From an uncultured Bacilli bacterium (GTDB taxonomy: Bacteria; Bacillota_I; Bacilli_A; RF39; UBA660), in assembly GCA_944363735.1 (NCBI GenBank), contig CALVVB010000003.1, positions 1-63,012 on the forward strand: a DNA stretch of 63,012 bases. The letters run 5' to 3'. The position numbers were made by a program, and so were the translations under genes. The notes beneath the pieces were generated by a model, which was given only the letters and a program-made list of their open reading frames with translations, did not search any database and had not been told where the DNA came from. Shown here piece after piece: positions 1-63,012 of the stretch; within the stretch, counting starts at the first letter, position 1; each line of letters begins with the position of its first letter.

Positions 1-114
1 ACTATATAAAATATATGTTCGTCAATACATAAATTCGATTTTTATTTAAAAAACGCACTTTCCTTATAGATAAAAAAAGATAGGCTTTTATGCCTATCGA
101 ATAAGTTATATTAC

Positions 115-339
115 TTATTTATTAGTATAACTTCCACTAACTTGATTTAATCCATTTTGTACTAAACGTCTAGTGATTTCACCACCAACTGAACCGTTAG
201 CACGACTAGTAGCATCTGGTCCTAAATTAACACCAAATTCATTAGCTATTTCATATTTCATTTTATCAATAGCTTGTTTAGCACCAGGAACTCTCATTTT
301 CATAGAACCAGTGTTCATATTGTTGTTCATTTGTTTCAC
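115..339 (-). CDS. alpha/beta-type small acid-soluble spore protein (SASP)
   Basis: 74-aa ORF with both conserved SASP blocks ([10 protein letters not shown]; [16 protein letters not shown]). Marks the host as a spore former. Confidence 0.9.
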
Positions 340-404
340 CTCCTACACTAGTAGAATGTGAATTTTTTTAAATTTCATACATTTTTTTTACTGGTAATTT
401 TTAC

Positions 405-1580
405 CTAAAGAATATTTTCATAATTTTTTTCTTCTTTATAGATAAAAGTATTATCTATAGTTTCTTTTAAAATCTCCTCAAACTCGACTTTTTCTTCTTC
501 TTTTAGCGTCTCTTCTAGTGTTGGATTAATTATAGGATGCTTTGGTACAAAGACTGTACAACAATCTTCATAAGGTAAGATACTAGTATTATATGTATCT
601 ATTTTTTTAGCAAGATCTATTATTTCTAATTTATCTAGACATGCTACTGGTCTAACTACTGGTATATTAGTAACATTATTTATTACATACATACTATTTA
701 ATGTTTGACTTGCTACTTGTCCAATAGATTCCCCATTTATTATTACTTTAGCATTATATTTTTTACATAAAGCATCCATTATTCTATACATCATTCTTCT
801 CATAATAGTAATAACATAATTAGGAGAAACACTTTTATAAATTTCTTCTTGTATTTTAGTAAATGGTACTATATATAGATTTATATCATTAGTATAAACT
901 TTTAATTTATTTACTAAAGTTATTACTTTTTCTCTTGCTTCTAAACTAGTATGAGGTATCGCTTCAAAGTATACTGCATCTACTTTAATTCCTCGCTTCA
1001 TAGCAAGAAATCCTGCAACTGGAGAATCTATACCTCCACTTAACATTAATAATCCTTTACCTTGGATTCCACTAGGATATCCTCCTAATCCATTAAATGC
1101 ATTATAATAAATATACGTATTCTTTTCTCTTATTTCTACATGAATAATAACATCTGGATTATTAACATCTACTTTAATATTATCCTTATTTTTTAAAACT
1201 ATACCTCCAAATATTCTTGATAATTCCATACTTGTTTTAGGAAAAGATTTATCACTTCTTTTAGTTTCTACCTTAAAAGTTTTAAAACTTTCAAGTTTTA
1301 TTGTTTTAATCAATTCATACTTAATAGAATCCATATCACTATTAGTAACATAAGCAATATGATAAGAATGTATACCAAATATTTGATGAATTTTATTTAT
1401 AATAGATTCTTCATCTTTTAAATTATAATGAATATACATTCTAGACAAATCTCTTTCTATTAAAATATTATAATCTTTTAATTTATTCTCAATATTTTTT
1501 GTTAAAGTTTTGACAAAAAAATTACGATTACCTTTTTTAGTAGTCAATTCTCCATATTTAATTAATATTACTTTTTCCAT
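405..1580 (-). CDS. thiI: tRNA 4-thiouridine sulfurtransferase ThiI
   Basis: 391 aa. ThiI-type N-terminus (KYGELTTKKGNRNFF) and PP-loop SGGIDSPVA. Adjacent to a cysteine desulfurase, as in Bacillus. Confidence 0.9.
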   Translation of the reverse strand: MEKVILIKYGELTTKKGNRNFFVKTLTKNIENKLKDYNILIERDLSRMYIHYNLKDEESIINKIHQIFGIHSYHIAYVTNSDMDSIKYELIKTIKLESFKTFKVETKRSDKSFPKTSMELSRIFGGIVLKNKDNIKVDVNNPDVIIHVEIREKNTYIYYNAFNGLGGYPSGIQGKGLLMLSGGIDSPVAGFLAMKRGIKVDAVYFEAIPHTSLEAREKVITLVNKLKVYTNDINLYIVPFTKIQEEIYKSVSPNYVITIMRRMMYRIMDALCKKYNAKVIINGESIGQVASQTLNSMYVINNVTNIPVVRPVACLDKLEIIDLAKKIDTYNTSILPYEDCCTVFVPKHPIINPTLEETLKEEEKVEFEEILKETIDNTFIYKEEKNYENIL

Positions 1581-1704
1581 AAACTTTTCCTTTCTACATA
1601 TTCATTACGAATTTCTATATATTTTACACATTTTTTGTAATGACTTTTGTTCAATATTTTAAATCAAATTATTTTAGCAATTCAATATTTTTTTCTTCTT
1701 AAAA

Positions 1705-2817
1705 TTATAGAGAATCCTTTACCAAATTATCTTTTAATATTTTTATAAATTCTTTAGCCTCTTCCATGGTACTATCCTTAGATAAAGAGAGTCTTAAAGA
1801 TGTTTTACTTATCTCTTTATCATTTGTTAACAGATAAATACTTTGAGAATAATCTTCTTTAGAAGAACATGCTGTTTTAGTAGACAAATATATATCATTA
1901 GCTTCTAATTTATGTATCATAGTCTCTGGTTTTATTCCTTTAATACTAAAATTCAAGATATAAGGAGAGGAATCTACTTTAGAGTTTATAGTAATACCTA
2001 ATTTATTTAATTCATCCCTTAAATAATTATTAATCTTTCTTATCTTTAAATAAGCCTCATCTTTTTTCTCTAATGCTAGGCGTAAAGCTTTAGCAAATGA
2101 TACTATTAATGGTAGAGGAGGAGTTCCTGCTCTATAGATTGTTTGACTATCTCCTCCATCTATTAGAGGTAATAAATTAGTTTTTTCTTTTTTCATTAAG
2201 ATAGCTACTCCTTTAAGTCCATTAAATTTATGAGCAGATGCAGAAAATAAATCTACATAAGAAAGATCAATATTCAATTTAGTTAAGCTCTGGGTTCCAT
2301 CAACATGAAATATTGCCTTGCTATTTTCTTTGATAATTTTTCCGATAACATCTATATCTTGTATTATTCCAAGTTCACTATTAACATGATGAATAGAAAC
2401 AAGTACTGGATCTAATTTTAGTTTTTCTTTTAAATCGTTAATATCTATATGATAATTAGAATCTAATTTTAAATTAATAACTTCTATATCTTTTAAGTTA
2501 TTTAGTGTATTAGTAATAGAAGGATGCTCCAAAATTGTAGTTAATATTATTCTTTTTCTATTAGGATAAGCATCTAATACTCCTTTAATTGCTAAATTAT
2601 TAGATTCACTACTACTACTTGTAAATATTATTTCATCTTCTAATACATTAAGAAAATCTGCAACTTGTTTGGTAGCAGCATTCATTAGTTTTTTACTTTC
2701 AAAACCTAATTTATGAATTGAGTTAGTATTACCAATGTAATCTTTAGAAACAGTAACAAAAGTTTTTAGAACTTCATCATTTACACTAGTAGTAGCAGCA
2801 TTATCAAAATAAATCAT
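1705..2817 (-). CDS. cysteine desulfurase (NifS/IscS/NifZ-like, class V aminotransferase)
   Basis: 370 aa. PLP-lysine motif SASAHKFNGLKG, and the C-terminal Cys loop region STKTACSS. Sits in an operon position upstream of thiI. Confidence 0.85.
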   Translation of the reverse strand: MIYFDNAATTSVNDEVLKTFVTVSKDYIGNTNSIHKLGFESKKLMNAATKQVADFLNVLEDEIIFTSSSSESNNLAIKGVLDAYPNRKRIILTTILEHPSITNTLNNLKDIEVINLKLDSNYHIDINDLKEKLKLDPVLVSIHHVNSELGIIQDIDVIGKIIKENSKAIFHVDGTQSLTKLNIDLSYVDLFSASAHKFNGLKGVAILMKKEKTNLLPLIDGGDSQTIYRAGTPPLPLIVSFAKALRLALEKKDEAYLKIRKINNYLRDELNKLGITINSKVDSSPYILNFSIKGIKPETMIHKLEANDIYLSTKTACSSKEDYSQSIYLLTNDKEISKTSLRLSLSKDSTMEEAKEFIKILKDNLVKDSL

Positions 2818-3057
2818 TTAACATCACCTTTTTATTAATTAAAACATATTTTTTAGATTAAAAATACGAAGAGACGACAGTAAAACTATCAATTATTCAA
2901 TATTCTTATTATTTATTAGGTTTTCAGCCATTTATTTTCTTTTAATCCTACTAATAGTAGTATTTCAAAATTGTTTTGCATATCCTCTCCAGATAAGTTA
3001 TTATACTACTATCTTTTGATTCAAAAAGCAAGATATTAAATTATTTGCTAGTCTTAT

Positions 3058-3645
3058 TTACTCTGCAAAAACATTTTCAATTATCAAAGTTTTATCATTA
3101 TAATCAGTAACGATTCCAATCAAACTAACAGGGGCATTTTTGTTAAGATCTTTAATATTTTTTGATAAAAGTTTAGCTTCTACAGTTAAATTATATTTAC
3201 CTTCTTCTTCATCAGTAAATTTGATAGTAATAGTATTATTTTTTATATTTTTTGTATCAATAGTTCCTGTTAATCTTATAAATTCACCTAAATGATTATT
3301 ATTGTCATTTATAATGGAATAAGCTAGATCTCTTATAGTAAAGGTTTCAGGAGTAGTATTATACTTTATACCCCAAGAGCCTATAACAGTATCACGTCTA
3401 CCTACTTTTTGATTATATTTAATAACTTTATAACCAAGACCATAATACTCTTTTGTTCCTCCATCATTATAGACTTTTGTTCTAATAGCAAGAAAAGGTC
3501 CAACTCCTGCTTTAGATACTAATAAAATATCTGTAGTTACTAAGACTCCTATTACTATTATTACTATCATAATAATAGTAGATATTTTCTTTATTTTTTT
3601 CTCTTCTTCTACTGATATTCCTTCTAATTTTTCTTCTGTTTGCAT
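3058..3645 (-). CDS. hypothetical membrane-anchored protein
   Basis: 195-aa ORF with one N-terminal TM helix (IIMIVIIVIGVLVTTDILLV). No motif recognised. Confidence 0.5.
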   Translation of the reverse strand: MQTEEKLEGISVEEEKKIKKISTIIMIVIIVIGVLVTTDILLVSKAGVGPFLAIRTKVYNDGGTKEYYGLGYKVIKYNQKVGRRDTVIGSWGIKYNTTPETFTIRDLAYSIINDNNNHLGEFIRLTGTIDTKNIKNNTITIKFTDEEEGKYNLTVEAKLLSKNIKDLNKNAPVSLIGIVTDYNDKTLIIENVFAE

Positions 3646-3655
3646 TATAACACCC

Positions 3656-6584
<2,929 letters not shown>

Positions 6585-6593
6585 ATATCCTCC

Positions 6594-8693
6594 TTATACT
6601 TTAGTTAAACTCTTATGATTCTTCATAAGTTTCTTAATTCCATATGGATGTTTAAAAGCAACTGATACTAAAGAATTTGTAACTTCTAACACTTTACCTG
6701 CTCCAAAGTGTTCATGAACAACATAATCTCCAACTTGATAGTCGACATCTTCATCTCTAATAACATCTTCTTTATCAATATGTTTAACCTCTTCTGTCTT
6801 TCTTATATTACTATCAATTAGACTATCATCTATTTCACTTATAAATCTACTTGGAGGATTAATACTATCTTCTCCAAATAATACTCTTCGTCTAGCATTT
6901 AAAAGATATAGTTTTTCTTTCGCTCTAGTTATGGCAACATAACAAAGTCTTCTCTCTTCTTCTGTTTCACTAGTACTCATCAAACAATTACGATGAGGAA
7001 ATATTCCTTCTTCTAGTCCTAAAACAAAGACAATATCATATTCTAATCCTTTAACAGAGTGAATTGTCATGAGACTTACTTTATGACGAGAATCTTTATA
7101 CTCATCTTTGTCATTAACAAGACTTACTTCATATAAGAAGTCTTCTAGGGATACAAGTCCCAGTCTCTCTTCAAAAGCCCTAGTAATAGATTTAAACTCT
7201 TCAAGGTTTTCTAATCTTACTTCACTTTCAATACTCTTTTCACTCTCTAGTTCAGCTTTCATACCAGTAGAATCTAGTACTTTATCAATTAACTCTGTTA
7301 AGGTGATAGACTCTGCTACCTTCTGTAAAGAGATAATCAAATCTTTAAACTTCTCTTCTTTACCATCATCTATCGCTTCAAATAAACTTATTCCTTCTTT
7401 ATCCGCTTTTTCTGTTAAGTGTTCTATTGTCTTTAATCCTATACCCCTTTTGGGAGTATTAATAACTCTTAAGAAACTTACATCATCTTTATGATTAAAA
7501 ATTAGTTTTAAGTAAGCAAGTAAGTCTTTAATCTCTTTTCTTTGATAGAAACTAAACCCCCCAACAATACGATAAGGAATATTTTGTTTTAACAGCTCTT
7601 CTTCAATAACTCGAGATTGGGCATTAGTTCTATACAGTATTGCTATATCACTAGCATCTATTCCATTATTAAGAAGTTTTTTTATTTCCATAGCAGTATA
7701 ATGACTCTCATCTTTTTCATCATAAGCTCTATAATATGTTATCTTATCTCCATCACCTTTAGTAGACCAAAGATTCTTATCTTTTCTTTTTTCGTTATTT
7801 TTAATAACACAGTTAGCAGCATCTAATATTGTCTTGGTAGATCGATAATTTTGTTCAAGCTTAATACTTAAAGCATTAGGATAATCTTTTTCAAAGTTTA
7901 AAATATTTTTATAATTAGCACCTCTAAAACCATATATAGCCTGATCAGCATCTCCAACAACACAAATATTTTTATATTTAGCACTTATCATTTTTGATAA
8001 TATATATTGAGCTTCATTAGTATCTTGATACTCATCTATTAATATATATTTATACCGTTCTTGATATTTCTGCAAGACATCAGGATACTTTCTAAAAAGA
8101 GTTATAGGTAGAAGTAATAAATCATCAAAGTCCATAGCATTATTATTTTTTAACTTATCTTCATATTTATAATAAACTTCACTTACAACATTTTCATAAT
8201 CACCTGCAATATATTTCTCATAATCTTTAGGAGATAAAAGCTCATTTTTACAATTGCTTATTTTATTTCTAATCGCTTTAGGATTATAAATTTTAGGATC
8301 ATAATTCAAACTCTTTAATATCTTTTTTACTATAGTTAAAGAATCATCACTATCCATAATAACAAAGTTATTACTATAACCTAATTTATCATAATTTTCT
8401 CTTAGTATTTTAAGACCAAAGGAATGGAAAGTTGATATTTGAATATCTCTTGCAACACTTCCTACCATTCTATCAACACGTTCTCTCATCTCTAAAGCCG
8501 CTTTGTTAGTAAAGGTAATAGCAAGTATCTCATAAGGAGATATACCAAACTCTTCTATCAAATAAGCTATTTTCGTAGTTAAAACTTTAGTCTTTCCAGA
8601 TCCAGCTCCTGCTAATATTAAAAGAGGCCCTTCATTGCATAATACAGCCTTTTTTTGTTCTTTATTTAAATTATCTATATCTATATTACTCAT
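6594..8693 (-). CDS. pcrA: ATP-dependent DNA helicase PcrA (UvrD/Rep family)
   Basis: 699 aa. Walker A AGAGSGKTKV, DEYQDT, and further SF1 helicase motifs. pcrA-ligA synteny. Confidence 0.93.
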   Translation of the reverse strand: MSNIDIDNLNKEQKKAVLCNEGPLLILAGAGSGKTKVLTTKIAYLIEEFGISPYEILAITFTNKAALEMRERVDRMVGSVARDIQISTFHSFGLKILRENYDKLGYSNNFVIMDSDDSLTIVKKILKSLNYDPKIYNPKAIRNKISNCKNELLSPKDYEKYIAGDYENVVSEVYYKYEDKLKNNNAMDFDDLLLLPITLFRKYPDVLQKYQERYKYILIDEYQDTNEAQYILSKMISAKYKNICVVGDADQAIYGFRGANYKNILNFEKDYPNALSIKLEQNYRSTKTILDAANCVIKNNEKRKDKNLWSTKGDGDKITYYRAYDEKDESHYTAMEIKKLLNNGIDASDIAILYRTNAQSRVIEEELLKQNIPYRIVGGFSFYQRKEIKDLLAYLKLIFNHKDDVSFLRVINTPKRGIGLKTIEHLTEKADKEGISLFEAIDDGKEEKFKDLIISLQKVAESITLTELIDKVLDSTGMKAELESEKSIESEVRLENLEEFKSITRAFEERLGLVSLEDFLYEVSLVNDKDEYKDSRHKVSLMTIHSVKGLEYDIVFVLGLEEGIFPHRNCLMSTSETEEERRLCYVAITRAKEKLYLLNARRRVLFGEDSINPPSRFISEIDDSLIDSNIRKTEEVKHIDKEDVIRDEDVDYQVGDYVVHEHFGAGKVLEVTNSLVSVAFKHPYGIKKLMKNHKSLTKV

Positions 8694-8750
8694 ATTATTA
8701 CCTACTTCCTAATTAATTATATCATTAGGAAAAAGAAAAAGAAACCTTCT

Positions 8751-9674
8751 TTAGATTTCTTTATTATCAGCATCAAGAACATACAGAAAATAATTTATAT
8801 TACGATAAAAATTATCAATAGCAAGTGGATCTATTATAAAATATAATTTAGCATCTAATAAATCTTTTAACATATCCATTATTAATAATCTTATTCTCCT
8901 AATAACTGCAATACTTCTTTCATTTAAATTCTGTTGATTTTCAGGAGATAAAGGCAATGTATTATAATCTTCTAACAATTCTGGATATATTTCATTCAAG
9001 ATATTGTTTAATACCTCTATATATGATGTTTCATCAGGATCTATTACCCCTCTTAAGAAAGATGTTATTTCATAAGCTGTAATATTGTAACCATATTCTG
9101 TATCTAAAGCAATTATTGGATCTTTTCTTATCATTTCTTTTAATCTATTTAATTCTCCTATATACAGTTCAATTGTTATAATCATAAAATTATACATAGT
9201 AGGATAAGAATATGAAAATAAATTATTAGAAGTCATCTCACTTCTTATTTCTCGTGCTAATTCTATAAAACTATTAGCAATAGATAAAGCCCTTGCATTA
9301 ATAGAAGCCATTGATTCTATCAGTTCGTCATTAACTTCAAACTCATCAGTTGGATTTAAATTAAGTTGCTTTTCTGTTATATCTGTTCCAAGATTTAAAT
9401 TAAAAAGCTTTTCTGTTAATCTTTCTATAGGAAGAGTATACTCTGTATAAAAAATTTGATAGTTCAATCCTTTAGATGGTACTTTTCCATTAGTAAGAGT
9501 TATTATTTCTCTACCTAAATCTTGACTTCTCCTAGCAAGTGATTCAGCTCTTTCTTTATAAGAATTATTTCCATAAAAAGAAAGTTCAATATTAATACAA
9601 AAATCTCTTAATGTTCTTAAATAATATAGATTTGCATCTATTGATTCTTTATAGAATTCTTCTTCTGTTAACAT
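8751..9674 (-). CDS. hypothetical protein (helical; possibly DUF2935-like, unverified)
   Basis: 307-aa ORF with no competing frame. The family assignment is only a weak impression. Confidence 0.5.
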   Translation of the reverse strand: MLTEEEFYKESIDANLYYLRTLRDFCINIELSFYGNNSYKERAESLARRSQDLGREIITLTNGKVPSKGLNYQIFYTEYTLPIERLTEKLFNLNLGTDITEKQLNLNPTDEFEVNDELIESMASINARALSIANSFIELAREIRSEMTSNNLFSYSYPTMYNFMIITIELYIGELNRLKEMIRKDPIIALDTEYGYNITAYEITSFLRGVIDPDETSYIEVLNNILNEIYPELLEDYNTLPLSPENQQNLNERSIAVIRRIRLLIMDMLKDLLDAKLYFIIDPLAIDNFYRNINYFLYVLDADNKEI

Positions 9675-9717
9675 TTTATCACCAATAAATTATATGCATA
9701 AAAAAAGAGATTTTTAA

Positions 9718-10578
9718 CTAATCTCTTATACTTTGATATAGTTTATTTAATTCTGTTAAAGGGTTATCTTCAGTTTTTGACGCATGTTTTTCTTTTTCTT
9801 CTTTTAATATTTTTAGCATAAGCTTATACTCATCTAAAGTAAACTCTTGTCCTAATAGATTTATCGAAGATTGATCTGCTTTCTTTTCTTCTTTAAGCTC
9901 TTCTACAACAACTTCTTTTTTAGGTTCTTTATAAGCTTCTTTAATATCAAAATTATTAATAATACTATAGTTTGTAAAAGATTCAACTTTAACCAAATTA
10001 TGTTTATATTGATATTTTCTTATTAAGTGGTAAACTCCTAAAGATATTATCCAGAAAACAAAGATAAACATACTTAATTCTAAAAGACTTCTAACAGCAT
10101 TACTACTATACAATTCTGTAACATTAAAGACATCTAGATTAAGACTACTAACTTGTGAAATTGCTAATATAAATAGATACATGATAATTGCAAAAGCAGT
10201 AGAGTTTATAACTTTTAATTTAAAGTCCACTTTATTATCAAATATTGTTTTAAATAAAACTATATTAGTTATAATTAACATAATTATATAGATAACAATA
10301 TTTGGAAAATAATAAGTTATAAACACTTCATTAATAGCATAATCTATCAAAGTCATAAAACTACTACCATATTGGAAAGCTATAAAGATAAAACCTGCCA
10401 AATATAATAGAATATAAGTTCTTTTACTTTGTTTTTTATTTGAACCATTAGTAGTAATAAATATTATAGTTAATATCACTATTACTGCTAGTATCATTAA
10501 ATATAAGTTTTTAGATATAATTAAATCAAAAACTGTTTGTAATTTTGTTATTAATGATAATGGACTCATCAATAACAC
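9718..10578 (-). CDS. multi-pass membrane protein, unknown function
   Basis: 286 aa with about 6 hydrophobic helices, then a charged C-terminal tail. Confidence 0.5.
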   Translation of the reverse strand: MLLMSPLSLITKLQTVFDLIISKNLYLMILAVIVILTIIFITTNGSNKKQSKRTYILLYLAGFIFIAFQYGSSFMTLIDYAINEVFITYYFPNIVIYIIMLIITNIVLFKTIFDNKVDFKLKVINSTAFAIIMYLFILAISQVSSLNLDVFNVTELYSSNAVRSLLELSMFIFVFWIISLGVYHLIRKYQYKHNLVKVESFTNYSIINNFDIKEAYKEPKKEVVVEELKEEKKADQSSINLLGQEFTLDEYKLMLKILKEEKEKHASKTEDNPLTELNKLYQSIRD

Positions 10579-10589
10579 CCCCCTTTTAT

Positions 10590-11246
10590 TTATTGAACAC
10601 TATATAGTTCTGCTATATAAATAGTTTGTGTAGAACTATCATCTTTCGTACATGTAATTAATGTAAGCGTTGTCTTATCATAATTTCTTTTTATTGAGAC
10701 AGTACCTGTATTTGCTTCTTTATATATATTTGTAATTTTATATTTATAGTTAACTCCAGCATAGGTAACTATAGCTTCATATCCAACTTCTAATTTATAC
10801 AAGTCTTTAAAGAAAGCTTTCCAACCAGTACCAGAGTGTCCTGCTATTATTAAATTACTATTAGTAACATCAGGCATCTTACTACCTTTTATTACTTCAA
10901 TATTTGCTTCTACTGTATTGAGATTAGAAGCAATATTGTAAAAACCCCTTCTAAACTTTATTTTTGGTATTTCTAAATACCCAATATAACTTTCAATATC
11001 TTGATAATTATATGAGTTATTTTCTTCATCATCAGTAACAACTTCTGTTGTATTAACACTATATATCTCTGTTTCATTCTTATTATATATCTGTTCATTC
11101 ATATAATCATAAGCTTTCATTCTTTTATCACTGATGAAATTATAAAGAAGAAAGAATCCTCCAAGAGTTATTACAAAAGCACTAATTAGAGCAACTGTAT
11201 TAGGAGAGATTCTTTTCTTTTTATTTAACTTTTTGTTTTTTACCAT
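10590..11246 (-). CDS. sortase family transpeptidase
   Basis: 218 aa. N-terminal TM, catalytic His region IIAGHSG and TLITC Cys motif. Its start overlaps the stop of the upstream LPXTG-like substrate gene. Confidence 0.85.
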   Translation of the reverse strand: MVKNKKLNKKKRISPNTVALISAFVITLGGFFLLYNFISDKRMKAYDYMNEQIYNKNETEIYSVNTTEVVTDDEENNSYNYQDIESYIGYLEIPKIKFRRGFYNIASNLNTVEANIEVIKGSKMPDVTNSNLIIAGHSGTGWKAFFKDLYKLEVGYEAIVTYAGVNYKYKITNIYKEANTGTVSIKRNYDKTTLTLITCTKDDSSTQTIYIAELYSVQ

Positions 11247-13041
11247 TGTAGTATACGAATCCTACTCCGGATATCAAAAGTACTGATCCAAATAAAGTAC
11301 TTATTAGGGATTTATTACTTCCAGTAAATGGAACTTCTACTATTTCATTATTTTCAAAAATAACTAAAGCAGTTGGTGTTTCATCACTAATTATGAAACT
11401 ATAAATTTCATCACTCTTTTTATAACCTTCTGGAGCCTTTAACTCTTCTACTGTATATTCTCCATCTTTTAGTCCTGTAATAGTATGAGGTTCAGTAGTA
11501 GTTACAAATTCTTCTATTACATTTCCATTACTATCTTTTACCACTAATGTCGCTCCTGCTAATGGATTACCAGTAGCAGCATCTACTTTTAAAATATTAA
11601 CTAATTTATCAATAGCAGTATTTTCGATAGTTAATGTTACATCACGGTTCTCCTTATCAATTACAAACTCGAATATTTCATCTGTTTTCTTGTAACCTGC
11701 TGGAGCCTTTATTTCTTCTACTGTATATTTTCCATCTTTAAGATTACTTAATTTATGTGGTTCAGTTGTTGTAACAAACTCTTCTATTACTTTACCACTA
11801 CTATCTTTTACTACGAATGTTGCCCCTGCTACTGGTTGTTTAGTAACTGAATCTATTTTTATAATAGTCGCATTTTTCTCTATTTCCCTATTTCTAAATC
11901 TTATAGAAATATTTCTATTTGTATCAGTAATTGTAAATTCTACAACTCTATCATTTAAAATATAACCATCAGGTGCTTTTGTTTCTTGTAATGTATAAGT
12001 ACCATTAGGTAAATTTTTAATTACATGTGATGATGTAGTTGAAGTCCAAGTTGCAACTGTATTACCTTTACTATCTTTAACTACAAATGTCGCTCCTGCT
12101 AAAGGCTGCTCTGTTTCATCATCTATTTTAGTAATAGTAACTTTACTAGTTTCAAGTATTAAATTCGTCTCATCAGTTACAGCTGATGTATCTGGATACA
12201 ATAAAGAACCAAAAACACTTTGTTTAGTAGGATCACTAGATTTATACATATATGCTTTATTAATTGATCCTGTCGCTGTCGCTTTTATTTTTATATTAAG
12301 ACTACCTATATCTACAGATGATGCTGGAACTCTAACTTTAAAGCTTTCAGAAGGTGCAAATGAAGTTTGCACAACCCCTGTTGTAGCATTTACTACTGTT
12401 GTTCCAGATGGTGCATTTTCTAATGATATTGTATAATTACCTGTTGTATATAATGTTTTTGCACTAATAACATTTGATTCATAATAGCTTTTATCACTAG
12501 ATAAATTTAGTGTATTATCATTATTTATAAGTTTAATTGCAGGTGTCGCATAAGATGTAATTTGTTCAGCACCATTTACTAAATTAATAATATATTGCCT
12601 TAAATTATATGGATCAGAACCTGTTGTTTTAAAACTATCTGGTAAGTTATGTCCTCCCATGTGTAAATCCATATACCACCATAAAGCAGCTTGAGTAATA
12701 TAATAATCCTTATCAGAATCTCCTGTTATACTTGTTCTAGGATAACCATTTGATAAAATATATGCAATAGCTGCTGGAGCTTCTCCTTCAAATGTCATAG
12801 TTACTCCATAAGGAATACCAAGATTCATATCACGACAGTAAACATATCCACCAAGACTGCTAGTTAATTTAGCATAATGGATATTATCAATATATCCAGT
12901 TAATATTTTTTCACTATTTGCTGTAAAACTAGTTGGTGCAGTAGTTTCAGCATTAGTACCAATAATAGTAAAAATTCCTAATGTTGCAACTAAAACTGCC
13001 AAAACTATAAATTTTAATTTATGTACTTTTAATCTTTTCAT
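11221..13041 (-). CDS. cell-wall-anchored adhesin: thioester domain plus 3 CnaB-type repeats, VPFTG sorting signal
   Basis: 606 aa. Signal peptide. Thioester-domain motifs YCRDMNLGIP and ITQAALWWY. Three ~90-aa repeats (GATFVVKDS...YTLQE/YTVEE...AP.GY). C-terminal VPFTGS, hydrophobic stretch and KKQKVK. Confidence 0.85.
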   Translation of the reverse strand: MKRLKVHKLKFIVLAVLVATLGIFTIIGTNAETTAPTSFTANSEKILTGYIDNIHYAKLTSSLGGYVYCRDMNLGIPYGVTMTFEGEAPAAIAYILSNGYPRTSITGDSDKDYYITQAALWWYMDLHMGGHNLPDSFKTTGSDPYNLRQYIINLVNGAEQITSYATPAIKLINNDNTLNLSSDKSYYESNVISAKTLYTTGNYTISLENAPSGTTVVNATTGVVQTSFAPSESFKVRVPASSVDIGSLNIKIKATATGSINKAYMYKSSDPTKQSVFGSLLYPDTSAVTDETNLILETSKVTITKIDDETEQPLAGATFVVKDSKGNTVATWTSTTSSHVIKNLPNGTYTLQETKAPDGYILNDRVVEFTITDTNRNISIRFRNREIEKNATIIKIDSVTKQPVAGATFVVKDSSGKVIEEFVTTTEPHKLSNLKDGKYTVEEIKAPAGYKKTDEIFEFVIDKENRDVTLTIENTAIDKLVNILKVDAATGNPLAGATLVVKDSNGNVIEEFVTTTEPHTITGLKDGEYTVEELKAPEGYKKSDEIYSFIISDETPTALVIFENNEIVEVPFTGSNKSLISTLFGSVLLISGVGFVYYNGKKQKVK

Positions 13042-13253
13042 TTTAATACCCCCAATTTGATTTGTGCCTATATTATACCACTTTTTATAAAAAAAAGCAA
13101 GTAATTTTAGTTACTATTTATAAATGGAGCTGATTACTGTTTATCAGATGAGAAAATTAAATTAACCACTAATACATGAAAAAAGCAGACATACTTAAAA
13201 AAATAATTTATGAAGTAATGAAAATATAGAATATATTTAATTACAAATTATTT

Positions 13254-14006
13254 TTATTTAACTTCTAACTCTATAGGGCAGTGATCACTTCCAAACACAT
13301 CATTGTCTATTTTCATATCATTTACACTATCTATAAATCTATTTGATACTAGAAAATAGTCAATTCTCCAGCCAATGTTCTTCTCTCTTGCTCTACCCAT
13401 ATAACTCCACCAGGTATAAGCATCTGCTTTATCTTTATATAGATAACGGTAAACATCAATAAAGCCACCATCTAATAGTCTTGTAAAAGCATCACGTTCT
13501 TCAATAGTAAAACCTGCATTACCAACATTACCTTTAGGATTAGCAAGATCTATTTCATTATGAGCAACATTAAAATCACCACAAATAATAACCGGTTTCT
13601 TCTTATCAAGACTCTGTAAATATTTAAGAAAATCTTTTTCCCAAGTCATTCGATAATCAAGTCTTGACAAGTCTCTCTTGACATTAGGAACATAGACACA
13701 AACTAAGAAAAAGTTATCATATTCTAAAGTTATAACTCTACCTTCATGGTCATGTATATCAACATCTATGCCATATGCCACATCAAGAGGTTTAACTCTA
13801 GAATAAACTGCTACTCCAGAATAACCTTTTTTATCGGCTGTATTTAAGTAAAAGTTATAACCATCCGGTCTAAAAGGAATCTCACTTTCTATTGCTTTTA
13901 CTTCTTGTAGACAGTAAACATCAGCATTACTTTCTTTAAAGAAGCCTTCAAAACCTTTCTTTAAACATGCTCTAAAACCTGCCACATTAAAAGATACTAT
14001 CTTCAT
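13254..14006 (-). CDS. exoA: exodeoxyribonuclease III (ExoA/XthA family AP endonuclease)
   Basis: 250 aa. MKIVSFNVAG..., CLQE, GDFNVAH and C-terminal SDHCP motifs typical of the ExoIII family. Confidence 0.9.
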   Translation of the reverse strand: MKIVSFNVAGFRACLKKGFEGFFKESNADVYCLQEVKAIESEIPFRPDGYNFYLNTADKKGYSGVAVYSRVKPLDVAYGIDVDIHDHEGRVITLEYDNFFLVCVYVPNVKRDLSRLDYRMTWEKDFLKYLQSLDKKKPVIICGDFNVAHNEIDLANPKGNVGNAGFTIEERDAFTRLLDGGFIDVYRYLYKDKADAYTWWSYMGRAREKNIGWRIDYFLVSNRFIDSVNDMKIDNDVFGSDHCPIELEVK

Positions 14007-14013
14007 ACCCCAC

Positions 14014-15021
14014 CTACTTACTATTCATCGCTTGTAAAGCTGTAATTGCCACAACACCTACTATATCATTAGCATTACATCCACGTGACAAATCATTAAC
14101 AGGTTTAGCAAGTCCTTGGGTAACAGGGCCATACGCTTTCGCTTTAGCAAGTCGTTCTGTAATCTTATAACCAATATTTCCTGCATCTAAGTCTGGGAAT
14201 ATCAATACATTAGTTTTACCAGCTACACTACTATTAGGAGCCTTACTCTTAGCAACCTCTGGAACAACAGCAGCATCAAATTGTAATTCTCCATCTAAAT
14301 TAATATCAGGGTATTCTTTCTTAGCCATCTCTACTGCTTTAATAACTTTATCAACATCACTACATTTAGAAGATCCAAAAGTAGAGTGAGAAAGGAAAGC
14401 TACATTAGGTTCTTCTTCTACTAATAATCTAAATGTATTAGCGCTCTCTTTTCCTATCTCAACTAACTCTTCACTACTAGGATTTTGAATCATCCCACAA
14501 TCAGAATAAACAAATACCCCATTAGAACCATATTCACAATTAGGAACAACCATTAAAAAGAAAGCAGAAGCAACTTTTGTATCTTTACTAGTCTTAATTA
14601 TCTGTAAAGCAGGTCTTAAAGTATCAGCACTACTATGACACGCTCCAGACACAACACCATCAGCATATCCATCTTTAACTAACATATTAGCAAAATAAAC
14701 ATAATCATTTAAAATAGTATTTCTTGCTTCATCTAAACTAATACCTTTATGTTTTCTAAGTTCATAATAATCATTAATTAACTTTTCACTATCACTAAAA
14801 GTCTCTGGATTAATAATAGTAACCCCATTAATATCAATATTATTATCTTTAGCAAGACTTTCTATTTCACTTTCCTTACCTACCAAAATAATATCAGCGA
14901 AAGCTTCTTTTTTAATAGTAGAAGCAGCCTCTAACACTCTAACATCATTAGATTCAGGTAAAACAATTTTCTTAAAATTATCTTTAACTCTTTCTTTTAT
15001 TTTATCAATAAATTCCATCAA
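14014..15021 (-). CDS. pta: phosphate acetyltransferase
   Basis: 335 aa, short-form Pta. Conserved blocks IVLPE, GMVSGA-like (GVVSGACHSS) and PVNDLSRG. Confidence 0.9.
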   Translation of the reverse strand: MMEFIDKIKERVKDNFKKIVLPESNDVRVLEAASTIKKEAFADIILVGKESEIESLAKDNNIDINGVTIINPETFSDSEKLINDYYELRKHKGISLDEARNTILNDYVYFANMLVKDGYADGVVSGACHSSADTLRPALQIIKTSKDTKVASAFFLMVVPNCEYGSNGVFVYSDCGMIQNPSSEELVEIGKESANTFRLLVEEEPNVAFLSHSTFGSSKCSDVDKVIKAVEMAKKEYPDINLDGELQFDAAVVPEVAKSKAPNSSVAGKTNVLIFPDLDAGNIGYKITERLAKAKAYGPVTQGLAKPVNDLSRGCNANDIVGVVAITALQAMNSK

Positions 15022-15172
15022 ATCATCTCCATTAACATTTTATCAAAGCAAAAGATTTAAGTCTATATCAAATACAATTTTATTACAAAAGAAAAATAAA
15101 GAGCCCTCCGTTTCCCATGGCTCCATTGCAAAAATGATTTAACATTTATTCTATATAATCTATATATCATAA

Positions 15173-15418
15173 TTATCTACGATGTTTATGTTGTTCCTCT
15201 TGTAAGGAATCATTATTTTGAATCATCATAGCATCATAAAAAGCTTTATTTACTGCTTCAACTTGTTCCATAGTTGCATATTCCTTACCATCCTTAGCCT
15301 TATAACTAATTCCCTTACCATAATCAGTCCTTGCATCAACTTTAGGTTCAAGTCCTTTTCCATAATCTGTTAAATTATCAATAATATAATCGTTACTTGT
15401 TTTTATTTTGTTATCCAT
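15173..15418 (-). CDS. small hypothetical protein with duplicated TDYGKG motif
   Basis: 81-aa ORF followed by a GC-rich hairpin near 15099-15127. No family recognised. Confidence 0.45.
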   Translation of the reverse strand: MDNKIKTSNDYIIDNLTDYGKGLEPKVDARTDYGKGISYKAKDGKEYATMEQVEAVNKAFYDAMMIQNNDSLQEEQHKHRR

Positions 15419-15442
15419 ACGTATGCATTCCTCCTTTTGCTA

Positions 15443-18013
15443 TTAAAATATCATACTATTATCTAAAAATAAATTATACTTTCTTTTTCTATAATAAATA
15501 ACAGTTCCTACAAACAAAACTAAGCCAATACAAGATATAACTAATCCTTCTTTAAATAAAGGAGAGACATAAACAATTCTAATATCATGATTACCTTCTT
15601 TTATTTTAAAACCAATAAAACTCTTATTAACAACTTCATAAGGAGTCTTTTCACCATCTACATATATTTCAAATCCTTCGTCATAAGGAATAGATAGTTT
15701 AAAGTAGCCATCTTCTTTTACATTAATGCTCCCCTCTATAACATCTCCCTTAGTCTTATCTCTATCAATAACAAAAGGAGATATTTCATCATTAATAGAC
15801 ACTAAATCGTTATAATTATAGATAGCAAAAGAAGGATCAGATAACTTAAATTTACCTTCACTAAAAGTAATCTCTAAATTTTCATTACCACTCAAAGAAT
15901 ATTCAAAATCATAATTATTATTATGATACTTCCAACTTCTACAAGTAAGTTTATTACTAACTCCATTAATGGTAATATAAGAATCATCTTCACTACATTT
16001 ATTATCATAAAGCATCTTAAATCTTAAAAGTAAAATATCACTCTCACTAACATTTTTTAATTTAATAACTAACTTATTATCTTTAGAAGCTTTAATGGAA
16101 TATTTATCATTATCTTCTTCTATATTTAAATTCTTACTTTCTAAAACCTCAAAATCAGGGACATAATCTTTAACTTTCTTAACATAACTATCACTATAAT
16201 CTCCATCAACAATAGCATAATTCAAATAAGCATCTAACTTCTCAAAATAAGATAAACTATTATACTCATCTAAACTCATTGTCTTATTAGTACTATATCC
16301 TATAGGTAAAACATCTTCATTTCTATAAATACCATCAGCAATTTTTTTATAGCCTAACATATTATTACTACTATTAAGTAAATACTTATTACCCATATAA
16401 AAGTTATAAAAGATATTATTATTACCTGTAAGCATTCCATAACTTCTATAAATAAATTCATTATTAATTAAGTTATTATAAAAATCTTTATAATAAGAAT
16501 TAGATAAAGAAGAGTAAATACTACCAGTATAATAGTCAATATCATAAATGTAATTAGACTTATCTAACTTAGTGCTTTGATCACTAATTCTATAAAAACT
16601 ATTATCATTACCTAATACTTGTTTTACTTTATCACTAGTCTCTTCATAATCTAAAGTATCATAAAATTCTTTAGTTACAAACTCATCATCAAAATTAGTA
16701 GGAATAACTAAAGCTAAAGACATAACTCCAAGATAAATATAAAAAAGTATTTTCTTTTTAAACTTAAAACCAATAAATAAAAAGATAACCAAAAGCGCCA
16801 TATCTAAAACAAACAATAAACACACATATTCATTCTTATAAACAAAGATAAGAAGATTAATAACTACAACTATTAAAGAGATAATAATACTAATTTTTAA
16901 CTTATTTTTATTATTAAAAATATTCTTAAGGAAATAACCAATTATGAGGATAGCAACAGGAAGCAATGGTATAAATGCCTTACCATTTAAGTACATTCCT
17001 CCATTAAATATATAACTAAAAAGAGGAAAGATTAAAAGAACACTAAAAATTATACTAATAATCTTAACTTCTCTTTTTTTAGTTACTACACCATATATTA
17101 AAGAGATTATAAAGATTGCACTTAATCCTAACGAATAAGCTGAATAAAGAGTATTAGAAATATCAAAATTAGGAATAAACAATTCAACTATTGAAATATC
17201 TTTATTAGTAGCAGTTCTTCCACCAAGTAAAGAAGATAGTGTTGGAAGTAACAAGAAACAACTAATCATTACAGGTATTATCATTATAAAGATAAACTTA
17301 AATCCTTCTTTAAAAAAATCTTTAACTGTAATTTTCTCATTTTTCTTATCTTCTATATATCTATAAATGGCATAAAGTAAAATACTAACTAATCCTACAA
17401 CACTAAAGTAATAACTAGTTAAAATCATTAAGAAAATAGATATAACTAACAATGATATTTTCCCCTTGTCAAAGTACTTATCTACACCAATTAAGGACAT
17501 AAGTAAAAATGGTATATAGTCTACAAACATAATATGACGATGGAAATGAAAAATCAAACATCCTGAAGTTAAAAATAGTAAGGTACTAACAAAAATTATC
17601 TTTGAATCAAATCTTCTTCTCAAAAAATAGTATAGTAAAACAATACTTATTATTAAACAAATAACCATACTAACCTGTATATAAGTAAGCATAGATACAA
17701 AAGGTAATAAATAAGAAATTAAAATAATAGGATTAAAAAGTCCATAATAAGAAATATTATAGATATTTTGTCCCCCTCCAAGGTTAAATGCAAAATTAGG
17801 AAAGATATCTCCTGTATCATAAAATAACTTTCTTAAATAATCAGGAAACATAATATGTTGACTAAGCCAATCTTTCTTAGAACCAAAAAAATTAGTAAAG
17901 TTAATGAGTATTAAAACAATAACTAAACTAATAGCAATTAAAGTTAAAACGTTTATAATATCACTTTTATGCTTTCTAAAACTTTTCATAAATAAGCTCC
18001 TAACTAAATACAA
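15443..18013 (-). CDS. YfhO-family polytopic membrane protein (glycosyl-transfer/cell-envelope associated)
   Basis: 856 aa. More than 12 TM helices in the N-terminal two thirds, a large extracytoplasmic C-terminal domain and a final TM. The true start may be the internal MKSFRK. Confidence 0.7.
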   Translation of the reverse strand: MYLVRSLFMKSFRKHKSDIINVLTLIAISLVIVLILINFTNFFGSKKDWLSQHIMFPDYLRKLFYDTGDIFPNFAFNLGGGQNIYNISYYGLFNPIILISYLLPFVSMLTYIQVSMVICLIISIVLLYYFLRRRFDSKIIFVSTLLFLTSGCLIFHFHRHIMFVDYIPFLLMSLIGVDKYFDKGKISLLVISIFLMILTSYYFSVVGLVSILLYAIYRYIEDKKNEKITVKDFFKEGFKFIFIMIIPVMISCFLLLPTLSSLLGGRTATNKDISIVELFIPNFDISNTLYSAYSLGLSAIFIISLIYGVVTKKREVKIISIIFSVLLIFPLFSYIFNGGMYLNGKAFIPLLPVAILIIGYFLKNIFNNKNKLKISIIISLIVVVINLLIFVYKNEYVCLLFVLDMALLVIFLFIGFKFKKKILFYIYLGVMSLALVIPTNFDDEFVTKEFYDTLDYEETSDKVKQVLGNDNSFYRISDQSTKLDKSNYIYDIDYYTGSIYSSLSNSYYKDFYNNLINNEFIYRSYGMLTGNNNIFYNFYMGNKYLLNSSNNMLGYKKIADGIYRNEDVLPIGYSTNKTMSLDEYNSLSYFEKLDAYLNYAIVDGDYSDSYVKKVKDYVPDFEVLESKNLNIEEDNDKYSIKASKDNKLVIKLKNVSESDILLLRFKMLYDNKCSEDDSYITINGVSNKLTCRSWKYHNNNYDFEYSLSGNENLEITFSEGKFKLSDPSFAIYNYNDLVSINDEISPFVIDRDKTKGDVIEGSINVKEDGYFKLSIPYDEGFEIYVDGEKTPYEVVNKSFIGFKIKEGNHDIRIVYVSPLFKEGLVISCIGLVLFVGTVIYYRKRKYNLFLDNSMIF

Positions 18014-19106
18014 TATTACTATTAATTGGTACTACTTGTATCATTGTATTACCATCACTAACAACTAACTCATTTCCACTCTTATAATAATAATGAGTTT
18101 TATCACTTCTTGAAGCTTTACTCCAAGTAATAGGAATAGCATATCCATTAGTAACATAGTATCCTTCCCCTGTACCTACAGTATCTAAATCTTGTCTACC
18201 ATAACTATCAAGAGTACTATTATTAACTTTCATAATAATTATATTTTTATAATGATACACTTCTCCACTATCTCTATCTGTATGTGGACTATTATTCATA
18301 TAACGCAAATAATATCTATTAGTAGCATCATAAGTATAACTTCTAACCTGACTATAAGAATAAGTCATACTAATGGTATTGGCAGTTAAAAGATCAATTG
18401 TATCATTAAAATCAATATCATCTGTAGTATAATTTAAAAGACTATAATTATCACTAGTTTTACTATAACCTTTACTAGAAGCAACAGTATATAAATCTTC
18501 TATACTAGTAAAAACATTATGAGGTGCTGCAATACCATTATTACGATAATACCCATTATCATAAAGACCATTAATATTATTAACACCTAAAGATCTAATA
18601 TCATTTTGGGCAAAAGTACTCCAGCCATAATGAGCATAAATGGCATCACTTTCAAGAGCATAATCTAAAAAATAATGCCTACTACTACGAACTGGCCCAA
18701 TAACACTTATATCTACATCTTTAAAAATAGCCATTATTCTAGTTAATCCACCTTCAACAATAATCTCATAAGTTAAATAAGCATCTTGTAATCCTACATG
18801 AGCATTATTACCAACATTATTATCTATCATAACAGCAATAGGACGCTTATTACTATTAACATCATAAACAGTTAAATCTTTTTTTTCTACAGTACTAGCC
18901 TCATCTATTTTTACCTTATCTTTTTTCTTAGATTCACTATCATTCATAGATAATAAAAAATAGAAAAGAAAAACAAATATTAAAAGTACTGCTACACTAA
19001 TAACACTAATTATAATTATTTTCTTTTTATTACTTTTAGGCTTAATTCTAGCTTCTCCTAAAGACTTTAGCTTTCTCACGACTACCACCCACCTAAATTT
19101 TACCAT
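18000..19106 (-). CDS. DUF3048 (YerB-like) secreted/membrane-anchored protein, paralogue 1
   Basis: 368 aa. N-terminal TM and conserved core RPIAVMIDN...GLTRIMA...GPVRSSRHYF. 14-nt overlap with the downstream YfhO gene. Confidence 0.8.
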   Translation of the reverse strand: MVKFRWVVVVRKLKSLGEARIKPKSNKKKIIIISVISVAVLLIFVFLFYFLLSMNDSESKKKDKVKIDEASTVEKKDLTVYDVNSNKRPIAVMIDNNVGNNAHVGLQDAYLTYEIIVEGGLTRIMAIFKDVDISVIGPVRSSRHYFLDYALESDAIYAHYGWSTFAQNDIRSLGVNNINGLYDNGYYRNNGIAAPHNVFTSIEDLYTVASSKGYSKTSDNYSLLNYTTDDIDFNDTIDLLTANTISMTYSYSQVRSYTYDATNRYYLRYMNNSPHTDRDSGEVYHYKNIIIMKVNNSTLDSYGRQDLDTVGTGEGYYVTNGYAIPITWSKASRSDKTHYYYKSGNELVVSDGNTMIQVVPINSNIVFS

Positions 19107-19247
19107 ATAATAAAGAATAATTAAACGTTTCCCTTAAAGTTTCCAATACTTGACAAAAAATATACTATTTACAAAGCATCGAAAAATATGATACATTATA
19201 AACATAATTAAAAAGCGGTGTTCCCCAACAAATAAGAAAGCGGGAAT

Positions 19248-19285
19248 AAAAAAAAGTGACTATCTATAATAATCCATAGATAGTC
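19248..19285 (-). terminator. Rho-independent terminator downstream of DUF3048 paralogue 2
   Basis: Perfect 10-bp stem GACTATCTAT/ATAGATAGTC (19258-19267 / 19276-19285), followed on the minus strand by a T8 run. Confidence 0.75.
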
Positions 19286-19300
19286 TTTTATTTTTATATT

Positions 19301-20353
19301 TTAACTTACTACTATATCTCTATCACTAGGCATTACTTGTATAAAAGTATTACCATCACTAACTTCAATCTCATCACCATTACTATAAGAATAATATGTC
19401 TTACCACTTCTAGAATCTTTCTCCCAAGTAATAGGCATCATATAACCATTAGTAATATAATATCCTTCCCCACTTCCTACTGTATCTAAATCTTGTCTAC
19501 CATAATCATCAAGAGTACTATTATCTACTTTCATAATAATTATATTTTTATAATGATATTGTTCTTTGCTATCTCTATCAGTATGAGGAATACCATTCAT
19601 ATAACGAAGGTAATAACCATTATCACTATCATAAGTATAACTTCTAACTTCACTATTAGAATAAGGAATCTCAATACTAGTTAAAGTTCTACCTTCTAAA
19701 CGACAATTCTCCCCATCACAGTTTAAAGAATTATCAGTCTTTTCTAAATTAACCTTTTTAGAAACAAAATTTAAGTTTTCATAATCATTAGATGTAGTAT
19801 CATAACCTAACTCTTCAGCTTTTAAATATAAATTATCAATACTAGTAAAAACATTATGCGGAGCAGCTATACTACTATCTCTATAAAAAGCATCATCATA
19901 AAGTCCATTAATATTATCAACAGAAAGAGCCTTTATATCATTCTCTGCATAAGTACTCCATCCATAATGAGCATATATTGCATCACTCTCTAATGCATAA
20001 TCTAAAAAATAATGTCTACTACTTCTAACTGGTCCAATTACACTAGTATCAACATCTTTATATACAGCCATTATTCTAGTTAATCCACCTTCAACAATAA
20101 TTTCATAAGTTAAATAAGCATCTTGTAATCCCACTTGTTCATCATTTTCCACATTATTATCAATCATAACAGCAATAGGACGTTTATTACTATTAACATC
20201 ATAAACCTTTAACTCTTCCTTTTTTTCTACTAAAGGCACATCATTACCAAGATAAATAAAATAATAGTAAGCCCCTCCTATCAAAGCTAATAGTAAAATA
20301 ATAAATACAGTAATTGTAATTTTCTTTTTTCTTTTCTTTTTCATGAGTTTCAC
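19301..20353 (-). CDS. DUF3048 (YerB-like) protein, paralogue 2
   Basis: 350 aa. Long near-identical blocks with 18000-19106 (e.g. GLQDAYLTYEIIVEGGLTRIMA, GPVRSSRHYFLDYALESDAIYAHYGWST). Confidence 0.8.
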   Translation of the reverse strand: MKLMKKKRKKKITITVFIILLLALIGGAYYYFIYLGNDVPLVEKKEELKVYDVNSNKRPIAVMIDNNVENDEQVGLQDAYLTYEIIVEGGLTRIMAVYKDVDTSVIGPVRSSRHYFLDYALESDAIYAHYGWSTYAENDIKALSVDNINGLYDDAFYRDSSIAAPHNVFTSIDNLYLKAEELGYDTTSNDYENLNFVSKKVNLEKTDNSLNCDGENCRLEGRTLTSIEIPYSNSEVRSYTYDSDNGYYLRYMNGIPHTDRDSKEQYHYKNIIIMKVDNSTLDDYGRQDLDTVGSGEGYYITNGYMMPITWEKDSRSGKTYYSYSNGDEIEVSDGNTFIQVMPSDRDIVVS

Positions 20354-20394
20354 CTCTACTTCAATTTTATCACAGTTTTATATTACTTAGTAGA

Positions 20395-20421
20395 ACAATT
20401 TATAATAAAAAACATAAAGTA
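20395..20421 (+). promoter_or_regulatory. candidate mother-cell (sigma-K-like) promoter of the split cwlJ-type gene
   Basis: AC (20395-96), 16 nt, then CATAAAGTA (20413-21) fits the AC-N16/17-CATAnnnTA pattern. Lies 15 nt upstream of RBS AGGTGA/ATG. It is a short motif in AT-rich DNA. Confidence 0.3.
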
Positions 20422-20435
20422 TATTAGGTGATTAT

Positions 20436-20654
20436 ATGTCTCAATTAGTTCAATATACAAGTAAAGAATTAGATTTACTAGCAAGATTAATGCGAGCAGA
20501 AGCAGTAGGTGAAGGAGATTATGGTATGCTTATGGTAGGTAATGTGGGTGTTAATAGAGTCCTTGCTAACTGTTATACATTTAGAAATATAAATACAATT
20601 GCCAAAATGGTATTTCAAAATCCAGGAGGGCTTTGTGAGTTAGTACCAACATAA
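20436..20654 (+). pseudogene. cwlJ: 5' part of a cwlJ-type spore cortex-lytic enzyme gene, interrupted by the prophage
   Basis: The first 65 codons match the CwlJ/SleB hydrolase N-terminus (ELDLLARLMRAEAVGEGDYGMLMVGNVGVNRV...MVFQNPGG). They are followed by 7 phage-derived codons (LCELVPT) and a stop. Confidence 0.85.
20604..20650. other. attL (B-O-P') of the serine-recombinase prophage
   Basis: Core CCAGGAGG at 20622-20629. Phage arm CTTTGTGAGTTAGTACC at 20631-20647 is the exact reverse complement of 50905-50921. Confidence 0.75.
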
Positions 20655-20809
20655 AAACTAGGCTGTTAACCTAGTTACTTTTTTAGGGGGTGAGCCGTAT
20701 TTCTACGACTCAGCTAATGACCTATATATAAATATAGGATGAAACACTTGCTACACTAGGTAGCTTTATGTGACTTTAATCATTTGCTTGTTGAACAAAT
20801 TCATAAAGC
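20651..20809 (-). ncRNA. candidate prophage-encoded small RNA 1 (ORF-less promoter-terminator unit)
   Basis: Minus-strand TTGATA (20839-44), 17 nt, TATAAT (20816-21). About 155 nt with no ORF longer than 15 codons and several hairpins. Ends at the terminator at 20656-76. Contains an unpaired-looking C-rich CACCCCC. Confidence 0.35.
20656..20676. terminator. bidirectional hairpin terminator at the attL-proximal phage end
   Basis: Stem AACTAGG/CCTAGTT with a 7-nt loop. T-run on the + strand (ACTTTTTT) and on the - strand (TTTTTAT). Confidence 0.6.
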
Positions 20810-20850
20810 AACTAAATTATATAATAATCTAACATTTTTATCAAGCATTA

Positions 20851-20929
20851 AAAAAGACCTAGAGGTTATTATTCCTCTAGGGTTTATTAATTATATAATA
20901 AATTATGTGAACTCAGATGTTGTTCTTTT
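20851..20929 (-). ncRNA. candidate prophage-encoded small RNA 2 (ORF-less promoter-terminator unit)
   Basis: Minus-strand TTGACA (20958-63), 16 nt, TAGAAT (20936-41). About 75 nt without an ATG. Ends at the 8-bp hairpin CCTAGAGG/CCTCTAGG (20858-81) plus TCTTTTTT. Confidence 0.3.
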
Positions 20930-21026
20930 GAAAATATTCTAGTATTTTTTTGTCATATGTCAAGTACCTCCTCGTATTTTATACTATTACTGGAGACACA
21001 AATATTTTGTCATATTTTATGACATT

Positions 21027-21058
21027 AAAAAACAGGTAGAGCCAATTAAGACTCTACC
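21027..21058 (-). terminator. Rho-independent terminator of the lysis/late operon
   Basis: Stem GGTAGAG/CTCTACC (21035-41 / 21052-58), followed on the minus strand by TGTTTTTT. Lies directly after the endolysin stop. Confidence 0.7.
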
Positions 21059-21064
21059 TTTTAA

Positions 21065-22057
21065 TTATTTAACTCTTAACTTTTGTCCTGGATAAATTAA
21101 ATTAGGGTTTGCTATGTTATTCCATGATACTAATTGCTTAACTGTTGTACCATATTTATTTGCTATCTTAGTAAGATTATCTCCACTTACTACCGTATAA
21201 TAAACAGTACTAGATCCTTGATTACTACTGCCAGGTATCTTTATCTGTTGTCCTGGATAAATTTTATTAGGATCTGCTATATTATTATATTCTGCCAATC
21301 TTTGATAAGTAGTTCCATATTTACTAGCAATACCACTTAAAGTATCTCCACTTACTACAGTATAAACTATTTCAGAACTGATATTTGTTGTAGTATCTGG
21401 TTGGCTATTATTAGACGAATTACTGCCTTTATTATAGCCATTTAAACCTGCATTTTTTATAATGTTTGGAAAATCTTCGTATGCATAATCTTGATCACAA
21501 ACAACACCAGCTACTTTGTTTGTTCTAACATAGTTAGTTTCACCACCAAATTGCCACATCTGACAATTAGGTTTCTTATTTTCAGTAGTCCAATATGCTC
21601 TCCATTGAGAATATTTCGCCGCTATTTCCTGTCCTTTAATTTCGTTATTAAAACAAGATTGGTTCATATAAACACCAGCAAAATAGCCTGCATTTTCTAA
21701 TGTTTCACACCATGCTGTAATTAAATCTGTTAGTTCTTGTACTGATAAATTAATTAATATTCTATCTTCAACATCTATATAAATAGGGTACTCAAACTTT
21801 TTACCTTTTAAACAATGGTCAATCAATAATTGAGCTTCCTCTCTTGCTTGAGCAACATTAGCAGCTCTGCTCCATTGATAAACACCAACATCTAAACCTG
21901 CATTTTTTGCCTTAGTATAATTACTTTCAAAAGCAACATCTTTAGCATTTCCATACATACCTCTAATAATTGCAAATTTAACCCCTTCATTTTTAGCAGT
22001 TTCTAAATTCATATCTCTTTGCCATACTGAGATATCTATACCGAATGTTTTTGTCAT
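21065..22057 (-). CDS. endolysin: GH25 muramidase plus two LysM domains
   Basis: 330 aa. GH25 N-terminus (FGIDISVWQ...YIDVED). Two C-terminal LysM repeats ([19 protein letters not shown]...YPGQQIKIP; [19 protein letters not shown]...YPGQKLRV). Confidence 0.92.
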
Positions 22058-22073
22058 AACTATTCACTCTCCT

Positions 22074-22322
22074 TTATTTATTTTTAATATTAATTAAATC
22101 TGCAATTCCACCTGCACCCATAGTTGCAACAAGACACAACACAAGTGCTTGTAATAGGTTTGGCTCAACACCTGTGAAAAAGCATATTAAGGCACTAATA
22201 ATACCTATAATTACATTCTGAATAGGAATGTATTTATTAGGTACACTATCAATAAATATCTTTGTGATAGCACCTAAAATGTAAGCTACTACTGCTATAA
22301 TTACTACATAAGTTATTTCCAT
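22074..22322 (-). CDS. phage holin
   Basis: 82 aa with 2-3 TM helices and a charged C-terminus. Immediately upstream of the endolysin. Confidence 0.78.
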   Translation of the reverse strand: MEITYVVIIAVVAYILGAITKIFIDSVPNKYIPIQNVIIGIISALICFFTGVEPNLLQALVLCLVATMGAGGIADLINIKNK

Positions 22323-22340
22323 ACTATCTACTCTCCTTTC

Positions 22341-22949
22341 TTACTTTGAATTAATAAGATGCTCTTCTACATACCAAACTAATTGATTAATTGCATCTTT
22401 ATCTACTTTCATATTTTCTTTATTAAACCAATGAATAGCAATAAAGCCAATGATGTTACCTTCTTTGTTATGTATTGCTATGTCATAAAATGAACCTACA
22501 TCTATACTCTTCTTAAAATTGTAAGTGCTAGGCATAGATGTTTTAAGTTCTTCTAAGTCTTCACATATAAACTTACCATCTTCAGTAATTCTATGAATAA
22601 ACTGAGGCATACAGTTTATTGGTAAATTAATGCATCTCTGTTGAACTGGCTGATTACCAGCCTTAAAGACTTCGTAAGTGCATGAGAACTTATAAGCTGA
22701 CCTATAATCAGAATAATGTTCTCCATTATGGAACTCATAGACGTGGATTCTATCAGCATTAAGTATCTCTTTTACATACTCTAATTTATTTAATATCTCT
22801 AAATCCAATTTATTCTGTCTAGGTAGCATCTTACCTATATTCGTCTTTTTGAAATATTTATTTAGATATTGTTTACAAAATAATAGGCTTACTATAACTA
22901 GTGCTATAAATTGTCCTATTTCTTTCGCAGTTTCTATTATTTCATTCAT
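22341..22949 (-). CDS. hypothetical membrane-anchored phage protein (possible moron)
   Basis: 202 aa. One N-terminal TM (FIALVIVSLLFC) and a ~160-aa soluble domain. Located between the tail-fibre cassettes and the holin. Confidence 0.55.
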   Translation of the reverse strand: MNEIIETAKEIGQFIALVIVSLLFCKQYLNKYFKKTNIGKMLPRQNKLDLEILNKLEYVKEILNADRIHVYEFHNGEHYSDYRSAYKFSCTYEVFKAGNQPVQQRCINLPINCMPQFIHRITEDGKFICEDLEELKTSMPSTYNFKKSIDVGSFYDIAIHNKEGNIIGFIAIHWFNKENMKVDKDAINQLVWYVEEHLINSK

Positions 22950-22965
22950 TGTTCCTCCTTTATTT

Positions 22966-23457
22966 TTATACTTTCAAGACTGATACAAACGAGCAGTCAT
23001 GTGATGCCCTTATGCTAGGGTTTCCTGAAGGAGATGTATAATCTACCTTCATTTGAATAATATCTCCTTCCTTTAAAGACACCACTTTAGCTGGAATTGA
23101 GCAAGTTGTATAATCTCTATTTATAATTCTTGCTAAATTACCTGTCACATTATTACCATTCACTGATATTTTAGCCCAAATATAATTATCGCCTAATGAT
23201 CCATCTACAAACAAAGCTCCACTTATAAGTGCAAAACAATCTTTCAAAACATTGATTTTGTGATTAATGCTATCAAGTTCAAAATAATTTCCACATTTTT
23301 CAGCATTAGCCATTAAAAATGTCATGTTATTATCGTTGTATATACTTTGATTTTCATTAAGATAGGCTACAATATAATTCTTCATTTCATATCTTTTATT
23401 AGGATTATCAAATTGCATAATTTTTCCATTTAACTTCAAAATATTATGATTCGCCAT
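22966..23457 (-). CDS. tail-fibre/receptor-binding-like cassette protein A (paralogue family)
   Basis: 163 aa. N-terminus HNILKLNGKIMQFDNPNKRYE is shared with the two upstream ORFs; the C-terminus is divergent. Confidence 0.55.
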   Translation of the reverse strand: MANHNILKLNGKIMQFDNPNKRYEMKNYIVAYLNENQSIYNDNNMTFLMANAEKCGNYFELDSINHKINVLKDCFALISGALFVDGSLGDNYIWAKISVNGNNVTGNLARIINRDYTTCSIPAKVVSLKEGDIIQMKVDYTSPSGNPSIRASHDCSFVSVLKV

Positions 23458-23486
23458 AATTAGATGGCTAATTATTTAACTCTCTC

Positions 23487-23915
23487 TCAATTATTAGAAT
23501 TATATATAAACTTTATTTCAGCCCAACCACTAAAATTTGACCTATCAATTGTAGTTTCAATTAAAAGATATAATATATTACTATTGACTTTTGTATTCAG
23601 ACCAATATTACTATTTGCCATACTTATAAAAGGAACAGGAATATATGTTTTATCACTACTTCTATAAGCCAAACATTCAATACTTGTTACAACTATTTCA
23701 TTAATATTTAAACCAGTATTTACTTCTAGGGCACTTGCATTTGGTAATTGAGCTATACTTATTCTTTTTATATACTCATCTTTTCCATCAACCTTTCGAC
23801 CTGTTTTTACTGGACTACCATTTGTTTTAAGATTATATTTTAATTCTTCATATCTCTTATTAGGATTATCAATTACTAAAATGTTATTTTCCTTTTCTAG
23901 GATATTATAATTCAC
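23487..23915 (-). CDS. tail-fibre/receptor-binding-like cassette protein B (paralogue family)
   Basis: 142 aa with an apparent GTG start. N-terminus YNILEKENNILVIDNPNKRYE. Confidence 0.5.
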   Translation of the reverse strand: MNYNILEKENNILVIDNPNKRYEELKYNLKTNGSPVKTGRKVDGKDEYIKRISIAQLPNASALEVNTGLNINEIVVTSIECLAYRSSDKTYIPVPFISMANSNIGLNTKVNSNILYLLIETTIDRSNFSGWAEIKFIYNSNN

Positions 23916-23934
23916 ACATTTCGCTTTTAGCTTA

Positions 23935-24339
23935 CTATGAGTTTTTCATTCCTATAACTTTAATGGGAATTACATGAATACTAGTGTCATCAAGGTTTCT
24001 TTTTGCAATTTGTGTTTTGTACTGTGTATCACTAACTCTATTAATAATTCTTCTTAATGACACACCATCTGTATACGAGACTGCTGAAATTAATAAACTA
24101 TTACCTTTCAAACAAGATTCACTAATATTATTACTATTAGACGTTGAATAAGCACATATCCATTCTAGTTCATCATAATCATCAGTAGATAAATTGATAA
24201 TCACATTTTCTCCCATTTCTTGACTAGGGTTACTATTAGTCCATAAGACTTTTCTTTTTCTCTTTTCATATTCTTTATTAGGATTATCAAAAGTTAGGAT
24301 TTTATCTCCTTTTTTCAGAATATTATGAACACTACTCAT
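23935..24339 (-). CDS. tail-fibre/receptor-binding-like cassette protein C (paralogue family)
   Basis: 134 aa. N-terminus HNILKKGDKILTFDNPNKEYE. RBS AAAGAGG. Confidence 0.55.
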   Translation of the reverse strand: MSSVHNILKKGDKILTFDNPNKEYEKRKRKVLWTNSNPSQEMGENVIINLSTDDYDELEWICAYSTSNSNNISESCLKGNSLLISAVSYTDGVSLRRIINRVSDTQYKTQIAKRNLDDTSIHVIPIKVIGMKNS

Positions 24340-24420
24340 AGTTACACCTCTTTAGAGAGAGAGAATTAAATACTAGCCTCTCCCTCCTTCCATCATTAGA
24401 GGAGTTAAGCCAAATAAGCT

Positions 24421-24430
24421 CCCCCCCCCC
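24421..24430. repeat. C10 (minus strand G10) homopolymer tract in the intergenic leader of the cassette genes
   Basis: Ten consecutive C in an otherwise very AT-rich window. A (GA)5-6/(TC)5 dinucleotide run lies at about 24353-24364. Confidence 0.95.
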
Positions 24431-24471
24431 ATGTAACATATTGTAAACTTATCATATTATCACTTTCCTTT

Positions 24472-25155
24472 CTATTCATCATCATACATAGAATCAATTA
24501 CTGCTTGTAATTCTTCATCTGTACAAGTTCCGAGAGTAATCATATTACTCTTTATATCATTTATTTCTACAAGTAATTCTCCTGCAGCATCCCCACTCAA
24601 TATCCCTTCCATCTGCTCAAATAAAGCATCAAATGCAGCCTGATATTGAGCAAATATTTCAGTAGTATCTAATTGTTGTACTGCTGATATTACTTGTCCG
24701 CAATCAGTAGAATTAAATCTACAGTCTTCTATCATTGATGTTGTTATACTATCAGCTTGTTTATTAACTGAAATATTACATAATCTTAATTCATATATAT
24801 TTGAATTTCTTGTAAGTTCTGGAGCTACTGGATTATCAGCATAAAATCCTTCTAAAACATCCGCTATTATCTGTCTATTTTCTTTAGAAAATCTTAGCAC
24901 AATACTATCTATTCTAGACTGTTCTGTATCTGATAAACTTATATTAATTACTTTATCAACCGGATTATTATAAAAGTATCCATTAATAAATGCTGTTCCT
25001 GATTTTAAAGTTACAGTCATATCATCATTAGCCTGTACTTGTAATTCATTGTTAAAAACACCATTAGTAAATAATTTTGAAAAAAAAGTGGCTATTAAGT
25101 CACTCTTATATTTTCTATCACCATTTATAGAGGCAAAAAAGCCTGATTCTTCCAT
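24472..25155 (-). CDS. putative tail fibre/baseplate protein
   Basis: 227 aa. N-terminal GFFASINGDRKYKSDLIATFFSKLFTNGVF resembles the conserved N-terminus of Firmicute phage tail-fibre proteins. Sits downstream of Tal. Confidence 0.5.
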   Translation of the reverse strand: MEESGFFASINGDRKYKSDLIATFFSKLFTNGVFNNELQVQANDDMTVTLKSGTAFINGYFYNNPVDKVINISLSDTEQSRIDSIVLRFSKENRQIIADVLEGFYADNPVAPELTRNSNIYELRLCNISVNKQADSITTSMIEDCRFNSTDCGQVISAVQQLDTTEIFAQYQAAFDALFEQMEGILSGDAAGELLVEINDIKSNMITLGTCTDEELQAVIDSMYDDE

Positions 25156-25169
25156 TTTATTTCACCACC

Positions 25170-27158
25170 TTAATCTAATTCTATTTTCTCAGCTAGAGGT
25201 TGTCCAAACGTAGGATATACAGATTTTGTACCATTTTCTATAGTTTCTTCAACCTCAGTAATTCTTAATGTTTCTTTTATATTCCAGTCAGCAATTTCTA
25301 CATCAACTATATCTCCTAAATCCCATTTAGTACGATAGTCATTTGATATAGCGGTAAACTCTATACTTTTTGTTTCATCACTTAACTTTTCCTTTCCTCT
25401 AGTTTCCAAAACATTTTTATATTCAGTAGATGAAAGATTATTATTACTTTCATTTTTAGCATCAAGAAAAGTTTCAAATAAATCAAAGCCCTCATAATCA
25501 CCTTTTTTAACTTCAACTAGAGTTCTACTAGTACCTTCTCCTGTACCACCTACTAAAACATAATTACATTTATCTATCAAAGTATCTGTATAAGTGGATT
25601 TTTCTAAATTATTGTGTGTTGTAGAAAATACATATCTTTCATTAAGACTCTGCTGACTAGAACGATTTAAACCAGTAAAGTTTTCAAATCTATATACTTT
25701 ATTTTCTATATTAGGAACTATTCTAAAACCTACATTTGAAAGTTTAGACAATTTACATAAATATTCATAAACATTTTTATAACTACATTGAAATTCAACA
25801 TAATCACTATCTATTGAAGTAGGTTCTATTTCAAAATCATCTGTTAATGCAGTCATTTCTCGTAAAAGTTGTTTCTGACCTTCTATTATGCTACCTTTAA
25901 AATTTATAATTTTACGAATAATTCTTCTTTTAGTTAAATAGGATAAAAAATTGCCAGATACTTTTAATTGAACATTATTTCCATCATCATTAAATTCAAT
26001 TGTATCAATTAGAGCAGCTTCATTATAATCTTGTCTAATAATTATATTATCTTTTTTAGATAACAAATTAATATTATTTTGATATGGGGCAACAACTAAC
26101 TCAAATTCTCCTGCTTCATAATACTTGCGTCTCCATCTCAAAGAAATAAATTGATCAACTACACCTAAAAAATTTAATTCTTTATCAAAAACATATAATG
26201 ATTCATCATTAGAATATGTTAATTCCCTTGAAATCTGTGAATAAGTTATAGGAATAGTACCAGTACTAGAATATCTTCCAGCTGATACTACATAATAGTT
26301 ATTAGCAAAAACAACACCATACATAACTGTTCTAACAAAATTATCTTGTTCTTCTACCCAGTCAATACCATTTATAGATGTTAAAATTGTTCCATTGTAA
26401 CCAACAGCAATAAAAGTACCATTTCCATATCTAGAACGTATTAAATAAGATGTTGTATTAGACTTTTGTTTAGTCCAATTAATACCATCTACTGACGTTA
26501 GAATTGTTCCATTAGCACCAGTTACTACAAACATATTTCTACCATAAATAACACCCACAAGTTTATCAGTAACGCCTGAATTGACTTTAGTCCAATTCTT
26601 TAAATCTTTAGAAATTATAATAGTTCCAGTACAACCAACAATAACATATAGGCCATTACCATAAGCTATATCCATACTATCAATATTATCAGGTCCATCA
26701 TATCTAAATTCATGTTTAGTAATATTATTGCCATCTATTGTTTCATAAATTTGAATTATCGTATAATTTCTAATACCTGTAACAATATTATAGTTATACC
26801 ATCCTGTTATAAAAACAAAACGATTATTAATAAAGCGACAAGAATTCGATGTCATCGAAAAATCTTTTCCTGTATTTATATTATTATAATTCCAATTAAT
26901 ACCATCATCAGATATAGCAATATATGTATTACTACCATCATTTGCATTTCCCGTTATCATAAATTTAGAATTTCCAAATGCTAAACTTTTTGTTTGAGAT
27001 ATCTTAGAAGAATCTAATTTAATATCAGTCCAATTCTTTAAATCATTACTATAAGCAATTCCACAAGGATCATAATGGGCAAGCCAAAACATTTCATTAG
27101 CATAAATAATATCTTGACCATATCCTTTAACATTGGTGTCTACATCAACCCACTTCAT
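25170..27158 (-). CDS. tail-associated/baseplate hub protein (Gp37-like C-terminal half) with N-terminal beta-propeller-like repeats
   Basis: 662 aa. Residues ~30-310 hold 5-6 ~45-aa repeats (G.NG.ILTS.DG.NW). The C-terminal half starts with the SLRWRRKYYEAGEFELV motif typical of siphovirus Tal/Gp37-like proteins. Position is after Dit. Confidence 0.6.
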   Translation of the reverse strand: MKWVDVDTNVKGYGQDIIYANEMFWLAHYDPCGIAYSNDLKNWTDIKLDSSKISQTKSLAFGNSKFMITGNANDGSNTYIAISDDGINWNYNNINTGKDFSMTSNSCRFINNRFVFITGWYNYNIVTGIRNYTIIQIYETIDGNNITKHEFRYDGPDNIDSMDIAYGNGLYVIVGCTGTIIISKDLKNWTKVNSGVTDKLVGVIYGRNMFVVTGANGTILTSVDGINWTKQKSNTTSYLIRSRYGNGTFIAVGYNGTILTSINGIDWVEEQDNFVRTVMYGVVFANNYYVVSAGRYSSTGTIPITYSQISRELTYSNDESLYVFDKELNFLGVVDQFISLRWRRKYYEAGEFELVVAPYQNNINLLSKKDNIIIRQDYNEAALIDTIEFNDDGNNVQLKVSGNFLSYLTKRRIIRKIINFKGSIIEGQKQLLREMTALTDDFEIEPTSIDSDYVEFQCSYKNVYEYLCKLSKLSNVGFRIVPNIENKVYRFENFTGLNRSSQQSLNERYVFSTTHNNLEKSTYTDTLIDKCNYVLVGGTGEGTSRTLVEVKKGDYEGFDLFETFLDAKNESNNNLSSTEYKNVLETRGKEKLSDETKSIEFTAISNDYRTKWDLGDIVDVEIADWNIKETLRITEVEETIENGTKSVYPTFGQPLAEKIELD

Positions 27159-28006
27159 TATACTGCCTCATAAGATAAGGAATATCTAATTTCAGTAGTT
27201 AAATTTTCTATTCCTTCTTCTGCTAAAATTTTAAAATTATTTTGCCCGGGCTTTAATTGTAGAAACTTTGTACCAAACAATAAATAATTATTTATATTTG
27301 TTTCAACACCATCTCTATTTAAAATAATGTTCTTATTATTTATACCTGTAGTAATTGTAACCACATCACCTATTACAAGATCATAGTCTAAAGTTAATAC
27401 TTCTTGATTAACTATATTTTTAATTGAAGGTTTTTTTACAGAACCACTACAAGTGAATATAATTGTTAACTCATTTTCAATTTTTGTGGGATTATTAATT
27501 TCTGCTACCATATTATTATTTTTAGTTTCAAACTCTATTCCCTCTTCAGGTATTTCTAAAGGAAATTCTATTCCTCCTTCCCAAGAAGCAAGAGGGATAA
27601 TAGTTTCTTCTATATCAGTAAAGAAAGGTTCAAAGGCAATTAAAGAAATTGTAAAATATCTAATGGGACCAGTTTTAGTAATTTCAACTTTTTCAACCCT
27701 ACATTTTATTTTGGAAGAAAAATCATCTTCATAATAAAAAAGAGTTCCCTCATCATTATCTGGAAAAGCATTATATAGGAATTGCCTTCTTTCAATAAAA
27801 TTATTTTTAAAGTATCCATAGATCATTATATTTCTTTTATTTATACTTCTTCCTACATAAAGTTCTCCAATTCCAAAAGCTGAGCTAACACCATATAATT
27901 CAGAAGATTTTTCATGAATCCCTGTATAATCTTCCAAAAAATAAGGAAATTTATTTGTTAATTCAATTTTGTTTCCATAAGAGTTTTCATATACCAATTT
28001 TTCCAT
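27158..28006 (-). CDS. distal tail protein (Dit)
   Basis: 282 aa, immediately downstream of the tape measure with an ATGA-type overlap with Tal. The call rests on position and size. Confidence 0.65.
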   Translation of the reverse strand: MEKLVYENSYGNKIELTNKFPYFLEDYTGIHEKSSELYGVSSAFGIGELYVGRSINKRNIMIYGYFKNNFIERRQFLYNAFPDNDEGTLFYYEDDFSSKIKCRVEKVEITKTGPIRYFTISLIAFEPFFTDIEETIIPLASWEGGIEFPLEIPEEGIEFETKNNNMVAEINNPTKIENELTIIFTCSGSVKKPSIKNIVNQEVLTLDYDLVIGDVVTITTGINNKNIILNRDGVETNINNYLLFGTKFLQLKPGQNNFKILAEEGIENLTTEIRYSLSYEAV

Positions 28007-28009
28007 ATC

Positions 28010-30553
28010 CTAACCTCTTTTCAATTTCCATATTAATTGCCTCATTTCATTTCTAGCTTCTCTTGCAGCATCTGCTGGACCAATATATTTAGAATAACTA
28101 TTAATATTAATAGTAGGCTTAAATTCTACTGGCTTATCATTATTATTAATACCTTCATCATCTAAATTAGTATTTTTAGATCTATTATTAAGTGGAACTA
28201 CTTTAGTTTTATTACCTTGTTGTAAAAGCAATTCTGGGCCTGCTTCCGCAACAATTGCAGCACCATTTAATAAAGTACCACCATTTGCCATATAAGGAAT
28301 TTTACCGATTTCTTTTATATTTATTCCTATCTTTTTGCCACCATATTCAGGTACCCAGTCAGGAACTTCAAAGCTAATCTTATTTAAGCCTCTTATCAAG
28401 AAGTTTAAACCATCTATAACAATATTAAGAAGTCCAATAATACCATTCAATGGAACTTTAGCAATAGATAATAATCCATTAAATATACCAGAAAAAATAT
28501 TTTGAATTCCTTGCCAAGCCAAGGACCAATTTCCAGTAAAAACTCCTGTAACAAAATCTATAATACCTTGTAATATTTGCTTAATTGAATTATAAAAATT
28601 TGATATGTTTACAATAAAAGCATTAACTACATTTCCAACTATTCCAAAAGAATTTGTCCAGTCAGTTTGAAAAATACCAGTTAAAAACTCATCTACTGAT
28701 GTAAAAACACCTAAAATAAAATTCCAACCATTTATAACAGCATTTTTAAAGTTTTCATTTGTGTTCCATAAATAAATAAAAAGTGCAACTAATGCTGTTA
28801 TTGCTGCTATTACTAAAACTATAGGATTAGCAGCTAAAAAAGATAAAGCTGTAGATACACCAGTTATTGCTGTTTTTCCAATAGCAAGAACTGCATTTAA
28901 TCCCATCTGGGCTACCTTCATTGCATTTGTAGCAACCGTTACTGCTCCTTTTCTAGCAGCATTTAATGCTAAAGCAACATTTTCATTAGTAAATAAATTT
29001 ATAATTTTGCTTACACTACTAGCTAATGTACCAAACACTATTAATAATGGACCAATAGCAGCAACTAATAACCCTATTGTAATAATTACATTTTTTGTTC
29101 CAGTATCTAAACTATCAAACCAATTAATTAAATTATCTAAACCATCAGCCATACTATCTAAAACAGGAAGTATATTGGCTAACATGGTTTCACCTATTGA
29201 TGAAAAAGATGTCTGCAACCTATTCTTCATAGTTTGAATTTTTGCTTCTGTGCCACTATACATAGTATCTTGAGCAGAATTAGCTTTATTAGCAACATCA
29301 TCATAAGTACTACTAACATCATTTAAAGATGTAATAATAGCCATAGCATTATCTTCACCTAATGCAGACCATACATTAGAAGCTAAAGTTAAAGCTTCTT
29401 GTTTATTTTCCATTTGCTCTAAATCAGAAATAACAGAATAGAATACATCTTTAGCAGTTGCATTTCCATTTTTAAATTCATTAAATAAATTTCTAGTACC
29501 AGATGAAAAAGAACTTAAATTTTCTTCTATTCTTCCATCAGATAAAGATATAGTAAATTCTTTAACAAAATCGTTTACTTTATCTAAGTTATATGCACCA
29601 CTATCTAAACCATTTTGTAATATAGTGAACATTTCTTTAGCAGAAAAACCTGCTTGGCCCCATAATTGAGAATATTCAGCAATATTATCTGTTAATTCAT
29701 CGGATTTATTAAGACCATTTTGAGCACCTACTACAATATAATTAAATGCCTCATCAGCAGTTAATCCCATATTATTTATTAGACCAGTAACACCCCTAAT
29801 AGTTTCATTAAAATCCATGCCAAAAGCATCTTCTAAAAAGTATGCTTTTTCTGTTATATTTTGTAAATCAGCATCATTAATATCACCTAGTTGTTGTTTT
29901 ACTAATGCCATTTTATCTGCAATGTCAGCATAATCACTACCATAATTATTATCATGTATATTTTTTAATATTGTTTCAAATCTCTCTGTTTCTGATACAC
30001 TAGCACCAGTAGCAGTTATAAATCTATTTGTGGCTGTTTCTAGCGACATAGCGGTACTTGTTGCAGCAGCATCAATACCTATTATTCCAGCAGAAAGAAC
30101 TGATGCTTTTTTACCTGCATCTGTTAATTTCTGACCATTTTCTTGAAGTTGTTTTGAATAATCCTTTAAATCAGCTGTTCCCAACTCAATTTGTTTACTA
30201 ACATCTTTAATTTGAGTACCATATCTTGTTAATTGTGTTTCAGCAGCTTTTAAAGATGTTCTTTTTTTAGTTATAGCTACTTCATTTCTGTTTTCAGAAT
30301 TTTCTAGTTCTTCTAATTCTTCTTTTAGAACTTTAACTTTATTTTTCTGAAGATCATACGCAGAGTTTAAATAATCTAACTTATCAATTAATTTTTGACT
30401 AGAAGTAGTGTTTTCATCATATTGAGCTTGAACTGCTTTAAAATCTTGATAATTTTCTTTTAAAGAAGCATTTACACTATTTAATGATTTTATAAAATCT
30501 GTACTACCATCAGCATTAAATACAAGGCCTACTTTTTTCAAATCACTTGCCAT
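28010..30553 (-). CDS. tail tape measure protein
   Basis: 847 aa. Coiled-coil N-terminus, a central hydrophobic/Gly-rich segment, and the largest gene of the tail module. Confidence 0.88.
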   Translation of the reverse strand: MASDLKKVGLVFNADGSTDFIKSLNSVNASLKENYQDFKAVQAQYDENTTSSQKLIDKLDYLNSAYDLQKNKVKVLKEELEELENSENRNEVAITKKRTSLKAAETQLTRYGTQIKDVSKQIELGTADLKDYSKQLQENGQKLTDAGKKASVLSAGIIGIDAAATSTAMSLETATNRFITATGASVSETERFETILKNIHDNNYGSDYADIADKMALVKQQLGDINDADLQNITEKAYFLEDAFGMDFNETIRGVTGLINNMGLTADEAFNYIVVGAQNGLNKSDELTDNIAEYSQLWGQAGFSAKEMFTILQNGLDSGAYNLDKVNDFVKEFTISLSDGRIEENLSSFSSGTRNLFNEFKNGNATAKDVFYSVISDLEQMENKQEALTLASNVWSALGEDNAMAIITSLNDVSSTYDDVANKANSAQDTMYSGTEAKIQTMKNRLQTSFSSIGETMLANILPVLDSMADGLDNLINWFDSLDTGTKNVIITIGLLVAAIGPLLIVFGTLASSVSKIINLFTNENVALALNAARKGAVTVATNAMKVAQMGLNAVLAIGKTAITGVSTALSFLAANPIVLVIAAITALVALFIYLWNTNENFKNAVINGWNFILGVFTSVDEFLTGIFQTDWTNSFGIVGNVVNAFIVNISNFYNSIKQILQGIIDFVTGVFTGNWSLAWQGIQNIFSGIFNGLLSIAKVPLNGIIGLLNIVIDGLNFLIRGLNKISFEVPDWVPEYGGKKIGINIKEIGKIPYMANGGTLLNGAAIVAEAGPELLLQQGNKTKVVPLNNRSKNTNLDDEGINNNDKPVEFKPTININSYSKYIGPADAAREARNEMRQLIWKLKRG

Positions 30554-31009
30554 ATTTCTTCCTTTGCATTTTTATATACATATCAACCATTCTATAAAAT
30601 TCAACTGGATTTAGATGCATTAATTCATCTATACTTAATCCAATTGTAATAGCAGTATATTTAATAGTAGCCCAGTCTATCTTTTCGATTTCTTTCGTGG
30701 TGTATATTTCTGGCCTTTTTTTTTAAAATCATTTTGAGTTCTTAAGTTTTCTTCAAAGAACTTATTAATAGTATTAATATCTTCCATTTTTACTAGTCTA
30801 ATAGCTTCTTGATAGCCTAATTTTTCATCATAATTGGCTCTAACAGCAGCATAGATAAATAAACTTTCTATCTTCAATAAGTTTTTCTTCTGTTTCATAT
30901 CTATCTTTAACTGTTTTAAGCCACCTTCATAATCCTCTAAATACTGCATTACAAGAAAGCTCCACTCTAATTCTATTTTTTTACCATTTTTTAAAGTAAT
31001 AATTGCCAT
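30543..31009 (-). CDS. tail assembly chaperone GT-like product made by -1 programmed frameshift
   Basis: The -1 frame is open from the A9 run. It adds ...RPEIYTTKEIEKIDWATIKYTAITIGLSIDELMHLNPVEFYRMVDMYIKMQRKKYGK and stops at 30543, overlapping the tape measure start. Confidence 0.6.
30677..31009 (-). CDS. tail assembly chaperone (G-like, frame 0 product)
   Basis: 110 aa between the major tail and tape measure genes. Ends shortly after an A9 slippery run. Confidence 0.75.
   Translation of the reverse strand: MAIITLKNGKKIELEWSFLVMQYLEDYEGGLKQLKIDMKQKKNLLKIESLFIYAAVRANYDEKLGYQEAIRLVKMEDINTINKFFEENLRTQNDFKKKGQKYTPRKKSKR
30716..30724 (-). promoter_or_regulatory. slippery sequence (A AAA AAA AAG context) for the G/GT -1 frameshift
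   Basis: T9 on the + strand, which is A9 on the coding strand, within GATTTTAAAAAAAAAGGCCAG. Confidence 0.6.
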
Positions 31010-31059
31010 AAGTCACCTCCTAAATAAAAAAATAGAGAGCTAATATAAATTAACTCTCT

Positions 31060-31689
31060 TTAAGCTGTTGGTGTAATAGCACTAGCCAAATCTTCTTTAG
31101 TAACAATAGGTTTTTCAAAGAATTTTTCTTCTGTAAGCCCTTCAGGAAAATTAGTCATTGTACTATCAACATAATTTTTGTTATCACCTTTATCATTAAA
31201 CTCATAAGCTCTAATTGTAACTGTGTCGTTTTGTTCTGAAAAACTTTCTTCACTAGTTGCAATATCATCTGTATTTTCAATTAATTGGCATTTAGGGTAC
31301 CAGTCCCATCTTACCCCTCCACCAACTAATTTAACTACTTTACCATACGCAAAGTATGGCCTTTCTTTAACACCTCCAGAAGAGTTAAGACCACCTTCGT
31401 CAATTGTTTCTCCTCTCATACGTGCTAAATCTTCTTGTGGAAAAGCCACTACTTCTACTGCCAAATCAGTACTAGATATATTATTAAAACTAGCATAATC
31501 TTTTCCTGAAGCACGAACAGTAGTAGTTTCTCCATTTTCAGTAGTACCTATTTGTTTAACAACATCAGTCTTTACAGTTTGTTCATAATTTTCTAAATCT
31601 ACATTACCATCTTCATCAGGAACATTAAATGCATAATACTGTGCACCTACTGTTTCTTTCATCATTGGTCTTTTTGATTTTATAGCCAT
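31060..31689 (-). CDS. major tail protein
   Basis: 209 aa with a strong RBS, upstream of the chaperone pair. Assigned by position and size. Confidence 0.7.
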   Translation of the reverse strand: MAIKSKRPMMKETVGAQYYAFNVPDEDGNVDLENYEQTVKTDVVKQIGTTENGETTTVRASGKDYASFNNISSTDLAVEVVAFPQEDLARMRGETIDEGGLNSSGGVKERPYFAYGKVVKLVGGGVRWDWYPKCQLIENTDDIATSEESFSEQNDTVTIRAYEFNDKGDNKNYVDSTMTNFPEGLTEEKFFEKPIVTKEDLASAITPTA

Positions 31690-31712
31690 TTCTATTCCTC
31701 CTATCTATAAAA

Positions 31713-32069
31713 CTATCTATAAATTCTTTCTATCATTTTTTCATAATATTTATCATTATTTCTCTCAAAAGTAGGAACTAAATGAGGTTGTGGAGAAGTT
31801 AATTTTGTTCCTTCCTCAACCATTCTTCCATAATACTTACCCCAACCTACTTCTATTTCATTACCTTTTATCTCGTAACAAAAGCTATCAACTAAATGAG
31901 TATAACCATTACTAGTTATTTTTGAATAAGGTTTTGTTAATTTTAATAAATCTTTAACAAGTTCTTTAGCACCAACTTCTAATATCTCTGTTGGTTTTTC
32001 AACATTTTTAATTAAAGAATCTAATTCATCAATTAAAGAAGTAAAACCATCATAGGCTTGAACAGACAT
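31713..32069 (-). CDS. HK97 gp10-family tail/neck protein
   Basis: 118 aa. The ...MVEEGT...PQPHLVPTFE motif is typical of the HK97 gp10 family. Confidence 0.65.
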   Translation of the reverse strand: MSVQAYDGFTSLIDELDSLIKNVEKPTEILEVGAKELVKDLLKLTKPYSKITSNGYTHLVDSFCYEIKGNEIEVGWGKYYGRMVEEGTKLTSPQPHLVPTFERNNDKYYEKMIERIYR

Positions 32070-32394
32070 CTTCTATTACCTCTACTGCAAAATATGAGTG
32101 CCACTCCCTTTTATCTTTTATATACTCAATAGAAATTCTAGGATGTATATCAGAATCATTTAAGAGTTTTTTTAGCTCTATTAATTTAGGATCACGAGGC
32201 TCTAATGATCTAAAAGATACTTGATAATGAACAATGCCGTCATATTTCTTTCCGGAAGCTAATATATCTTCCCACAAGTATTCAAAATAAACTATTCTGG
32301 GATATGAATCATTTTTTTCCATATATTGAATACCTTCATTATAAGTAATTTCAAGTTTTTTAAATAAGTTCTCTAATTCACTTTTTGTCATCAT
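32050..32394 (-). CDS. head-tail joining protein (hypothetical)
   Basis: The likely start is MMTKSELEN behind GGAGG. The longer track ORF to 32505 overlaps the upstream gene. Confidence 0.5.
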   Translation of the reverse strand: MMTKSELENLFKKLEITYNEGIQYMEKNDSYPRIVYFEYLWEDILASGKKYDGIVHYQVSFRSLEPRDPKLIELKKLLNDSDIHPRISIEYIKDKREWHSYFAVEVIEDVCSSL

Positions 32395-32764
32395 TATCCT
32401 CCATAATTTTAGGTGATGGATATTCCTGTAATGTAATATCACTTTGTAAATATCCCTCTTTATTTTTAAAATGATATATATTAAAGACTTGATAATATTC
32501 ATCATCTATTTTTAGAACATTTTCTGATGTTATAGATTTATCTTGAGCAATTCTAATCTTATACTTTATCTTTCTATCTCTTTTATCATTTTCAAATGCT
32601 ATATCATCTGTTAATGATAATTCCTCATAGAAAAAATCATCAGGATAAAGTTGTTTAATTCTTTCAAAAGGAAATGCTTCATCAGCTTGATCTATTTTAA
32701 ATAATTTAAAAGAACCATCATTATATACTGGTATCGACGTTATACTTAACTTGAAGTTTGACAT
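32378..32764 (-). CDS. head closure / head-tail adaptor protein (positional call)
   Basis: 128-aa ORF in the connector gene block. Confidence 0.5.
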   Translation of the reverse strand: MSNFKLSITSIPVYNDGSFKLFKIDQADEAFPFERIKQLYPDDFFYEELSLTDDIAFENDKRDRKIKYKIRIAQDKSITSENVLKIDDEYYQVFNIYHFKNKEGYLQSDITLQEYPSPKIMEDNDDKK

Positions 32765-33014
32765 AATCCGTCATATATAATTCTTTAAATTCTGCTGTTC
32801 TTTTATGATTAGCATATAAAACATAATTTTTTAATAAAGCCCTAGCCTCTAAATCTTCATCATAGTTAATCATACATCCAACAGAATCATTGATATTATA
32901 CATACCTTCCTTAACATAATTTATAAAATTATCATCTGGTAGTTTAGGTGAAATTGACTGTTCTTTTCTAACTTCTTTAACAATATTCTCTACACATTTA
33001 TTATCAAAAGTCAT
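32721..33014 (-). CDS. head-tail connector protein (positional call)
   Basis: 97-aa ORF, first gene after the capsid-associated block. Confidence 0.5.
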   Translation of the reverse strand: MTFDNKCVENIVKEVRKEQSISPKLPDDNFINYVKEGMYNINDSVGCMINYDEDLEARALLKNYVLYANHKRTAEFKELYMTDYVKLQVKYNVDTSI

Positions 33015-33382
33015 TATTCTTCAGAACTTTCTTTTTCAACTATCAAACTTGTTAATTCTTCTAATGTAATATCATCATTAAATTCTATCTTTAATTTTTT
33101 AGCTTTCTTCTTTAATTTTTCAAGTTCAGTTGTATTTACTACATCTAATATATAACTTCTTAAATCAATTCCCTCAATTGTTGCATATTCAATTAATTGT
33201 GAATCTGTTAATTCATCTATACTAGCTTCTTTAATTAATGATTTATTTAATTTATTATCAGAACCCATTAATTCATCTAATCTTTCTTGATCAACTTTTT
33301 TCTTCTTATATGGATAAATAGCATCTTTTTCATATAAATGATTATCCTTTAAATCCTTAAATTTATTTATAACTACATACAT
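33014..33382 (-). CDS. hypothetical head-module protein
   Basis: 122 aa, acidic. Located directly downstream of the major capsid gene. Confidence 0.5.
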   Translation of the reverse strand: MYVVINKFKDLKDNHLYEKDAIYPYKKKKVDQERLDELMGSDNKLNKSLIKEASIDELTDSQLIEYATIEGIDLRSYILDVVNTTELEKLKKKAKKLKIEFNDDITLEELTSLIVEKESSEE

Positions 33383-33422
33383 TTTGTTTTTTCTCCTTTC
33401 TCATTAAATAAAGAGAGGAGCA

Positions 33423-34595
33423 TTAAGCTCCTACATCTTCTTCTGTATTTTCACTTGCTGGTAATGATACAACTGTTGCTAATGTTTTAATAGTTGGAAC
33501 ATATTCTTCTAGTTTAGTTACATCAAAAATATATGCAACATTATCAGCTGTTGCTCTACCATTAGCATAAACTTTTCCGACGATTAAATCAGCATCATCA
33601 GTTGCTAAAGTTTCTTTGTATTCATTAATTTTAACTTCAGTAATACCCATTGTATATTTACCTTCAAGAGTTAAAGCTGCTTTACCTTTAGGGTTTTCTG
33701 TACATGGTATAACTTCTATATTTTTAAATGAAGAAACTAAATTACCTTCTGCATCATAAATAGCAGGTGCTACATAATTAGCTTCATCTTCTGGATTACA
33801 AATGACATATATTTTATTAACTAATCTTTTACCTTTATTACTTAAATATACTTTAGCTGGTGCTAAACCTTTAGGTGTAAACTTAGTTAAATCTGTATTA
33901 ACAGTTTTATCTTGATGAGTGCCATCCTCATTAGTTTTATCAATTTGTTTATAAATTCCAATTGGTTGTTCTTTACCTGTTCCTTGTAAATAACCATAAG
34001 CTATACCATCTCTTAAAGCTTCTGATAAAATAGCCATAAAATATTTATCAATAAATTGATAGCTTAGTTCTCTAATTGCTTTTGGAATTATTAAATAAGC
34101 ATCTAATTTACCTAAATCAGTTACTAAACCTTTTACGTTAGCACTTAATGCACCCTTTAATTCTTCTGTTAACCCAGACCAAGAATAAGCACCTGTTCTT
34201 TCTGCTGTAATCCATCTCTTAACTCCAGCAGGTGTAAAAGTAATTAGTTTTAATACTGGTTCTGTTGCTTTTACATTTTCTAATGTTAAATCAACAATTG
34301 ATGTTGGAATCAAATCAATTTGTGCACCAGTAATAGCTTGTTTAATATCTTTGAATTTTTCATAGAAGCTCTCTTCTTCTTTGCTTAAAACACGTAAACC
34401 TAATTTACTTGCATAATCACTATCAGAATTAGCTTTTATAGCTTGAGCTTTAATCTCTTCAATTAAATCTTTGTTTTTTTCACTCGCGAACATATCAACT
34501 ACATCAGCTATTGCTGTAGCTTTATCTTCACTTTCATTTAGCATTGTTATTGCTTTTTGTTTTAATTCATTAAATTTCTTATCATTTAATACCAT
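33423..34595 (-). CDS. major capsid protein (HK97-like)
   Basis: 390 aa with an N-terminal coiled delta-like region. Follows the ClpP-type prohead protease. Confidence 0.85.
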   Translation of the reverse strand: MVLNDKKFNELKQKAITMLNESEDKATAIADVVDMFASEKNKDLIEEIKAQAIKANSDSDYASKLGLRVLSKEEESFYEKFKDIKQAITGAQIDLIPTSIVDLTLENVKATEPVLKLITFTPAGVKRWITAERTGAYSWSGLTEELKGALSANVKGLVTDLGKLDAYLIIPKAIRELSYQFIDKYFMAILSEALRDGIAYGYLQGTGKEQPIGIYKQIDKTNEDGTHQDKTVNTDLTKFTPKGLAPAKVYLSNKGKRLVNKIYVICNPEDEANYVAPAIYDAEGNLVSSFKNIEVIPCTENPKGKAALTLEGKYTMGITEVKINEYKETLATDDADLIVGKVYANGRATADNVAYIFDVTKLEEYVPTIKTLATVVSLPASENTEEDVGA

Positions 34596-34617
34596 ATTTT
34601 TTTTACCTTCTTTCTTT

Positions 34618-35352
34618 TTATAAATTTAAAAAAGACTTCCAAGAGTCTTTAGTTTCTTTACTAGTATTAGTCATTGTTAAGTTTTCAATTTCTTTTTTTA
34701 ACTTAAAATTCTCATTAACTAGATTTCTTATATAAGAGTTAATATCTTTAATTGACTGTTCTGCATCATTTTCACTTTGAATTGATGTAGCAAAGCCTTT
34801 TTCAAATGCAAGTTTATAGTCCATCCAAGTTTCTTTATCCATCATTGCTTTTACTTCTTCTTCAGATAAACCTGTTTTAGATACATAAATATTTACACTT
34901 GGTTTAGTAATAATTTCTAGATCATCAGCAGCCTTTCTCAAGTCATTTGAATCACCTGTTGCTTCCATCCAAGCATTATGGATCATAATCAACCCACTCT
35001 TTGGCATAATTCTTTCTTTTCCAGCCATAAAAATAACACTTGCAGCACTACAAGCGAATCCATCAACTTGAGTAATAAGATTACCTGGGAAATCAGATAA
35101 TAGACTATAAATTGCTAAACCCTCTGATACACTACCTCCCATTGAATTAATTCTAACCAAAAGATTAGGTGTATCAACTTCCTTTAAAGCATCTTTAAAG
35201 CTATAAGCATCTACTCTTGTTTCATCATCAAGATCAAGCCATCTTTCAATTAAATCAGGCTTTCTAATATCTCCATAAATGTATAATTCTGTTACTGTAT
35301 CATCTAATTTCACAAATTGAAAATATTTATTCTTCTCCCTCATTCCCATCAC
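34618..35352 (-). CDS. ClpP-family prohead (head maturation) protease
   Basis: 244 aa. NSMGGSVSEGLAIY and ...IMIHNAW Ser/His motifs of the S14 family. Confidence 0.88.
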   Translation of the reverse strand: MMGMREKNKYFQFVKLDDTVTELYIYGDIRKPDLIERWLDLDDETRVDAYSFKDALKEVDTPNLLVRINSMGGSVSEGLAIYSLLSDFPGNLITQVDGFACSAASVIFMAGKERIMPKSGLIMIHNAWMEATGDSNDLRKAADDLEIITKPSVNIYVSKTGLSEEEVKAMMDKETWMDYKLAFEKGFATSIQSENDAEQSIKDINSYIRNLVNENFKLKKEIENLTMTNTSKETKDSWKSFLNL

Positions 35353-36535
35353 CTCCTTCCAAAGCTATTTCAGCATTTTGATAATTTTTAGTAATATAAT
35401 GTTTGTCAGCCCATTCTTCATCAGTCTTTGGTAAACCAATAAATTCATTAATCTCATTATGACTATAACCATTAGAGAATAGTTTATCCATACTAGAAGC
35501 ACTTTCCAAAATATCTAAATGTTTCATATTGAATCTATTTATTTTTATCCTCTCACCTTTTAAATAGTCATCAACACCAATAATTTTGGCATTAAGACTA
35601 TCCTCTATAATTTGTAAATGAGGTATTATTCCAAATGTAATAAAATCATTTGTAGATGTAGATTTATCAGTTTTATTACCATAAAAAATATCAAGTGGTA
35701 TATTATAACTCATAGCAACTTTATCTGACCATTTCTTTTCCAACTTGGACCACTCATCTGATGTCGTTCCTTGACCAAAATCAATTTTTTCAAGTCCAAA
35801 AGTTTCAGATAATAGCACAATTGCATCTTCTTCATCAAACAAGCCTCTAGTTATCTTGTTCTTATATTCTTCATAGGTCATTTCTTCATTAGTAGTTGGA
35901 TCCTTTAACTTTGGCTGTGTACCCGGTAATTTTAACCGAAACTTATGAAGATTATTTAATTTGTAATGAGAACTAGCAATTCCTAACAGACTTCCTAGCT
36001 CTTTATAATAATTATCCAATGTTTCCTTTACTTTAGACGATTTTAAACTCAAGTGAATAACATCTTCTTCTGTAAAAGTCTTATTCAGTATAATAGTATT
36101 ACCTTGATCATCACTAATTTGCACATTAGAATATGTTTTAGGAAGTAATATATTTTGACTTGCTATAAAACTATCCGCTAAATATAAATCATTATTTAAA
36201 CAAACAATCAAAGCTTCTTCTTCCTCTAAATATTTTTTTATTACTTTATAAAAAAATGAGGTCGCAGTCTCATTTACATTAGGTCTAATATTTAGTTTAT
36301 AATATTCTAAATCATTTTCTTCTTTTTGAACTTTACCAGTTTTTGAATTTAACCTATAAACTTGTATTTCCGATTTAGAAATTGTTTTAGCAATTATATC
36401 TATAGCATGTTCTATAGCATGTCTTTTAATTTCTAATTGTTTCTTTTTAGCAGAAAATATTGCACTAATAAATTCTTCCATTTTTTTATTATCAGTTTTA
36501 CCAAAAAGTCGTTCTATTAATCCCAAGTCTTTCAC
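35327..36535 (-). CDS. portal protein (HK97 family)
   Basis: 402 aa between the large terminase and the prohead protease. Confidence 0.85.
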   Translation of the reverse strand: MKDLGLIERLFGKTDNKKMEEFISAIFSAKKKQLEIKRHAIEHAIDIIAKTISKSEIQVYRLNSKTGKVQKEENDLEYYKLNIRPNVNETATSFFYKVIKKYLEEEEALIVCLNNDLYLADSFIASQNILLPKTYSNVQISDDQGNTIILNKTFTEEDVIHLSLKSSKVKETLDNYYKELGSLLGIASSHYKLNNLHKFRLKLPGTQPKLKDPTTNEEMTYEEYKNKITRGLFDEEDAIVLLSETFGLEKIDFGQGTTSDEWSKLEKKWSDKVAMSYNIPLDIFYGNKTDKSTSTNDFITFGIIPHLQIIEDSLNAKIIGVDDYLKGERIKINRFNMKHLDILESASSMDKLFSNGYSHNEINEFIGLPKTDEEWADKHYITKNYQNAEIALEGGDGNEGEE

Positions 36536-36544
36536 CTCCTTGTA

Positions 36545-38215
36545 TTAAACATAAACGTACTCTACTGTTTCTTCTAATAATTCTTCTCCACTTAATGCAC
36601 ATATCATAGCCATAAATGGATCATTTTTTCTTAATTTAGGCTCTACTTTTTCAAAATACATATTGCCATCTTTCCTTGTTTTCAAACAAGTGTTATTGAT
36701 AGACCAACGCATAATTGCACTATCACCAATATTCAAATTATTATTTTCAAATAATACTTCAAGTTTAGGAGCAACTATTGAAGCTATAGATGCAGGATAT
36801 CTTATCATCCTAATTAAACCACTTTTATTATCTTTAGTTTCTACTGATATTCCAGCACTTTCAAAAGTTTTCTTAATAAGTTGATACCTATAATTATCTA
36901 AAATAATCTTTTTTATATCATAATTATTAAAATATTCAAGTGCCCAATTAACAATAACACTCTCATCTATTGATGGCGTATCTACTACAATAAAATCTTC
37001 AAAGCCTTTTTGACCAGCATTATCAAAAGGGAATTTTATATCTTTATAAAATTTATTAGAAGAACAAATTACTGTTTTTTGTCTCCAACATAATTCGTCT
37101 CCATTTTTTGTTAGAACACCAACAGATGCAAAGTCTCTAAGAGATGCAAAATCAATTCCAATTATAGCTGGTTGATTTTTCTTTGGAATATAATCTCTTG
37201 GTATTTTATTTTCAACATCTTTATAAGATGCTTTTAATATGTTAGCCCAAGAAGTTATGATTAGATCATCTCTTTCTGCAGGCAGATTCATTCGTTTACT
37301 TAAAAATTCACTTCTTTTTGAAGGCCTACTTTTTTGCTCTATCCAGTCTATCATAATTGCATCTTGAAGTTCTGGAAGAAATGGTAATGAAGGATTAGAC
37401 TTTTCCCAAAGATTAGGATTATCAACTTCTTCTAAACTATCCATCTTACATAAAAAAGGAAAATATCTTAGTTCATTTTTACCTGTTTTTAATATTTGCT
37501 GACATGTCTCAAGCAATTCATCTAATGGTCCACCTCTTACATCACCATTTGAAGTAATAATAAAAATACGACCATGTTTTACTTTACCTAAACCACCTTG
37601 ATAAACTTTAATATTCTTATCAGTTAAATAAGCATGATATTCGTTAAAAAGAATAGCACCACTTTTTTTACCATCTTTGGTAGCAGCATTTGAAGTATTA
37701 AACCTAAATCTAGCTTTTGTAATTCGATTAACGAAATATTCTTTATTCCAATAAAAATACTTTTTCATTAAATCTTTATTATTCTCTAAAACATTATAAG
37801 CAACATCATAAGTATCATTAGCTTGATCCTCAGAAGTTGCCACAATATCAATATTATAATTTTCTACACCATAATATTGAGTAGTTAAAAAATGAAGTAA
37901 TGGAACAATAAATCCATCCTTGCCATTACCTCTACCTTCAAGAATAATAAATGTTCTAAAAACTGGTATATCATTTTTATACATAAATACGAAAGCATAT
38001 ACAAACTTTTGATATGGAAATAAAGGATAATACCATCTCTCAACAAATCTTATACATTTATAATAAGTTTCTTCATCAAAGAATATATCGTCTCTTACTA
38101 AAGTAGGCTTAACAATATTCTCAATTAATAATTTCCTTTCATTGTTAAAGACGTTTGGACATTTATTATAATATTCTAAATAATCATTAATCTCCTTACA
38201 ACAAATCATCTTCAT
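36545..38215 (-). CDS. terminase large subunit
   Basis: 556 aa. Walker A-like ILEGRGNGKDG and a C-terminal nuclease region. Overlaps the small subunit. Confidence 0.9.
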   Translation of the reverse strand: MKMICCKEINDYLEYYNKCPNVFNNERKLLIENIVKPTLVRDDIFFDEETYYKCIRFVERWYYPLFPYQKFVYAFVFMYKNDIPVFRTFIILEGRGNGKDGFIVPLLHFLTTQYYGVENYNIDIVATSEDQANDTYDVAYNVLENNKDLMKKYFYWNKEYFVNRITKARFRFNTSNAATKDGKKSGAILFNEYHAYLTDKNIKVYQGGLGKVKHGRIFIITSNGDVRGGPLDELLETCQQILKTGKNELRYFPFLCKMDSLEEVDNPNLWEKSNPSLPFLPELQDAIMIDWIEQKSRPSKRSEFLSKRMNLPAERDDLIITSWANILKASYKDVENKIPRDYIPKKNQPAIIGIDFASLRDFASVGVLTKNGDELCWRQKTVICSSNKFYKDIKFPFDNAGQKGFEDFIVVDTPSIDESVIVNWALEYFNNYDIKKIILDNYRYQLIKKTFESAGISVETKDNKSGLIRMIRYPASIASIVAPKLEVLFENNNLNIGDSAIMRWSINNTCLKTRKDGNMYFEKVEPKLRKNDPFMAMICALSGEELLEETVEYVYV

Positions 38216-38585
38216 CAGGACCAGTCTCTTGATTATTTTTATCTGTTGGTGGTTTTATAAATGGCTGGTTAATACCTAAATCATTAAGTATTTTTAGCAT
38301 AATCTGCTCTACCTTAATAAGACTGCTTACAGACTCATTAGCTTTCTCTTGCTCTTTACCATTACCATTTGTAAAAGTATATCTTACACCTTTTTCTTGA
38401 ATATCTTCCTTTAAAGCATCCCTAATTGTTAGCAAAGAGAGATAATCATTAACCAAATCATCATAAAATTTACCAAATTTTGATAAAGATGCTAACTGTT
38501 CATTAATATCTTCTGCAATTAATGATATGTCCTTTTCTGTTACTTTCTTTATTGTTTTAGAATATTTCTTTACCTTGGAAGCCAC
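38196..38585 (-). CDS. terminase small subunit
   Basis: 129 aa immediately upstream of and overlapping TerL. Resembles the P27 family in size and position. Confidence 0.7.
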   Translation of the reverse strand: MASKVKKYSKTIKKVTEKDISLIAEDINEQLASLSKFGKFYDDLVNDYLSLLTIRDALKEDIQEKGVRYTFTNGNGKEQEKANESVSSLIKVEQIMLKILNDLGINQPFIKPPTDKNNQETGPDEDDLL

Positions 38586-38618
38586 ACAAAAATCACCACC
38601 TATCTACCCCCTTCCACG

Positions 38619-38632
38619 CACGCGTACGCGTG
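38619..38632. repeat. perfect 14-bp GC-rich palindrome CACGCGTACGCGTG (candidate cos/packaging site)
   Basis: Lies in the 156-bp HNH-TerS intergenic region, which is locally GC-rich (CCACGCACGCGTACGCGTGAAG ... ACACACCCGCTAGCC ... GATGGGGGGAG). Confidence 0.4.
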
Positions 38633-38741
38633 AAGACTTATTTAGTCGTTAACCACACACCCGCTAGCCTTAAGCAAATTAAATGCTTAGTTTTTGATGG
38701 GGGGAGTTTTTTTCTAGAAAAGAAAAGAATATTTTATTTTT

Positions 38742-39107
38742 TTACCACTTTTCTTCTGTTAAAGGCTTCTTTTTCTTTTTAAAACGAAACCTTGCCCTAT
38801 CTTCTATTATCTCATGAGCCATGAAAGATAGTGCTACACCATTATCTACATCTAAACATAAATCTGGTCTTTCTTTAATAGCTTTTTTATGATGAGCAGT
38901 TGTGGCACGAACAGGTTTTATAACATTAGGTTTATGGATGCCATCATCCCATTTACCAGCAAAGAATTGACACTCATAATGATCTCTTTCTAATACCTTC
39001 TCTCTCCAAATATCATAATCTGTTGAGTTATAGAAAGCATCAGTATTACCCTTTGCTATTTCCTTTGGCCAGTCATAATATTTTCTTCTCTTTCTTCTTT
39101 TCTTCAT
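38742..39107 (-). CDS. HNH endonuclease (terminase-associated)
   Basis: 121 aa. Cys/His-rich HNH core (DHYECQF...TTAHHKKAIKE...SFMAHE). Adjacent to TerS, as in HK97-like cos phages. Confidence 0.85.
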   Translation of the reverse strand: MKKRRKRRKYYDWPKEIAKGNTDAFYNSTDYDIWREKVLERDHYECQFFAGKWDDGIHKPNVIKPVRATTAHHKKAIKERPDLCLDVDNGVALSFMAHEIIEDRARFRFKKKKKPLTEEKW

Positions 39108-39120
39108 CTTTTCCTTCCTA

Positions 39121-39149
39121 CAACAAAAAAGAGAGACATAATCTCCCTC
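39121..39149 (-). terminator. terminator-like hairpin in the late-operon leader
   Basis: Minus strand: GAGGGAGA-TTATG-TCTCTCTT (with G-U wobbles), followed by TTTTGTTG. Lies 14 nt before the HNH RBS. Confidence 0.45.
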
Positions 39150-39240
39150 AGTGAATATTTAAAATAAATTCACTATACAAATTATAATATACTCTTTTTC
39201 ACATTAAAATAGCGGCCATTTTCAAACGATTTTCATTTTG

Positions 39241-39789
39241 TCAATACCCTAATAGGTTATATAAATAATCGTTCGGAAATATGTATTTCTGAAGCTCTTT
39301 TACTAGTCTATATTTATTATTCGCTATTGTTGTGGGTGCCGTTGGTCTAGATGTTTTCTTCTTTTGATCATATAGTTCAGCAATTTGTTCATGAGTCTTA
39401 TTCTCAAAATAGTATAACTTAATTACTGAAATATAAGGATCATCTTTAAACTTATTTAATATTCTATCTATAAACTTTATAATAACTTCTGTTTTATAGA
39501 TATCCTTGTTTAGATTTTTAATAGACTGTTCAATTATATCATCAGCATCTTGCCTAAAACTATTAGTTGAAATAGATGTTATAGATTTAGATTTATTAGG
39601 TATGCCATAATCTTTAAGTTCTTTTATCTGTTCTTTTCTTTCAACAATAGTATCCTTAAGTTTAGGGTAATCATATAATATTCTTTCAGTGTTTTTATAA
39701 GTTGAATAATTCTTTTTTATAATAGACCTTTTTTCTAATTCATCAATAACAATACCAACTATTTCTTTATTATTTATTTTACTATCCAT
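39241..39789 (-). CDS. putative late-gene transcriptional activator (sigma-70 region-4-like / ArpU-RinA-like)
   Basis: 182 aa. C-terminal HTH-like LYYFENKTHEQIAELY. It is the last early gene before the packaging operon. Confidence 0.5.
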   Translation of the reverse strand: MDSKINNKEIVGIVIDELEKRSIIKKNYSTYKNTERILYDYPKLKDTIVERKEQIKELKDYGIPNKSKSITSISTNSFRQDADDIIEQSIKNLNKDIYKTEVIIKFIDRILNKFKDDPYISVIKLYYFENKTHEQIAELYDQKKKTSRPTAPTTIANNKYRLVKELQKYIFPNDYLYNLLGY

Positions 39790-39810
39790 ACACCCTCCAT
39801 ATCTTTATAT

Positions 39811-40116
39811 TTAATTATTATCTTGTTTATTAAATAATCCATAACCATACAATGTATTCATTAAACCTGTCCCTATATCTTCATTATTAAGAAGTTTCTT
39901 TATCGCTCTCCTTAAATTTCTATTTTCCATTTCTAACCTTTCCAATTTCTTGCTATTACCTATTCTTCCAGAACAGTCAGTTCTTTCACAATATTGTTTC
40001 TTTAATTCTTTAATTTCTCTTTCTTTTTCCATTAGCAAATTAATAAATTGAACTCTACCAAAGTCTTTAGTTTTCTCATATAATTCATCAAATAATAATT
40101 CATTGTCATCTAACAT
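39811..40116 (-). CDS. hypothetical phage protein
   Basis: 101-aa ORF with a coiled-coil. Confidence 0.5.
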   Translation of the reverse strand: MLDDNELLFDELYEKTKDFGRVQFINLLMEKEREIKELKKQYCERTDCSGRIGNSKKLERLEMENRNLRRAIKKLLNNEDIGTGLMNTLYGYGLFNKQDNN

Positions 40117-40128
40117 TTAAAATACCTC

Positions 40129-40275
40129 CTATTTTCTATTTTTCCTTTCTACTATAAAATAAACAATTGTTATAATTATTATTAATGGTATAGCCAAGAC
40201 TAAAGCTATGATTAGTTGGTCCATATAAGTTAATTCTGCTTGTGGTGTGTTAAACAAATCTATTATCTTATCCAT
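40129..40275 (-). CDS. small membrane protein (48 aa, below the ORF-track cutoff)
   Basis: MDKIIDLFNTPQAELTYMDQLIIALVLAIPLIIIITIVYFIVERKNRK. TAATG overlap with the upstream stop. Confidence 0.4.
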   Translation of the reverse strand: MDKIIDLFNTPQAELTYMDQLIIALVLAIPLIIIITIVYFIVERKNRK

Positions 40276-40562
40276 TATTCTTCACCTTTTAAAATATTTA
40301 ATAAACTATTCATATCAGCACAGTTCATACTACAATTGAATCTAAGAAAATCTTCAACATGTTCTATTGATTTATCAATTGTTTCTTTATATTTATTAGC
40401 AACTTCTTCTCTTGAACTAATTTGTATTCTTAATTCTTGATCTTCCTTTTTTAATTGTAAATATTCTTTATAAAAATCTCTTAACTTTCCTAAATGTATT
40501 ATCATCTCTTGTTTGTTTTCATCAATAGAATATATTTCTATACCATTTTCATTTTTATTCAT
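40275..40562 (-). CDS. hypothetical phage protein
   Basis: Likely start is MNKNENG behind GGAGG. The track ORF extends to 40655. Confidence 0.5.
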   Translation of the reverse strand: MNKNENGIEIYSIDENKQEMIIHLGKLRDFYKEYLQLKKEDQELRIQISSREEVANKYKETIDKSIEHVEDFLRFNCSMNCADMNSLLNILKGEE

Positions 40563-40785
40563 TACAAACCTCCTTATCATAGAAATCAAATACAATAACC
40601 TGATCACATGATAATATAAACCATCTAACTTTGTCATAGCGTTTATCAAAAGCATCTATAAATTCTTGTGTGGCTTCTAAATCATATAAAATAGCCTTTT
40701 TGCAATTATTAATTCTTATTTCAAAAGCCATATTATCTAGCAAAGAATCATCATAATTCCAAAATATATCTATTAAATCAATCAT
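40555..40785 (-). CDS. hypothetical phage protein
   Basis: 76-aa ORF with RBS AGAGG. Confidence 0.5.
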   Translation of the reverse strand: MIDLIDIFWNYDDSLLDNMAFEIRINNCKKAILYDLEATQEFIDAFDKRYDKVRWFILSCDQVIVFDFYDKEVCNE

Positions 40786-40963
40786 TACAAACCTCTAAGT
40801 CTCTAGCTTCAGTTATAGAAATACTACTGCAATAATCATCCATTATTTCTTCTTTAATAACCTCTATTACTCCTGACTGCATAAAAGTATAAATAAATAT
40901 AACCATTATTACCGCTACCAAAGTACATAGTGAACTTAATAATGCTACTTGCCACTTTGCCAT
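40778..40963 (-). CDS. small membrane protein
   Basis: Likely start is MAKWQ behind GGAGGAAGG. One TM helix. Confidence 0.45.
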   Translation of the reverse strand: MAKWQVALLSSLCTLVAVIMVIFIYTFMQSGVIEVIKEEIMDDYCSSISITEARDLEVCND

Positions 40964-40964
40964 T

Positions 40965-41267
40965 TTATCCTTCCTCCAACTTTCCAAATTCCTTTTCATA
41001 AGTTTCTATTTCATTAAGTTCAATTAATAATTCTTTTAATTCTTTTTTATCAATAATATCTAAATCATTTTTATTAGACCACCCTGCATCTTTAGCTCTA
41101 CCTATATATCTTAAATAAGTACCTTTCTTTGTTTTATAAATTTTCGCTTCGTGTTCAATGTATGTCGAAGGGAAATAAAATGATGGATGTTCTACCCTAG
41201 TAAAGTAACTAACTAATATATCACAATTATCAGTATCATAAATTTTATTGTTTATTATTCTTTTCAT
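40965..41267 (-). CDS. hypothetical phage protein
   Basis: Likely start is MKRIINNK behind GGAGG. Confidence 0.5.
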   Translation of the reverse strand: MKRIINNKIYDTDNCDILVSYFTRVEHPSFYFPSTYIEHEAKIYKTKKGTYLRYIGRAKDAGWSNKNDLDIIDKKELKELLIELNEIETYEKEFGKLEEG

Positions 41268-41279
41268 TTTTGCCTCCAA

Positions 41280-41513
41280 CTATTTTAAATAACTTATATT
41301 ATTCTCTTCAAGTAGTTTTTCATAATACATAACTTTCTTTGCTAATTCTTCATTAGCATAAAGCATTTTGCTATACTCACTTTCATCTTTAGAAATAACT
41401 ATTCTATTATCTTCTAGTTCTATCTTTAGAATAGTATTTTTATCAATTTCTAATTGTTCTCTTATTTCTTTAGGTATAACTAATCTACCCAACTCGTCTA
41501 TCTTTCTTGTCAT
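41280..41513 (-). CDS. AbrB/SpoVT-family DNA-binding protein
   Basis: 77 aa. N-terminus RKIDELGRLVIPKEIREQL closely matches the AbrB swapped-hairpin domain (RKVDELGRVVIPIELR). Confidence 0.85.
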   Translation of the reverse strand: MTRKIDELGRLVIPKEIREQLEIDKNTILKIELEDNRIVISKDESEYSKMLYANEELAKKVMYYEKLLEENNISYLK

Positions 41514-41689
41514 TTTTTTAGCTCCTTTGTTTTTAATCTTATTAATTTTGTTAATTCTATATAAAATCCTTTAGCTCTACCATAAGTCCATTTTTTAGTA
41601 CACAAATTATATTTTTTTAATAATCCTACATAGGTTTCTTTACCAACTAAATCTATAATATCCTGTGTATTATTTATTTCTCTTATCAT
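41510..41689 (-). CDS. hypothetical phage protein
   Basis: Likely start is MIREINN behind GGAGG. 59 aa. Confidence 0.45.
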   Translation of the reverse strand: MIREINNTQDIIDLVGKETYVGLLKKYNLCTKKWTYGRAKGFYIELTKLIRLKTKELKK

Positions 41690-41894
41690 TGCTATCCTCC
41701 TTAAAATAATCTTTTCTAATAAAAACAAATTCATCTGTCGTTTTATTTTTTATACGTTTATTATCTTTATATCTATATCTTGATAAATAACTTTTTAAGC
41801 AATTTTTACTTATACCAAGATATGATGATAAATCATTATAATTATCAAACTGAGCTATTAATTCAAAAGCTTCATTATATACTGATAAGGTCAT
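41670..41894 (-). CDS. small putative DNA-binding protein
   Basis: Likely start is MTLSVYN behind AAGGAGG. HTH-like LSSYLGISKNCLKSYLSR. Confidence 0.45.
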   Translation of the reverse strand: MTLSVYNEAFELIAQFDNYNDLSSYLGISKNCLKSYLSRYRYKDNKRIKNKTTDEFVFIRKDYFKEDSNDKRNK

Positions 41895-42063
41895 TTTTAA
41901 CCTCCTTATCCTACGCAATATAACCTATTATTATATTGCATAAACCCAAATGCTATTTTTCCTTTATTCTATAAGTCTTAAATCTACATTTTCTTCTTAA
42001 AATACTTTTAATGTTTTTTGATTCGTTTTTTTAATGGTATAATTGACCTCGAAAGGAGTTATT

Positions 42064-42228
42064 ATGGACCAAAAATATACCAAAGAACAGTTAGAACAAG
42101 AAGCCGATATTTTAGCAGGACAATTAATCAAATACCTATATTCTGCTAAAACTAAATCTCGGCCAGAAGTCCTAAAAAAACAAATCAAAGAAGATATTTA
42201 TAAGTTCTTATTAAATCTATTTAAATAA
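42064..42228 (+). CDS. small plus-strand protein embedded in the minus-strand early region
   Basis: 54 aa (MDQKYTKEQLEQEADILAGQLIKYL...). RBS GAAAGGAG. Extended -10 TGGTATAAT at 42035-43. Confidence 0.5.
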   Translation: MDQKYTKEQLEQEADILAGQLIKYLYSAKTKSRPEVLKKQIKEDIYKFLLNLFK

Positions 42229-42501
42229 ATGATTAATACTTTTATATTTATCTTTTACTTCTTTCAAAGCAATGTCTATTTCAGAAAACAGATTATCTAG
42301 TTCTTCTGATGTCATTGCTTTTTTTAAATTAAATGTAATATCTGAAAAGATATTAATAATGTGTTCTCTTTCTTTATCTAATTCTAATTGAAATGTAATA
42401 TCAACATCATCTAACTCTTTAGTTAGTGCCATTAGTGGATTTCCCATATATTGAATTTCAAATCCATTAGATTTTAATTCTTTAATTAATATATTTTCCA
42501 T
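42217..42501 (-). CDS. hypothetical phage protein
   Basis: 94-aa ORF. Confidence 0.5.
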   Translation of the reverse strand: MENILIKELKSNGFEIQYMGNPLMALTKELDDVDITFQLELDKEREHIINIFSDITFNLKKAMTSEELDNLFSEIDIALKEVKDKYKSINHLFK

Positions 42502-42685
42502 TACTCCATGCTCCCTTTGCCATTTTATCTATCGTATAAGTCTCAACTATTGAAATCATTTCCATTATTAGAAATAAAACTAAATCTAATAAACTGCCAA
42601 AAAATATAGAATAAATTGCAAAGCAAGTAATGACCATTGTGGTTGATAGAGAAATATACTTCATAATACTTAAAAAATATTTCAT
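42482..42685 (-). CDS. small membrane protein
   Basis: 67 aa with two TM helices. Confidence 0.45.
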   Translation of the reverse strand: MKYFLSIMKYISLSTTMVITCFAIYSIFFGSLLDLVLFLIMEMISIVETYTIDKMAKGAWSNGKYIN

Positions 42686-42686
42686 G

Positions 42687-42998
42687 CTATTTATCCTCCT
42701 TTACCAATTTCGCTAATTCTTCTAGATCAACTACTCCATTTTTAAATAATTGTTCTATCCTTTGTAACTTATTTTCTCGTTTAGTTAAAAATTTATTTAA
42801 TTCTTCCAATTTTGGACTATCTTTTACCGCTATAACTTTTGCATTAATATTATCTAAAATAATATCTACTGTCTCAGAAGATATTCTCATAGCAAAAGTT
42901 TTTGATAATGTTACCCTTACTACTTCTTTTTTACCTTCATTTTCTATTAAATCAAAACTAGTTATAAATAAATTTCCTATTTGTAAAATATAAGTCAT
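42687..42998 (-). CDS. hypothetical phage protein
   Basis: 103-aa ORF. Confidence 0.5.
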   Translation of the reverse strand: MTYILQIGNLFITSFDLIENEGKKEVVRVTLSKTFAMRISSETVDIILDNINAKVIAVKDSPKLEELNKFLTKRENKLQRIEQLFKNGVVDLEELAKLVKEDK

Positions 42999-43012
42999 TT
43001 CTTTTCCTCCTT

Positions 43013-43840
43013 CTAAAACTTAATATTTCTTATTTTTAACTCTTTTTCCTTATTAGTTAACTTTGTGTATATTCTAGTTGTTTCTAATGAATTATGCCCT
43101 AATATATCTGCTAAACCTGCTATATCATTTGGATAAGTCTCTAAATAACATTTAGCAAAATAATGTCTAAAAGCATGAGGATGTACTGCATCTTTACTTA
43201 TTCTTGCTCTTCCTGCCATTTTCTTTAATCTTCTCCAAATAGTAGAATCAGCATAAGCTTTACCAGTCTTAGGATTAAATATAATTAGTCCCTCTTTAAT
43301 TTTTCTATCTCTACAATATTTTCTTATTTCCCTTAATAAATCTAACTTTACAGGTATTTCTCTTACTTTACCTTTCTTTTTTATTTTCATAGTCTTATCT
43401 AAATCTTCAATTTTAAAAAAAGCTAACTCTGAGATACGAATACCTGTTTCTGCTAATATTCTTAAGATAATATAATTATCATATTCTTCATACTTTTTAG
43501 CTGTTCTTAATAACCTATGATAATCAGATTTACTTAAAGAGTATTCTAAAGAGAATTTCTTTTGTTGCTTTATGACTTTTACACATAAATCTTTTTTACC
43601 AATAAAATTTAAAAACTTATTAATTACAACTAAATAGTTATTAGTTGTATTAGGCAAATATTCATCTACTTGATCTAATTTCTCTTTAAACTCTATAACT
43701 GTTCTTTTAGTAAGCTCTTTATCTTTAGAAAATTCTATAAAAGCTCTTATGTTAGTTTTATACTTTTCAATTGTTTTTTCTGCTTTCTCATCTTCTTTTA
43801 AAAATAATTCAAACTCTTCTAACTTCGCTTCTAAATTCAT
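43013..43840 (-). CDS. tyrosine recombinase (XerC/D-like phage integrase family)
   Basis: 275 aa. N-terminal SAM-like domain. Catalytic residues ETGIRISEL, HPHAFRHYFA and LGHNSLETTRIY. Confidence 0.88.
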   Translation of the reverse strand: MNLEAKLEEFELFLKEDEKAEKTIEKYKTNIRAFIEFSKDKELTKRTVIEFKEKLDQVDEYLPNTTNNYLVVINKFLNFIGKKDLCVKVIKQQKKFSLEYSLSKSDYHRLLRTAKKYEEYDNYIILRILAETGIRISELAFFKIEDLDKTMKIKKKGKVREIPVKLDLLREIRKYCRDRKIKEGLIIFNPKTGKAYADSTIWRRLKKMAGRARISKDAVHPHAFRHYFAKCYLETYPNDIAGLADILGHNSLETTRIYTKLTNKEKELKIRNIKF

Positions 43841-43978
43841 TGTTTTCCCCTTTCATAAACTTTAACAATGCCAAACTCAGTAAGACAAACTCGCATTGCT
43901 AATCAACAGTAAAATACAAGAAGGGAGGCATGAAAGATAATCAAGGAGTGTTATTATTCTTACTTTTTTAATAAAAAG

Positions 43979-44227
43979 CTAATTGTTATACTTATCTATA
44001 ATTGCTTTCTCAATACCCTCTCTCAAATCAGAAACTATCGGATGAACATAATCATAATACTTTCCATCATTACCTTTTTGGCTAGGAAATGCTATAAACA
44101 TTTTATCTTTAGATTCTATTAATCTAATATTATGAATTGCCAAACTATCATCTAAAATAATAGTTGCATATCCTTTAACAGCTCCTTTTTCTTCTACTTT
44201 TTTTAAATTTACATTTGTTACTTTCAT
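43979..44227 (-). CDS. spoVG: SpoVG-family protein (phage-encoded)
   Basis: 82 aa, colinear with SpoVG. Matches include MKVTNVNLKKV, ATIILDDSLAIHNIRLIE, MFIAFPSQK..DGK and VHPI. Confidence 0.88.
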   Translation of the reverse strand: MKVTNVNLKKVEEKGAVKGYATIILDDSLAIHNIRLIESKDKMFIAFPSQKGNDGKYYDYVHPIVSDLREGIEKAIIDKYNN

Positions 44228-44739
44228 TATTTATTCTTCCTTTCTTCTCTTCTTAAATATTTTTTTGCATTTTTTTTACTAGTTAATACTTTAATTTTTT
44301 CATTAAGTTGAATAATAGATGACTGCAACTTACTCTTTTCTTCATTAATTACTGATAGTTTCTCTTTTAATTCACTATTTTCATTATTCAAATCTTTAAT
44401 ATTTTCCCTTAACTCATCATTAATTCTTAAATACTGCTCTTGCTTTTGCATAATAGCATCTAGTTCATTATTCAACTTTTTATTTTCTCTTTTAAAACCA
44501 CCTTTAGCACCATTGGCTTTTCTTAATAAGTTTTTATATTCTTTTACCTTTTCACGTAATTCTTCACGTATATTAGCAAATGATTTAATTTGTTCCTCTA
44601 AATATTCTTTATCTCTTTCAAGTCCATCTATTTTAGATTTTTTTAAATTCAAACGATTATTTAAGTTACAAATTTCTAGCTCATTATTTAAAAGTTCATC
44701 TTGCAATTCTTCATATCTCTTTTTAGTCAAAAGTTTCAT
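44227..44739 (-). CDS. coiled-coil phage protein
   Basis: 170 aa, K/E-rich heptad-like sequence. Confidence 0.5.
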   Translation of the reverse strand: MKLLTKKRYEELQDELLNNELEICNLNNRLNLKKSKIDGLERDKEYLEEQIKSFANIREELREKVKEYKNLLRKANGAKGGFKRENKKLNNELDAIMQKQEQYLRINDELRENIKDLNNENSELKEKLSVINEEKSKLQSSIIQLNEKIKVLTSKKNAKKYLRREERKNK

Positions 44740-45074
44740 AACACCTCAATTACCTCCCTCTTTTCTAATTTAAATAGCAAATTAGTTACTAGTTCTTCAA
44801 GTTGCTTATTTTTTTGCTTAAGTTGATTTATTTCTTTACGCAATTTTATATTTTCCAACAAACATTTATCATGAGTATCAAATAACCCTAACTTAAGTAA
44901 CTCTGTAGGTAACATTAAATACTTATCACTACAATATACATCATAAGTATTACCTGTTACTTCTTCTAACCTACTAACCCACTTTTCCAATTCTTTTAGT
45001 TCTTTTTCCACCTTTTTATTCCTTTCTCCATCCATTTGGTTCATTGTATTTTTTATTAGTTCCTTTAACATCAA
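44736..45074 (-). CDS. hypothetical phage protein
   Basis: 112-aa ORF. Confidence 0.5.
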   Translation of the reverse strand: MMLKELIKNTMNQMDGERNKKVEKELKELEKWVSRLEEVTGNTYDVYCSDKYLMLPTELLKLGLFDTHDKCLLENIKLRKEINQLKQKNKQLEELVTNLLFKLEKREVIEVL

Positions 45075-46278
45075 ACCTTTGATTTAGTTGATTATATTCA
45101 AGAGTAAGAATACCAGTTTGACCATTCCTATTTTTACCAATTATTACTTCGATTTCTTCTATTTCCATTTCTACACCTTTATAATAATTTTCATTATGTA
45201 GCATTAAGACTGTAGTTGCTGACTGTTCTAGTTCTCCAGTCTCTTTAAGATCACTAATCTTAGGTCTCTTATCTTTTGTGTTTTCAGAATTTCTATTAAT
45301 TTGGGCCACTAGAAAGATAGTACAGTCATAATCTAATGATATTTGTCTTAATTCTTTAACAATAGCAGTTGTCTTCTCATATAGAGACTTAGTCTTATCA
45401 TTACTTCCAATTAATCCCACATAGTCAATAAAAGCCAGTGTATGTCCTTGTTTACTCTCTTCAATAATTCTTTTTCTAATACTAGAAATAGTTTGACTTC
45501 TACTAATTACTTTAATACTTTTATTAGCAATAGCTTTACTTCCCTTAATCAGTTGTTCTTTCTGATATTCAGTCGCTGGATTATCATGATAGATAATTGG
45601 AATTTTAGTATTTATACCAACAAGTCTTTGATATACTTGTTTATCACTCATTTCCATATTAAATAAAATGCAATTATATCTATCTGATAAATCCTCAAAC
45701 AAATTTAATATAAAGCCTGTTTTGCCAATACCTGGTCTAGCAGCTACTACAACTAAATCATGCTCTTGTATATTTGCATACTTAGATAATTTTTCAAATC
45801 TAAAATTAATCCCTTTATTTTTAGAATTTATTATCTTAAATACTTCTTCCCCAGATAATCTATCTGCTGATGTTTTAATACTTAAAGCTTCGTATTTATG
45901 AATATCTGTTAATAATTCCTCTTGGGATATTTGATTGTTTTTAAACTTATCAATAACATTTAAGATTAAACTATTTACATATCTTTCAAATAGTAATTCC
46001 TGATAATAGTCAAACCTATTACCAAACGAGTTTGTCATAATATTAACCAGTTTATTAATTATTACCTCTTGATTAAATCGTTGATTAAATAAATACTTAT
46101 ATTTTTCTCCTAATGCCACTAAATCAACATTTCTAATATCTTGATACTGTTTTTTTAGAAGCTTAACTATAAATCTATTTTCAATGTTTTTAAAGCACTC
46201 ATCTGGAATAATAAGTTTAGCAATATTCTCAGGATGTAATATTAAACAACCTATTACTTCTTCTTCTAAATCTAACAT
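45016..46278 (-). CDS. DnaB-like replicative helicase
   Basis: 420 aa. Walker A ARPGIGKTGF, Walker B FIDYVG and further RecA-fold helicase motifs. Confidence 0.85.
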   Translation of the reverse strand: MLDLEEEVIGCLILHPENIAKLIIPDECFKNIENRFIVKLLKKQYQDIRNVDLVALGEKYKYLFNQRFNQEVIINKLVNIMTNSFGNRFDYYQELLFERYVNSLILNVIDKFKNNQISQEELLTDIHKYEALSIKTSADRLSGEEVFKIINSKNKGINFRFEKLSKYANIQEHDLVVVAARPGIGKTGFILNLFEDLSDRYNCILFNMEMSDKQVYQRLVGINTKIPIIYHDNPATEYQKEQLIKGSKAIANKSIKVISRSQTISSIRKRIIEESKQGHTLAFIDYVGLIGSNDKTKSLYEKTTAIVKELRQISLDYDCTIFLVAQINRNSENTKDKRPKISDLKETGELEQSATTVLMLHNENYYKGVEMEIEEIEVIIGKNRNGQTGILTLEYNQLNQRFDVKGTNKKYNEPNGWRKE

Positions 46279-46934
46279 TATTCAAGCCTCCGATAATGAC
46301 ACTCTTCACTATCTTCACTCTGCTGCTCTTTTCTTTTCTTCAATTGTTTTTTGATAGAATTAATATCTTTTAAATTAGCTTTATCCCACTCATAAAGGAT
46401 TTTATCAGTGTATTTAACATTATAAACTTGATTCAGGACTGTCTCTTTAATAGCAAGTCTTATAATTTCAGGATCATATTTCCATGAAGTAATAAATTCA
46501 ACTTCTGATGATGATAATGTCCTACCAAATTCTTTTTCAACAAAATCCAATACATTACCATTTACATTAACATTATCATTACCATTTACATTAACATTTA
46601 CATTTACATTAGGTTTTTTATTTTGAAACCCTTGGTTTTCACTTTCAAAACCAGTGGTTTTTTTATAGTTTTCTTCATAGTTATTAGGTAGGTTATTATC
46701 ATCTTTTTTAGATGGCCTACCACCCTTTTTACCATCTTTTTTTCTTTTAGTGTTGGCATCTAATTGTGGTTTTGCCATTATAAACAATGATTCTAATTCT
46801 TCATCTAAATCAGGCTCAATACCAGTCAAAGCATAATCAATTATTGCCTCATAAAATGCTAACCTTTTATCATCACTCTTCTTTTTTACTGCTTTTCTAA
46901 AACTATCATAAAAAACAAAACTATCTTGTATCAT
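46278..46934 (-). CDS. phage replisome organizer / DnaD-domain replication initiator
   Basis: 218 aa. Replisome-organizer-like N-terminus, an Asn/Val hexapeptide-repeat linker, and a C-terminal DnaD-like FGRTLSSSEVEFITSW. Confidence 0.75.
   Translation of the reverse strand: MIQDSFVFYDSFRKAVKKKSDDKRLAFYEAIIDYALTGIEPDLDEELESLFIMAKPQLDANTKRKKDGKKGGRPSKKDDNNLPNNYEENYKKTTGFESENQGFQNKKPNVNVNVNVNGNDNVNVNGNVLDFVEKEFGRTLSSSEVEFITSWKYDPEIIRLAIKETVLNQVYNVKYTDKILYEWDKANLKDINSIKKQLKKRKEQQSEDSEECHYRRLE
46551..46610. repeat. ten tandem hexamers (NNCATT; minus strand AATGNN) inside the replisome-organizer gene
   Basis: TACATT ACCATT TACATT AACATT ATCATT ACCATT TACATT AACATT TACATT TACATT. Encodes NVNVNVNGNDNVNVNGNV. 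Confidence 0.9.
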
Positions 46935-46949
46935 ACTAGCCCTCCTGAA

Positions 46950-47144
46950 TTACTTATTTATCATATAATTTCTAACCTCATAATAAGTACACAATGATCC
47001 TTTTTCTTGGTCACACATAGCAGCATAATTATCAAAAGAACTAGAACTATCACGTATTAAGTTAGCAATAATAATTGCTATAATAATTCCAAATAATATT
47101 AATAATGTTAATTTAAACCATTTTCTTAATCTTGCTTTTCTCAT
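46950..47144 (-). CDS. small membrane protein
   Basis: 64 aa with one TM helix. Confidence 0.45.
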   Translation of the reverse strand: MRKARLRKWFKLTLLILFGIIIAIIIANLIRDSSSSFDNYAAMCDQEKGSLCTYYEVRNYMINK

Positions 47145-47260
47145 ATTTTTACATTTATGACATTTTGTGATAAAATAAAGTTGTTAATTTATTTAACAGA
47201 AGATTAATTGCTGACTGGCTTTAATCTTTCTTTTTTTATCTGATGCCATAATCTCCTTCC

Positions 47261-47371
47261 CTATTCATTACTATTTTCAATTTTAGCTACAATTTCTACA
47301 CCATATTTATCAGTTAATATTTCTGCTAAGACTTGCCAGAGTCTTAATTCTAAGTCGCTAGGTAAATTCAT
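47261..47371 (-). CDS. possible 36-aa early protein
   Basis: MNLPSDLELRLWQVLAEILTDKYGVEIVAKIENSNE, behind a strong RBS TAGGAGGTA. Below the track cutoff. Confidence 0.3.
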   Translation of the reverse strand: MNLPSDLELRLWQVLAEILTDKYGVEIVAKIENSNE

Positions 47372-47460
47372 ATTTATACCTCCTATTAAATTTTATTCGA
47401 CTTATTTTTTATAAGTACGTAGTGGATATTAATTTCATTTTTCATATCGACATAAAACTT

Positions 47461-47703
47461 TTATGACTCTTTTCTTTGCGTTTTCGCAAGAACTCGATTA
47501 AAAAAAATAAACAAATCTATATTATATGGCTTTAATAATTGCTCTATTTTGGATAAATTCATATCTTTTAATCCTATCTCATACTTACTAATAGTACTTG
47601 TTGCAACACCAGTTTTTATAGCAAGTTCTTCTTGTGAATCACCATTCTCGATTCTAACTATTTTTAATTCTGAACCTACTATTTTTAAAAAATCTGCTTT
47701 CAT
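47461..47703 (-). CDS. Cro-like XRE-family HTH regulator
   Basis: 80 aa. HTH SQEELAIKTGVATSTISKYEIG. Divergent from the cI-like gene and the first gene of the leftward early operon. Confidence 0.75.
   Translation of the reverse strand: MKADFLKIVGSELKIVRIENGDSQEELAIKTGVATSTISKYEIGLKDMNLSKIEQLLKPYNIDLFIFFNRVLAKTQRKES
47476..47489. promoter_or_regulatory. operator-like 14-bp dyad TTGCGTTTTCGCAA (O3)
   Basis: Same TTGCG-N3/4-TCGCAA dyad as the sites in the divergent promoter region. Lies in the 3' end of the cro-like ORF. Confidence 0.4.
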
Positions 47704-47732
47704 TTTCTACCTCCTTACAATTAGAGTTTACT

Positions 47733-47746
47733 ATGCTTTTTCGCAA
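47733..47746. promoter_or_regulatory. operator-like site ATGCTTTTTCGCAA (O1) inside the cro-side promoter
   Basis: 12/14 match to O3. Sits between the minus-strand -35 TTGACA (47748-53) and the -10 TAAACT. Confidence 0.4.
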
Positions 47747-47761
47747 ATGTCAACAAAAATA

Positions 47762-47775
47762 TTGCGAAATCGCAA
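47762..47775. promoter_or_regulatory. operator-like dyad TTGCGAAATCGCAA (O2) overlapping the -35 of the cI-side promoter
   Basis: TTGCGA (47762-67), 17 nt, TATTAT (47785-90), upstream of RBS AAAGGAGGAG/ATG at 47814. Confidence 0.45.
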
Positions 47776-47813
47776 AAAAAGTTGTATTATGATTTTATGA
47801 AAGGAGGAGAATC

Positions 47814-48158
47814 ATGAACTTCTTTTCTAAAAATCTAGAATATTTAAGAAAACAAAAAGGTCTGTCAAGAGCAGAATTATCAAAAAAATTAAATGTAAAT
47901 CAGTCAACTATATCTCGTTGGGAAAATGGAGATATGGGAGTAACTGTTGACAATGCTTATGATGTTGCCAATTTCTTTAACATTTCAATTTCTGATTTAA
48001 CAGGAAAAGATATTACTAATTCAAAAAATAGTTTTGACGAATTAGAACTGCTTTTTGATAAAAATAAAGATATATTAACTGATGAAGATAAAGAATATAT
48101 GAAATTTATAATAGAAAAAAGGAAAAGAGAAATTGATAAACAGTTAGGAGATGAATAA
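47814..48158 (+). CDS. CI-like XRE-family repressor
   Basis: 114 aa. HTH SRAELSKKLNVNQSTISRWENG. First gene of the rightward lysogeny operon. Confidence 0.8.
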   Translation: MNFFSKNLEYLRKQKGLSRAELSKKLNVNQSTISRWENGDMGVTVDNAYDVANFFNISISDLTGKDITNSKNSFDELELLFDKNKDILTDEDKEYMKFIIEKRKREIDKQLGDE

Positions 48159-48478
48159 TGAAAAAAACAACTTTACTAATTGTACTATTAATAATTATTA
48201 TTTTAGTTTTATCTGTAATCGTAGTCATCCAATTTAATAGTAATAATAAACTAAATAATACAATTAACTTGCTAATTGATGATAATTTTGTTGAAGCCGA
48301 AAAATATATAAAAAATAATAACTTATATAAAAATATTGATTATGATTTATTAGTAAAAAAAATAAATAATCAACCAACTGCAAGATTAGACTCAAATTCT
48401 AAAACTGGCAAAGTTATAGACTGGTATGATGAATATACTTGCAAACGTTTTATTAATGATTATGATATATGCAATTAA
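48158..48478 (+). CDS. membrane-anchored lysogeny-module protein
   Basis: 106 aa. N-terminal TM LLIVLLIIIILVLSVIVVI. ATGA overlap with the repressor gene. Confidence 0.55.
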   Translation: MKKTTLLIVLLIIIILVLSVIVVIQFNSNNKLNNTINLLIDDNFVEAEKYIKNNNLYKNIDYDLLVKKINNQPTARLDSNSKTGKVIDWYDEYTCKRFINDYDICN

Positions 48479-48500
48479 AAGTATGCTAGTATAGGTACTT
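48475..48500 (+). repeat. 26-bp direct repeat copy 1: TTAAAAGTATGCTAGTATAGGTACTT
   Basis: Starts at the stop codon of 48158-48478. 25/26 identical to 48837-48862. Confidence 0.9.
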
Positions 48501-48522
48501 AATAAAAAGGGGAAATGAAACA

Positions 48523-48840
48523 ATGAATTTACATAATTTATTAAGTGGAGAAATAACACAAAAAGAATTATTAAATTATTATAATGCTAATATTACTTAT
48601 ATAAGATTACCAAAATATATAAATGGTTGTGTGTTTCCTTACAAAGGTATTAACAATATTTATATAAACGAAAGTTTATCTTATTATAAAAAGAAAAAAA
48701 CTATAATACACGAACTAGCACATATAGAGTTAAATCATTTATATCAAATAGATAAAGAAATATATTATAAAAAAGATAAATATGAAGATGAAGCAGATAA
48801 ATATATAGACTTTCTTTTAAATAATATTAAACACGTTTAA
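48523..48840 (+). CDS. ImmA/IrrE-like zinc metallopeptidase (short)
   Basis: 105 aa with HEXXH (IIHELAHIELNH). Located in the repressor operon. Confidence 0.55.
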   Translation: MNLHNLLSGEITQKELLNYYNANITYIRLPKYINGCVFPYKGINNIYINESLSYYKKKKTIIHELAHIELNHLYQIDKEIYYKKDKYEDEADKYIDFLLNNIKHV

Positions 48841-48862
48841 AAGTATGCTAGTATAGGTGCTT
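48837..48862 (+). repeat. 26-bp direct repeat copy 2: TTAAAAGTATGCTAGTATAGGTGCTT
   Basis: Starts at the stop codon of 48523-48840 and precedes the Ltp-like gene RBS. Confidence 0.9.
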
Positions 48863-48900
48863 TTAATATAAATTTTATCGCAGTAAAGGAGGTGTAAATC

Positions 48901-49413
48901 ATGGAAGTAGAAAAAAAGAAAATGCCAAAATGGGCAATTGTAGTTATTATAGTAGTAGTTATTTGTATAATTGGTGGATTAACTGGTGGAAATAATAGTA
49001 ATCTTTCAAATAATAGTAATGATAACAATAATCAAGAAGAACAACAAACTGATAAAGTAACAGAAACAATAGAAGAAAATGAAGATACTCAAACTGTTGA
49101 AGAAACTATACCAACTGAATATAGAAATGCTTTAAATCAAGCTGATACCTATGCTAATGTTATGCACATGTCTAAACAAGGAATATATGATCAACTAACT
49201 TCTAAATATGGAGGACAATTTGAAGCAGATGCAGCCCAATATGCAATAGATAATGTTCAAGCCGACTGGAATGCTAATGCACTTGCTAAAGCTAAAGATT
49301 ATCAAGATACAATGAGTATGTCCAAAAATGCAATATATGATCAATTAGTTTCAGAATATGGAGAACAATTTACTGCTGAAGAAGCACAATATGCTATTGA
49401 TAATTTAAATTAA
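48901..49413 (+). CDS. Ltp-family surface protein (superinfection-exclusion type), two Ltp repeats
   Basis: 170 aa. N-terminal membrane anchor. Duplicated ~45-aa repeat (ALNQADTYANVMHMSKQGIYDQLTSKYGGQFEADAAQYAIDN / ALAKAKDYQDTMSMSKNAIYDQLVSEYGEQFTAEEAQYAIDN). Confidence 0.85.
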   Translation: MEVEKKKMPKWAIVVIIVVVICIIGGLTGGNNSNLSNNSNDNNNQEEQQTDKVTETIEENEDTQTVEETIPTEYRNALNQADTYANVMHMSKQGIYDQLTSKYGGQFEADAAQYAIDNVQADWNANALAKAKDYQDTMSMSKNAIYDQLVSEYGEQFTAEEAQYAIDNLN

Positions 49414-49552
49414 AAAAAGACCTCGTACTGGCATACGAGATCAAAACAGAAAATATTTCAATACCCACTACGATAAGAAATTTTTTTCTGCTATTTAATT
49501 ATAGCATTAAAATCTTTTCTTATCAATAAAATTAAAGAAAGGAAGTGCTATA

Positions 49553-50905
49553 ATGATTAAAAATGTAGCAATATACTGTCGTGTATCAACTGAAGAGCAA
49601 AAAAAGTTTGGAATATCAGTTGATGATCAAAAAAACAGTTTAACAGAATATTGTAAAAGAAATAAATATAAAATATATGACTATTATATAGATGAAGGAG
49701 TATCTGCTGGAACAATATCCAAAAGAAAAGAATTTGTAAGACTGCTCAAAGACCTTGATAATATAGACTTAATTATTTTTACAAAATTAGATAGATTTTC
49801 AAGAAATGTAAGAGATGCTAATAATCTACTAGTAGAATTAGATAAACATAACACTTCATTTAAAGCTATAGATGAGGACGATATAGACACTTCTACTGCT
49901 GATGGCAGATTTATATTCAACCTCAAAGTAAATCTAGCAGAGCACGAAAGAAATAAGGACTCTGAACGTATTAATAGAGTTAATAATTATAAATATAAAG
50001 TTGCTAAAACTGTATGCAGTGGACAAAAAATCTTTGGATATGATATAGATGAAGGAAAACATTTAGTAGTAAATCTTAAAGAAGCAGAACAACTAAATGA
50101 ATTGTACGATTACTATTTAAAAACATCTAGCTTAGTTAAAAGCTATACATGGTTTAAAAATAATGTAGCAAATAAAAGTTTAGGTACTGTAAGAAATTAT
50201 CTTACTGATAGTAAATATATAGGAAAATTTATAACAACTAAAAATAAAGAAGTATTAGAAGACTTTTGTCCTGCAATAATAGATGAAGATAAATTTTATA
50301 AAGTGCAGAAAGAATTAAAAAGGAATATAAAAACAACTAATTATAAGACAAAAAGGGATTATATCTTTAGCGGATTAATAATATGTAAAGAATGTGGTTT
50401 TAAAATGGCAGGAGGAACTAGAGGGGCTAGATATGACTTTACAAAAATATATAAGTGTAAACATCATTATGTAGATAAAGTCTGTGTTAATACCACTTCA
50501 TTAACCGAAAAATATATTGAAGACTATTTAAAAGAAAATATTTTAAAAATAGCAGAAAATAATATCTTAAAGGCACAAAAAAAGAAGAAAATAACTAGTA
50601 AAAATAAAGCAGCAGAAATAAAAAACAAAATGAATAAACTTGTAGATTTATATCTTAATGATTTAATAGACAAAGATAAATATAATCAGGACTACAATTA
50701 TTTAAAAGAAGAGTTAAAGAAAGAAGAACAAGCGACCAAAGAAGAACAAAATATTAACATAGATAATCTTCAAAAATTTCTAAAAATGGATTTCTTAACC
50801 ATTTATGACACTTTAACAGATGTAGAAAAGCAAAGATTATGGCGAAGCATTATTGATAATATAACAATAGATAATAACAAAAACATAACTATTAATTTTT
50901 TATAG
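49553..50905 (+). CDS. large serine recombinase (prophage integrase)
   Basis: 450 aa. Resolvase catalytic N-terminus IYCRVSTEEQ, recombinase domain, Zn-ribbon CKECGF...CKHH...C and C-terminal coiled coil. Its stop lies at the start of the P arm of attR (17-bp repeat at 50905-50921). Confidence 0.93.
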   Translation: MIKNVAIYCRVSTEEQKKFGISVDDQKNSLTEYCKRNKYKIYDYYIDEGVSAGTISKRKEFVRLLKDLDNIDLIIFTKLDRFSRNVRDANNLLVELDKHNTSFKAIDEDDIDTSTADGRFIFNLKVNLAEHERNKDSERINRVNNYKYKVAKTVCSGQKIFGYDIDEGKHLVVNLKEAEQLNELYDYYLKTSSLVKSYTWFKNNVANKSLGTVRNYLTDSKYIGKFITTKNKEVLEDFCPAIIDEDKFYKVQKELKRNIKTTNYKTKRDYIFSGLIICKECGFKMAGGTRGARYDFTKIYKCKHHYVDKVCVNTTSLTEKYIEDYLKENILKIAENNILKAQKKKKITSKNKAAEIKNKMNKLVDLYLNDLIDKDKYNQDYNYLKEELKKEEQATKEEQNINIDNLQKFLKMDFLTIYDTLTDVEKQRLWRSIIDNITIDNNKNITINFL

Positions 50906-50948
50906 GTACTAACTCACAAAGACCTGGAGGTTTCGCTGGTATAAACAG
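50904..50948. other. attR (P-O-B')
   Basis: Phage arm GGTACTAACTCACAAAG at 50905-50921. Core CCTGGAGG at 50923-50930. Host sequence resumes with TTTCGCTGG. Confidence 0.75.
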
Positions 50949-51168
50949 TCCCCAATTCACATCAGGTTCCACTATCAAAGAAAGAGAACTAGCAGAAAGA
51001 ACTTTAAAAGGAGAATATTACTATCCTGCAACCAATGCATTATGGTTCTATGCACCAGGAAGAAATAGTAATTGTATTAGTACTTGGTATGATCAAGCCT
51101 TAGCAGGAAGATTTAAAAATCATTGTTTCTATGCCCCTGATCCAAATGTATGTCCACCTCTGCATTAA
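50929..51168 (+). pseudogene. cwlJ: 3' part of the cwlJ-type gene (ATG-less; needs prophage excision to be expressed)
   Basis: Open frame GFAGINSPQFTSGSTIKERELAERTLKGEYYYPATNALWFYAPGRNSNCISTWYDQALAGRFKNHCFYAPDPNVCPPLH*. Colinear with the CwlJ C-terminus (WYF.P...CP..WYNQ..VARFKSHCFY.P). Confidence 0.85.
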
Positions 51169-51183
51169 CCCATTAAAAATATA

Positions 51184-51213
51184 TTGTCAAATCATAGTAA
51201 ACTATGCTATAAT
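51184..51213 (+). promoter_or_regulatory. sigma-A-type promoter of tRNA-Trp
   Basis: TTGTCA (51184-89), 18 nt, TGC-TATAAT (extended -10, 51205-13). Lies ~25 nt upstream of the tRNA 5' end. Confidence 0.55.
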
Positions 51214-51237
51214 AAATGTGTTCCAAAAAGAACCCAT

Positions 51238-51311
51238 AGGGGCGTGGTATAATGGTAGCATAGGAGTCTCCAAAACTTTTGATGGGAGTTCGATTCTCTC
51301 CGCCCCTGCCA
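51238..51311 (+). tRNA. trnW: tRNA-Trp (anticodon CCA)
   Basis: 74 nt: AGGGGCGTGGTATAATGGTAGCATAGGAGTCTCCAAAACTTTTGATGGGAGTTCGATTCTCTCCGCCCCTGCCA. 7-bp acceptor stem, T-loop GTTCGATTC, anticodon loop CTCCAAA and encoded CCA. Confidence 0.93.
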
Positions 51312-51322
51312 TTAAGAAACTT

Positions 51323-51351
51323 AAAGACCCTTTGCATAAGAGTCTTTTTTT
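51323..51351 (+). terminator. terminator after tRNA-Trp
   Basis: Stem AAAGAC/GTCTTT followed by a T-run. Confidence 0.5.
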
Positions 51352-51378
51352 ATATTATTATATAAGAAGGTGATACAA

Positions 51379-51921
51379 ATGAGTGAAACTGATAAAAAAA
51401 GTTTAGAAAATGCCAAGAAATTATTTTCAAGTGGAGACATTAACAATATTGAAATAGGTACTGTTAAAGGATTACAACAAATTCATAAATATCTATTTGA
51501 AGGTTTATATGACTTTGCAGGTATCATCAGAAAAGAAAACATTTCTAAAGGAAATTTTAGATTTGCTAACACTCTATATTTAGAAGATATATTAAAAAAA
51601 ATAGAAACAATGAAAGAATCTACATTAGATGAAATAATTGATAAATATGTAGAAATGAATATCGCTCATCCTTTCTTAGAAGGAAATGGTAGAAGCACAA
51701 GAATTTGGTTAGATTTAATACTAAAGAAAAATCTAAATAAAATTGTTAACTGGGAAAACATTGATAAAAGATTATATTTACAAGCAATGGAACGAAGTCC
51801 AATTAATACTTTAGAAATTAAAACTTTAATCGAAAATAATCTAACAGATGATTTAAGCTTAACTACAATTTTTAAAGGTATAGAAACTTCATATTATTAT
51901 GAAACAGATGAATATTATTAA
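51379..51921 (+). CDS. Fic-family protein (AMPylase-type)
   Basis: 180 aa from MSETDKK (RBS AAGGTGA). Canonical Fic motif [12 protein letters not shown]. The C-terminal ETSYYYET resembles an inhibitory SxxxE helix. Confidence 0.88.
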
Positions 51922-51951
51922 TATTCAAATTAAGCAAGGGGGAATTTTATT

Positions 51952-52254
51952 ATGATAGGAGAAGTAGTAAGGGTTACTAGAATAGCAAATGATTTCACTA
52001 CTAAAGACTTATCTGAAAAATCACAAGTATCAAAATCATACATTAATGAAATAGAAAAAGAAAAGAAAACACCATCTAATGATATATTAAATAAACTAAG
52101 TGAAGGATTTAATTTAGATATTGAAGATTTACTTTTATTAGATGAATATCACAACTCTCTTATTGGTAAAAAAGAAAAATTAGAAATATATAGAATGCTT
52201 CTTTTAAAAACATTAGAAACTTATGAAGAAAAAGAAGTAAAAAAATGCAAATAA
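51952..52254 (+). CDS. XRE-family HTH protein
   Basis: 100 aa. HTH TTKDLSEKSQVSKSYINEIEKE. Starts 31 nt downstream of the Fic gene. Confidence 0.8.
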   Translation: MIGEVVRVTRIANDFTTKDLSEKSQVSKSYINEIEKEKKTPSNDILNKLSEGFNLDIEDLLLLDEYHNSLIGKKEKLEIYRMLLLKTLETYEEKEVKKCK

Positions 52255-52282
52255 AAACATCTTTACATAATTGATGTTTTTT
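52254..52282. terminator. bidirectional terminator between convergent genes
   Basis: Stem AAAACATC/GATGTTTT with flanking A/T runs. Confidence 0.6.
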
Positions 52283-52299
52283 ATTTTACAAGCTCTAAC

Positions 52300-52947
52300 T
52301 TACTTTTTTAACGTATATGTAAATGTTTTATCTTCTGAGATTTCAGGAACAAAACGATGTCTTAACGGTCCAAATGCTAAACGAGAAAATGCATTCCCAC
52401 TAGCACCTGTATCAATCATCATTCTAAGCTCTGCTATCTTATCATTATTCTTTTTAGCATTGTCTAATATTAATAAACATTCACAGTCTAAAAAATTATC
52501 TGGATCAAAAAGCTCTTTCATTTCTAAAAGTGATAATTCCATTACTTTACTAGATAATACCTCTATATTAGTATTTTCATAAGAATAAAATCTGTCTATA
52601 ACATTACAAGAATTATCACCAAAAACTAAAAATTCATCATCTATACTTTTTTCAGGCATATCAGGAATATCAAGATTATTATCAGGATTCGTAATAGAAA
52701 AAGCAGTATGTCTTACTGCAAAAAAGTTTATATCAGTAATACCTATTTCAACAATATCACTTAACAAAGGCCCATCAGATAAACGATATTCAATCTTATA
52801 ATAATGTTCATTATCCTTTAAATAGCATAATCTCTTATTTTGAAAAATAATCTCCGGATTAAGTCTTTCTATCTCTTGTAAATATGATACCAAAGGTTCA
52901 AAAAATAATAATTCCTGTCGATTTTGTAATAAAGATATTAAATTCAT
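52300..52947 (-). CDS. hypothetical protein, no recognisable domain
   Basis: 215-aa ORF, acidic, with no TM helix. Confidence 0.55.
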   Translation of the reverse strand: MNLISLLQNRQELLFFEPLVSYLQEIERLNPEIIFQNKRLCYLKDNEHYYKIEYRLSDGPLLSDIVEIGITDINFFAVRHTAFSITNPDNNLDIPDMPEKSIDDEFLVFGDNSCNVIDRFYSYENTNIEVLSSKVMELSLLEMKELFDPDNFLDCECLLILDNAKKNNDKIAELRMMIDTGASGNAFSRLAFGPLRHRFVPEISEDKTFTYTLKK

Positions 52948-53151
52948 ATATTTTCATCCTCTCTGATTTTTCTTTAACTATTTATGTACCAATCTGTTTT
53001 CAATGAAAAAATTATATCATATACTAAATTACTTTTCAAATCAGCATAATAAAAATATAATTGATATTTTTTACAACAACTTAACACAAAATAATGTCAA
53101 CTAACTTACATTTCTATTGTCAAAAAACTACAATTAAGGTGGAGGTAGAAA

Positions 53152-54117
53152 ATGGAAGCAAAAGATATTAAGAAAGTTGCCTGTGTTGGTGCAGGTGTAA
53201 TTGGTTATAGTTGGGCTTTATATTATTCTCTAAAAAAATTATCAGTAAATGTTTATGACATAACTGATGAAGCTTTAAATCTTGCCAAAGAAAGAATTCA
53301 CGAAAGTCTACTTAACTTAAAGAAAAATAATGTTGTAACAGAAGAAGAAATTAACGAAATTGAAAGTAGAATTAATTACACTACTTCAATGGAAGAAGCA
53401 GTTAAAGATGTAAAATTTATTACTGAATCTGGTCCTGAAAGTTATGATATTAAAAGAAAAATGGTTGAAGAAATGGAAAAATATACTAAAGAAGACACAA
53501 TCATCTCATCATCCACATCAGGACTACTAATTACAGAAATAGCAAAAGATGCTAAACACAAAGAAAGATTCATAGGAGCACATCCTTATAATCCACCACA
53601 TTTAATACCATTAGTAGAACTTACTAAAGGAGATTATACAACTGATGAAGTCATAAACACTGCTAAAGAATTCTATCAATTAATTGGTAAAGAACCTGTA
53701 GTATTACAAAAAGAAGCTTTAGGATTTATCTGTAATCGTATTCAAATGGCTGTTTATAGAGAAGTATGTAATCTTGTAATGAATGGTGTATGTACTATAG
53801 AAGATGCTGATAAAGCCGTTACTTATGGTCCAGGATTAAGATGGGCTATTATGGGACCTAGTCTAGTCTTTGAATTAGGTGGTGGTAAAGGTCATATAGA
53901 TGGACTTATGAAACACTTAAACCCATCTATTAGTCTATGGCTACACGATATGGCAGACTTTAAAGACTTTCCAGAAGAGTTTGGAGAAATAGCAAGAAAA
54001 GGTGTAGAAGAAGCCTTAAAAAATAGACCTAAAGAAATAGGTAATGATGATGAATCACTTGCCGAATATCGTGATAAAATGCTAATAGAAATATTAAAAT
54101 TACATAATAAATTATAA
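53152..54117 (+). CDS. 3-hydroxyacyl-CoA dehydrogenase-family NAD(+) oxidoreductase (carnitine/gulonate dehydrogenase-like)
   Basis: 321 aa. Rossmann motif VACVGAGVIGYSWA, the ...HPYNPPHLIPLVE block and a C-terminal dimerisation domain. Confidence 0.78.
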   Translation: MEAKDIKKVACVGAGVIGYSWALYYSLKKLSVNVYDITDEALNLAKERIHESLLNLKKNNVVTEEEINEIESRINYTTSMEEAVKDVKFITESGPESYDIKRKMVEEMEKYTKEDTIISSSTSGLLITEIAKDAKHKERFIGAHPYNPPHLIPLVELTKGDYTTDEVINTAKEFYQLIGKEPVVLQKEALGFICNRIQMAVYREVCNLVMNGVCTIEDADKAVTYGPGLRWAIMGPSLVFELGGGKGHIDGLMKHLNPSISLWLHDMADFKDFPEEFGEIARKGVEEALKNRPKEIGNDDESLAEYRDKMLIEILKLHNKL

Positions 54118-54199
54118 AACTAGAAAGTGTTACTAAAAGTAATGCTTTTTTTATGTAGTTATTATATAATAATTATATATATTTTTTAGGAGGTTCCAA

Positions 54200-55285
54200 A
54201 TGCAACATAATTTTGATAAAGAAATAGAGCTTTTTATGACATTCGACATTCTAGGAGACACTCTAAGAACTGGTCCCCTACTTTGGTATATTGATAGAAA
54301 AAAACTAGAAGATATTAAAGATCATGCTATGGATTTAATATTTATTTTTGAAAGATTAGAAAAGCATTTTCCTATTAATCTAGATAAAGATAAAGTATTA
54401 AACTATTGTATATATCATGATTTACCTGAAGCACTTACTGGTGACATAACAAAATTTCAAGGAGTATCTAGCGAAGAGAGAAAAAGAGTAAAAAACCTTG
54501 CCGAAAAATACTTAATAAAAAAATTTAAAGATATTATAGACTTTAAAACTATATTTCATAATTATAACAATAGAACCGATATAGAATCTAAAATTATTCA
54601 TATGATAGATAAAGTACATTCTTCTACTACCTTTATTAAATATCAGAGTGAAAAACCTGTTAATATGAATGACTCTAGAATTATTAAAGATTTAAGAAAC
54701 AACCCATTTGTTGTAGAAAAAATTAATGAAGGAAAAGATTTAGCAGATATTTTCTTTGAATTTCACCTTATGGCAGTAAATATTACTGATGAAGAATGTG
54801 AAAAGTATCACATTACAAGAAATGAAGCTGACACTATTGTTGATGCCATAAAATCTTTCGCTACAACAATGTATAACCAAAAAATTAATAATACTTTACT
54901 AAACTTTGACAAAGATTTTCCTGAAGAGACTCTTAAATATAACAATAAATACAATAAAGATAACTATCACAAATTAGTACGCGATAACATTCCAAATATC
55001 ATTAAAAGAAACGGAGAAGAACCAATATATCATACTTTAAATGATGAAGAATACTGGGATGCTTTATTAAAAAAGGATACAGAAGAATTAGAGGAAGCAA
55101 AAAATGCAGAAAGTAAAGATGAAATATTAAAAGAACTAGGAGATAAACTAGAAATTTTAAGAGCAATGGCCGAATATCTTGGCTTTACATTAGAAGATGT
55201 TATAAAACAAGCAAATAAAAAAAGACAAACAAATGGAGGATTTCAAAAGAAATTATTTTTAGAAACAGTAAAAAAAGACTATTAA
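54200..55285 (+). CDS. fusion protein: YfbR-like HD-domain 5'-nucleotidase plus MazG-like NTP pyrophosphohydrolase
   Basis: 361 aa. N-terminal half has H...HDLPEALTGD (HD_3 type). The C-terminal ~100 aa, YHKLVRDNIPNIIKRNGE...ELGDKLEILRAM...KRQTNGGF, matches small MazG-like pyrophosphatases. Confidence 0.7.
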   Translation: MQHNFDKEIELFMTFDILGDTLRTGPLLWYIDRKKLEDIKDHAMDLIFIFERLEKHFPINLDKDKVLNYCIYHDLPEALTGDITKFQGVSSEERKRVKNLAEKYLIKKFKDIIDFKTIFHNYNNRTDIESKIIHMIDKVHSSTTFIKYQSEKPVNMNDSRIIKDLRNNPFVVEKINEGKDLADIFFEFHLMAVNITDEECEKYHITRNEADTIVDAIKSFATTMYNQKINNTLLNFDKDFPEETLKYNNKYNKDNYHKLVRDNIPNIIKRNGEEPIYHTLNDEEYWDALLKKDTEELEEAKNAESKDEILKELGDKLEILRAMAEYLGFTLEDVIKQANKKRQTNGGFQKKLFLETVKKDY

Positions 55286-55318
55286 ATTCATAAACAATAG
55301 TCCTTTTTTTATTATAAA

Positions 55319-56224
55319 CTACTTTTTGTTTAGTTTATAAACATATGATTCTGGCTTTTTTTCAAAACATCCATCTTTCAAGTAATAATGATCAAATTCT
55401 AAATGTACAGAATTTCTCCCATTATATGGATACATAACTATAAATCCAGGCTCTCCTCCTTCTTCTCCTTTATGATTCAAAAAACCACCTAGTGTAGGTA
55501 TATATATATCATAATCATTAAACTTTGCTGTATGAGAATGACCGTGTATTGTTAAACTATGAGGAATTAAATTTCTACACTCTATACGAAAAGGTCTACT
55601 TTCATGTTCTAAAGAAATAGGACAACCAAATACTGAAAAAAACGCTTGGCAATACCCCAACGGCAAAACATTTTTCTTATCCGCTAATTCTCTTAAAATA
55701 TCTATATTATAAGATAAATACATTTTATCATGATTACCACCTAATACCAAGTGATGTACCTCAGGACTAACCAAATAATTCTTTAAAATATTATTTATTT
55801 GTTCTCTTGTATTTTCATAACTACCTCTACCAAAATCTATAAATTGCTTTACTCCATTCACCTCAATTGTACCATCACCTATATCGCCTCCATGAACCAA
55901 ATAACGAATTTTATTATATTTACAAAAATCTAAAACATAATAAAGAAAATCCCATCTATTCATATCTTGTCTATCCAAAGAAGAGTAATCATAATGAGTA
56001 TCCGAAATAAACATAATTGGATCATAATTAATATCAAACATACAACCTTCAACACGGTAAATTCCTTTTAAAATCTCTTTCTCTTGCATTTTTATAGAAG
56101 AATCTGAAACAAATATATTATTTCGCATCAAATCCAAAAGTTCATATTTATATAATTTATTTTTTATCATAGTTTTATAGAAATCATTTGTATCTAATAA
56201 CTCTCTAATTATCTCTTCATCCAT
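55319..56224 (-). CDS. calcineurin-like metallophosphoesterase
   Basis: 301 aa. Motifs SDTHYD, GGDIGD, GGNHD and HGHSH. Confidence 0.8.
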   Translation of the reverse strand: MDEEIIRELLDTNDFYKTMIKNKLYKYELLDLMRNNIFVSDSSIKMQEKEILKGIYRVEGCMFDINYDPIMFISDTHYDYSSLDRQDMNRWDFLYYVLDFCKYNKIRYLVHGGDIGDGTIEVNGVKQFIDFGRGSYENTREQINNILKNYLVSPEVHHLVLGGNHDKMYLSYNIDILRELADKKNVLPLGYCQAFFSVFGCPISLEHESRPFRIECRNLIPHSLTIHGHSHTAKFNDYDIYIPTLGGFLNHKGEEGGEPGFIVMYPYNGRNSVHLEFDHYYLKDGCFEKKPESYVYKLNKK

Positions 56225-56303
56225 ATTTCTTCCCCCTTTAACACATTAAAAATTTACATATATATTACTAAACTTCTCGCTAAAAATAAAGTGTTTTTAT
56301 AAT

Positions 56304-58034
56304 TTATGAATTAGATTCTGCAGTATATAAATTTTGATATTGTTTACAACTCTTTAACAACTCTTTATGAGTACCACTACCAACTAACTTACCTTTCTCA
56401 ATTATATGAATAGTATCAGCATCAACAATAGTAGATAATCTATGCGCAACTATGATTACAGTATGATCTTTTACTAAATCATCAATAGTCTTCTTAATAT
56501 ATTCTTGAGACTCATTATCAAGTGCACTAGTCGCTTCATCAAAAAGGATTATCTTAGTATTTAAAAGAAGTGTTCTAGCAATAGCAAGTCTTTGTTTTTG
56601 CCCTCCTGATAAATTAATACCACCTTCTCCAATAATAGTATCATATCCGTTAGGAAGACTCATAATATAATCGTCTATATAAGCTCTTTTACAGTACTCT
56701 CTTACTTCCTCTAAACTAACTCCTTCTTTAACTAATCTAAAATTTTCAAGTATTGATAAATTAAATAGAAAAGGACTCTGTCTAATAATAGAAATATTAT
56801 TTCTTAAAGACTCTTCAGTTAAATCTTTAATATTAATACCATCTATAGTAATATAACCTTTACTAGCATCAAAATATCTAAGTAACAAGTTAAATATTGT
56901 ACTCTTACCATTACCACTACGTCCAACAATAGCAATCTTTTTATTAGGAACAATCTCTAAATTAAGACCATTTAAAGTATAATCTTCGTCTTCTTTATAT
57001 TTAAACTTAACATTATTAAATTTAATAATTCCTTTAGTATTCACTAACTCTTTAGAACCATATACTTCATCTTTATATAAATCATTATTTAATAATTCCC
57101 CTATTCTTTTTAAAGAAACAGTTACTTTATTAAAACTCACACCGAAGTCACTAATGCTCTCAACTACTTCATCAATTCTCCATATATAAGACTCCATCAT
57201 CAAAAATACCGAAAGACTAATAACACCATCTAAATAACATTTACCAGTTGTAAAAAGAATTAAAAACTGAATTAAGAAATAAGCAAGATTATTAAAAGCA
57301 TAATACCATCTCTCATACTTTCTAACCTTAGCCGTATGAGTATAAAGTTTATCTATAACTTTAGAAATATTATACTCAATTATTTTAGTAATTCCTAATG
57401 ACTTAATTTCTCTAATACCTGTAATATTTTCAGTCGCTACTTTTACATAAGAATCACTTTCTTTTTTAATATTCTCTTGACTCTTCTTAATTCTAGGAAA
57501 AAACTTCATTGAAATAAAACCCATAATAATAGCAAGTAACATAATCTCTAAGAACAAAACAAGAGATATTCTAATTGCAATAACAATAACTATAATTACA
57601 ACAACTGCTTTACAAATAAGTCTAACCATTTTAGATAACAATTCCATAACTCTATCAGGATCAGTATAAAGCCTATTTATAAATTCACCTACACCTATCT
57701 CTTCAAATGCAATAGCAGGTAATTTATCTATCTTTTTATATAGGTCTTTACTCACATTTTTTGTAAATTTAATCTCAAAATATGTGTATAAAGCATCTCT
57801 TGGTATCTGTAAAAAAGTGTAGAATACAATGTAAATACCTTCATATAGTGCTAAATAAAACACAAACAAATTTAAATCTTTAGCAGTTAAAGCTTCAACA
57901 GCAACACCCCAAAAATATACAGATACCAAAGCAGGTAAATAAGATAATGCTACTAAACTAATATAAAGAACAAGTTTTAACTTATCATCTTTGATATATT
58001 TCCAAAATATTTTAAAATGTTTTAATTTCTTCAT
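56304..58034 (-). CDS. ABC exporter, fused permease-ATPase (MsbA/type I exporter-like)
   Basis: 576 aa. 6-TM domain, Walker A GRSGNGKST, signature LSGGQKQR and Walker B ILFDEATSALD. Confidence 0.9.
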   Translation of the reverse strand: MKKLKHFKIFWKYIKDDKLKLVLYISLVALSYLPALVSVYFWGVAVEALTAKDLNLFVFYLALYEGIYIVFYTFLQIPRDALYTYFEIKFTKNVSKDLYKKIDKLPAIAFEEIGVGEFINRLYTDPDRVMELLSKMVRLICKAVVVIIVIVIAIRISLVLFLEIMLLAIIMGFISMKFFPRIKKSQENIKKESDSYVKVATENITGIREIKSLGITKIIEYNISKVIDKLYTHTAKVRKYERWYYAFNNLAYFLIQFLILFTTGKCYLDGVISLSVFLMMESYIWRIDEVVESISDFGVSFNKVTVSLKRIGELLNNDLYKDEVYGSKELVNTKGIIKFNNVKFKYKEDEDYTLNGLNLEIVPNKKIAIVGRSGNGKSTIFNLLLRYFDASKGYITIDGINIKDLTEESLRNNISIIRQSPFLFNLSILENFRLVKEGVSLEEVREYCKRAYIDDYIMSLPNGYDTIIGEGGINLSGGQKQRLAIARTLLLNTKIILFDEATSALDNESQEYIKKTIDDLVKDHTVIIVAHRLSTIVDADTIHIIEKGKLVGSGTHKELLKSCKQYQNLYTAESNS

Positions 58035-58054
58035 ACAACAACACTTCCTTAAAA

Positions 58055-58074
58055 AAACTACTGTACAGTAGTTT
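58055..58074 (-). terminator. perfect 20-bp palindrome AAACTACTGTACAGTAGTTT (terminator/attenuator-like) just upstream of the ABC exporter RBS
   Basis: On the minus strand the hairpin is followed by TTTT, then AAGGAAG and ATG 21 nt downstream. Confidence 0.5.
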
Positions 58075-58545
58075 CTAAAAATATAAAAAGGATAGGATAT
58101 CTTTTAAACTACTATAAAAACATGTAATAAATAATTTTGATTTAAACACGCAACAAAAAAATTTAATATCAATCACTCATCCTTACAAGTCAAATAATAA
58201 TATCATATAGATAAATACTTGTCAAACTAATAAAGTTAACTATTTACAATCAAAAAGATAAAATAAAATGGATTGTGATTCATATCTACAATTTTTTTAT
58301 TTCTATAAGCAAAGCCTAATAAAACTACAATAAAAATTCTCAATATCATAATATATAAATATATTACCAGCTGGAGGTGGACTTTCTGTATTTATCTTTA
58401 ATTCCGTCTATATATATATCTTTATAAGTTGCAGTTATTATCATTCTCTTCTCATTTGTAACTATAAATTCATTATTATTTACATCTACTACTTTTAATA
58501 TATTTACTTTATAGCCATTATCTTGAAACATCTTTTTTTTCAGTT

Positions 58546-58581
58546 AAAAAATAGAACTTATTATTTTAAAGTTCTATTTTT
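58546..58581 (-). terminator. Rho-independent terminator after 58590-58931
   Basis: 13-14 bp AT-rich stem AAAAAATAGAACTT/AAGTTCTATTTTTT. Confidence 0.6.
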
Positions 58582-58589
58582 AAATCATA

Positions 58590-58931
58590 CTACTTTCTAC
58601 TAGTATTATTAGCAATTATATTAAGTAACCTAATTATCTCTCCAAGACCATATATCATACTACAAAACACAAAACTACCAAGCCAAAATATTAATGTCAA
58701 TGATAAATTATATTCAGTTTTTGTACAAACTGCAAATAACTCTGAAGTTCCACTACAAGCCGGAAATAAATTACCAAGTATTACACCTACAATAAATAAA
58801 AATATAAATAGACACACTGCTAATTGCTGATAAAAATTATAATTTCTTTTTTTCTGCACTTCTTTACTTATCTTCTTTAATTTAGGTAAATCTTCTCTTT
58901 CTTCATCAATTTCATCAAATAAATCTCTCAT
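58590..58931 (-). CDS. small membrane protein
   Basis: 113 aa with 2-3 TM helices. 4-nt overlap with the upstream gene. Confidence 0.55.
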   Translation of the reverse strand: MRDLFDEIDEEREDLPKLKKISKEVQKKRNYNFYQQLAVCLFIFLFIVGVILGNLFPACSGTSELFAVCTKTEYNLSLTLIFWLGSFVFCSMIYGLGEIIRLLNIIANNTSRK

Positions 58932-59704
58932 TTCGAAGCCTCCTCATCATTATTCCTTTTAGGTCTTCCACGTCTTTTAAGCACTTTAGGCTCTTCTATA
59001 TTTTCTAAAGTTTTAATATCTTCAACTTCTTCAACTTCTTCAACTTCTTCAACTTCTTCCACTTTTTCTTCTTTTTTCTTCTTATCTTTAGAATTGCCAA
59101 TCTCTTTTCTTTCAATATATTCTTTATATAGATAAACATACCTAACAAACATAAATTGATAAATAGCCTCTAATAAATAAACCACTACATCTTCAAAATT
59201 ATGAACTGACATCAATGAAACAATCAAACTAATAGCAATTATTCCTACCAATAAATAATAGTATTGACCATTATTAATTTCTGACAAAGGACTATCAGAT
59301 AATTTTAAATCTTTGCCAATAACAGTGCTAGTAAAGAAAGAATAACCAAAATAAAGGGTAATTAAAACATTAAAAGCTAAATTCAAGATAGAATCAAAAC
59401 CAAAAGATTGAAAAATTGTAAATAGACTTGCAAAAGTAGTAAGTAAATAAAAAACAAACATAATGACATTTAAATAATCAAAATATCTTTTACCAAACTT
59501 AACCCTAATTAAAATAAAATAAATTAAACTAACTAGATAAATACTATTATGATTAATAATAGACCTAAATATATCTCCTGCTTCCATATGACTTTGAATA
59601 GCAAAAGATTGTGATAATATTATAAGCACAACCAATAATCCAATTAAAATATATGTTATCATACTAGGACTATCAAAAAAATCTTTTTCTTTATTTTTAT
59701 TCAT
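58928..59704 (-). CDS. polytopic membrane protein with acidic VEE-repeat and RGRP (AT-hook-like) C-terminal tail
   Basis: 258 aa with ~5 TM helices. C-terminus KKKKEEKVEEVEEVEEVEEVED...KRRGRPKRN. Confidence 0.55.
   Translation of the reverse strand: MNKNKEKDFFDSPSMITYILIGLLVVLIILSQSFAIQSHMEAGDIFRSIINHNSIYLVSLIYFILIRVKFGKRYFDYLNVIMFVFYLLTTFASLFTIFQSFGFDSILNLAFNVLITLYFGYSFFTSTVIGKDLKLSDSPLSEINNGQYYYLLVGIIAISLIVSLMSVHNFEDVVVYLLEAIYQFMFVRYVYLYKEYIERKEIGNSKDKKKKEEKVEEVEEVEEVEEVEDIKTLENIEEPKVLKRRGRPKRNNDEEASK
59021..59056. repeat. 4 x 9-nt tandem repeat TTCAACTTC (encodes the EEV/VEE repeat)
   Basis: Direct reading of 59021-59056. Confidence 0.9.
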
Positions 59705-59769
59705 CTAACATCCTCCTTACACTTACTCCATTATAATTATAGCATAAGTTTAAAAAAAAGAACATTAAT

Positions 59770-60393
59770 TTAACTAACTAATGTTCTTTTTCTATAAATA
59801 GTTTTCTCACTTATATTATAATCTTTTTCTATAGAATCTAAACTATAATATTTGCTGCCATAATTATCTGCAACCAACTTAATAAACAAGTCTTTCTCAT
59901 AATAATTACCAAGCAAATTTTTTCCATTTTTAATAAGTCCATATACTTTTAGTTTTTCTACATTATTTCCACTTATTTTTTTATAAGACCAATTACTAAC
60001 TTTATATATTTTATAATCATCATCTGTTATATCTTGGTTATATATCAAATATTCACCACATCTTAACGTAACTTTTTTAGAATCCTCTGTAAACACAACC
60101 TTAGATTCGTAAGTATCACAATACTCATCACCAGAAAAATTATTCTTAATTTTAGTTACTAAATTATTATTAATTAATTCATATAAATAAACTACATCAT
60201 CACTAGTCTCATTATTATAATTAACAGCATTAATACCAACAGTTTTAGCATTATATTTAAATACCTGTATTTTTTCTCTTTCACTATTACTAAGAACAAT
60301 AAACAAAAAGATAGCACTAACTATAAGACAGGTAACTGCTACTGTTAAAAATTCATAATTGCCTTTCCCCAATTTACTAAATCTTACTTTCAT
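59770..60393 (-). CDS. membrane-anchored hypothetical protein
   Basis: 207 aa with one N-terminal TM. Overlaps the ezrA 3' end by 17 nt. Confidence 0.5.
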   Translation of the reverse strand: MKVRFSKLGKGNYEFLTVAVTCLIVSAIFLFIVLSNSEREKIQVFKYNAKTVGINAVNYNNETSDDVVYLYELINNNLVTKIKNNFSGDEYCDTYESKVVFTEDSKKVTLRCGEYLIYNQDITDDDYKIYKVSNWSYKKISGNNVEKLKVYGLIKNGKNLLGNYYEKDLFIKLVADNYGSKYYSLDSIEKDYNISEKTIYRKRTLVS

Positions 60394-62101
60394 AGTTTTT
60401 TATCTTTCCCTCTATATTATCATCGACTTTTTTTATAGTATCAACACAAACTTTTAAAGCACTATCATAACTACCTTTATAGAAAAGAGAACTAGCTCTA
60501 CTAAGACCACTATTAATATCTTCATGTAAAAATCTATATCTATTTCCATAGACAATCATGCTTTCTGTTAATTTAGCTTTTTTAATCATACTAATCGTAG
60601 TATTATAAAGTTTTAACACCAAGTCTCTTGCTGTATCAACCCTTGTATTAAGTGTCTTTATAACAATAGGTTTACGAGATAATTCCTTAACTACTTCTTC
60701 TATCGCTTCATTCGCTTCATTAAGTTCAACAAAATAATTATCACTAATAATAGGTAATTTAAACTCTCTCATCTTCTCTTTACATTCACTTAATAACTTA
60801 TCTATTTCAGAAAGTTGTTCTCTAGCTCTCTGTTCATCTTCATACATATTACCAAGACTCTTCAAAGCAATATCTAAAGTAGATTCAGTCTGTTTAAGCT
60901 TTAAAGAAAGTTCATCTACTTCCTTTGTAACTAAAGAAAATGGTGTCGCTTTATTCTTAACTCTATCAACAACATTTTTATATTCATCTTTAATAGAAGT
61001 TAAATCTTTATTTACTTCATTAATGATATTAACATCTTCTTCATTAAGGTCATACATATTCTTAATATCATCTAATTGTTCATATATATCAGTAACAACC
61101 TTTTCTGTTTTCTTAAGTTTTTTAGCAAAGTCTTTTATTCCTTCCTCATACACTTTACGAGAAAGTCTCTCTTTTTCAAAATCAACAAAAATACTATCTA
61201 AATAATCAAGAATAGTTTTAAGTTCAAACATACAATCTTCAAGATTTAGAACTTTTATCCTATCTAAAATAGTATTAACATTCTTACGAGACTCTTCTAA
61301 ATTATAATCAAGATTAAGATATTCAATAGGATATCCTTTTTCAGTCATTTCATTACCTGTATCTTCAATCTCTTTAATTCTTTTAGGAATCAACTGTTTA
61401 CACATAAGCATTAAATCAGGAACTTCTGATACCACTATTTCCATATGTTCAATCATTGTATCTAAAGCTTTTACTATATGTACAACTTCACTATACATAT
61501 TATCATCCATTGCTTTTTCAAACTCTAAAAATCTCTTCTCAATATTTTCAAGTTGTAACTCTATCGCTTCAGCCATCTCTTCATAAAGATTCTTATGCTC
61601 ATTATATTCTTTATTTAAAGCTCTATATTTAGTCTTAAGTTTACTAATAATACTACGATACTTCTCTTCTGATAAAGTTATTTCTTTTATCTGATCAAGT
61701 AAATCATCCGCTTGTTCCCTAACTTTATAAACTTCCATTTCACATTTAGCAATTCTAAATTTAGCAGTTTTATATTCTTTCTTATCAATTAAAGTATCTA
61801 ATTCTATAAGCATATCATCTATTTTAGGAATATCTATATTTTTAATAGTATCAAATCTCTCTTCCCACTTTTGATACTTCTCTTCCATTTTCTCATTTTT
61901 AATAATAGGTTCTAACTTAGAAAGTTCTAAAAGTACAGGAGTACTTCCAATTAAGTTTTTTTCACGCTCTAAATTATCATATATACCTTGATAATACCTC
62001 TTCTGTCTTCTTTTTAAAATAGTGATAATAAGGATTACTAAAATTAAAACTAAAATAACAGCACTGATTATATATAATAATGTATCTCCCATTACTATCA
62101 C
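60377..62101 (-). CDS. ezrA: septation ring formation regulator EzrA
   Basis: 574 aa. A single N-terminal TM followed by a long coiled-coil repeat architecture. Neighbours rpsD divergently, as in Bacillus. Confidence 0.82.
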   Translation of the reverse strand: MIVMGDTLLYIISAVILVLILVILIITILKRRQKRYYQGIYDNLEREKNLIGSTPVLLELSKLEPIIKNEKMEEKYQKWEERFDTIKNIDIPKIDDMLIELDTLIDKKEYKTAKFRIAKCEMEVYKVREQADDLLDQIKEITLSEEKYRSIISKLKTKYRALNKEYNEHKNLYEEMAEAIELQLENIEKRFLEFEKAMDDNMYSEVVHIVKALDTMIEHMEIVVSEVPDLMLMCKQLIPKRIKEIEDTGNEMTEKGYPIEYLNLDYNLEESRKNVNTILDRIKVLNLEDCMFELKTILDYLDSIFVDFEKERLSRKVYEEGIKDFAKKLKKTEKVVTDIYEQLDDIKNMYDLNEEDVNIINEVNKDLTSIKDEYKNVVDRVKNKATPFSLVTKEVDELSLKLKQTESTLDIALKSLGNMYEDEQRAREQLSEIDKLLSECKEKMREFKLPIISDNYFVELNEANEAIEEVVKELSRKPIVIKTLNTRVDTARDLVLKLYNTTISMIKKAKLTESMIVYGNRYRFLHEDINSGLSRASSLFYKGSYDSALKVCVDTIKKVDDNIEGKIKNYESKI

Positions 62102-62149
62102 CTCTACTATAACATCATAACATAAACTAAAGTTTTATGCCACTAAAAC

Positions 62150-62178
62150 TTGACAAAAAGAGAATTTCATAATATGAT
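62150..62178 (+). promoter_or_regulatory. consensus-like sigma-A promoter of rpsD
   Basis: TTGACA (62150-55), 17 nt, TATGAT (62173-78). A ~155-nt leader follows before the rpsD RBS. Confidence 0.6.
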
Positions 62179-62334
62179 ATTAGAGCAATTTACTTGAACA
62201 GCAATGCTTTACTTTATTCAATGTGTTTTTTTTAACTGAGTAGCTTTTGTGCTGTAAAGCGAAAAAATTACTCCCTGAATAAATGGTGAAAGCAAAAATC
62301 AAGAAAATGCAAATATAAGGAAAGGAGAAAAATT

Positions 62335-62937
62335 ATGGCAAGATATACAGGACCAAGTTACAAAAGATCAAGACGTGTTGGTTTTTCATTAAGTGAAACA
62401 GGAAAAGAACTTGCTAAAAGACCTTATGGACCAGGACAACATGGAAATGCAAGACATGGTAAACCAAGTGATTATGGTAATCAATTAAAAGAAAAACAAA
62501 AATTACGTTTCATGTATGAAGTTAATGAAAAGCAATTCAGAAAGACTTTTGATGAAGCTGCTAAAATGCCAGGTGTACATGGTACTAACTTCTTAATTTT
62601 ATTAGAGTCTCGCCTAGATAACTTAGTATATCGTATGGGATTTGCAACTACTCGTCGTGGAGCAAGACAACTTGTAAATCATGGACACATTACTGTAAAT
62701 GGTAAGAAAGTAGATATTCCATCATACAGAGTTAAACCAGGCAGTGTTATTGCATTAAAAGAGAATTCTAAAGATCACAAAGCTGCTAATGAAGCATTAT
62801 CTAAAGTTAATAAACGTGTAGAATATGTAACTTTTGATGAAAACAAAAAAGAAGGTACTTATGTAAGATATCCTGAAAGAGGCGAACTTAACATGGATAT
62901 CAATGAGTCACTAATCGTTGAATTCTATAACAAATAG
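62335..62937 (+). CDS. rpsD: 30S ribosomal protein S4
   Basis: 200 aa. [16 protein letters not shown]..., and an S4 RNA-binding domain ([33 protein letters not shown]). Confidence 0.97.
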
Positions 62938-63012
62938 AATCGAGTAGAGAAAATTAAATAATTAAAATTATTTAATTTGTCCCTCTCACACCACCATACG
63001 TACCGTTCGGTA

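Follow-up and report, generated by a model that had tools for sequence, protein, structure and literature searches.

Phages that encode large serine recombinases (LSRs) often integrate in coding sequences with no developmental role. In Listeria, the LSR prophages A118 and phi10403S in comK provide a reversible switch by precise excision (active lysogeny), for which the trigger is intracellular growth rather than sporulation. Elements of this kind also interrupt mother-cell genes of endospore formers. SPbeta (SprA/SprB) is an active temperate phage in the mother-cell gene spsM of B. subtilis, with a large serine recombinase at one end and a precise excision that mends the reading frame, and its capacity to enter the lytic cycle is counted as a further likeness to the element described here (PMC4191935, PMC5499854). 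Excision of skin from sigK by an LSR likewise rebuilds a mother-cell gene (B. subtilis SpoIVCA; C. difficile CD1231/CD1234), and in C. perfringens sigK this role is held by a fully functional phage, PhiS63 (PMC3442830, PMC5025042). In Clostridium botulinum V73, the strain-specific LSR prophage yin lies in the spore-related gene yabG, with integrated and circular forms coexisting and the attB conserved in other strains (PMC10747680). Among the characterised cases reviewed here, elements that interrupt mother-cell genes leave them either in the course of sporulation or depending on growth phase (PMC4191935, PMC5595907, PMC10747680).

A similar arrangement occurs in the window analysed here, a 63,012-nucleotide stretch of a contig from an uncultured, low-G+C gut bacterium that is predicted to be spore-forming (Ca. 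Onthousia-like Bacilli). A prophage of 30,301 bp (~30.3 kb) separates the two halves of a cwlJ gene, with the following features:

115..330, minus strand: host alpha/beta-type SASP gene, context outside the element
20395..20421, plus strand: putative mother-cell (sigma-K/E-type) promoter of cwlJ, AC-N16-CATAAAGTA
20436..20629, plus strand: 5' half of cwlJ, codons 1-65, ending in QNPGG
20622..20629, plus strand: attL core CCAGGAGG, whose A is the host-allele base
20630..50922, no strand assigned: prophage body, siphovirus-type and complete-looking, with PHROG and Pfam matches
20630..20647, plus strand: left phage arm of attP, G + CTTTGTGAGTTAGTACC, an inverted repeat of the right arm, read from sequence
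20656..20676, bidirectional: terminator-like hairpin just inside attL
21065..22322, minus strand: lysis cassette (endolysin 21065-22057, holin 22074-22322)
24472..38585, minus strand: virion structure and packaging genes, from TerS to tail and receptor-binding genes, including TerS (38196-38585) and TerL (36545-38215), both minus
47461..48840, both strands: lysogeny switch, assigned through Pfam matches in L081-L090, which share this gene layout exactly, with a Cro-like HTH protein (47461-47703, minus), a CI-like HTH repressor (47814-48158, plus), a 106-aa membrane protein, and an ImmA-like M78 protease (48523-48840, plus)
48901..49413, plus strand: Ltp-type surface lipoprotein (Pfam Lipoprotein_Ltp, E = 2.7e-49)
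49553..50905, plus strand: LSR of 450 aa at the right end of the prophage
50905..50921, plus strand: right phage arm of attP GGTACTAACTCACAAAG, overlapping the recombinase stop codon
50923..50930, plus strand: attR core CCTGGAGG, whose T is the phage base
50931..51168, plus strand: 3' half of cwlJ, codons 66-143, FAGINSPQF to CPPLH and then a stop, without its own start codon

A sequence-only reading had placed the halves of a cwlJ gene of 143 codons on either side of this prophage, and all of its coordinates and features were reproduced. The ORF at 20436-20654 consists of 65 CwlJ-like residues, 7 phage codons (LCELVPT), and a stop at 20652-20654, while the start-less frame at 50929-51168 opens 24 nt past the TAG stop of the recombinase (50903-50905). 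In the lysogen, cwlJ consists of a 65-codon stub, which bears the putative promoter and ends against the terminator-like hairpin of the phage, and a 78-codon tail with neither promoter nor start codon. Joining the halves at any point of the 8-bp core CC(A/T)GGAGG yields the single 432-nt, 143-codon ORF that the reading had foreseen, and only this joined protein covers the whole Pfam Hydrolase_2 profile, at 55 bits where the cut-off is 27, with either half by itself scoring under that value. The proposed colinearity with CwlJ was also borne out, the fused protein aligning through the junction with authentic B. subtilis CwlJ at 45% identity over 136 residues. The search of relatives for an uninterrupted allele, which that reading had suggested, found one in about 24 closely related genomes, from Ca. 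Onthousia and further uncultured Bacilli of the gut, whose left-flank alignments stop at 20629 and whose right-flank alignments begin at 50917 or 50923, breaking exactly at the predicted junction. One intact CwlJ (L001) is 100% identical to the reconstruction, with no amino-acid change in either half. No interrupted cwlJ was found among the best 80 reference-genome loci, indicating that the prophage is sporadic.

A scan of the plus strand of the whole window for CC[AT]GGAGG returned only two matches, the attL and attR cores. Because the T of the attR core comes from the phage, the crossover lies to the right of it, probably at the central GG. The attP is pseudo-palindromic, with 17-bp inverted arms flanking ACCTGGAGGG and the crossover within GGAGG, and the integration point is the set of cwlJ codons for the invariant Q-x-P-G-G-F motif.

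We regard a phage regulatory switch of the SPbeta/spsM type at cwlJ as plausible, at roughly even confidence. Integration by the phage's own LSR recombined attP with the attB in cwlJ, and the reverse reaction between attL and attR, for which the LSR needs a recombination directionality factor (RDF), takes the phage out cleanly and restores the wild-type 143-codon gene. In the proposed switch, this excision would take place on prophage induction and, in addition, in mother cells undergoing terminal differentiation, where it would supply the spore coat with CwlJ, the prophage being retained in the forespore chromosome. We consider mother-cell excision most likely because cwlJ is very probably a mother-cell gene, whose cortex-lytic enzyme the spores of a lysogen would otherwise lack. 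Ordinary lysogeny is a serious competitor, possible although held with somewhat less than even confidence. Under it cwlJ would be inactivated lifelong, including during sporulation, its conserved codons serving merely as a reliable landing site; excision would follow only from induction through an ImmR/ImmA-type switch and lead to lysis, and other cortex-lytic enzymes would compensate.

The sporulation context of cwlJ bears on this choice. Its putative promoter ends 14 nt before the ATG, with a ribosome-binding site AGGTGAT at 20426-20432, and the element is conserved: at 53 of 66 cwlJ orthologue loci and in 27 of 37 independent upstream clusters, CATAnnnTA precedes the ATG by 10-22 nt, against 27 of 570 control ORFs (4.7%). 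The -35 of this conserved element is a weak AC. Within the window, the motif together with a ribosome-binding site occurs at cwlJ alone, which is also the sole properly placed full-motif match. The SASP gene (80% identity by tblastn, E = 1.6e-20; Pfam SASP 68.9 bits, cut-off 22) lies on the same contig and is preceded by a sigma-G-type promoter, GTATG-N17-CATTCTA. On the strength of this gene and the two sporulation-like promoters, cwlJ is very probably a mother-cell sporulation gene. In B. subtilis the gene is a member of the mother-cell regulon of sigma-E/SpoIIID (PMC517825). Sporulation of the host lineage is only predicted, and the predictions disagree (PMC10868615 versus PMC12536801).

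Within 120 nt upstream of the prophage genes, a sigma-K/sigma-E-type -10 motif is absent from 51 of 51, the LSR included, and thus this sequence test did not support sporulation-timed excision. A search of the prophage genes still recognised no RDF, as had been noted before. Both results favor ordinary lysogeny, as do the standard CI/Cro/ImmA module and the sporadic distribution, and the frequent integration of LSR phages in coding sequences with no developmental role speaks against the switch. The partial redundancy of CwlJ with SleB in Bacillus (PMC13393411), on account of which loss of CwlJ might be tolerated, also favors ordinary lysogeny; findings in another study (PMC13492147) suggest that CwlJ could carry more weight in some of these lineages. 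Of the earlier interpretation as a whole, the structural part (LSR prophage, in-frame rebuild, and CwlJ colinearity) stands, while the one sequence test of sporulation timing was unsupportive.

The recombinase carries the catalytic motif YCRVSTEEQ (Ser12) and the Resolvase (116 bits), Recombinase, and Zn_ribbon_recom domains, and in the collection no integrase of its nearest phage relatives is above 36% identity. LSRs that are 58-100% identical to it always occupy these cwlJ codons; the insertions come from several host lineages and face either way, and the host CwlJ proteins at these related insertions are only 62-74% identical to the present one. The gene is the dedicated attB of the whole recombinase clade. 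Site conservation alone would account for the use of an invariant protein motif as attB under ordinary lysogeny, but the clade has kept to one mother-cell gene across this divergence, both cwlJ halves are undecayed, and those LSR elements of mother-cell genes that were reviewed here as characterised excise under developmental or growth-phase control, all of which count against ordinary lysogeny.

A dead, locked prophage that has left cwlJ a true pseudogene, permanently lost in this strain, is very unlikely. It would fit the failure to recognise an RDF among the phage genes, but every expected module is present as long intact ORFs, in line with the complete phage genome proposed earlier: terminase, portal, head, tail, lysis, replication, and CI/Cro/ImmA genes were all found. 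PHROG and Pfam matches cover the endolysin, holin, tail proteins, tape measure, Dit, major tail, head protease, portal, TerL, TerS, and a DnaD-like protein; the interval also encodes a major head protein, and a DnaB helicase was assigned through the identical gene layout in L081. The element thus looks like a complete temperate siphovirus with virion, lysis, replication, and lysogeny modules, in which the Ltp-type lipoprotein is a candidate for superinfection exclusion and the hairpin inside attL would shield the phage from transcription starting at the cwlJ promoter. The LSR retains its whole length, the catalytic motif and the three domains, the att arms and core are intact, and the cwlJ halves match the intact allele. 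Phages with 95%-identical LSRs are present in nature as attP junctions. In metagenome contig L082 the left and right arms meet base-for-base as predicted, and relatives provide further natural junction contigs (L091, L093/L094, and L110), which, as circular or free phage, show that phages of this group excise here. Such contigs are proof of excision or free phage, not of its timing.

Although the contig was assembled from a metagenome and its organism is uncultured, a chimera in which the assembler wrongly joined phage and gene halves is exceedingly improbable, and the split is neither chance nor an assembly artefact, because the same attR junction occurs in more than 20 independently assembled metagenome contigs from different samples and host strains; the junctions also show the expected LSR att architecture, and the prophage G+C of 27.3% equals that of the host.

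In the literature searched, cwlJ does not appear as a prophage target, in agreement with the sequence-only reading, making it a new target gene, and the host a new clade, for the known sporulation-gene-interrupting prophages. The target of SPbeta is a spore polysaccharide gene, whereas here it is a cortex hydrolase, and the present element is a 30-kb HK97-like siphovirus, far smaller than SPbeta at ~134 kb. Unlike SPbeta, it yielded no SprB-like RDF or sporulation promoter, and its host belongs to an uncultured, genome-reduced gut Bacilli lineage in which sporulation-linked excision is so far a proposal. The comK phages of Listeria are unrelated to the cwlJ system in both target gene and host. 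The skin elements are defective and largely fixed, whereas this one is complete and sporadic, and they interrupt a sigma factor rather than a late effector enzyme, so that interruption of cwlJ would not block sporulation itself. The serine-recombinase elements vfbin (spoVFB), vrin (spoVR), and gin (gerE) of Bacillus and Geobacillus also split mother-cell genes, with a short core repeat (9 bp in gin, 8 bp here), but they are defective or not phage-derived, and their recombinase or RDF is sporulation-regulated. Yin differs in target gene and host class and has been reported in one strain only, whereas the cwlJ-targeting LSR clade is found in many samples and host lineages.

The sequence-only reading had proposed that a prophage splits the host spore cortex hydrolase gene cwlJ, leaving an N-terminal half that runs into unrelated codons, a C-terminal half beyond the large serine recombinase (LSR) of the phage, and a short shared core at which the two could be rejoined in frame, and each part of this proposal held. 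The ORF at 20436-20654 translates as MSQLVQYTSKELDLLARLMRAEAVGEGDYGMLMVGNVGVNRVLANCYTFRNINTIAKMVFQNPGG, after which come LCELVPT and a stop, and the frame past the LSR stop reads ...RPGGFAGINSPQF...NHCFYAPDPNVCPPLH before its own stop. A pattern scan of the + strand for CC[AT]GGAGG returned only 2 matches in 63 kb:

20622-20629, + strand, core copy at the left junction (attL), CCAGGAGG
50923-50930, + strand, core copy at the right junction (attR), CCTGGAGG

Joining the halves in silico anywhere in this core yields one ORF of 432 nt and 143 codons. The joined protein matches the Pfam Hydrolase_2 profile (PF07486) over its full length at 55 bits against a cut-off of 27, spanning residues 25-132; each half by itself scores below the cut-off. 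The expected colinearity with the 142-residue CwlJ of Bacillus subtilis was also borne out, with an end-to-end alignment that crosses the junction at 45% identity over 136 residues (E = 1e-45; the comparison sequence is an exact database match named "cell wall hydrolase CwlJ [Bacillus subtilis]"). Like CwlJ, the rebuilt protein consists of one Hydrolase_2 domain, is about 140 aa long and lacks a signal peptide and a peptidoglycan-binding domain. SleB was ruled out as its identity, the score against the equivalog model TIGR02869 being 37.4 bits with a cut-off of 236.5 and the alignment limited to the catalytic-domain part of the model. By sequence, the rebuilt protein matched no PDB entry at E <= 0.01.

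In the annotation, two DUF3048 genes precede cwlJ, and tRNA-Trp and a Fic gene follow it. The DUF3048 (YerB-like) genes are tandem paralogs at 18000-20353 on the - strand, divergent from cwlJ and about 76-78% identical in DNA, and the pair is retained in close relatives. Past cwlJ and the tRNA lies a variable island (51370-53070) with the Fic gene, an HTH gene and unknown ORFs, which differs among closely related strains when compared with loci L001 to L020; other contigs carry Abi_2, HD_4 or other genes there.

With one genome scanned per species, 357 relatives of the rebuilt CwlJ were recovered, the top matches being from uncultured gut Bacilli that include Candidatus Onthousia species and are labeled "Tenericutes" in some records. 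One of these loci, L001, encodes a natural intact CwlJ that is 100% identical to the in silico reconstruction, which supplies the uninterrupted allele that had been sought. Alignments across the predicted junction likewise behaved as anticipated: in about 24 syntenic loci the left flank aligns up to 20629 and the right flank from 50917 or 50923, and the overlap of the two alignments is the core. The insertion is therefore 30,301 bp, strain-specific and precise. In the protein alignment, residues Q61, P63, G64, G65 and F66, encoded at the site, are invariant, and the core of the intact alleles is CCAGGAGG in 36 of 79 and CCTGGAGG in 14 of 79, the remainder being other third-position variants.

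Between the cwlJ halves, PHROG and Pfam matches to structural, packaging and lysis modules substantiate the full phage genome that had been read there. They cover an endolysin, a holin, tail proteins, Dit, the tape measure, the major tail protein, neck, the major head protein, a protease, the portal, and both terminase subunits, large and small. A DnaD-like gene lies in the early region, together with a DnaB helicase inferred from the identical layout in the related locus L081, and the lysogeny module is made up of a Cro-like HTH protein, a CI-like HTH protein and an ImmA-type M78 protease, with an Ltp lipoprotein gene next to it. The element is a complete temperate phage, and its G+C content (27.3%) equals that of the host flanks. 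At its left end, a predicted bidirectional terminator (20656-20676) would insulate the phage from the cwlJ promoter.

Several other features of the prophage were recorded. Besides the LSR, the phage has a tyrosine-type (XerD-like) recombinase, encoded in the early region (43013-43840, - strand; Phage_integrase, 91 bits), which could serve dimer resolution or be a remnant of another integration module. A SpoVG-family protein (43979-44227, - strand; 93 bits) and an AbrB/MazE/SpoVT-type protein (41280-41513, - strand) belong to families of Firmicutes developmental regulators and could conceivably link the phage to host development. Directly upstream of the LSR gene, 48901-49413 (+ strand) encodes a surface lipoprotein with two Ltp repeats (E = 2.7e-49), a family that acts in superinfection exclusion in Streptococcus phages. 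From the endolysin gene to attL (20656-20963, - strand) run two consecutive promoter-terminator units that contain no ORF:

20963-20936, - strand, promoter
20881-20858, - strand, terminator
20844-20816, - strand, promoter
20676-20656, - strand, terminator

These units may be moron-type small RNAs or the remnant of a type I toxin-antitoxin system; an Rfam scan of the whole window found tRNA-Trp only and nothing at the units. Between the ltp and LSR genes, a strong extended -10 promoter of the sigma-A type, TTGATA-17-TGcTATAAT (49411-49526, - strand), is directed away from the LSR gene and is followed about 50-80 nt downstream by a terminator, again with no ORF between. The layout looks similar at the same position in the divergent phages of L091, L092, L096, L099 and L102, the promoter having been identified by eye in L092, L096 and L102 only. 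This unit could be a small RNA; its conservation and covariation are confined to the terminator hairpin.

The LSR, 450 aa long, has the domain set of serine integrases (Resolvase, Recombinase and zinc ribbon) and would catalyze attP x attB integration and, only with a recombination directionality factor, attL x attR excision. Its N-terminal catalytic domain (PF00239, 116 bits) carries the motif YCRVSTEEQ and the serine nucleophile Ser12, and the C-terminal part matches PF07508 at 37.5 bits and the zinc ribbon PF13408 at 35.4 bits, both above the cut-offs. The nearest relatives in deposited phages, those of the Enterococcus phiFL phages and of Clostridioides difficile phiCD27, are 35-36% identical. 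Only 17 nt separate the end of the LSR gene from the attR core, so that the recombinase adjoins one junction. The ends of the phage are 17-bp inverted repeats, GGTACTAACTCACAAAG and CTTTGTGAGTTAGTACC, flanking ACCTGGAGGG, and the short sites with imperfect inverted arms around an 8-bp core, with no long direct repeats, are those of a serine integrase. At core position 3 the window has the host A in attL and the phage T in attR, which places the crossover to the right of this position, probably at the GG dinucleotide that would form the symmetry center of attP.

In more than 20 contigs from public assemblies, an LSR 86-100% identical to that of the window has the same arm and core behind it and then a cwlJ 3' half, and the host flanks of these attR contigs vary (Fic, Abi_2, HD_4 or 3HCDH). 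Exact-protein look-ups of LSR relatives in these assemblies also uncovered attP forms. In L082 the right end runs through the core into the left end, as ...GGTACTAACTCATAAAGACCTGGAGGGCTTTGTGAGTTAGTACCAACATAAAAACTAGGCTGTTAACC..., exactly the predicted attP, and further forms occur in L091 (LSR 78% identical), in L093 and L094 (65%) and in L110. A scan of IMG/VR with the LSR protein produced 18 pattern matches, none confirmed, and a degenerate attP pattern had 0 matches in IMG/VR. The attP forms, be they excised circles or free phage, indicate that phages of this group excise at the cwlJ site in nature. Precise excision would leave an intact, in-frame cwlJ, as the 143-aa join, the L001 allele and the natural attP junctions concur in showing.

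More distant LSRs use the same target. P0157 (65% identical) sits at the same cwlJ codons in a host whose CwlJ is 62% identical to that of the window, and P0176 and P0179 (58-60%; L096-L101) occupy the same PGG codons in the opposite orientation, with the LSR adjoining the cwlJ 5' half. The relative P0237 (54%; L102-L104) is inserted in a Zip-family (PF02535) gene, not cwlJ. Because LSRs down to 58-60% identity target the same codons, the use of cwlJ as attB is old and stable within the clade. Whatever the timing of excision, the LSR, attP and attB make up a new orthogonal set that comes with natural variants and in both orientations and may be of use as an integration tool.

Upstream of cwlJ is AC-N16-CATAAAGTA, 14 nt before the ATG. 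The sigma-K consensus is CATA---TA with an AC -35 element, and that of sigma-E is similar. Of 66 orthologous loci, 53 have CATAnnnTA at the equivalent position, as do 27 of 37 independent upstream-sequence clusters; among control ORFs of the same loci, 27 of 570 have it. In addition, cwlJ is the sole ORF in the window that combines the motif with an RBS. Logos for both sigma factors have been published, and in B. subtilis SpoIIID stimulates cwlJ, a gene of the sigma-E regulon, as it does spoIVCA and spoIVCB (PMC517825). Judged by its promoter motif and by its B. subtilis counterpart, the interrupted gene would be a mother-cell sporulation gene.

A Pfam scan of the 32 kb of host flank returned mostly housekeeping genes (ThiI, IscS-like, LigA, PcrA, Pta, EzrA, RpsD), with a sortase and pilin, YfhO and the DUF3048 pair besides, and no sporulation gene. 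An alpha/beta-type SASP gene was found later by tblastn probe at 115-330 on the - strand and scores 68.9 bits against Pfam SASP (cut-off 22). It is preceded by GTATG-N17-CATTCTA (promoter at about 340-370, - strand) and GGAGGTG, the former of which we take to be a textbook forespore promoter of the sigma-G/F type. SASPs of the alpha/beta type are characteristic of endospore formers. Together with the sigma-G- and sigma-K-type promoters on the contig, the gene argues for a conserved sporulation program in the lineage. Sporulation has been predicted for some families of RFN20, RF39 and ML615J-28 (PMC10868615); contrary to this, another study gives 0% sporulation for related uncultured orders (PMC12536801). 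The bearing of the RFN20 predictions on Ca. Onthousia is indirect. The host belongs to a group described as "Tenericutes"/reduced Bacilli, lineages for which the former study infers an ancestral loss of all SASPs (PMC10868615).

We give an even chance to a mother-cell switch like that of SPbeta. Plain insertional inactivation, with excision upon induction only, has a somewhat less than even chance. The standard CI/Cro/ImmA module suggests the usual kind of induction, and nothing in the sequence of the window ties excision to sporulation. A consensus scan of the 120 nt before each of the 51 prophage genes found neither CATAnnnTA nor CATA[CT]AnT, such a scan being blind to divergent or indirect control, and the few matches to the full mother-cell motif within the phage fall inside coding sequence, on the strand opposite to the genes. 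As had been stated, no recombination directionality factor is recognizable, either in Pfam scans of the small ORFs of the early region or on comparison of small ORFs beside related LSRs, none of which is a conserved candidate; by position only, the candidates are a 36-aa ORF (47261-47371) and a 64-aa ORF (46950-47144). A dead prophage and an assembly chimera, set beside the complete phage modules, the attP forms and the recurrence of the junction in independently assembled contigs, were both rejected, and even taken together they are very improbable.

Under a mother-cell switch, the spores of a lysogen would obtain their cortex-lytic enzyme only upon excision of the phage in the mother cell, and the phage would thereby gate the germination, and hence the host-to-host transmission, of a gut commensal. 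That a widespread clade of cwlJ-specialized temperate phages acts in this way, as a developmental switch on germination competence in uncultured, genome-reduced gut Bacilli, is a tentative proposal, to which we give somewhat less than even weight. If true, neither a germination enzyme gene nor this bacterial group would have had a known intervening element before, and the case would be indirect evidence for a canonical sigma-G/sigma-K sporulation program in "Tenericutes-like" MAG lineages. Sporulation-linked excision would extend the genes under phage switches from sigK, spsM, spoVFB, spoVR, gerE and yabG to a germination effector, and would carry the phenomenon beyond Bacillus and Clostridium, which are cultured, into gut Bacilli that are uncultured, have reduced genomes and are themselves debated as spore formers; phage carriage could then modulate spore germination and, through it, the transmission of gut commensals. 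In a mouse gut virome study, cwlJ and sleB are reported among the auxiliary or "virulent" genes that temperate phages carry (PMC10578192). Speculatively, some of these "phage-encoded" genes may be pieces of a host cwlJ split by a prophage, as in the window.

Searches of openly accessible full text found no paper describing an element in cwlJ. New here are the target, a germination enzyme, the group of hosts, and an LSR clade that is dedicated to cwlJ and has attP forms in nature; the finding extends a known phenomenon and is not surprising in kind. The likeness to intervening elements that the sequence-only reading had drawn is upheld, the architecture matching that of prophages that interrupt sporulation genes. 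These are SPbeta in spsM, skin in sigK, PhiS63 in sigK, vfbin, vrin, gin in gerE and yin in yabG (sources on known intervening elements: PMC4191935, PMC5499854, PMC5025042, PMC3442830, PMC5595907, PMC10747680).
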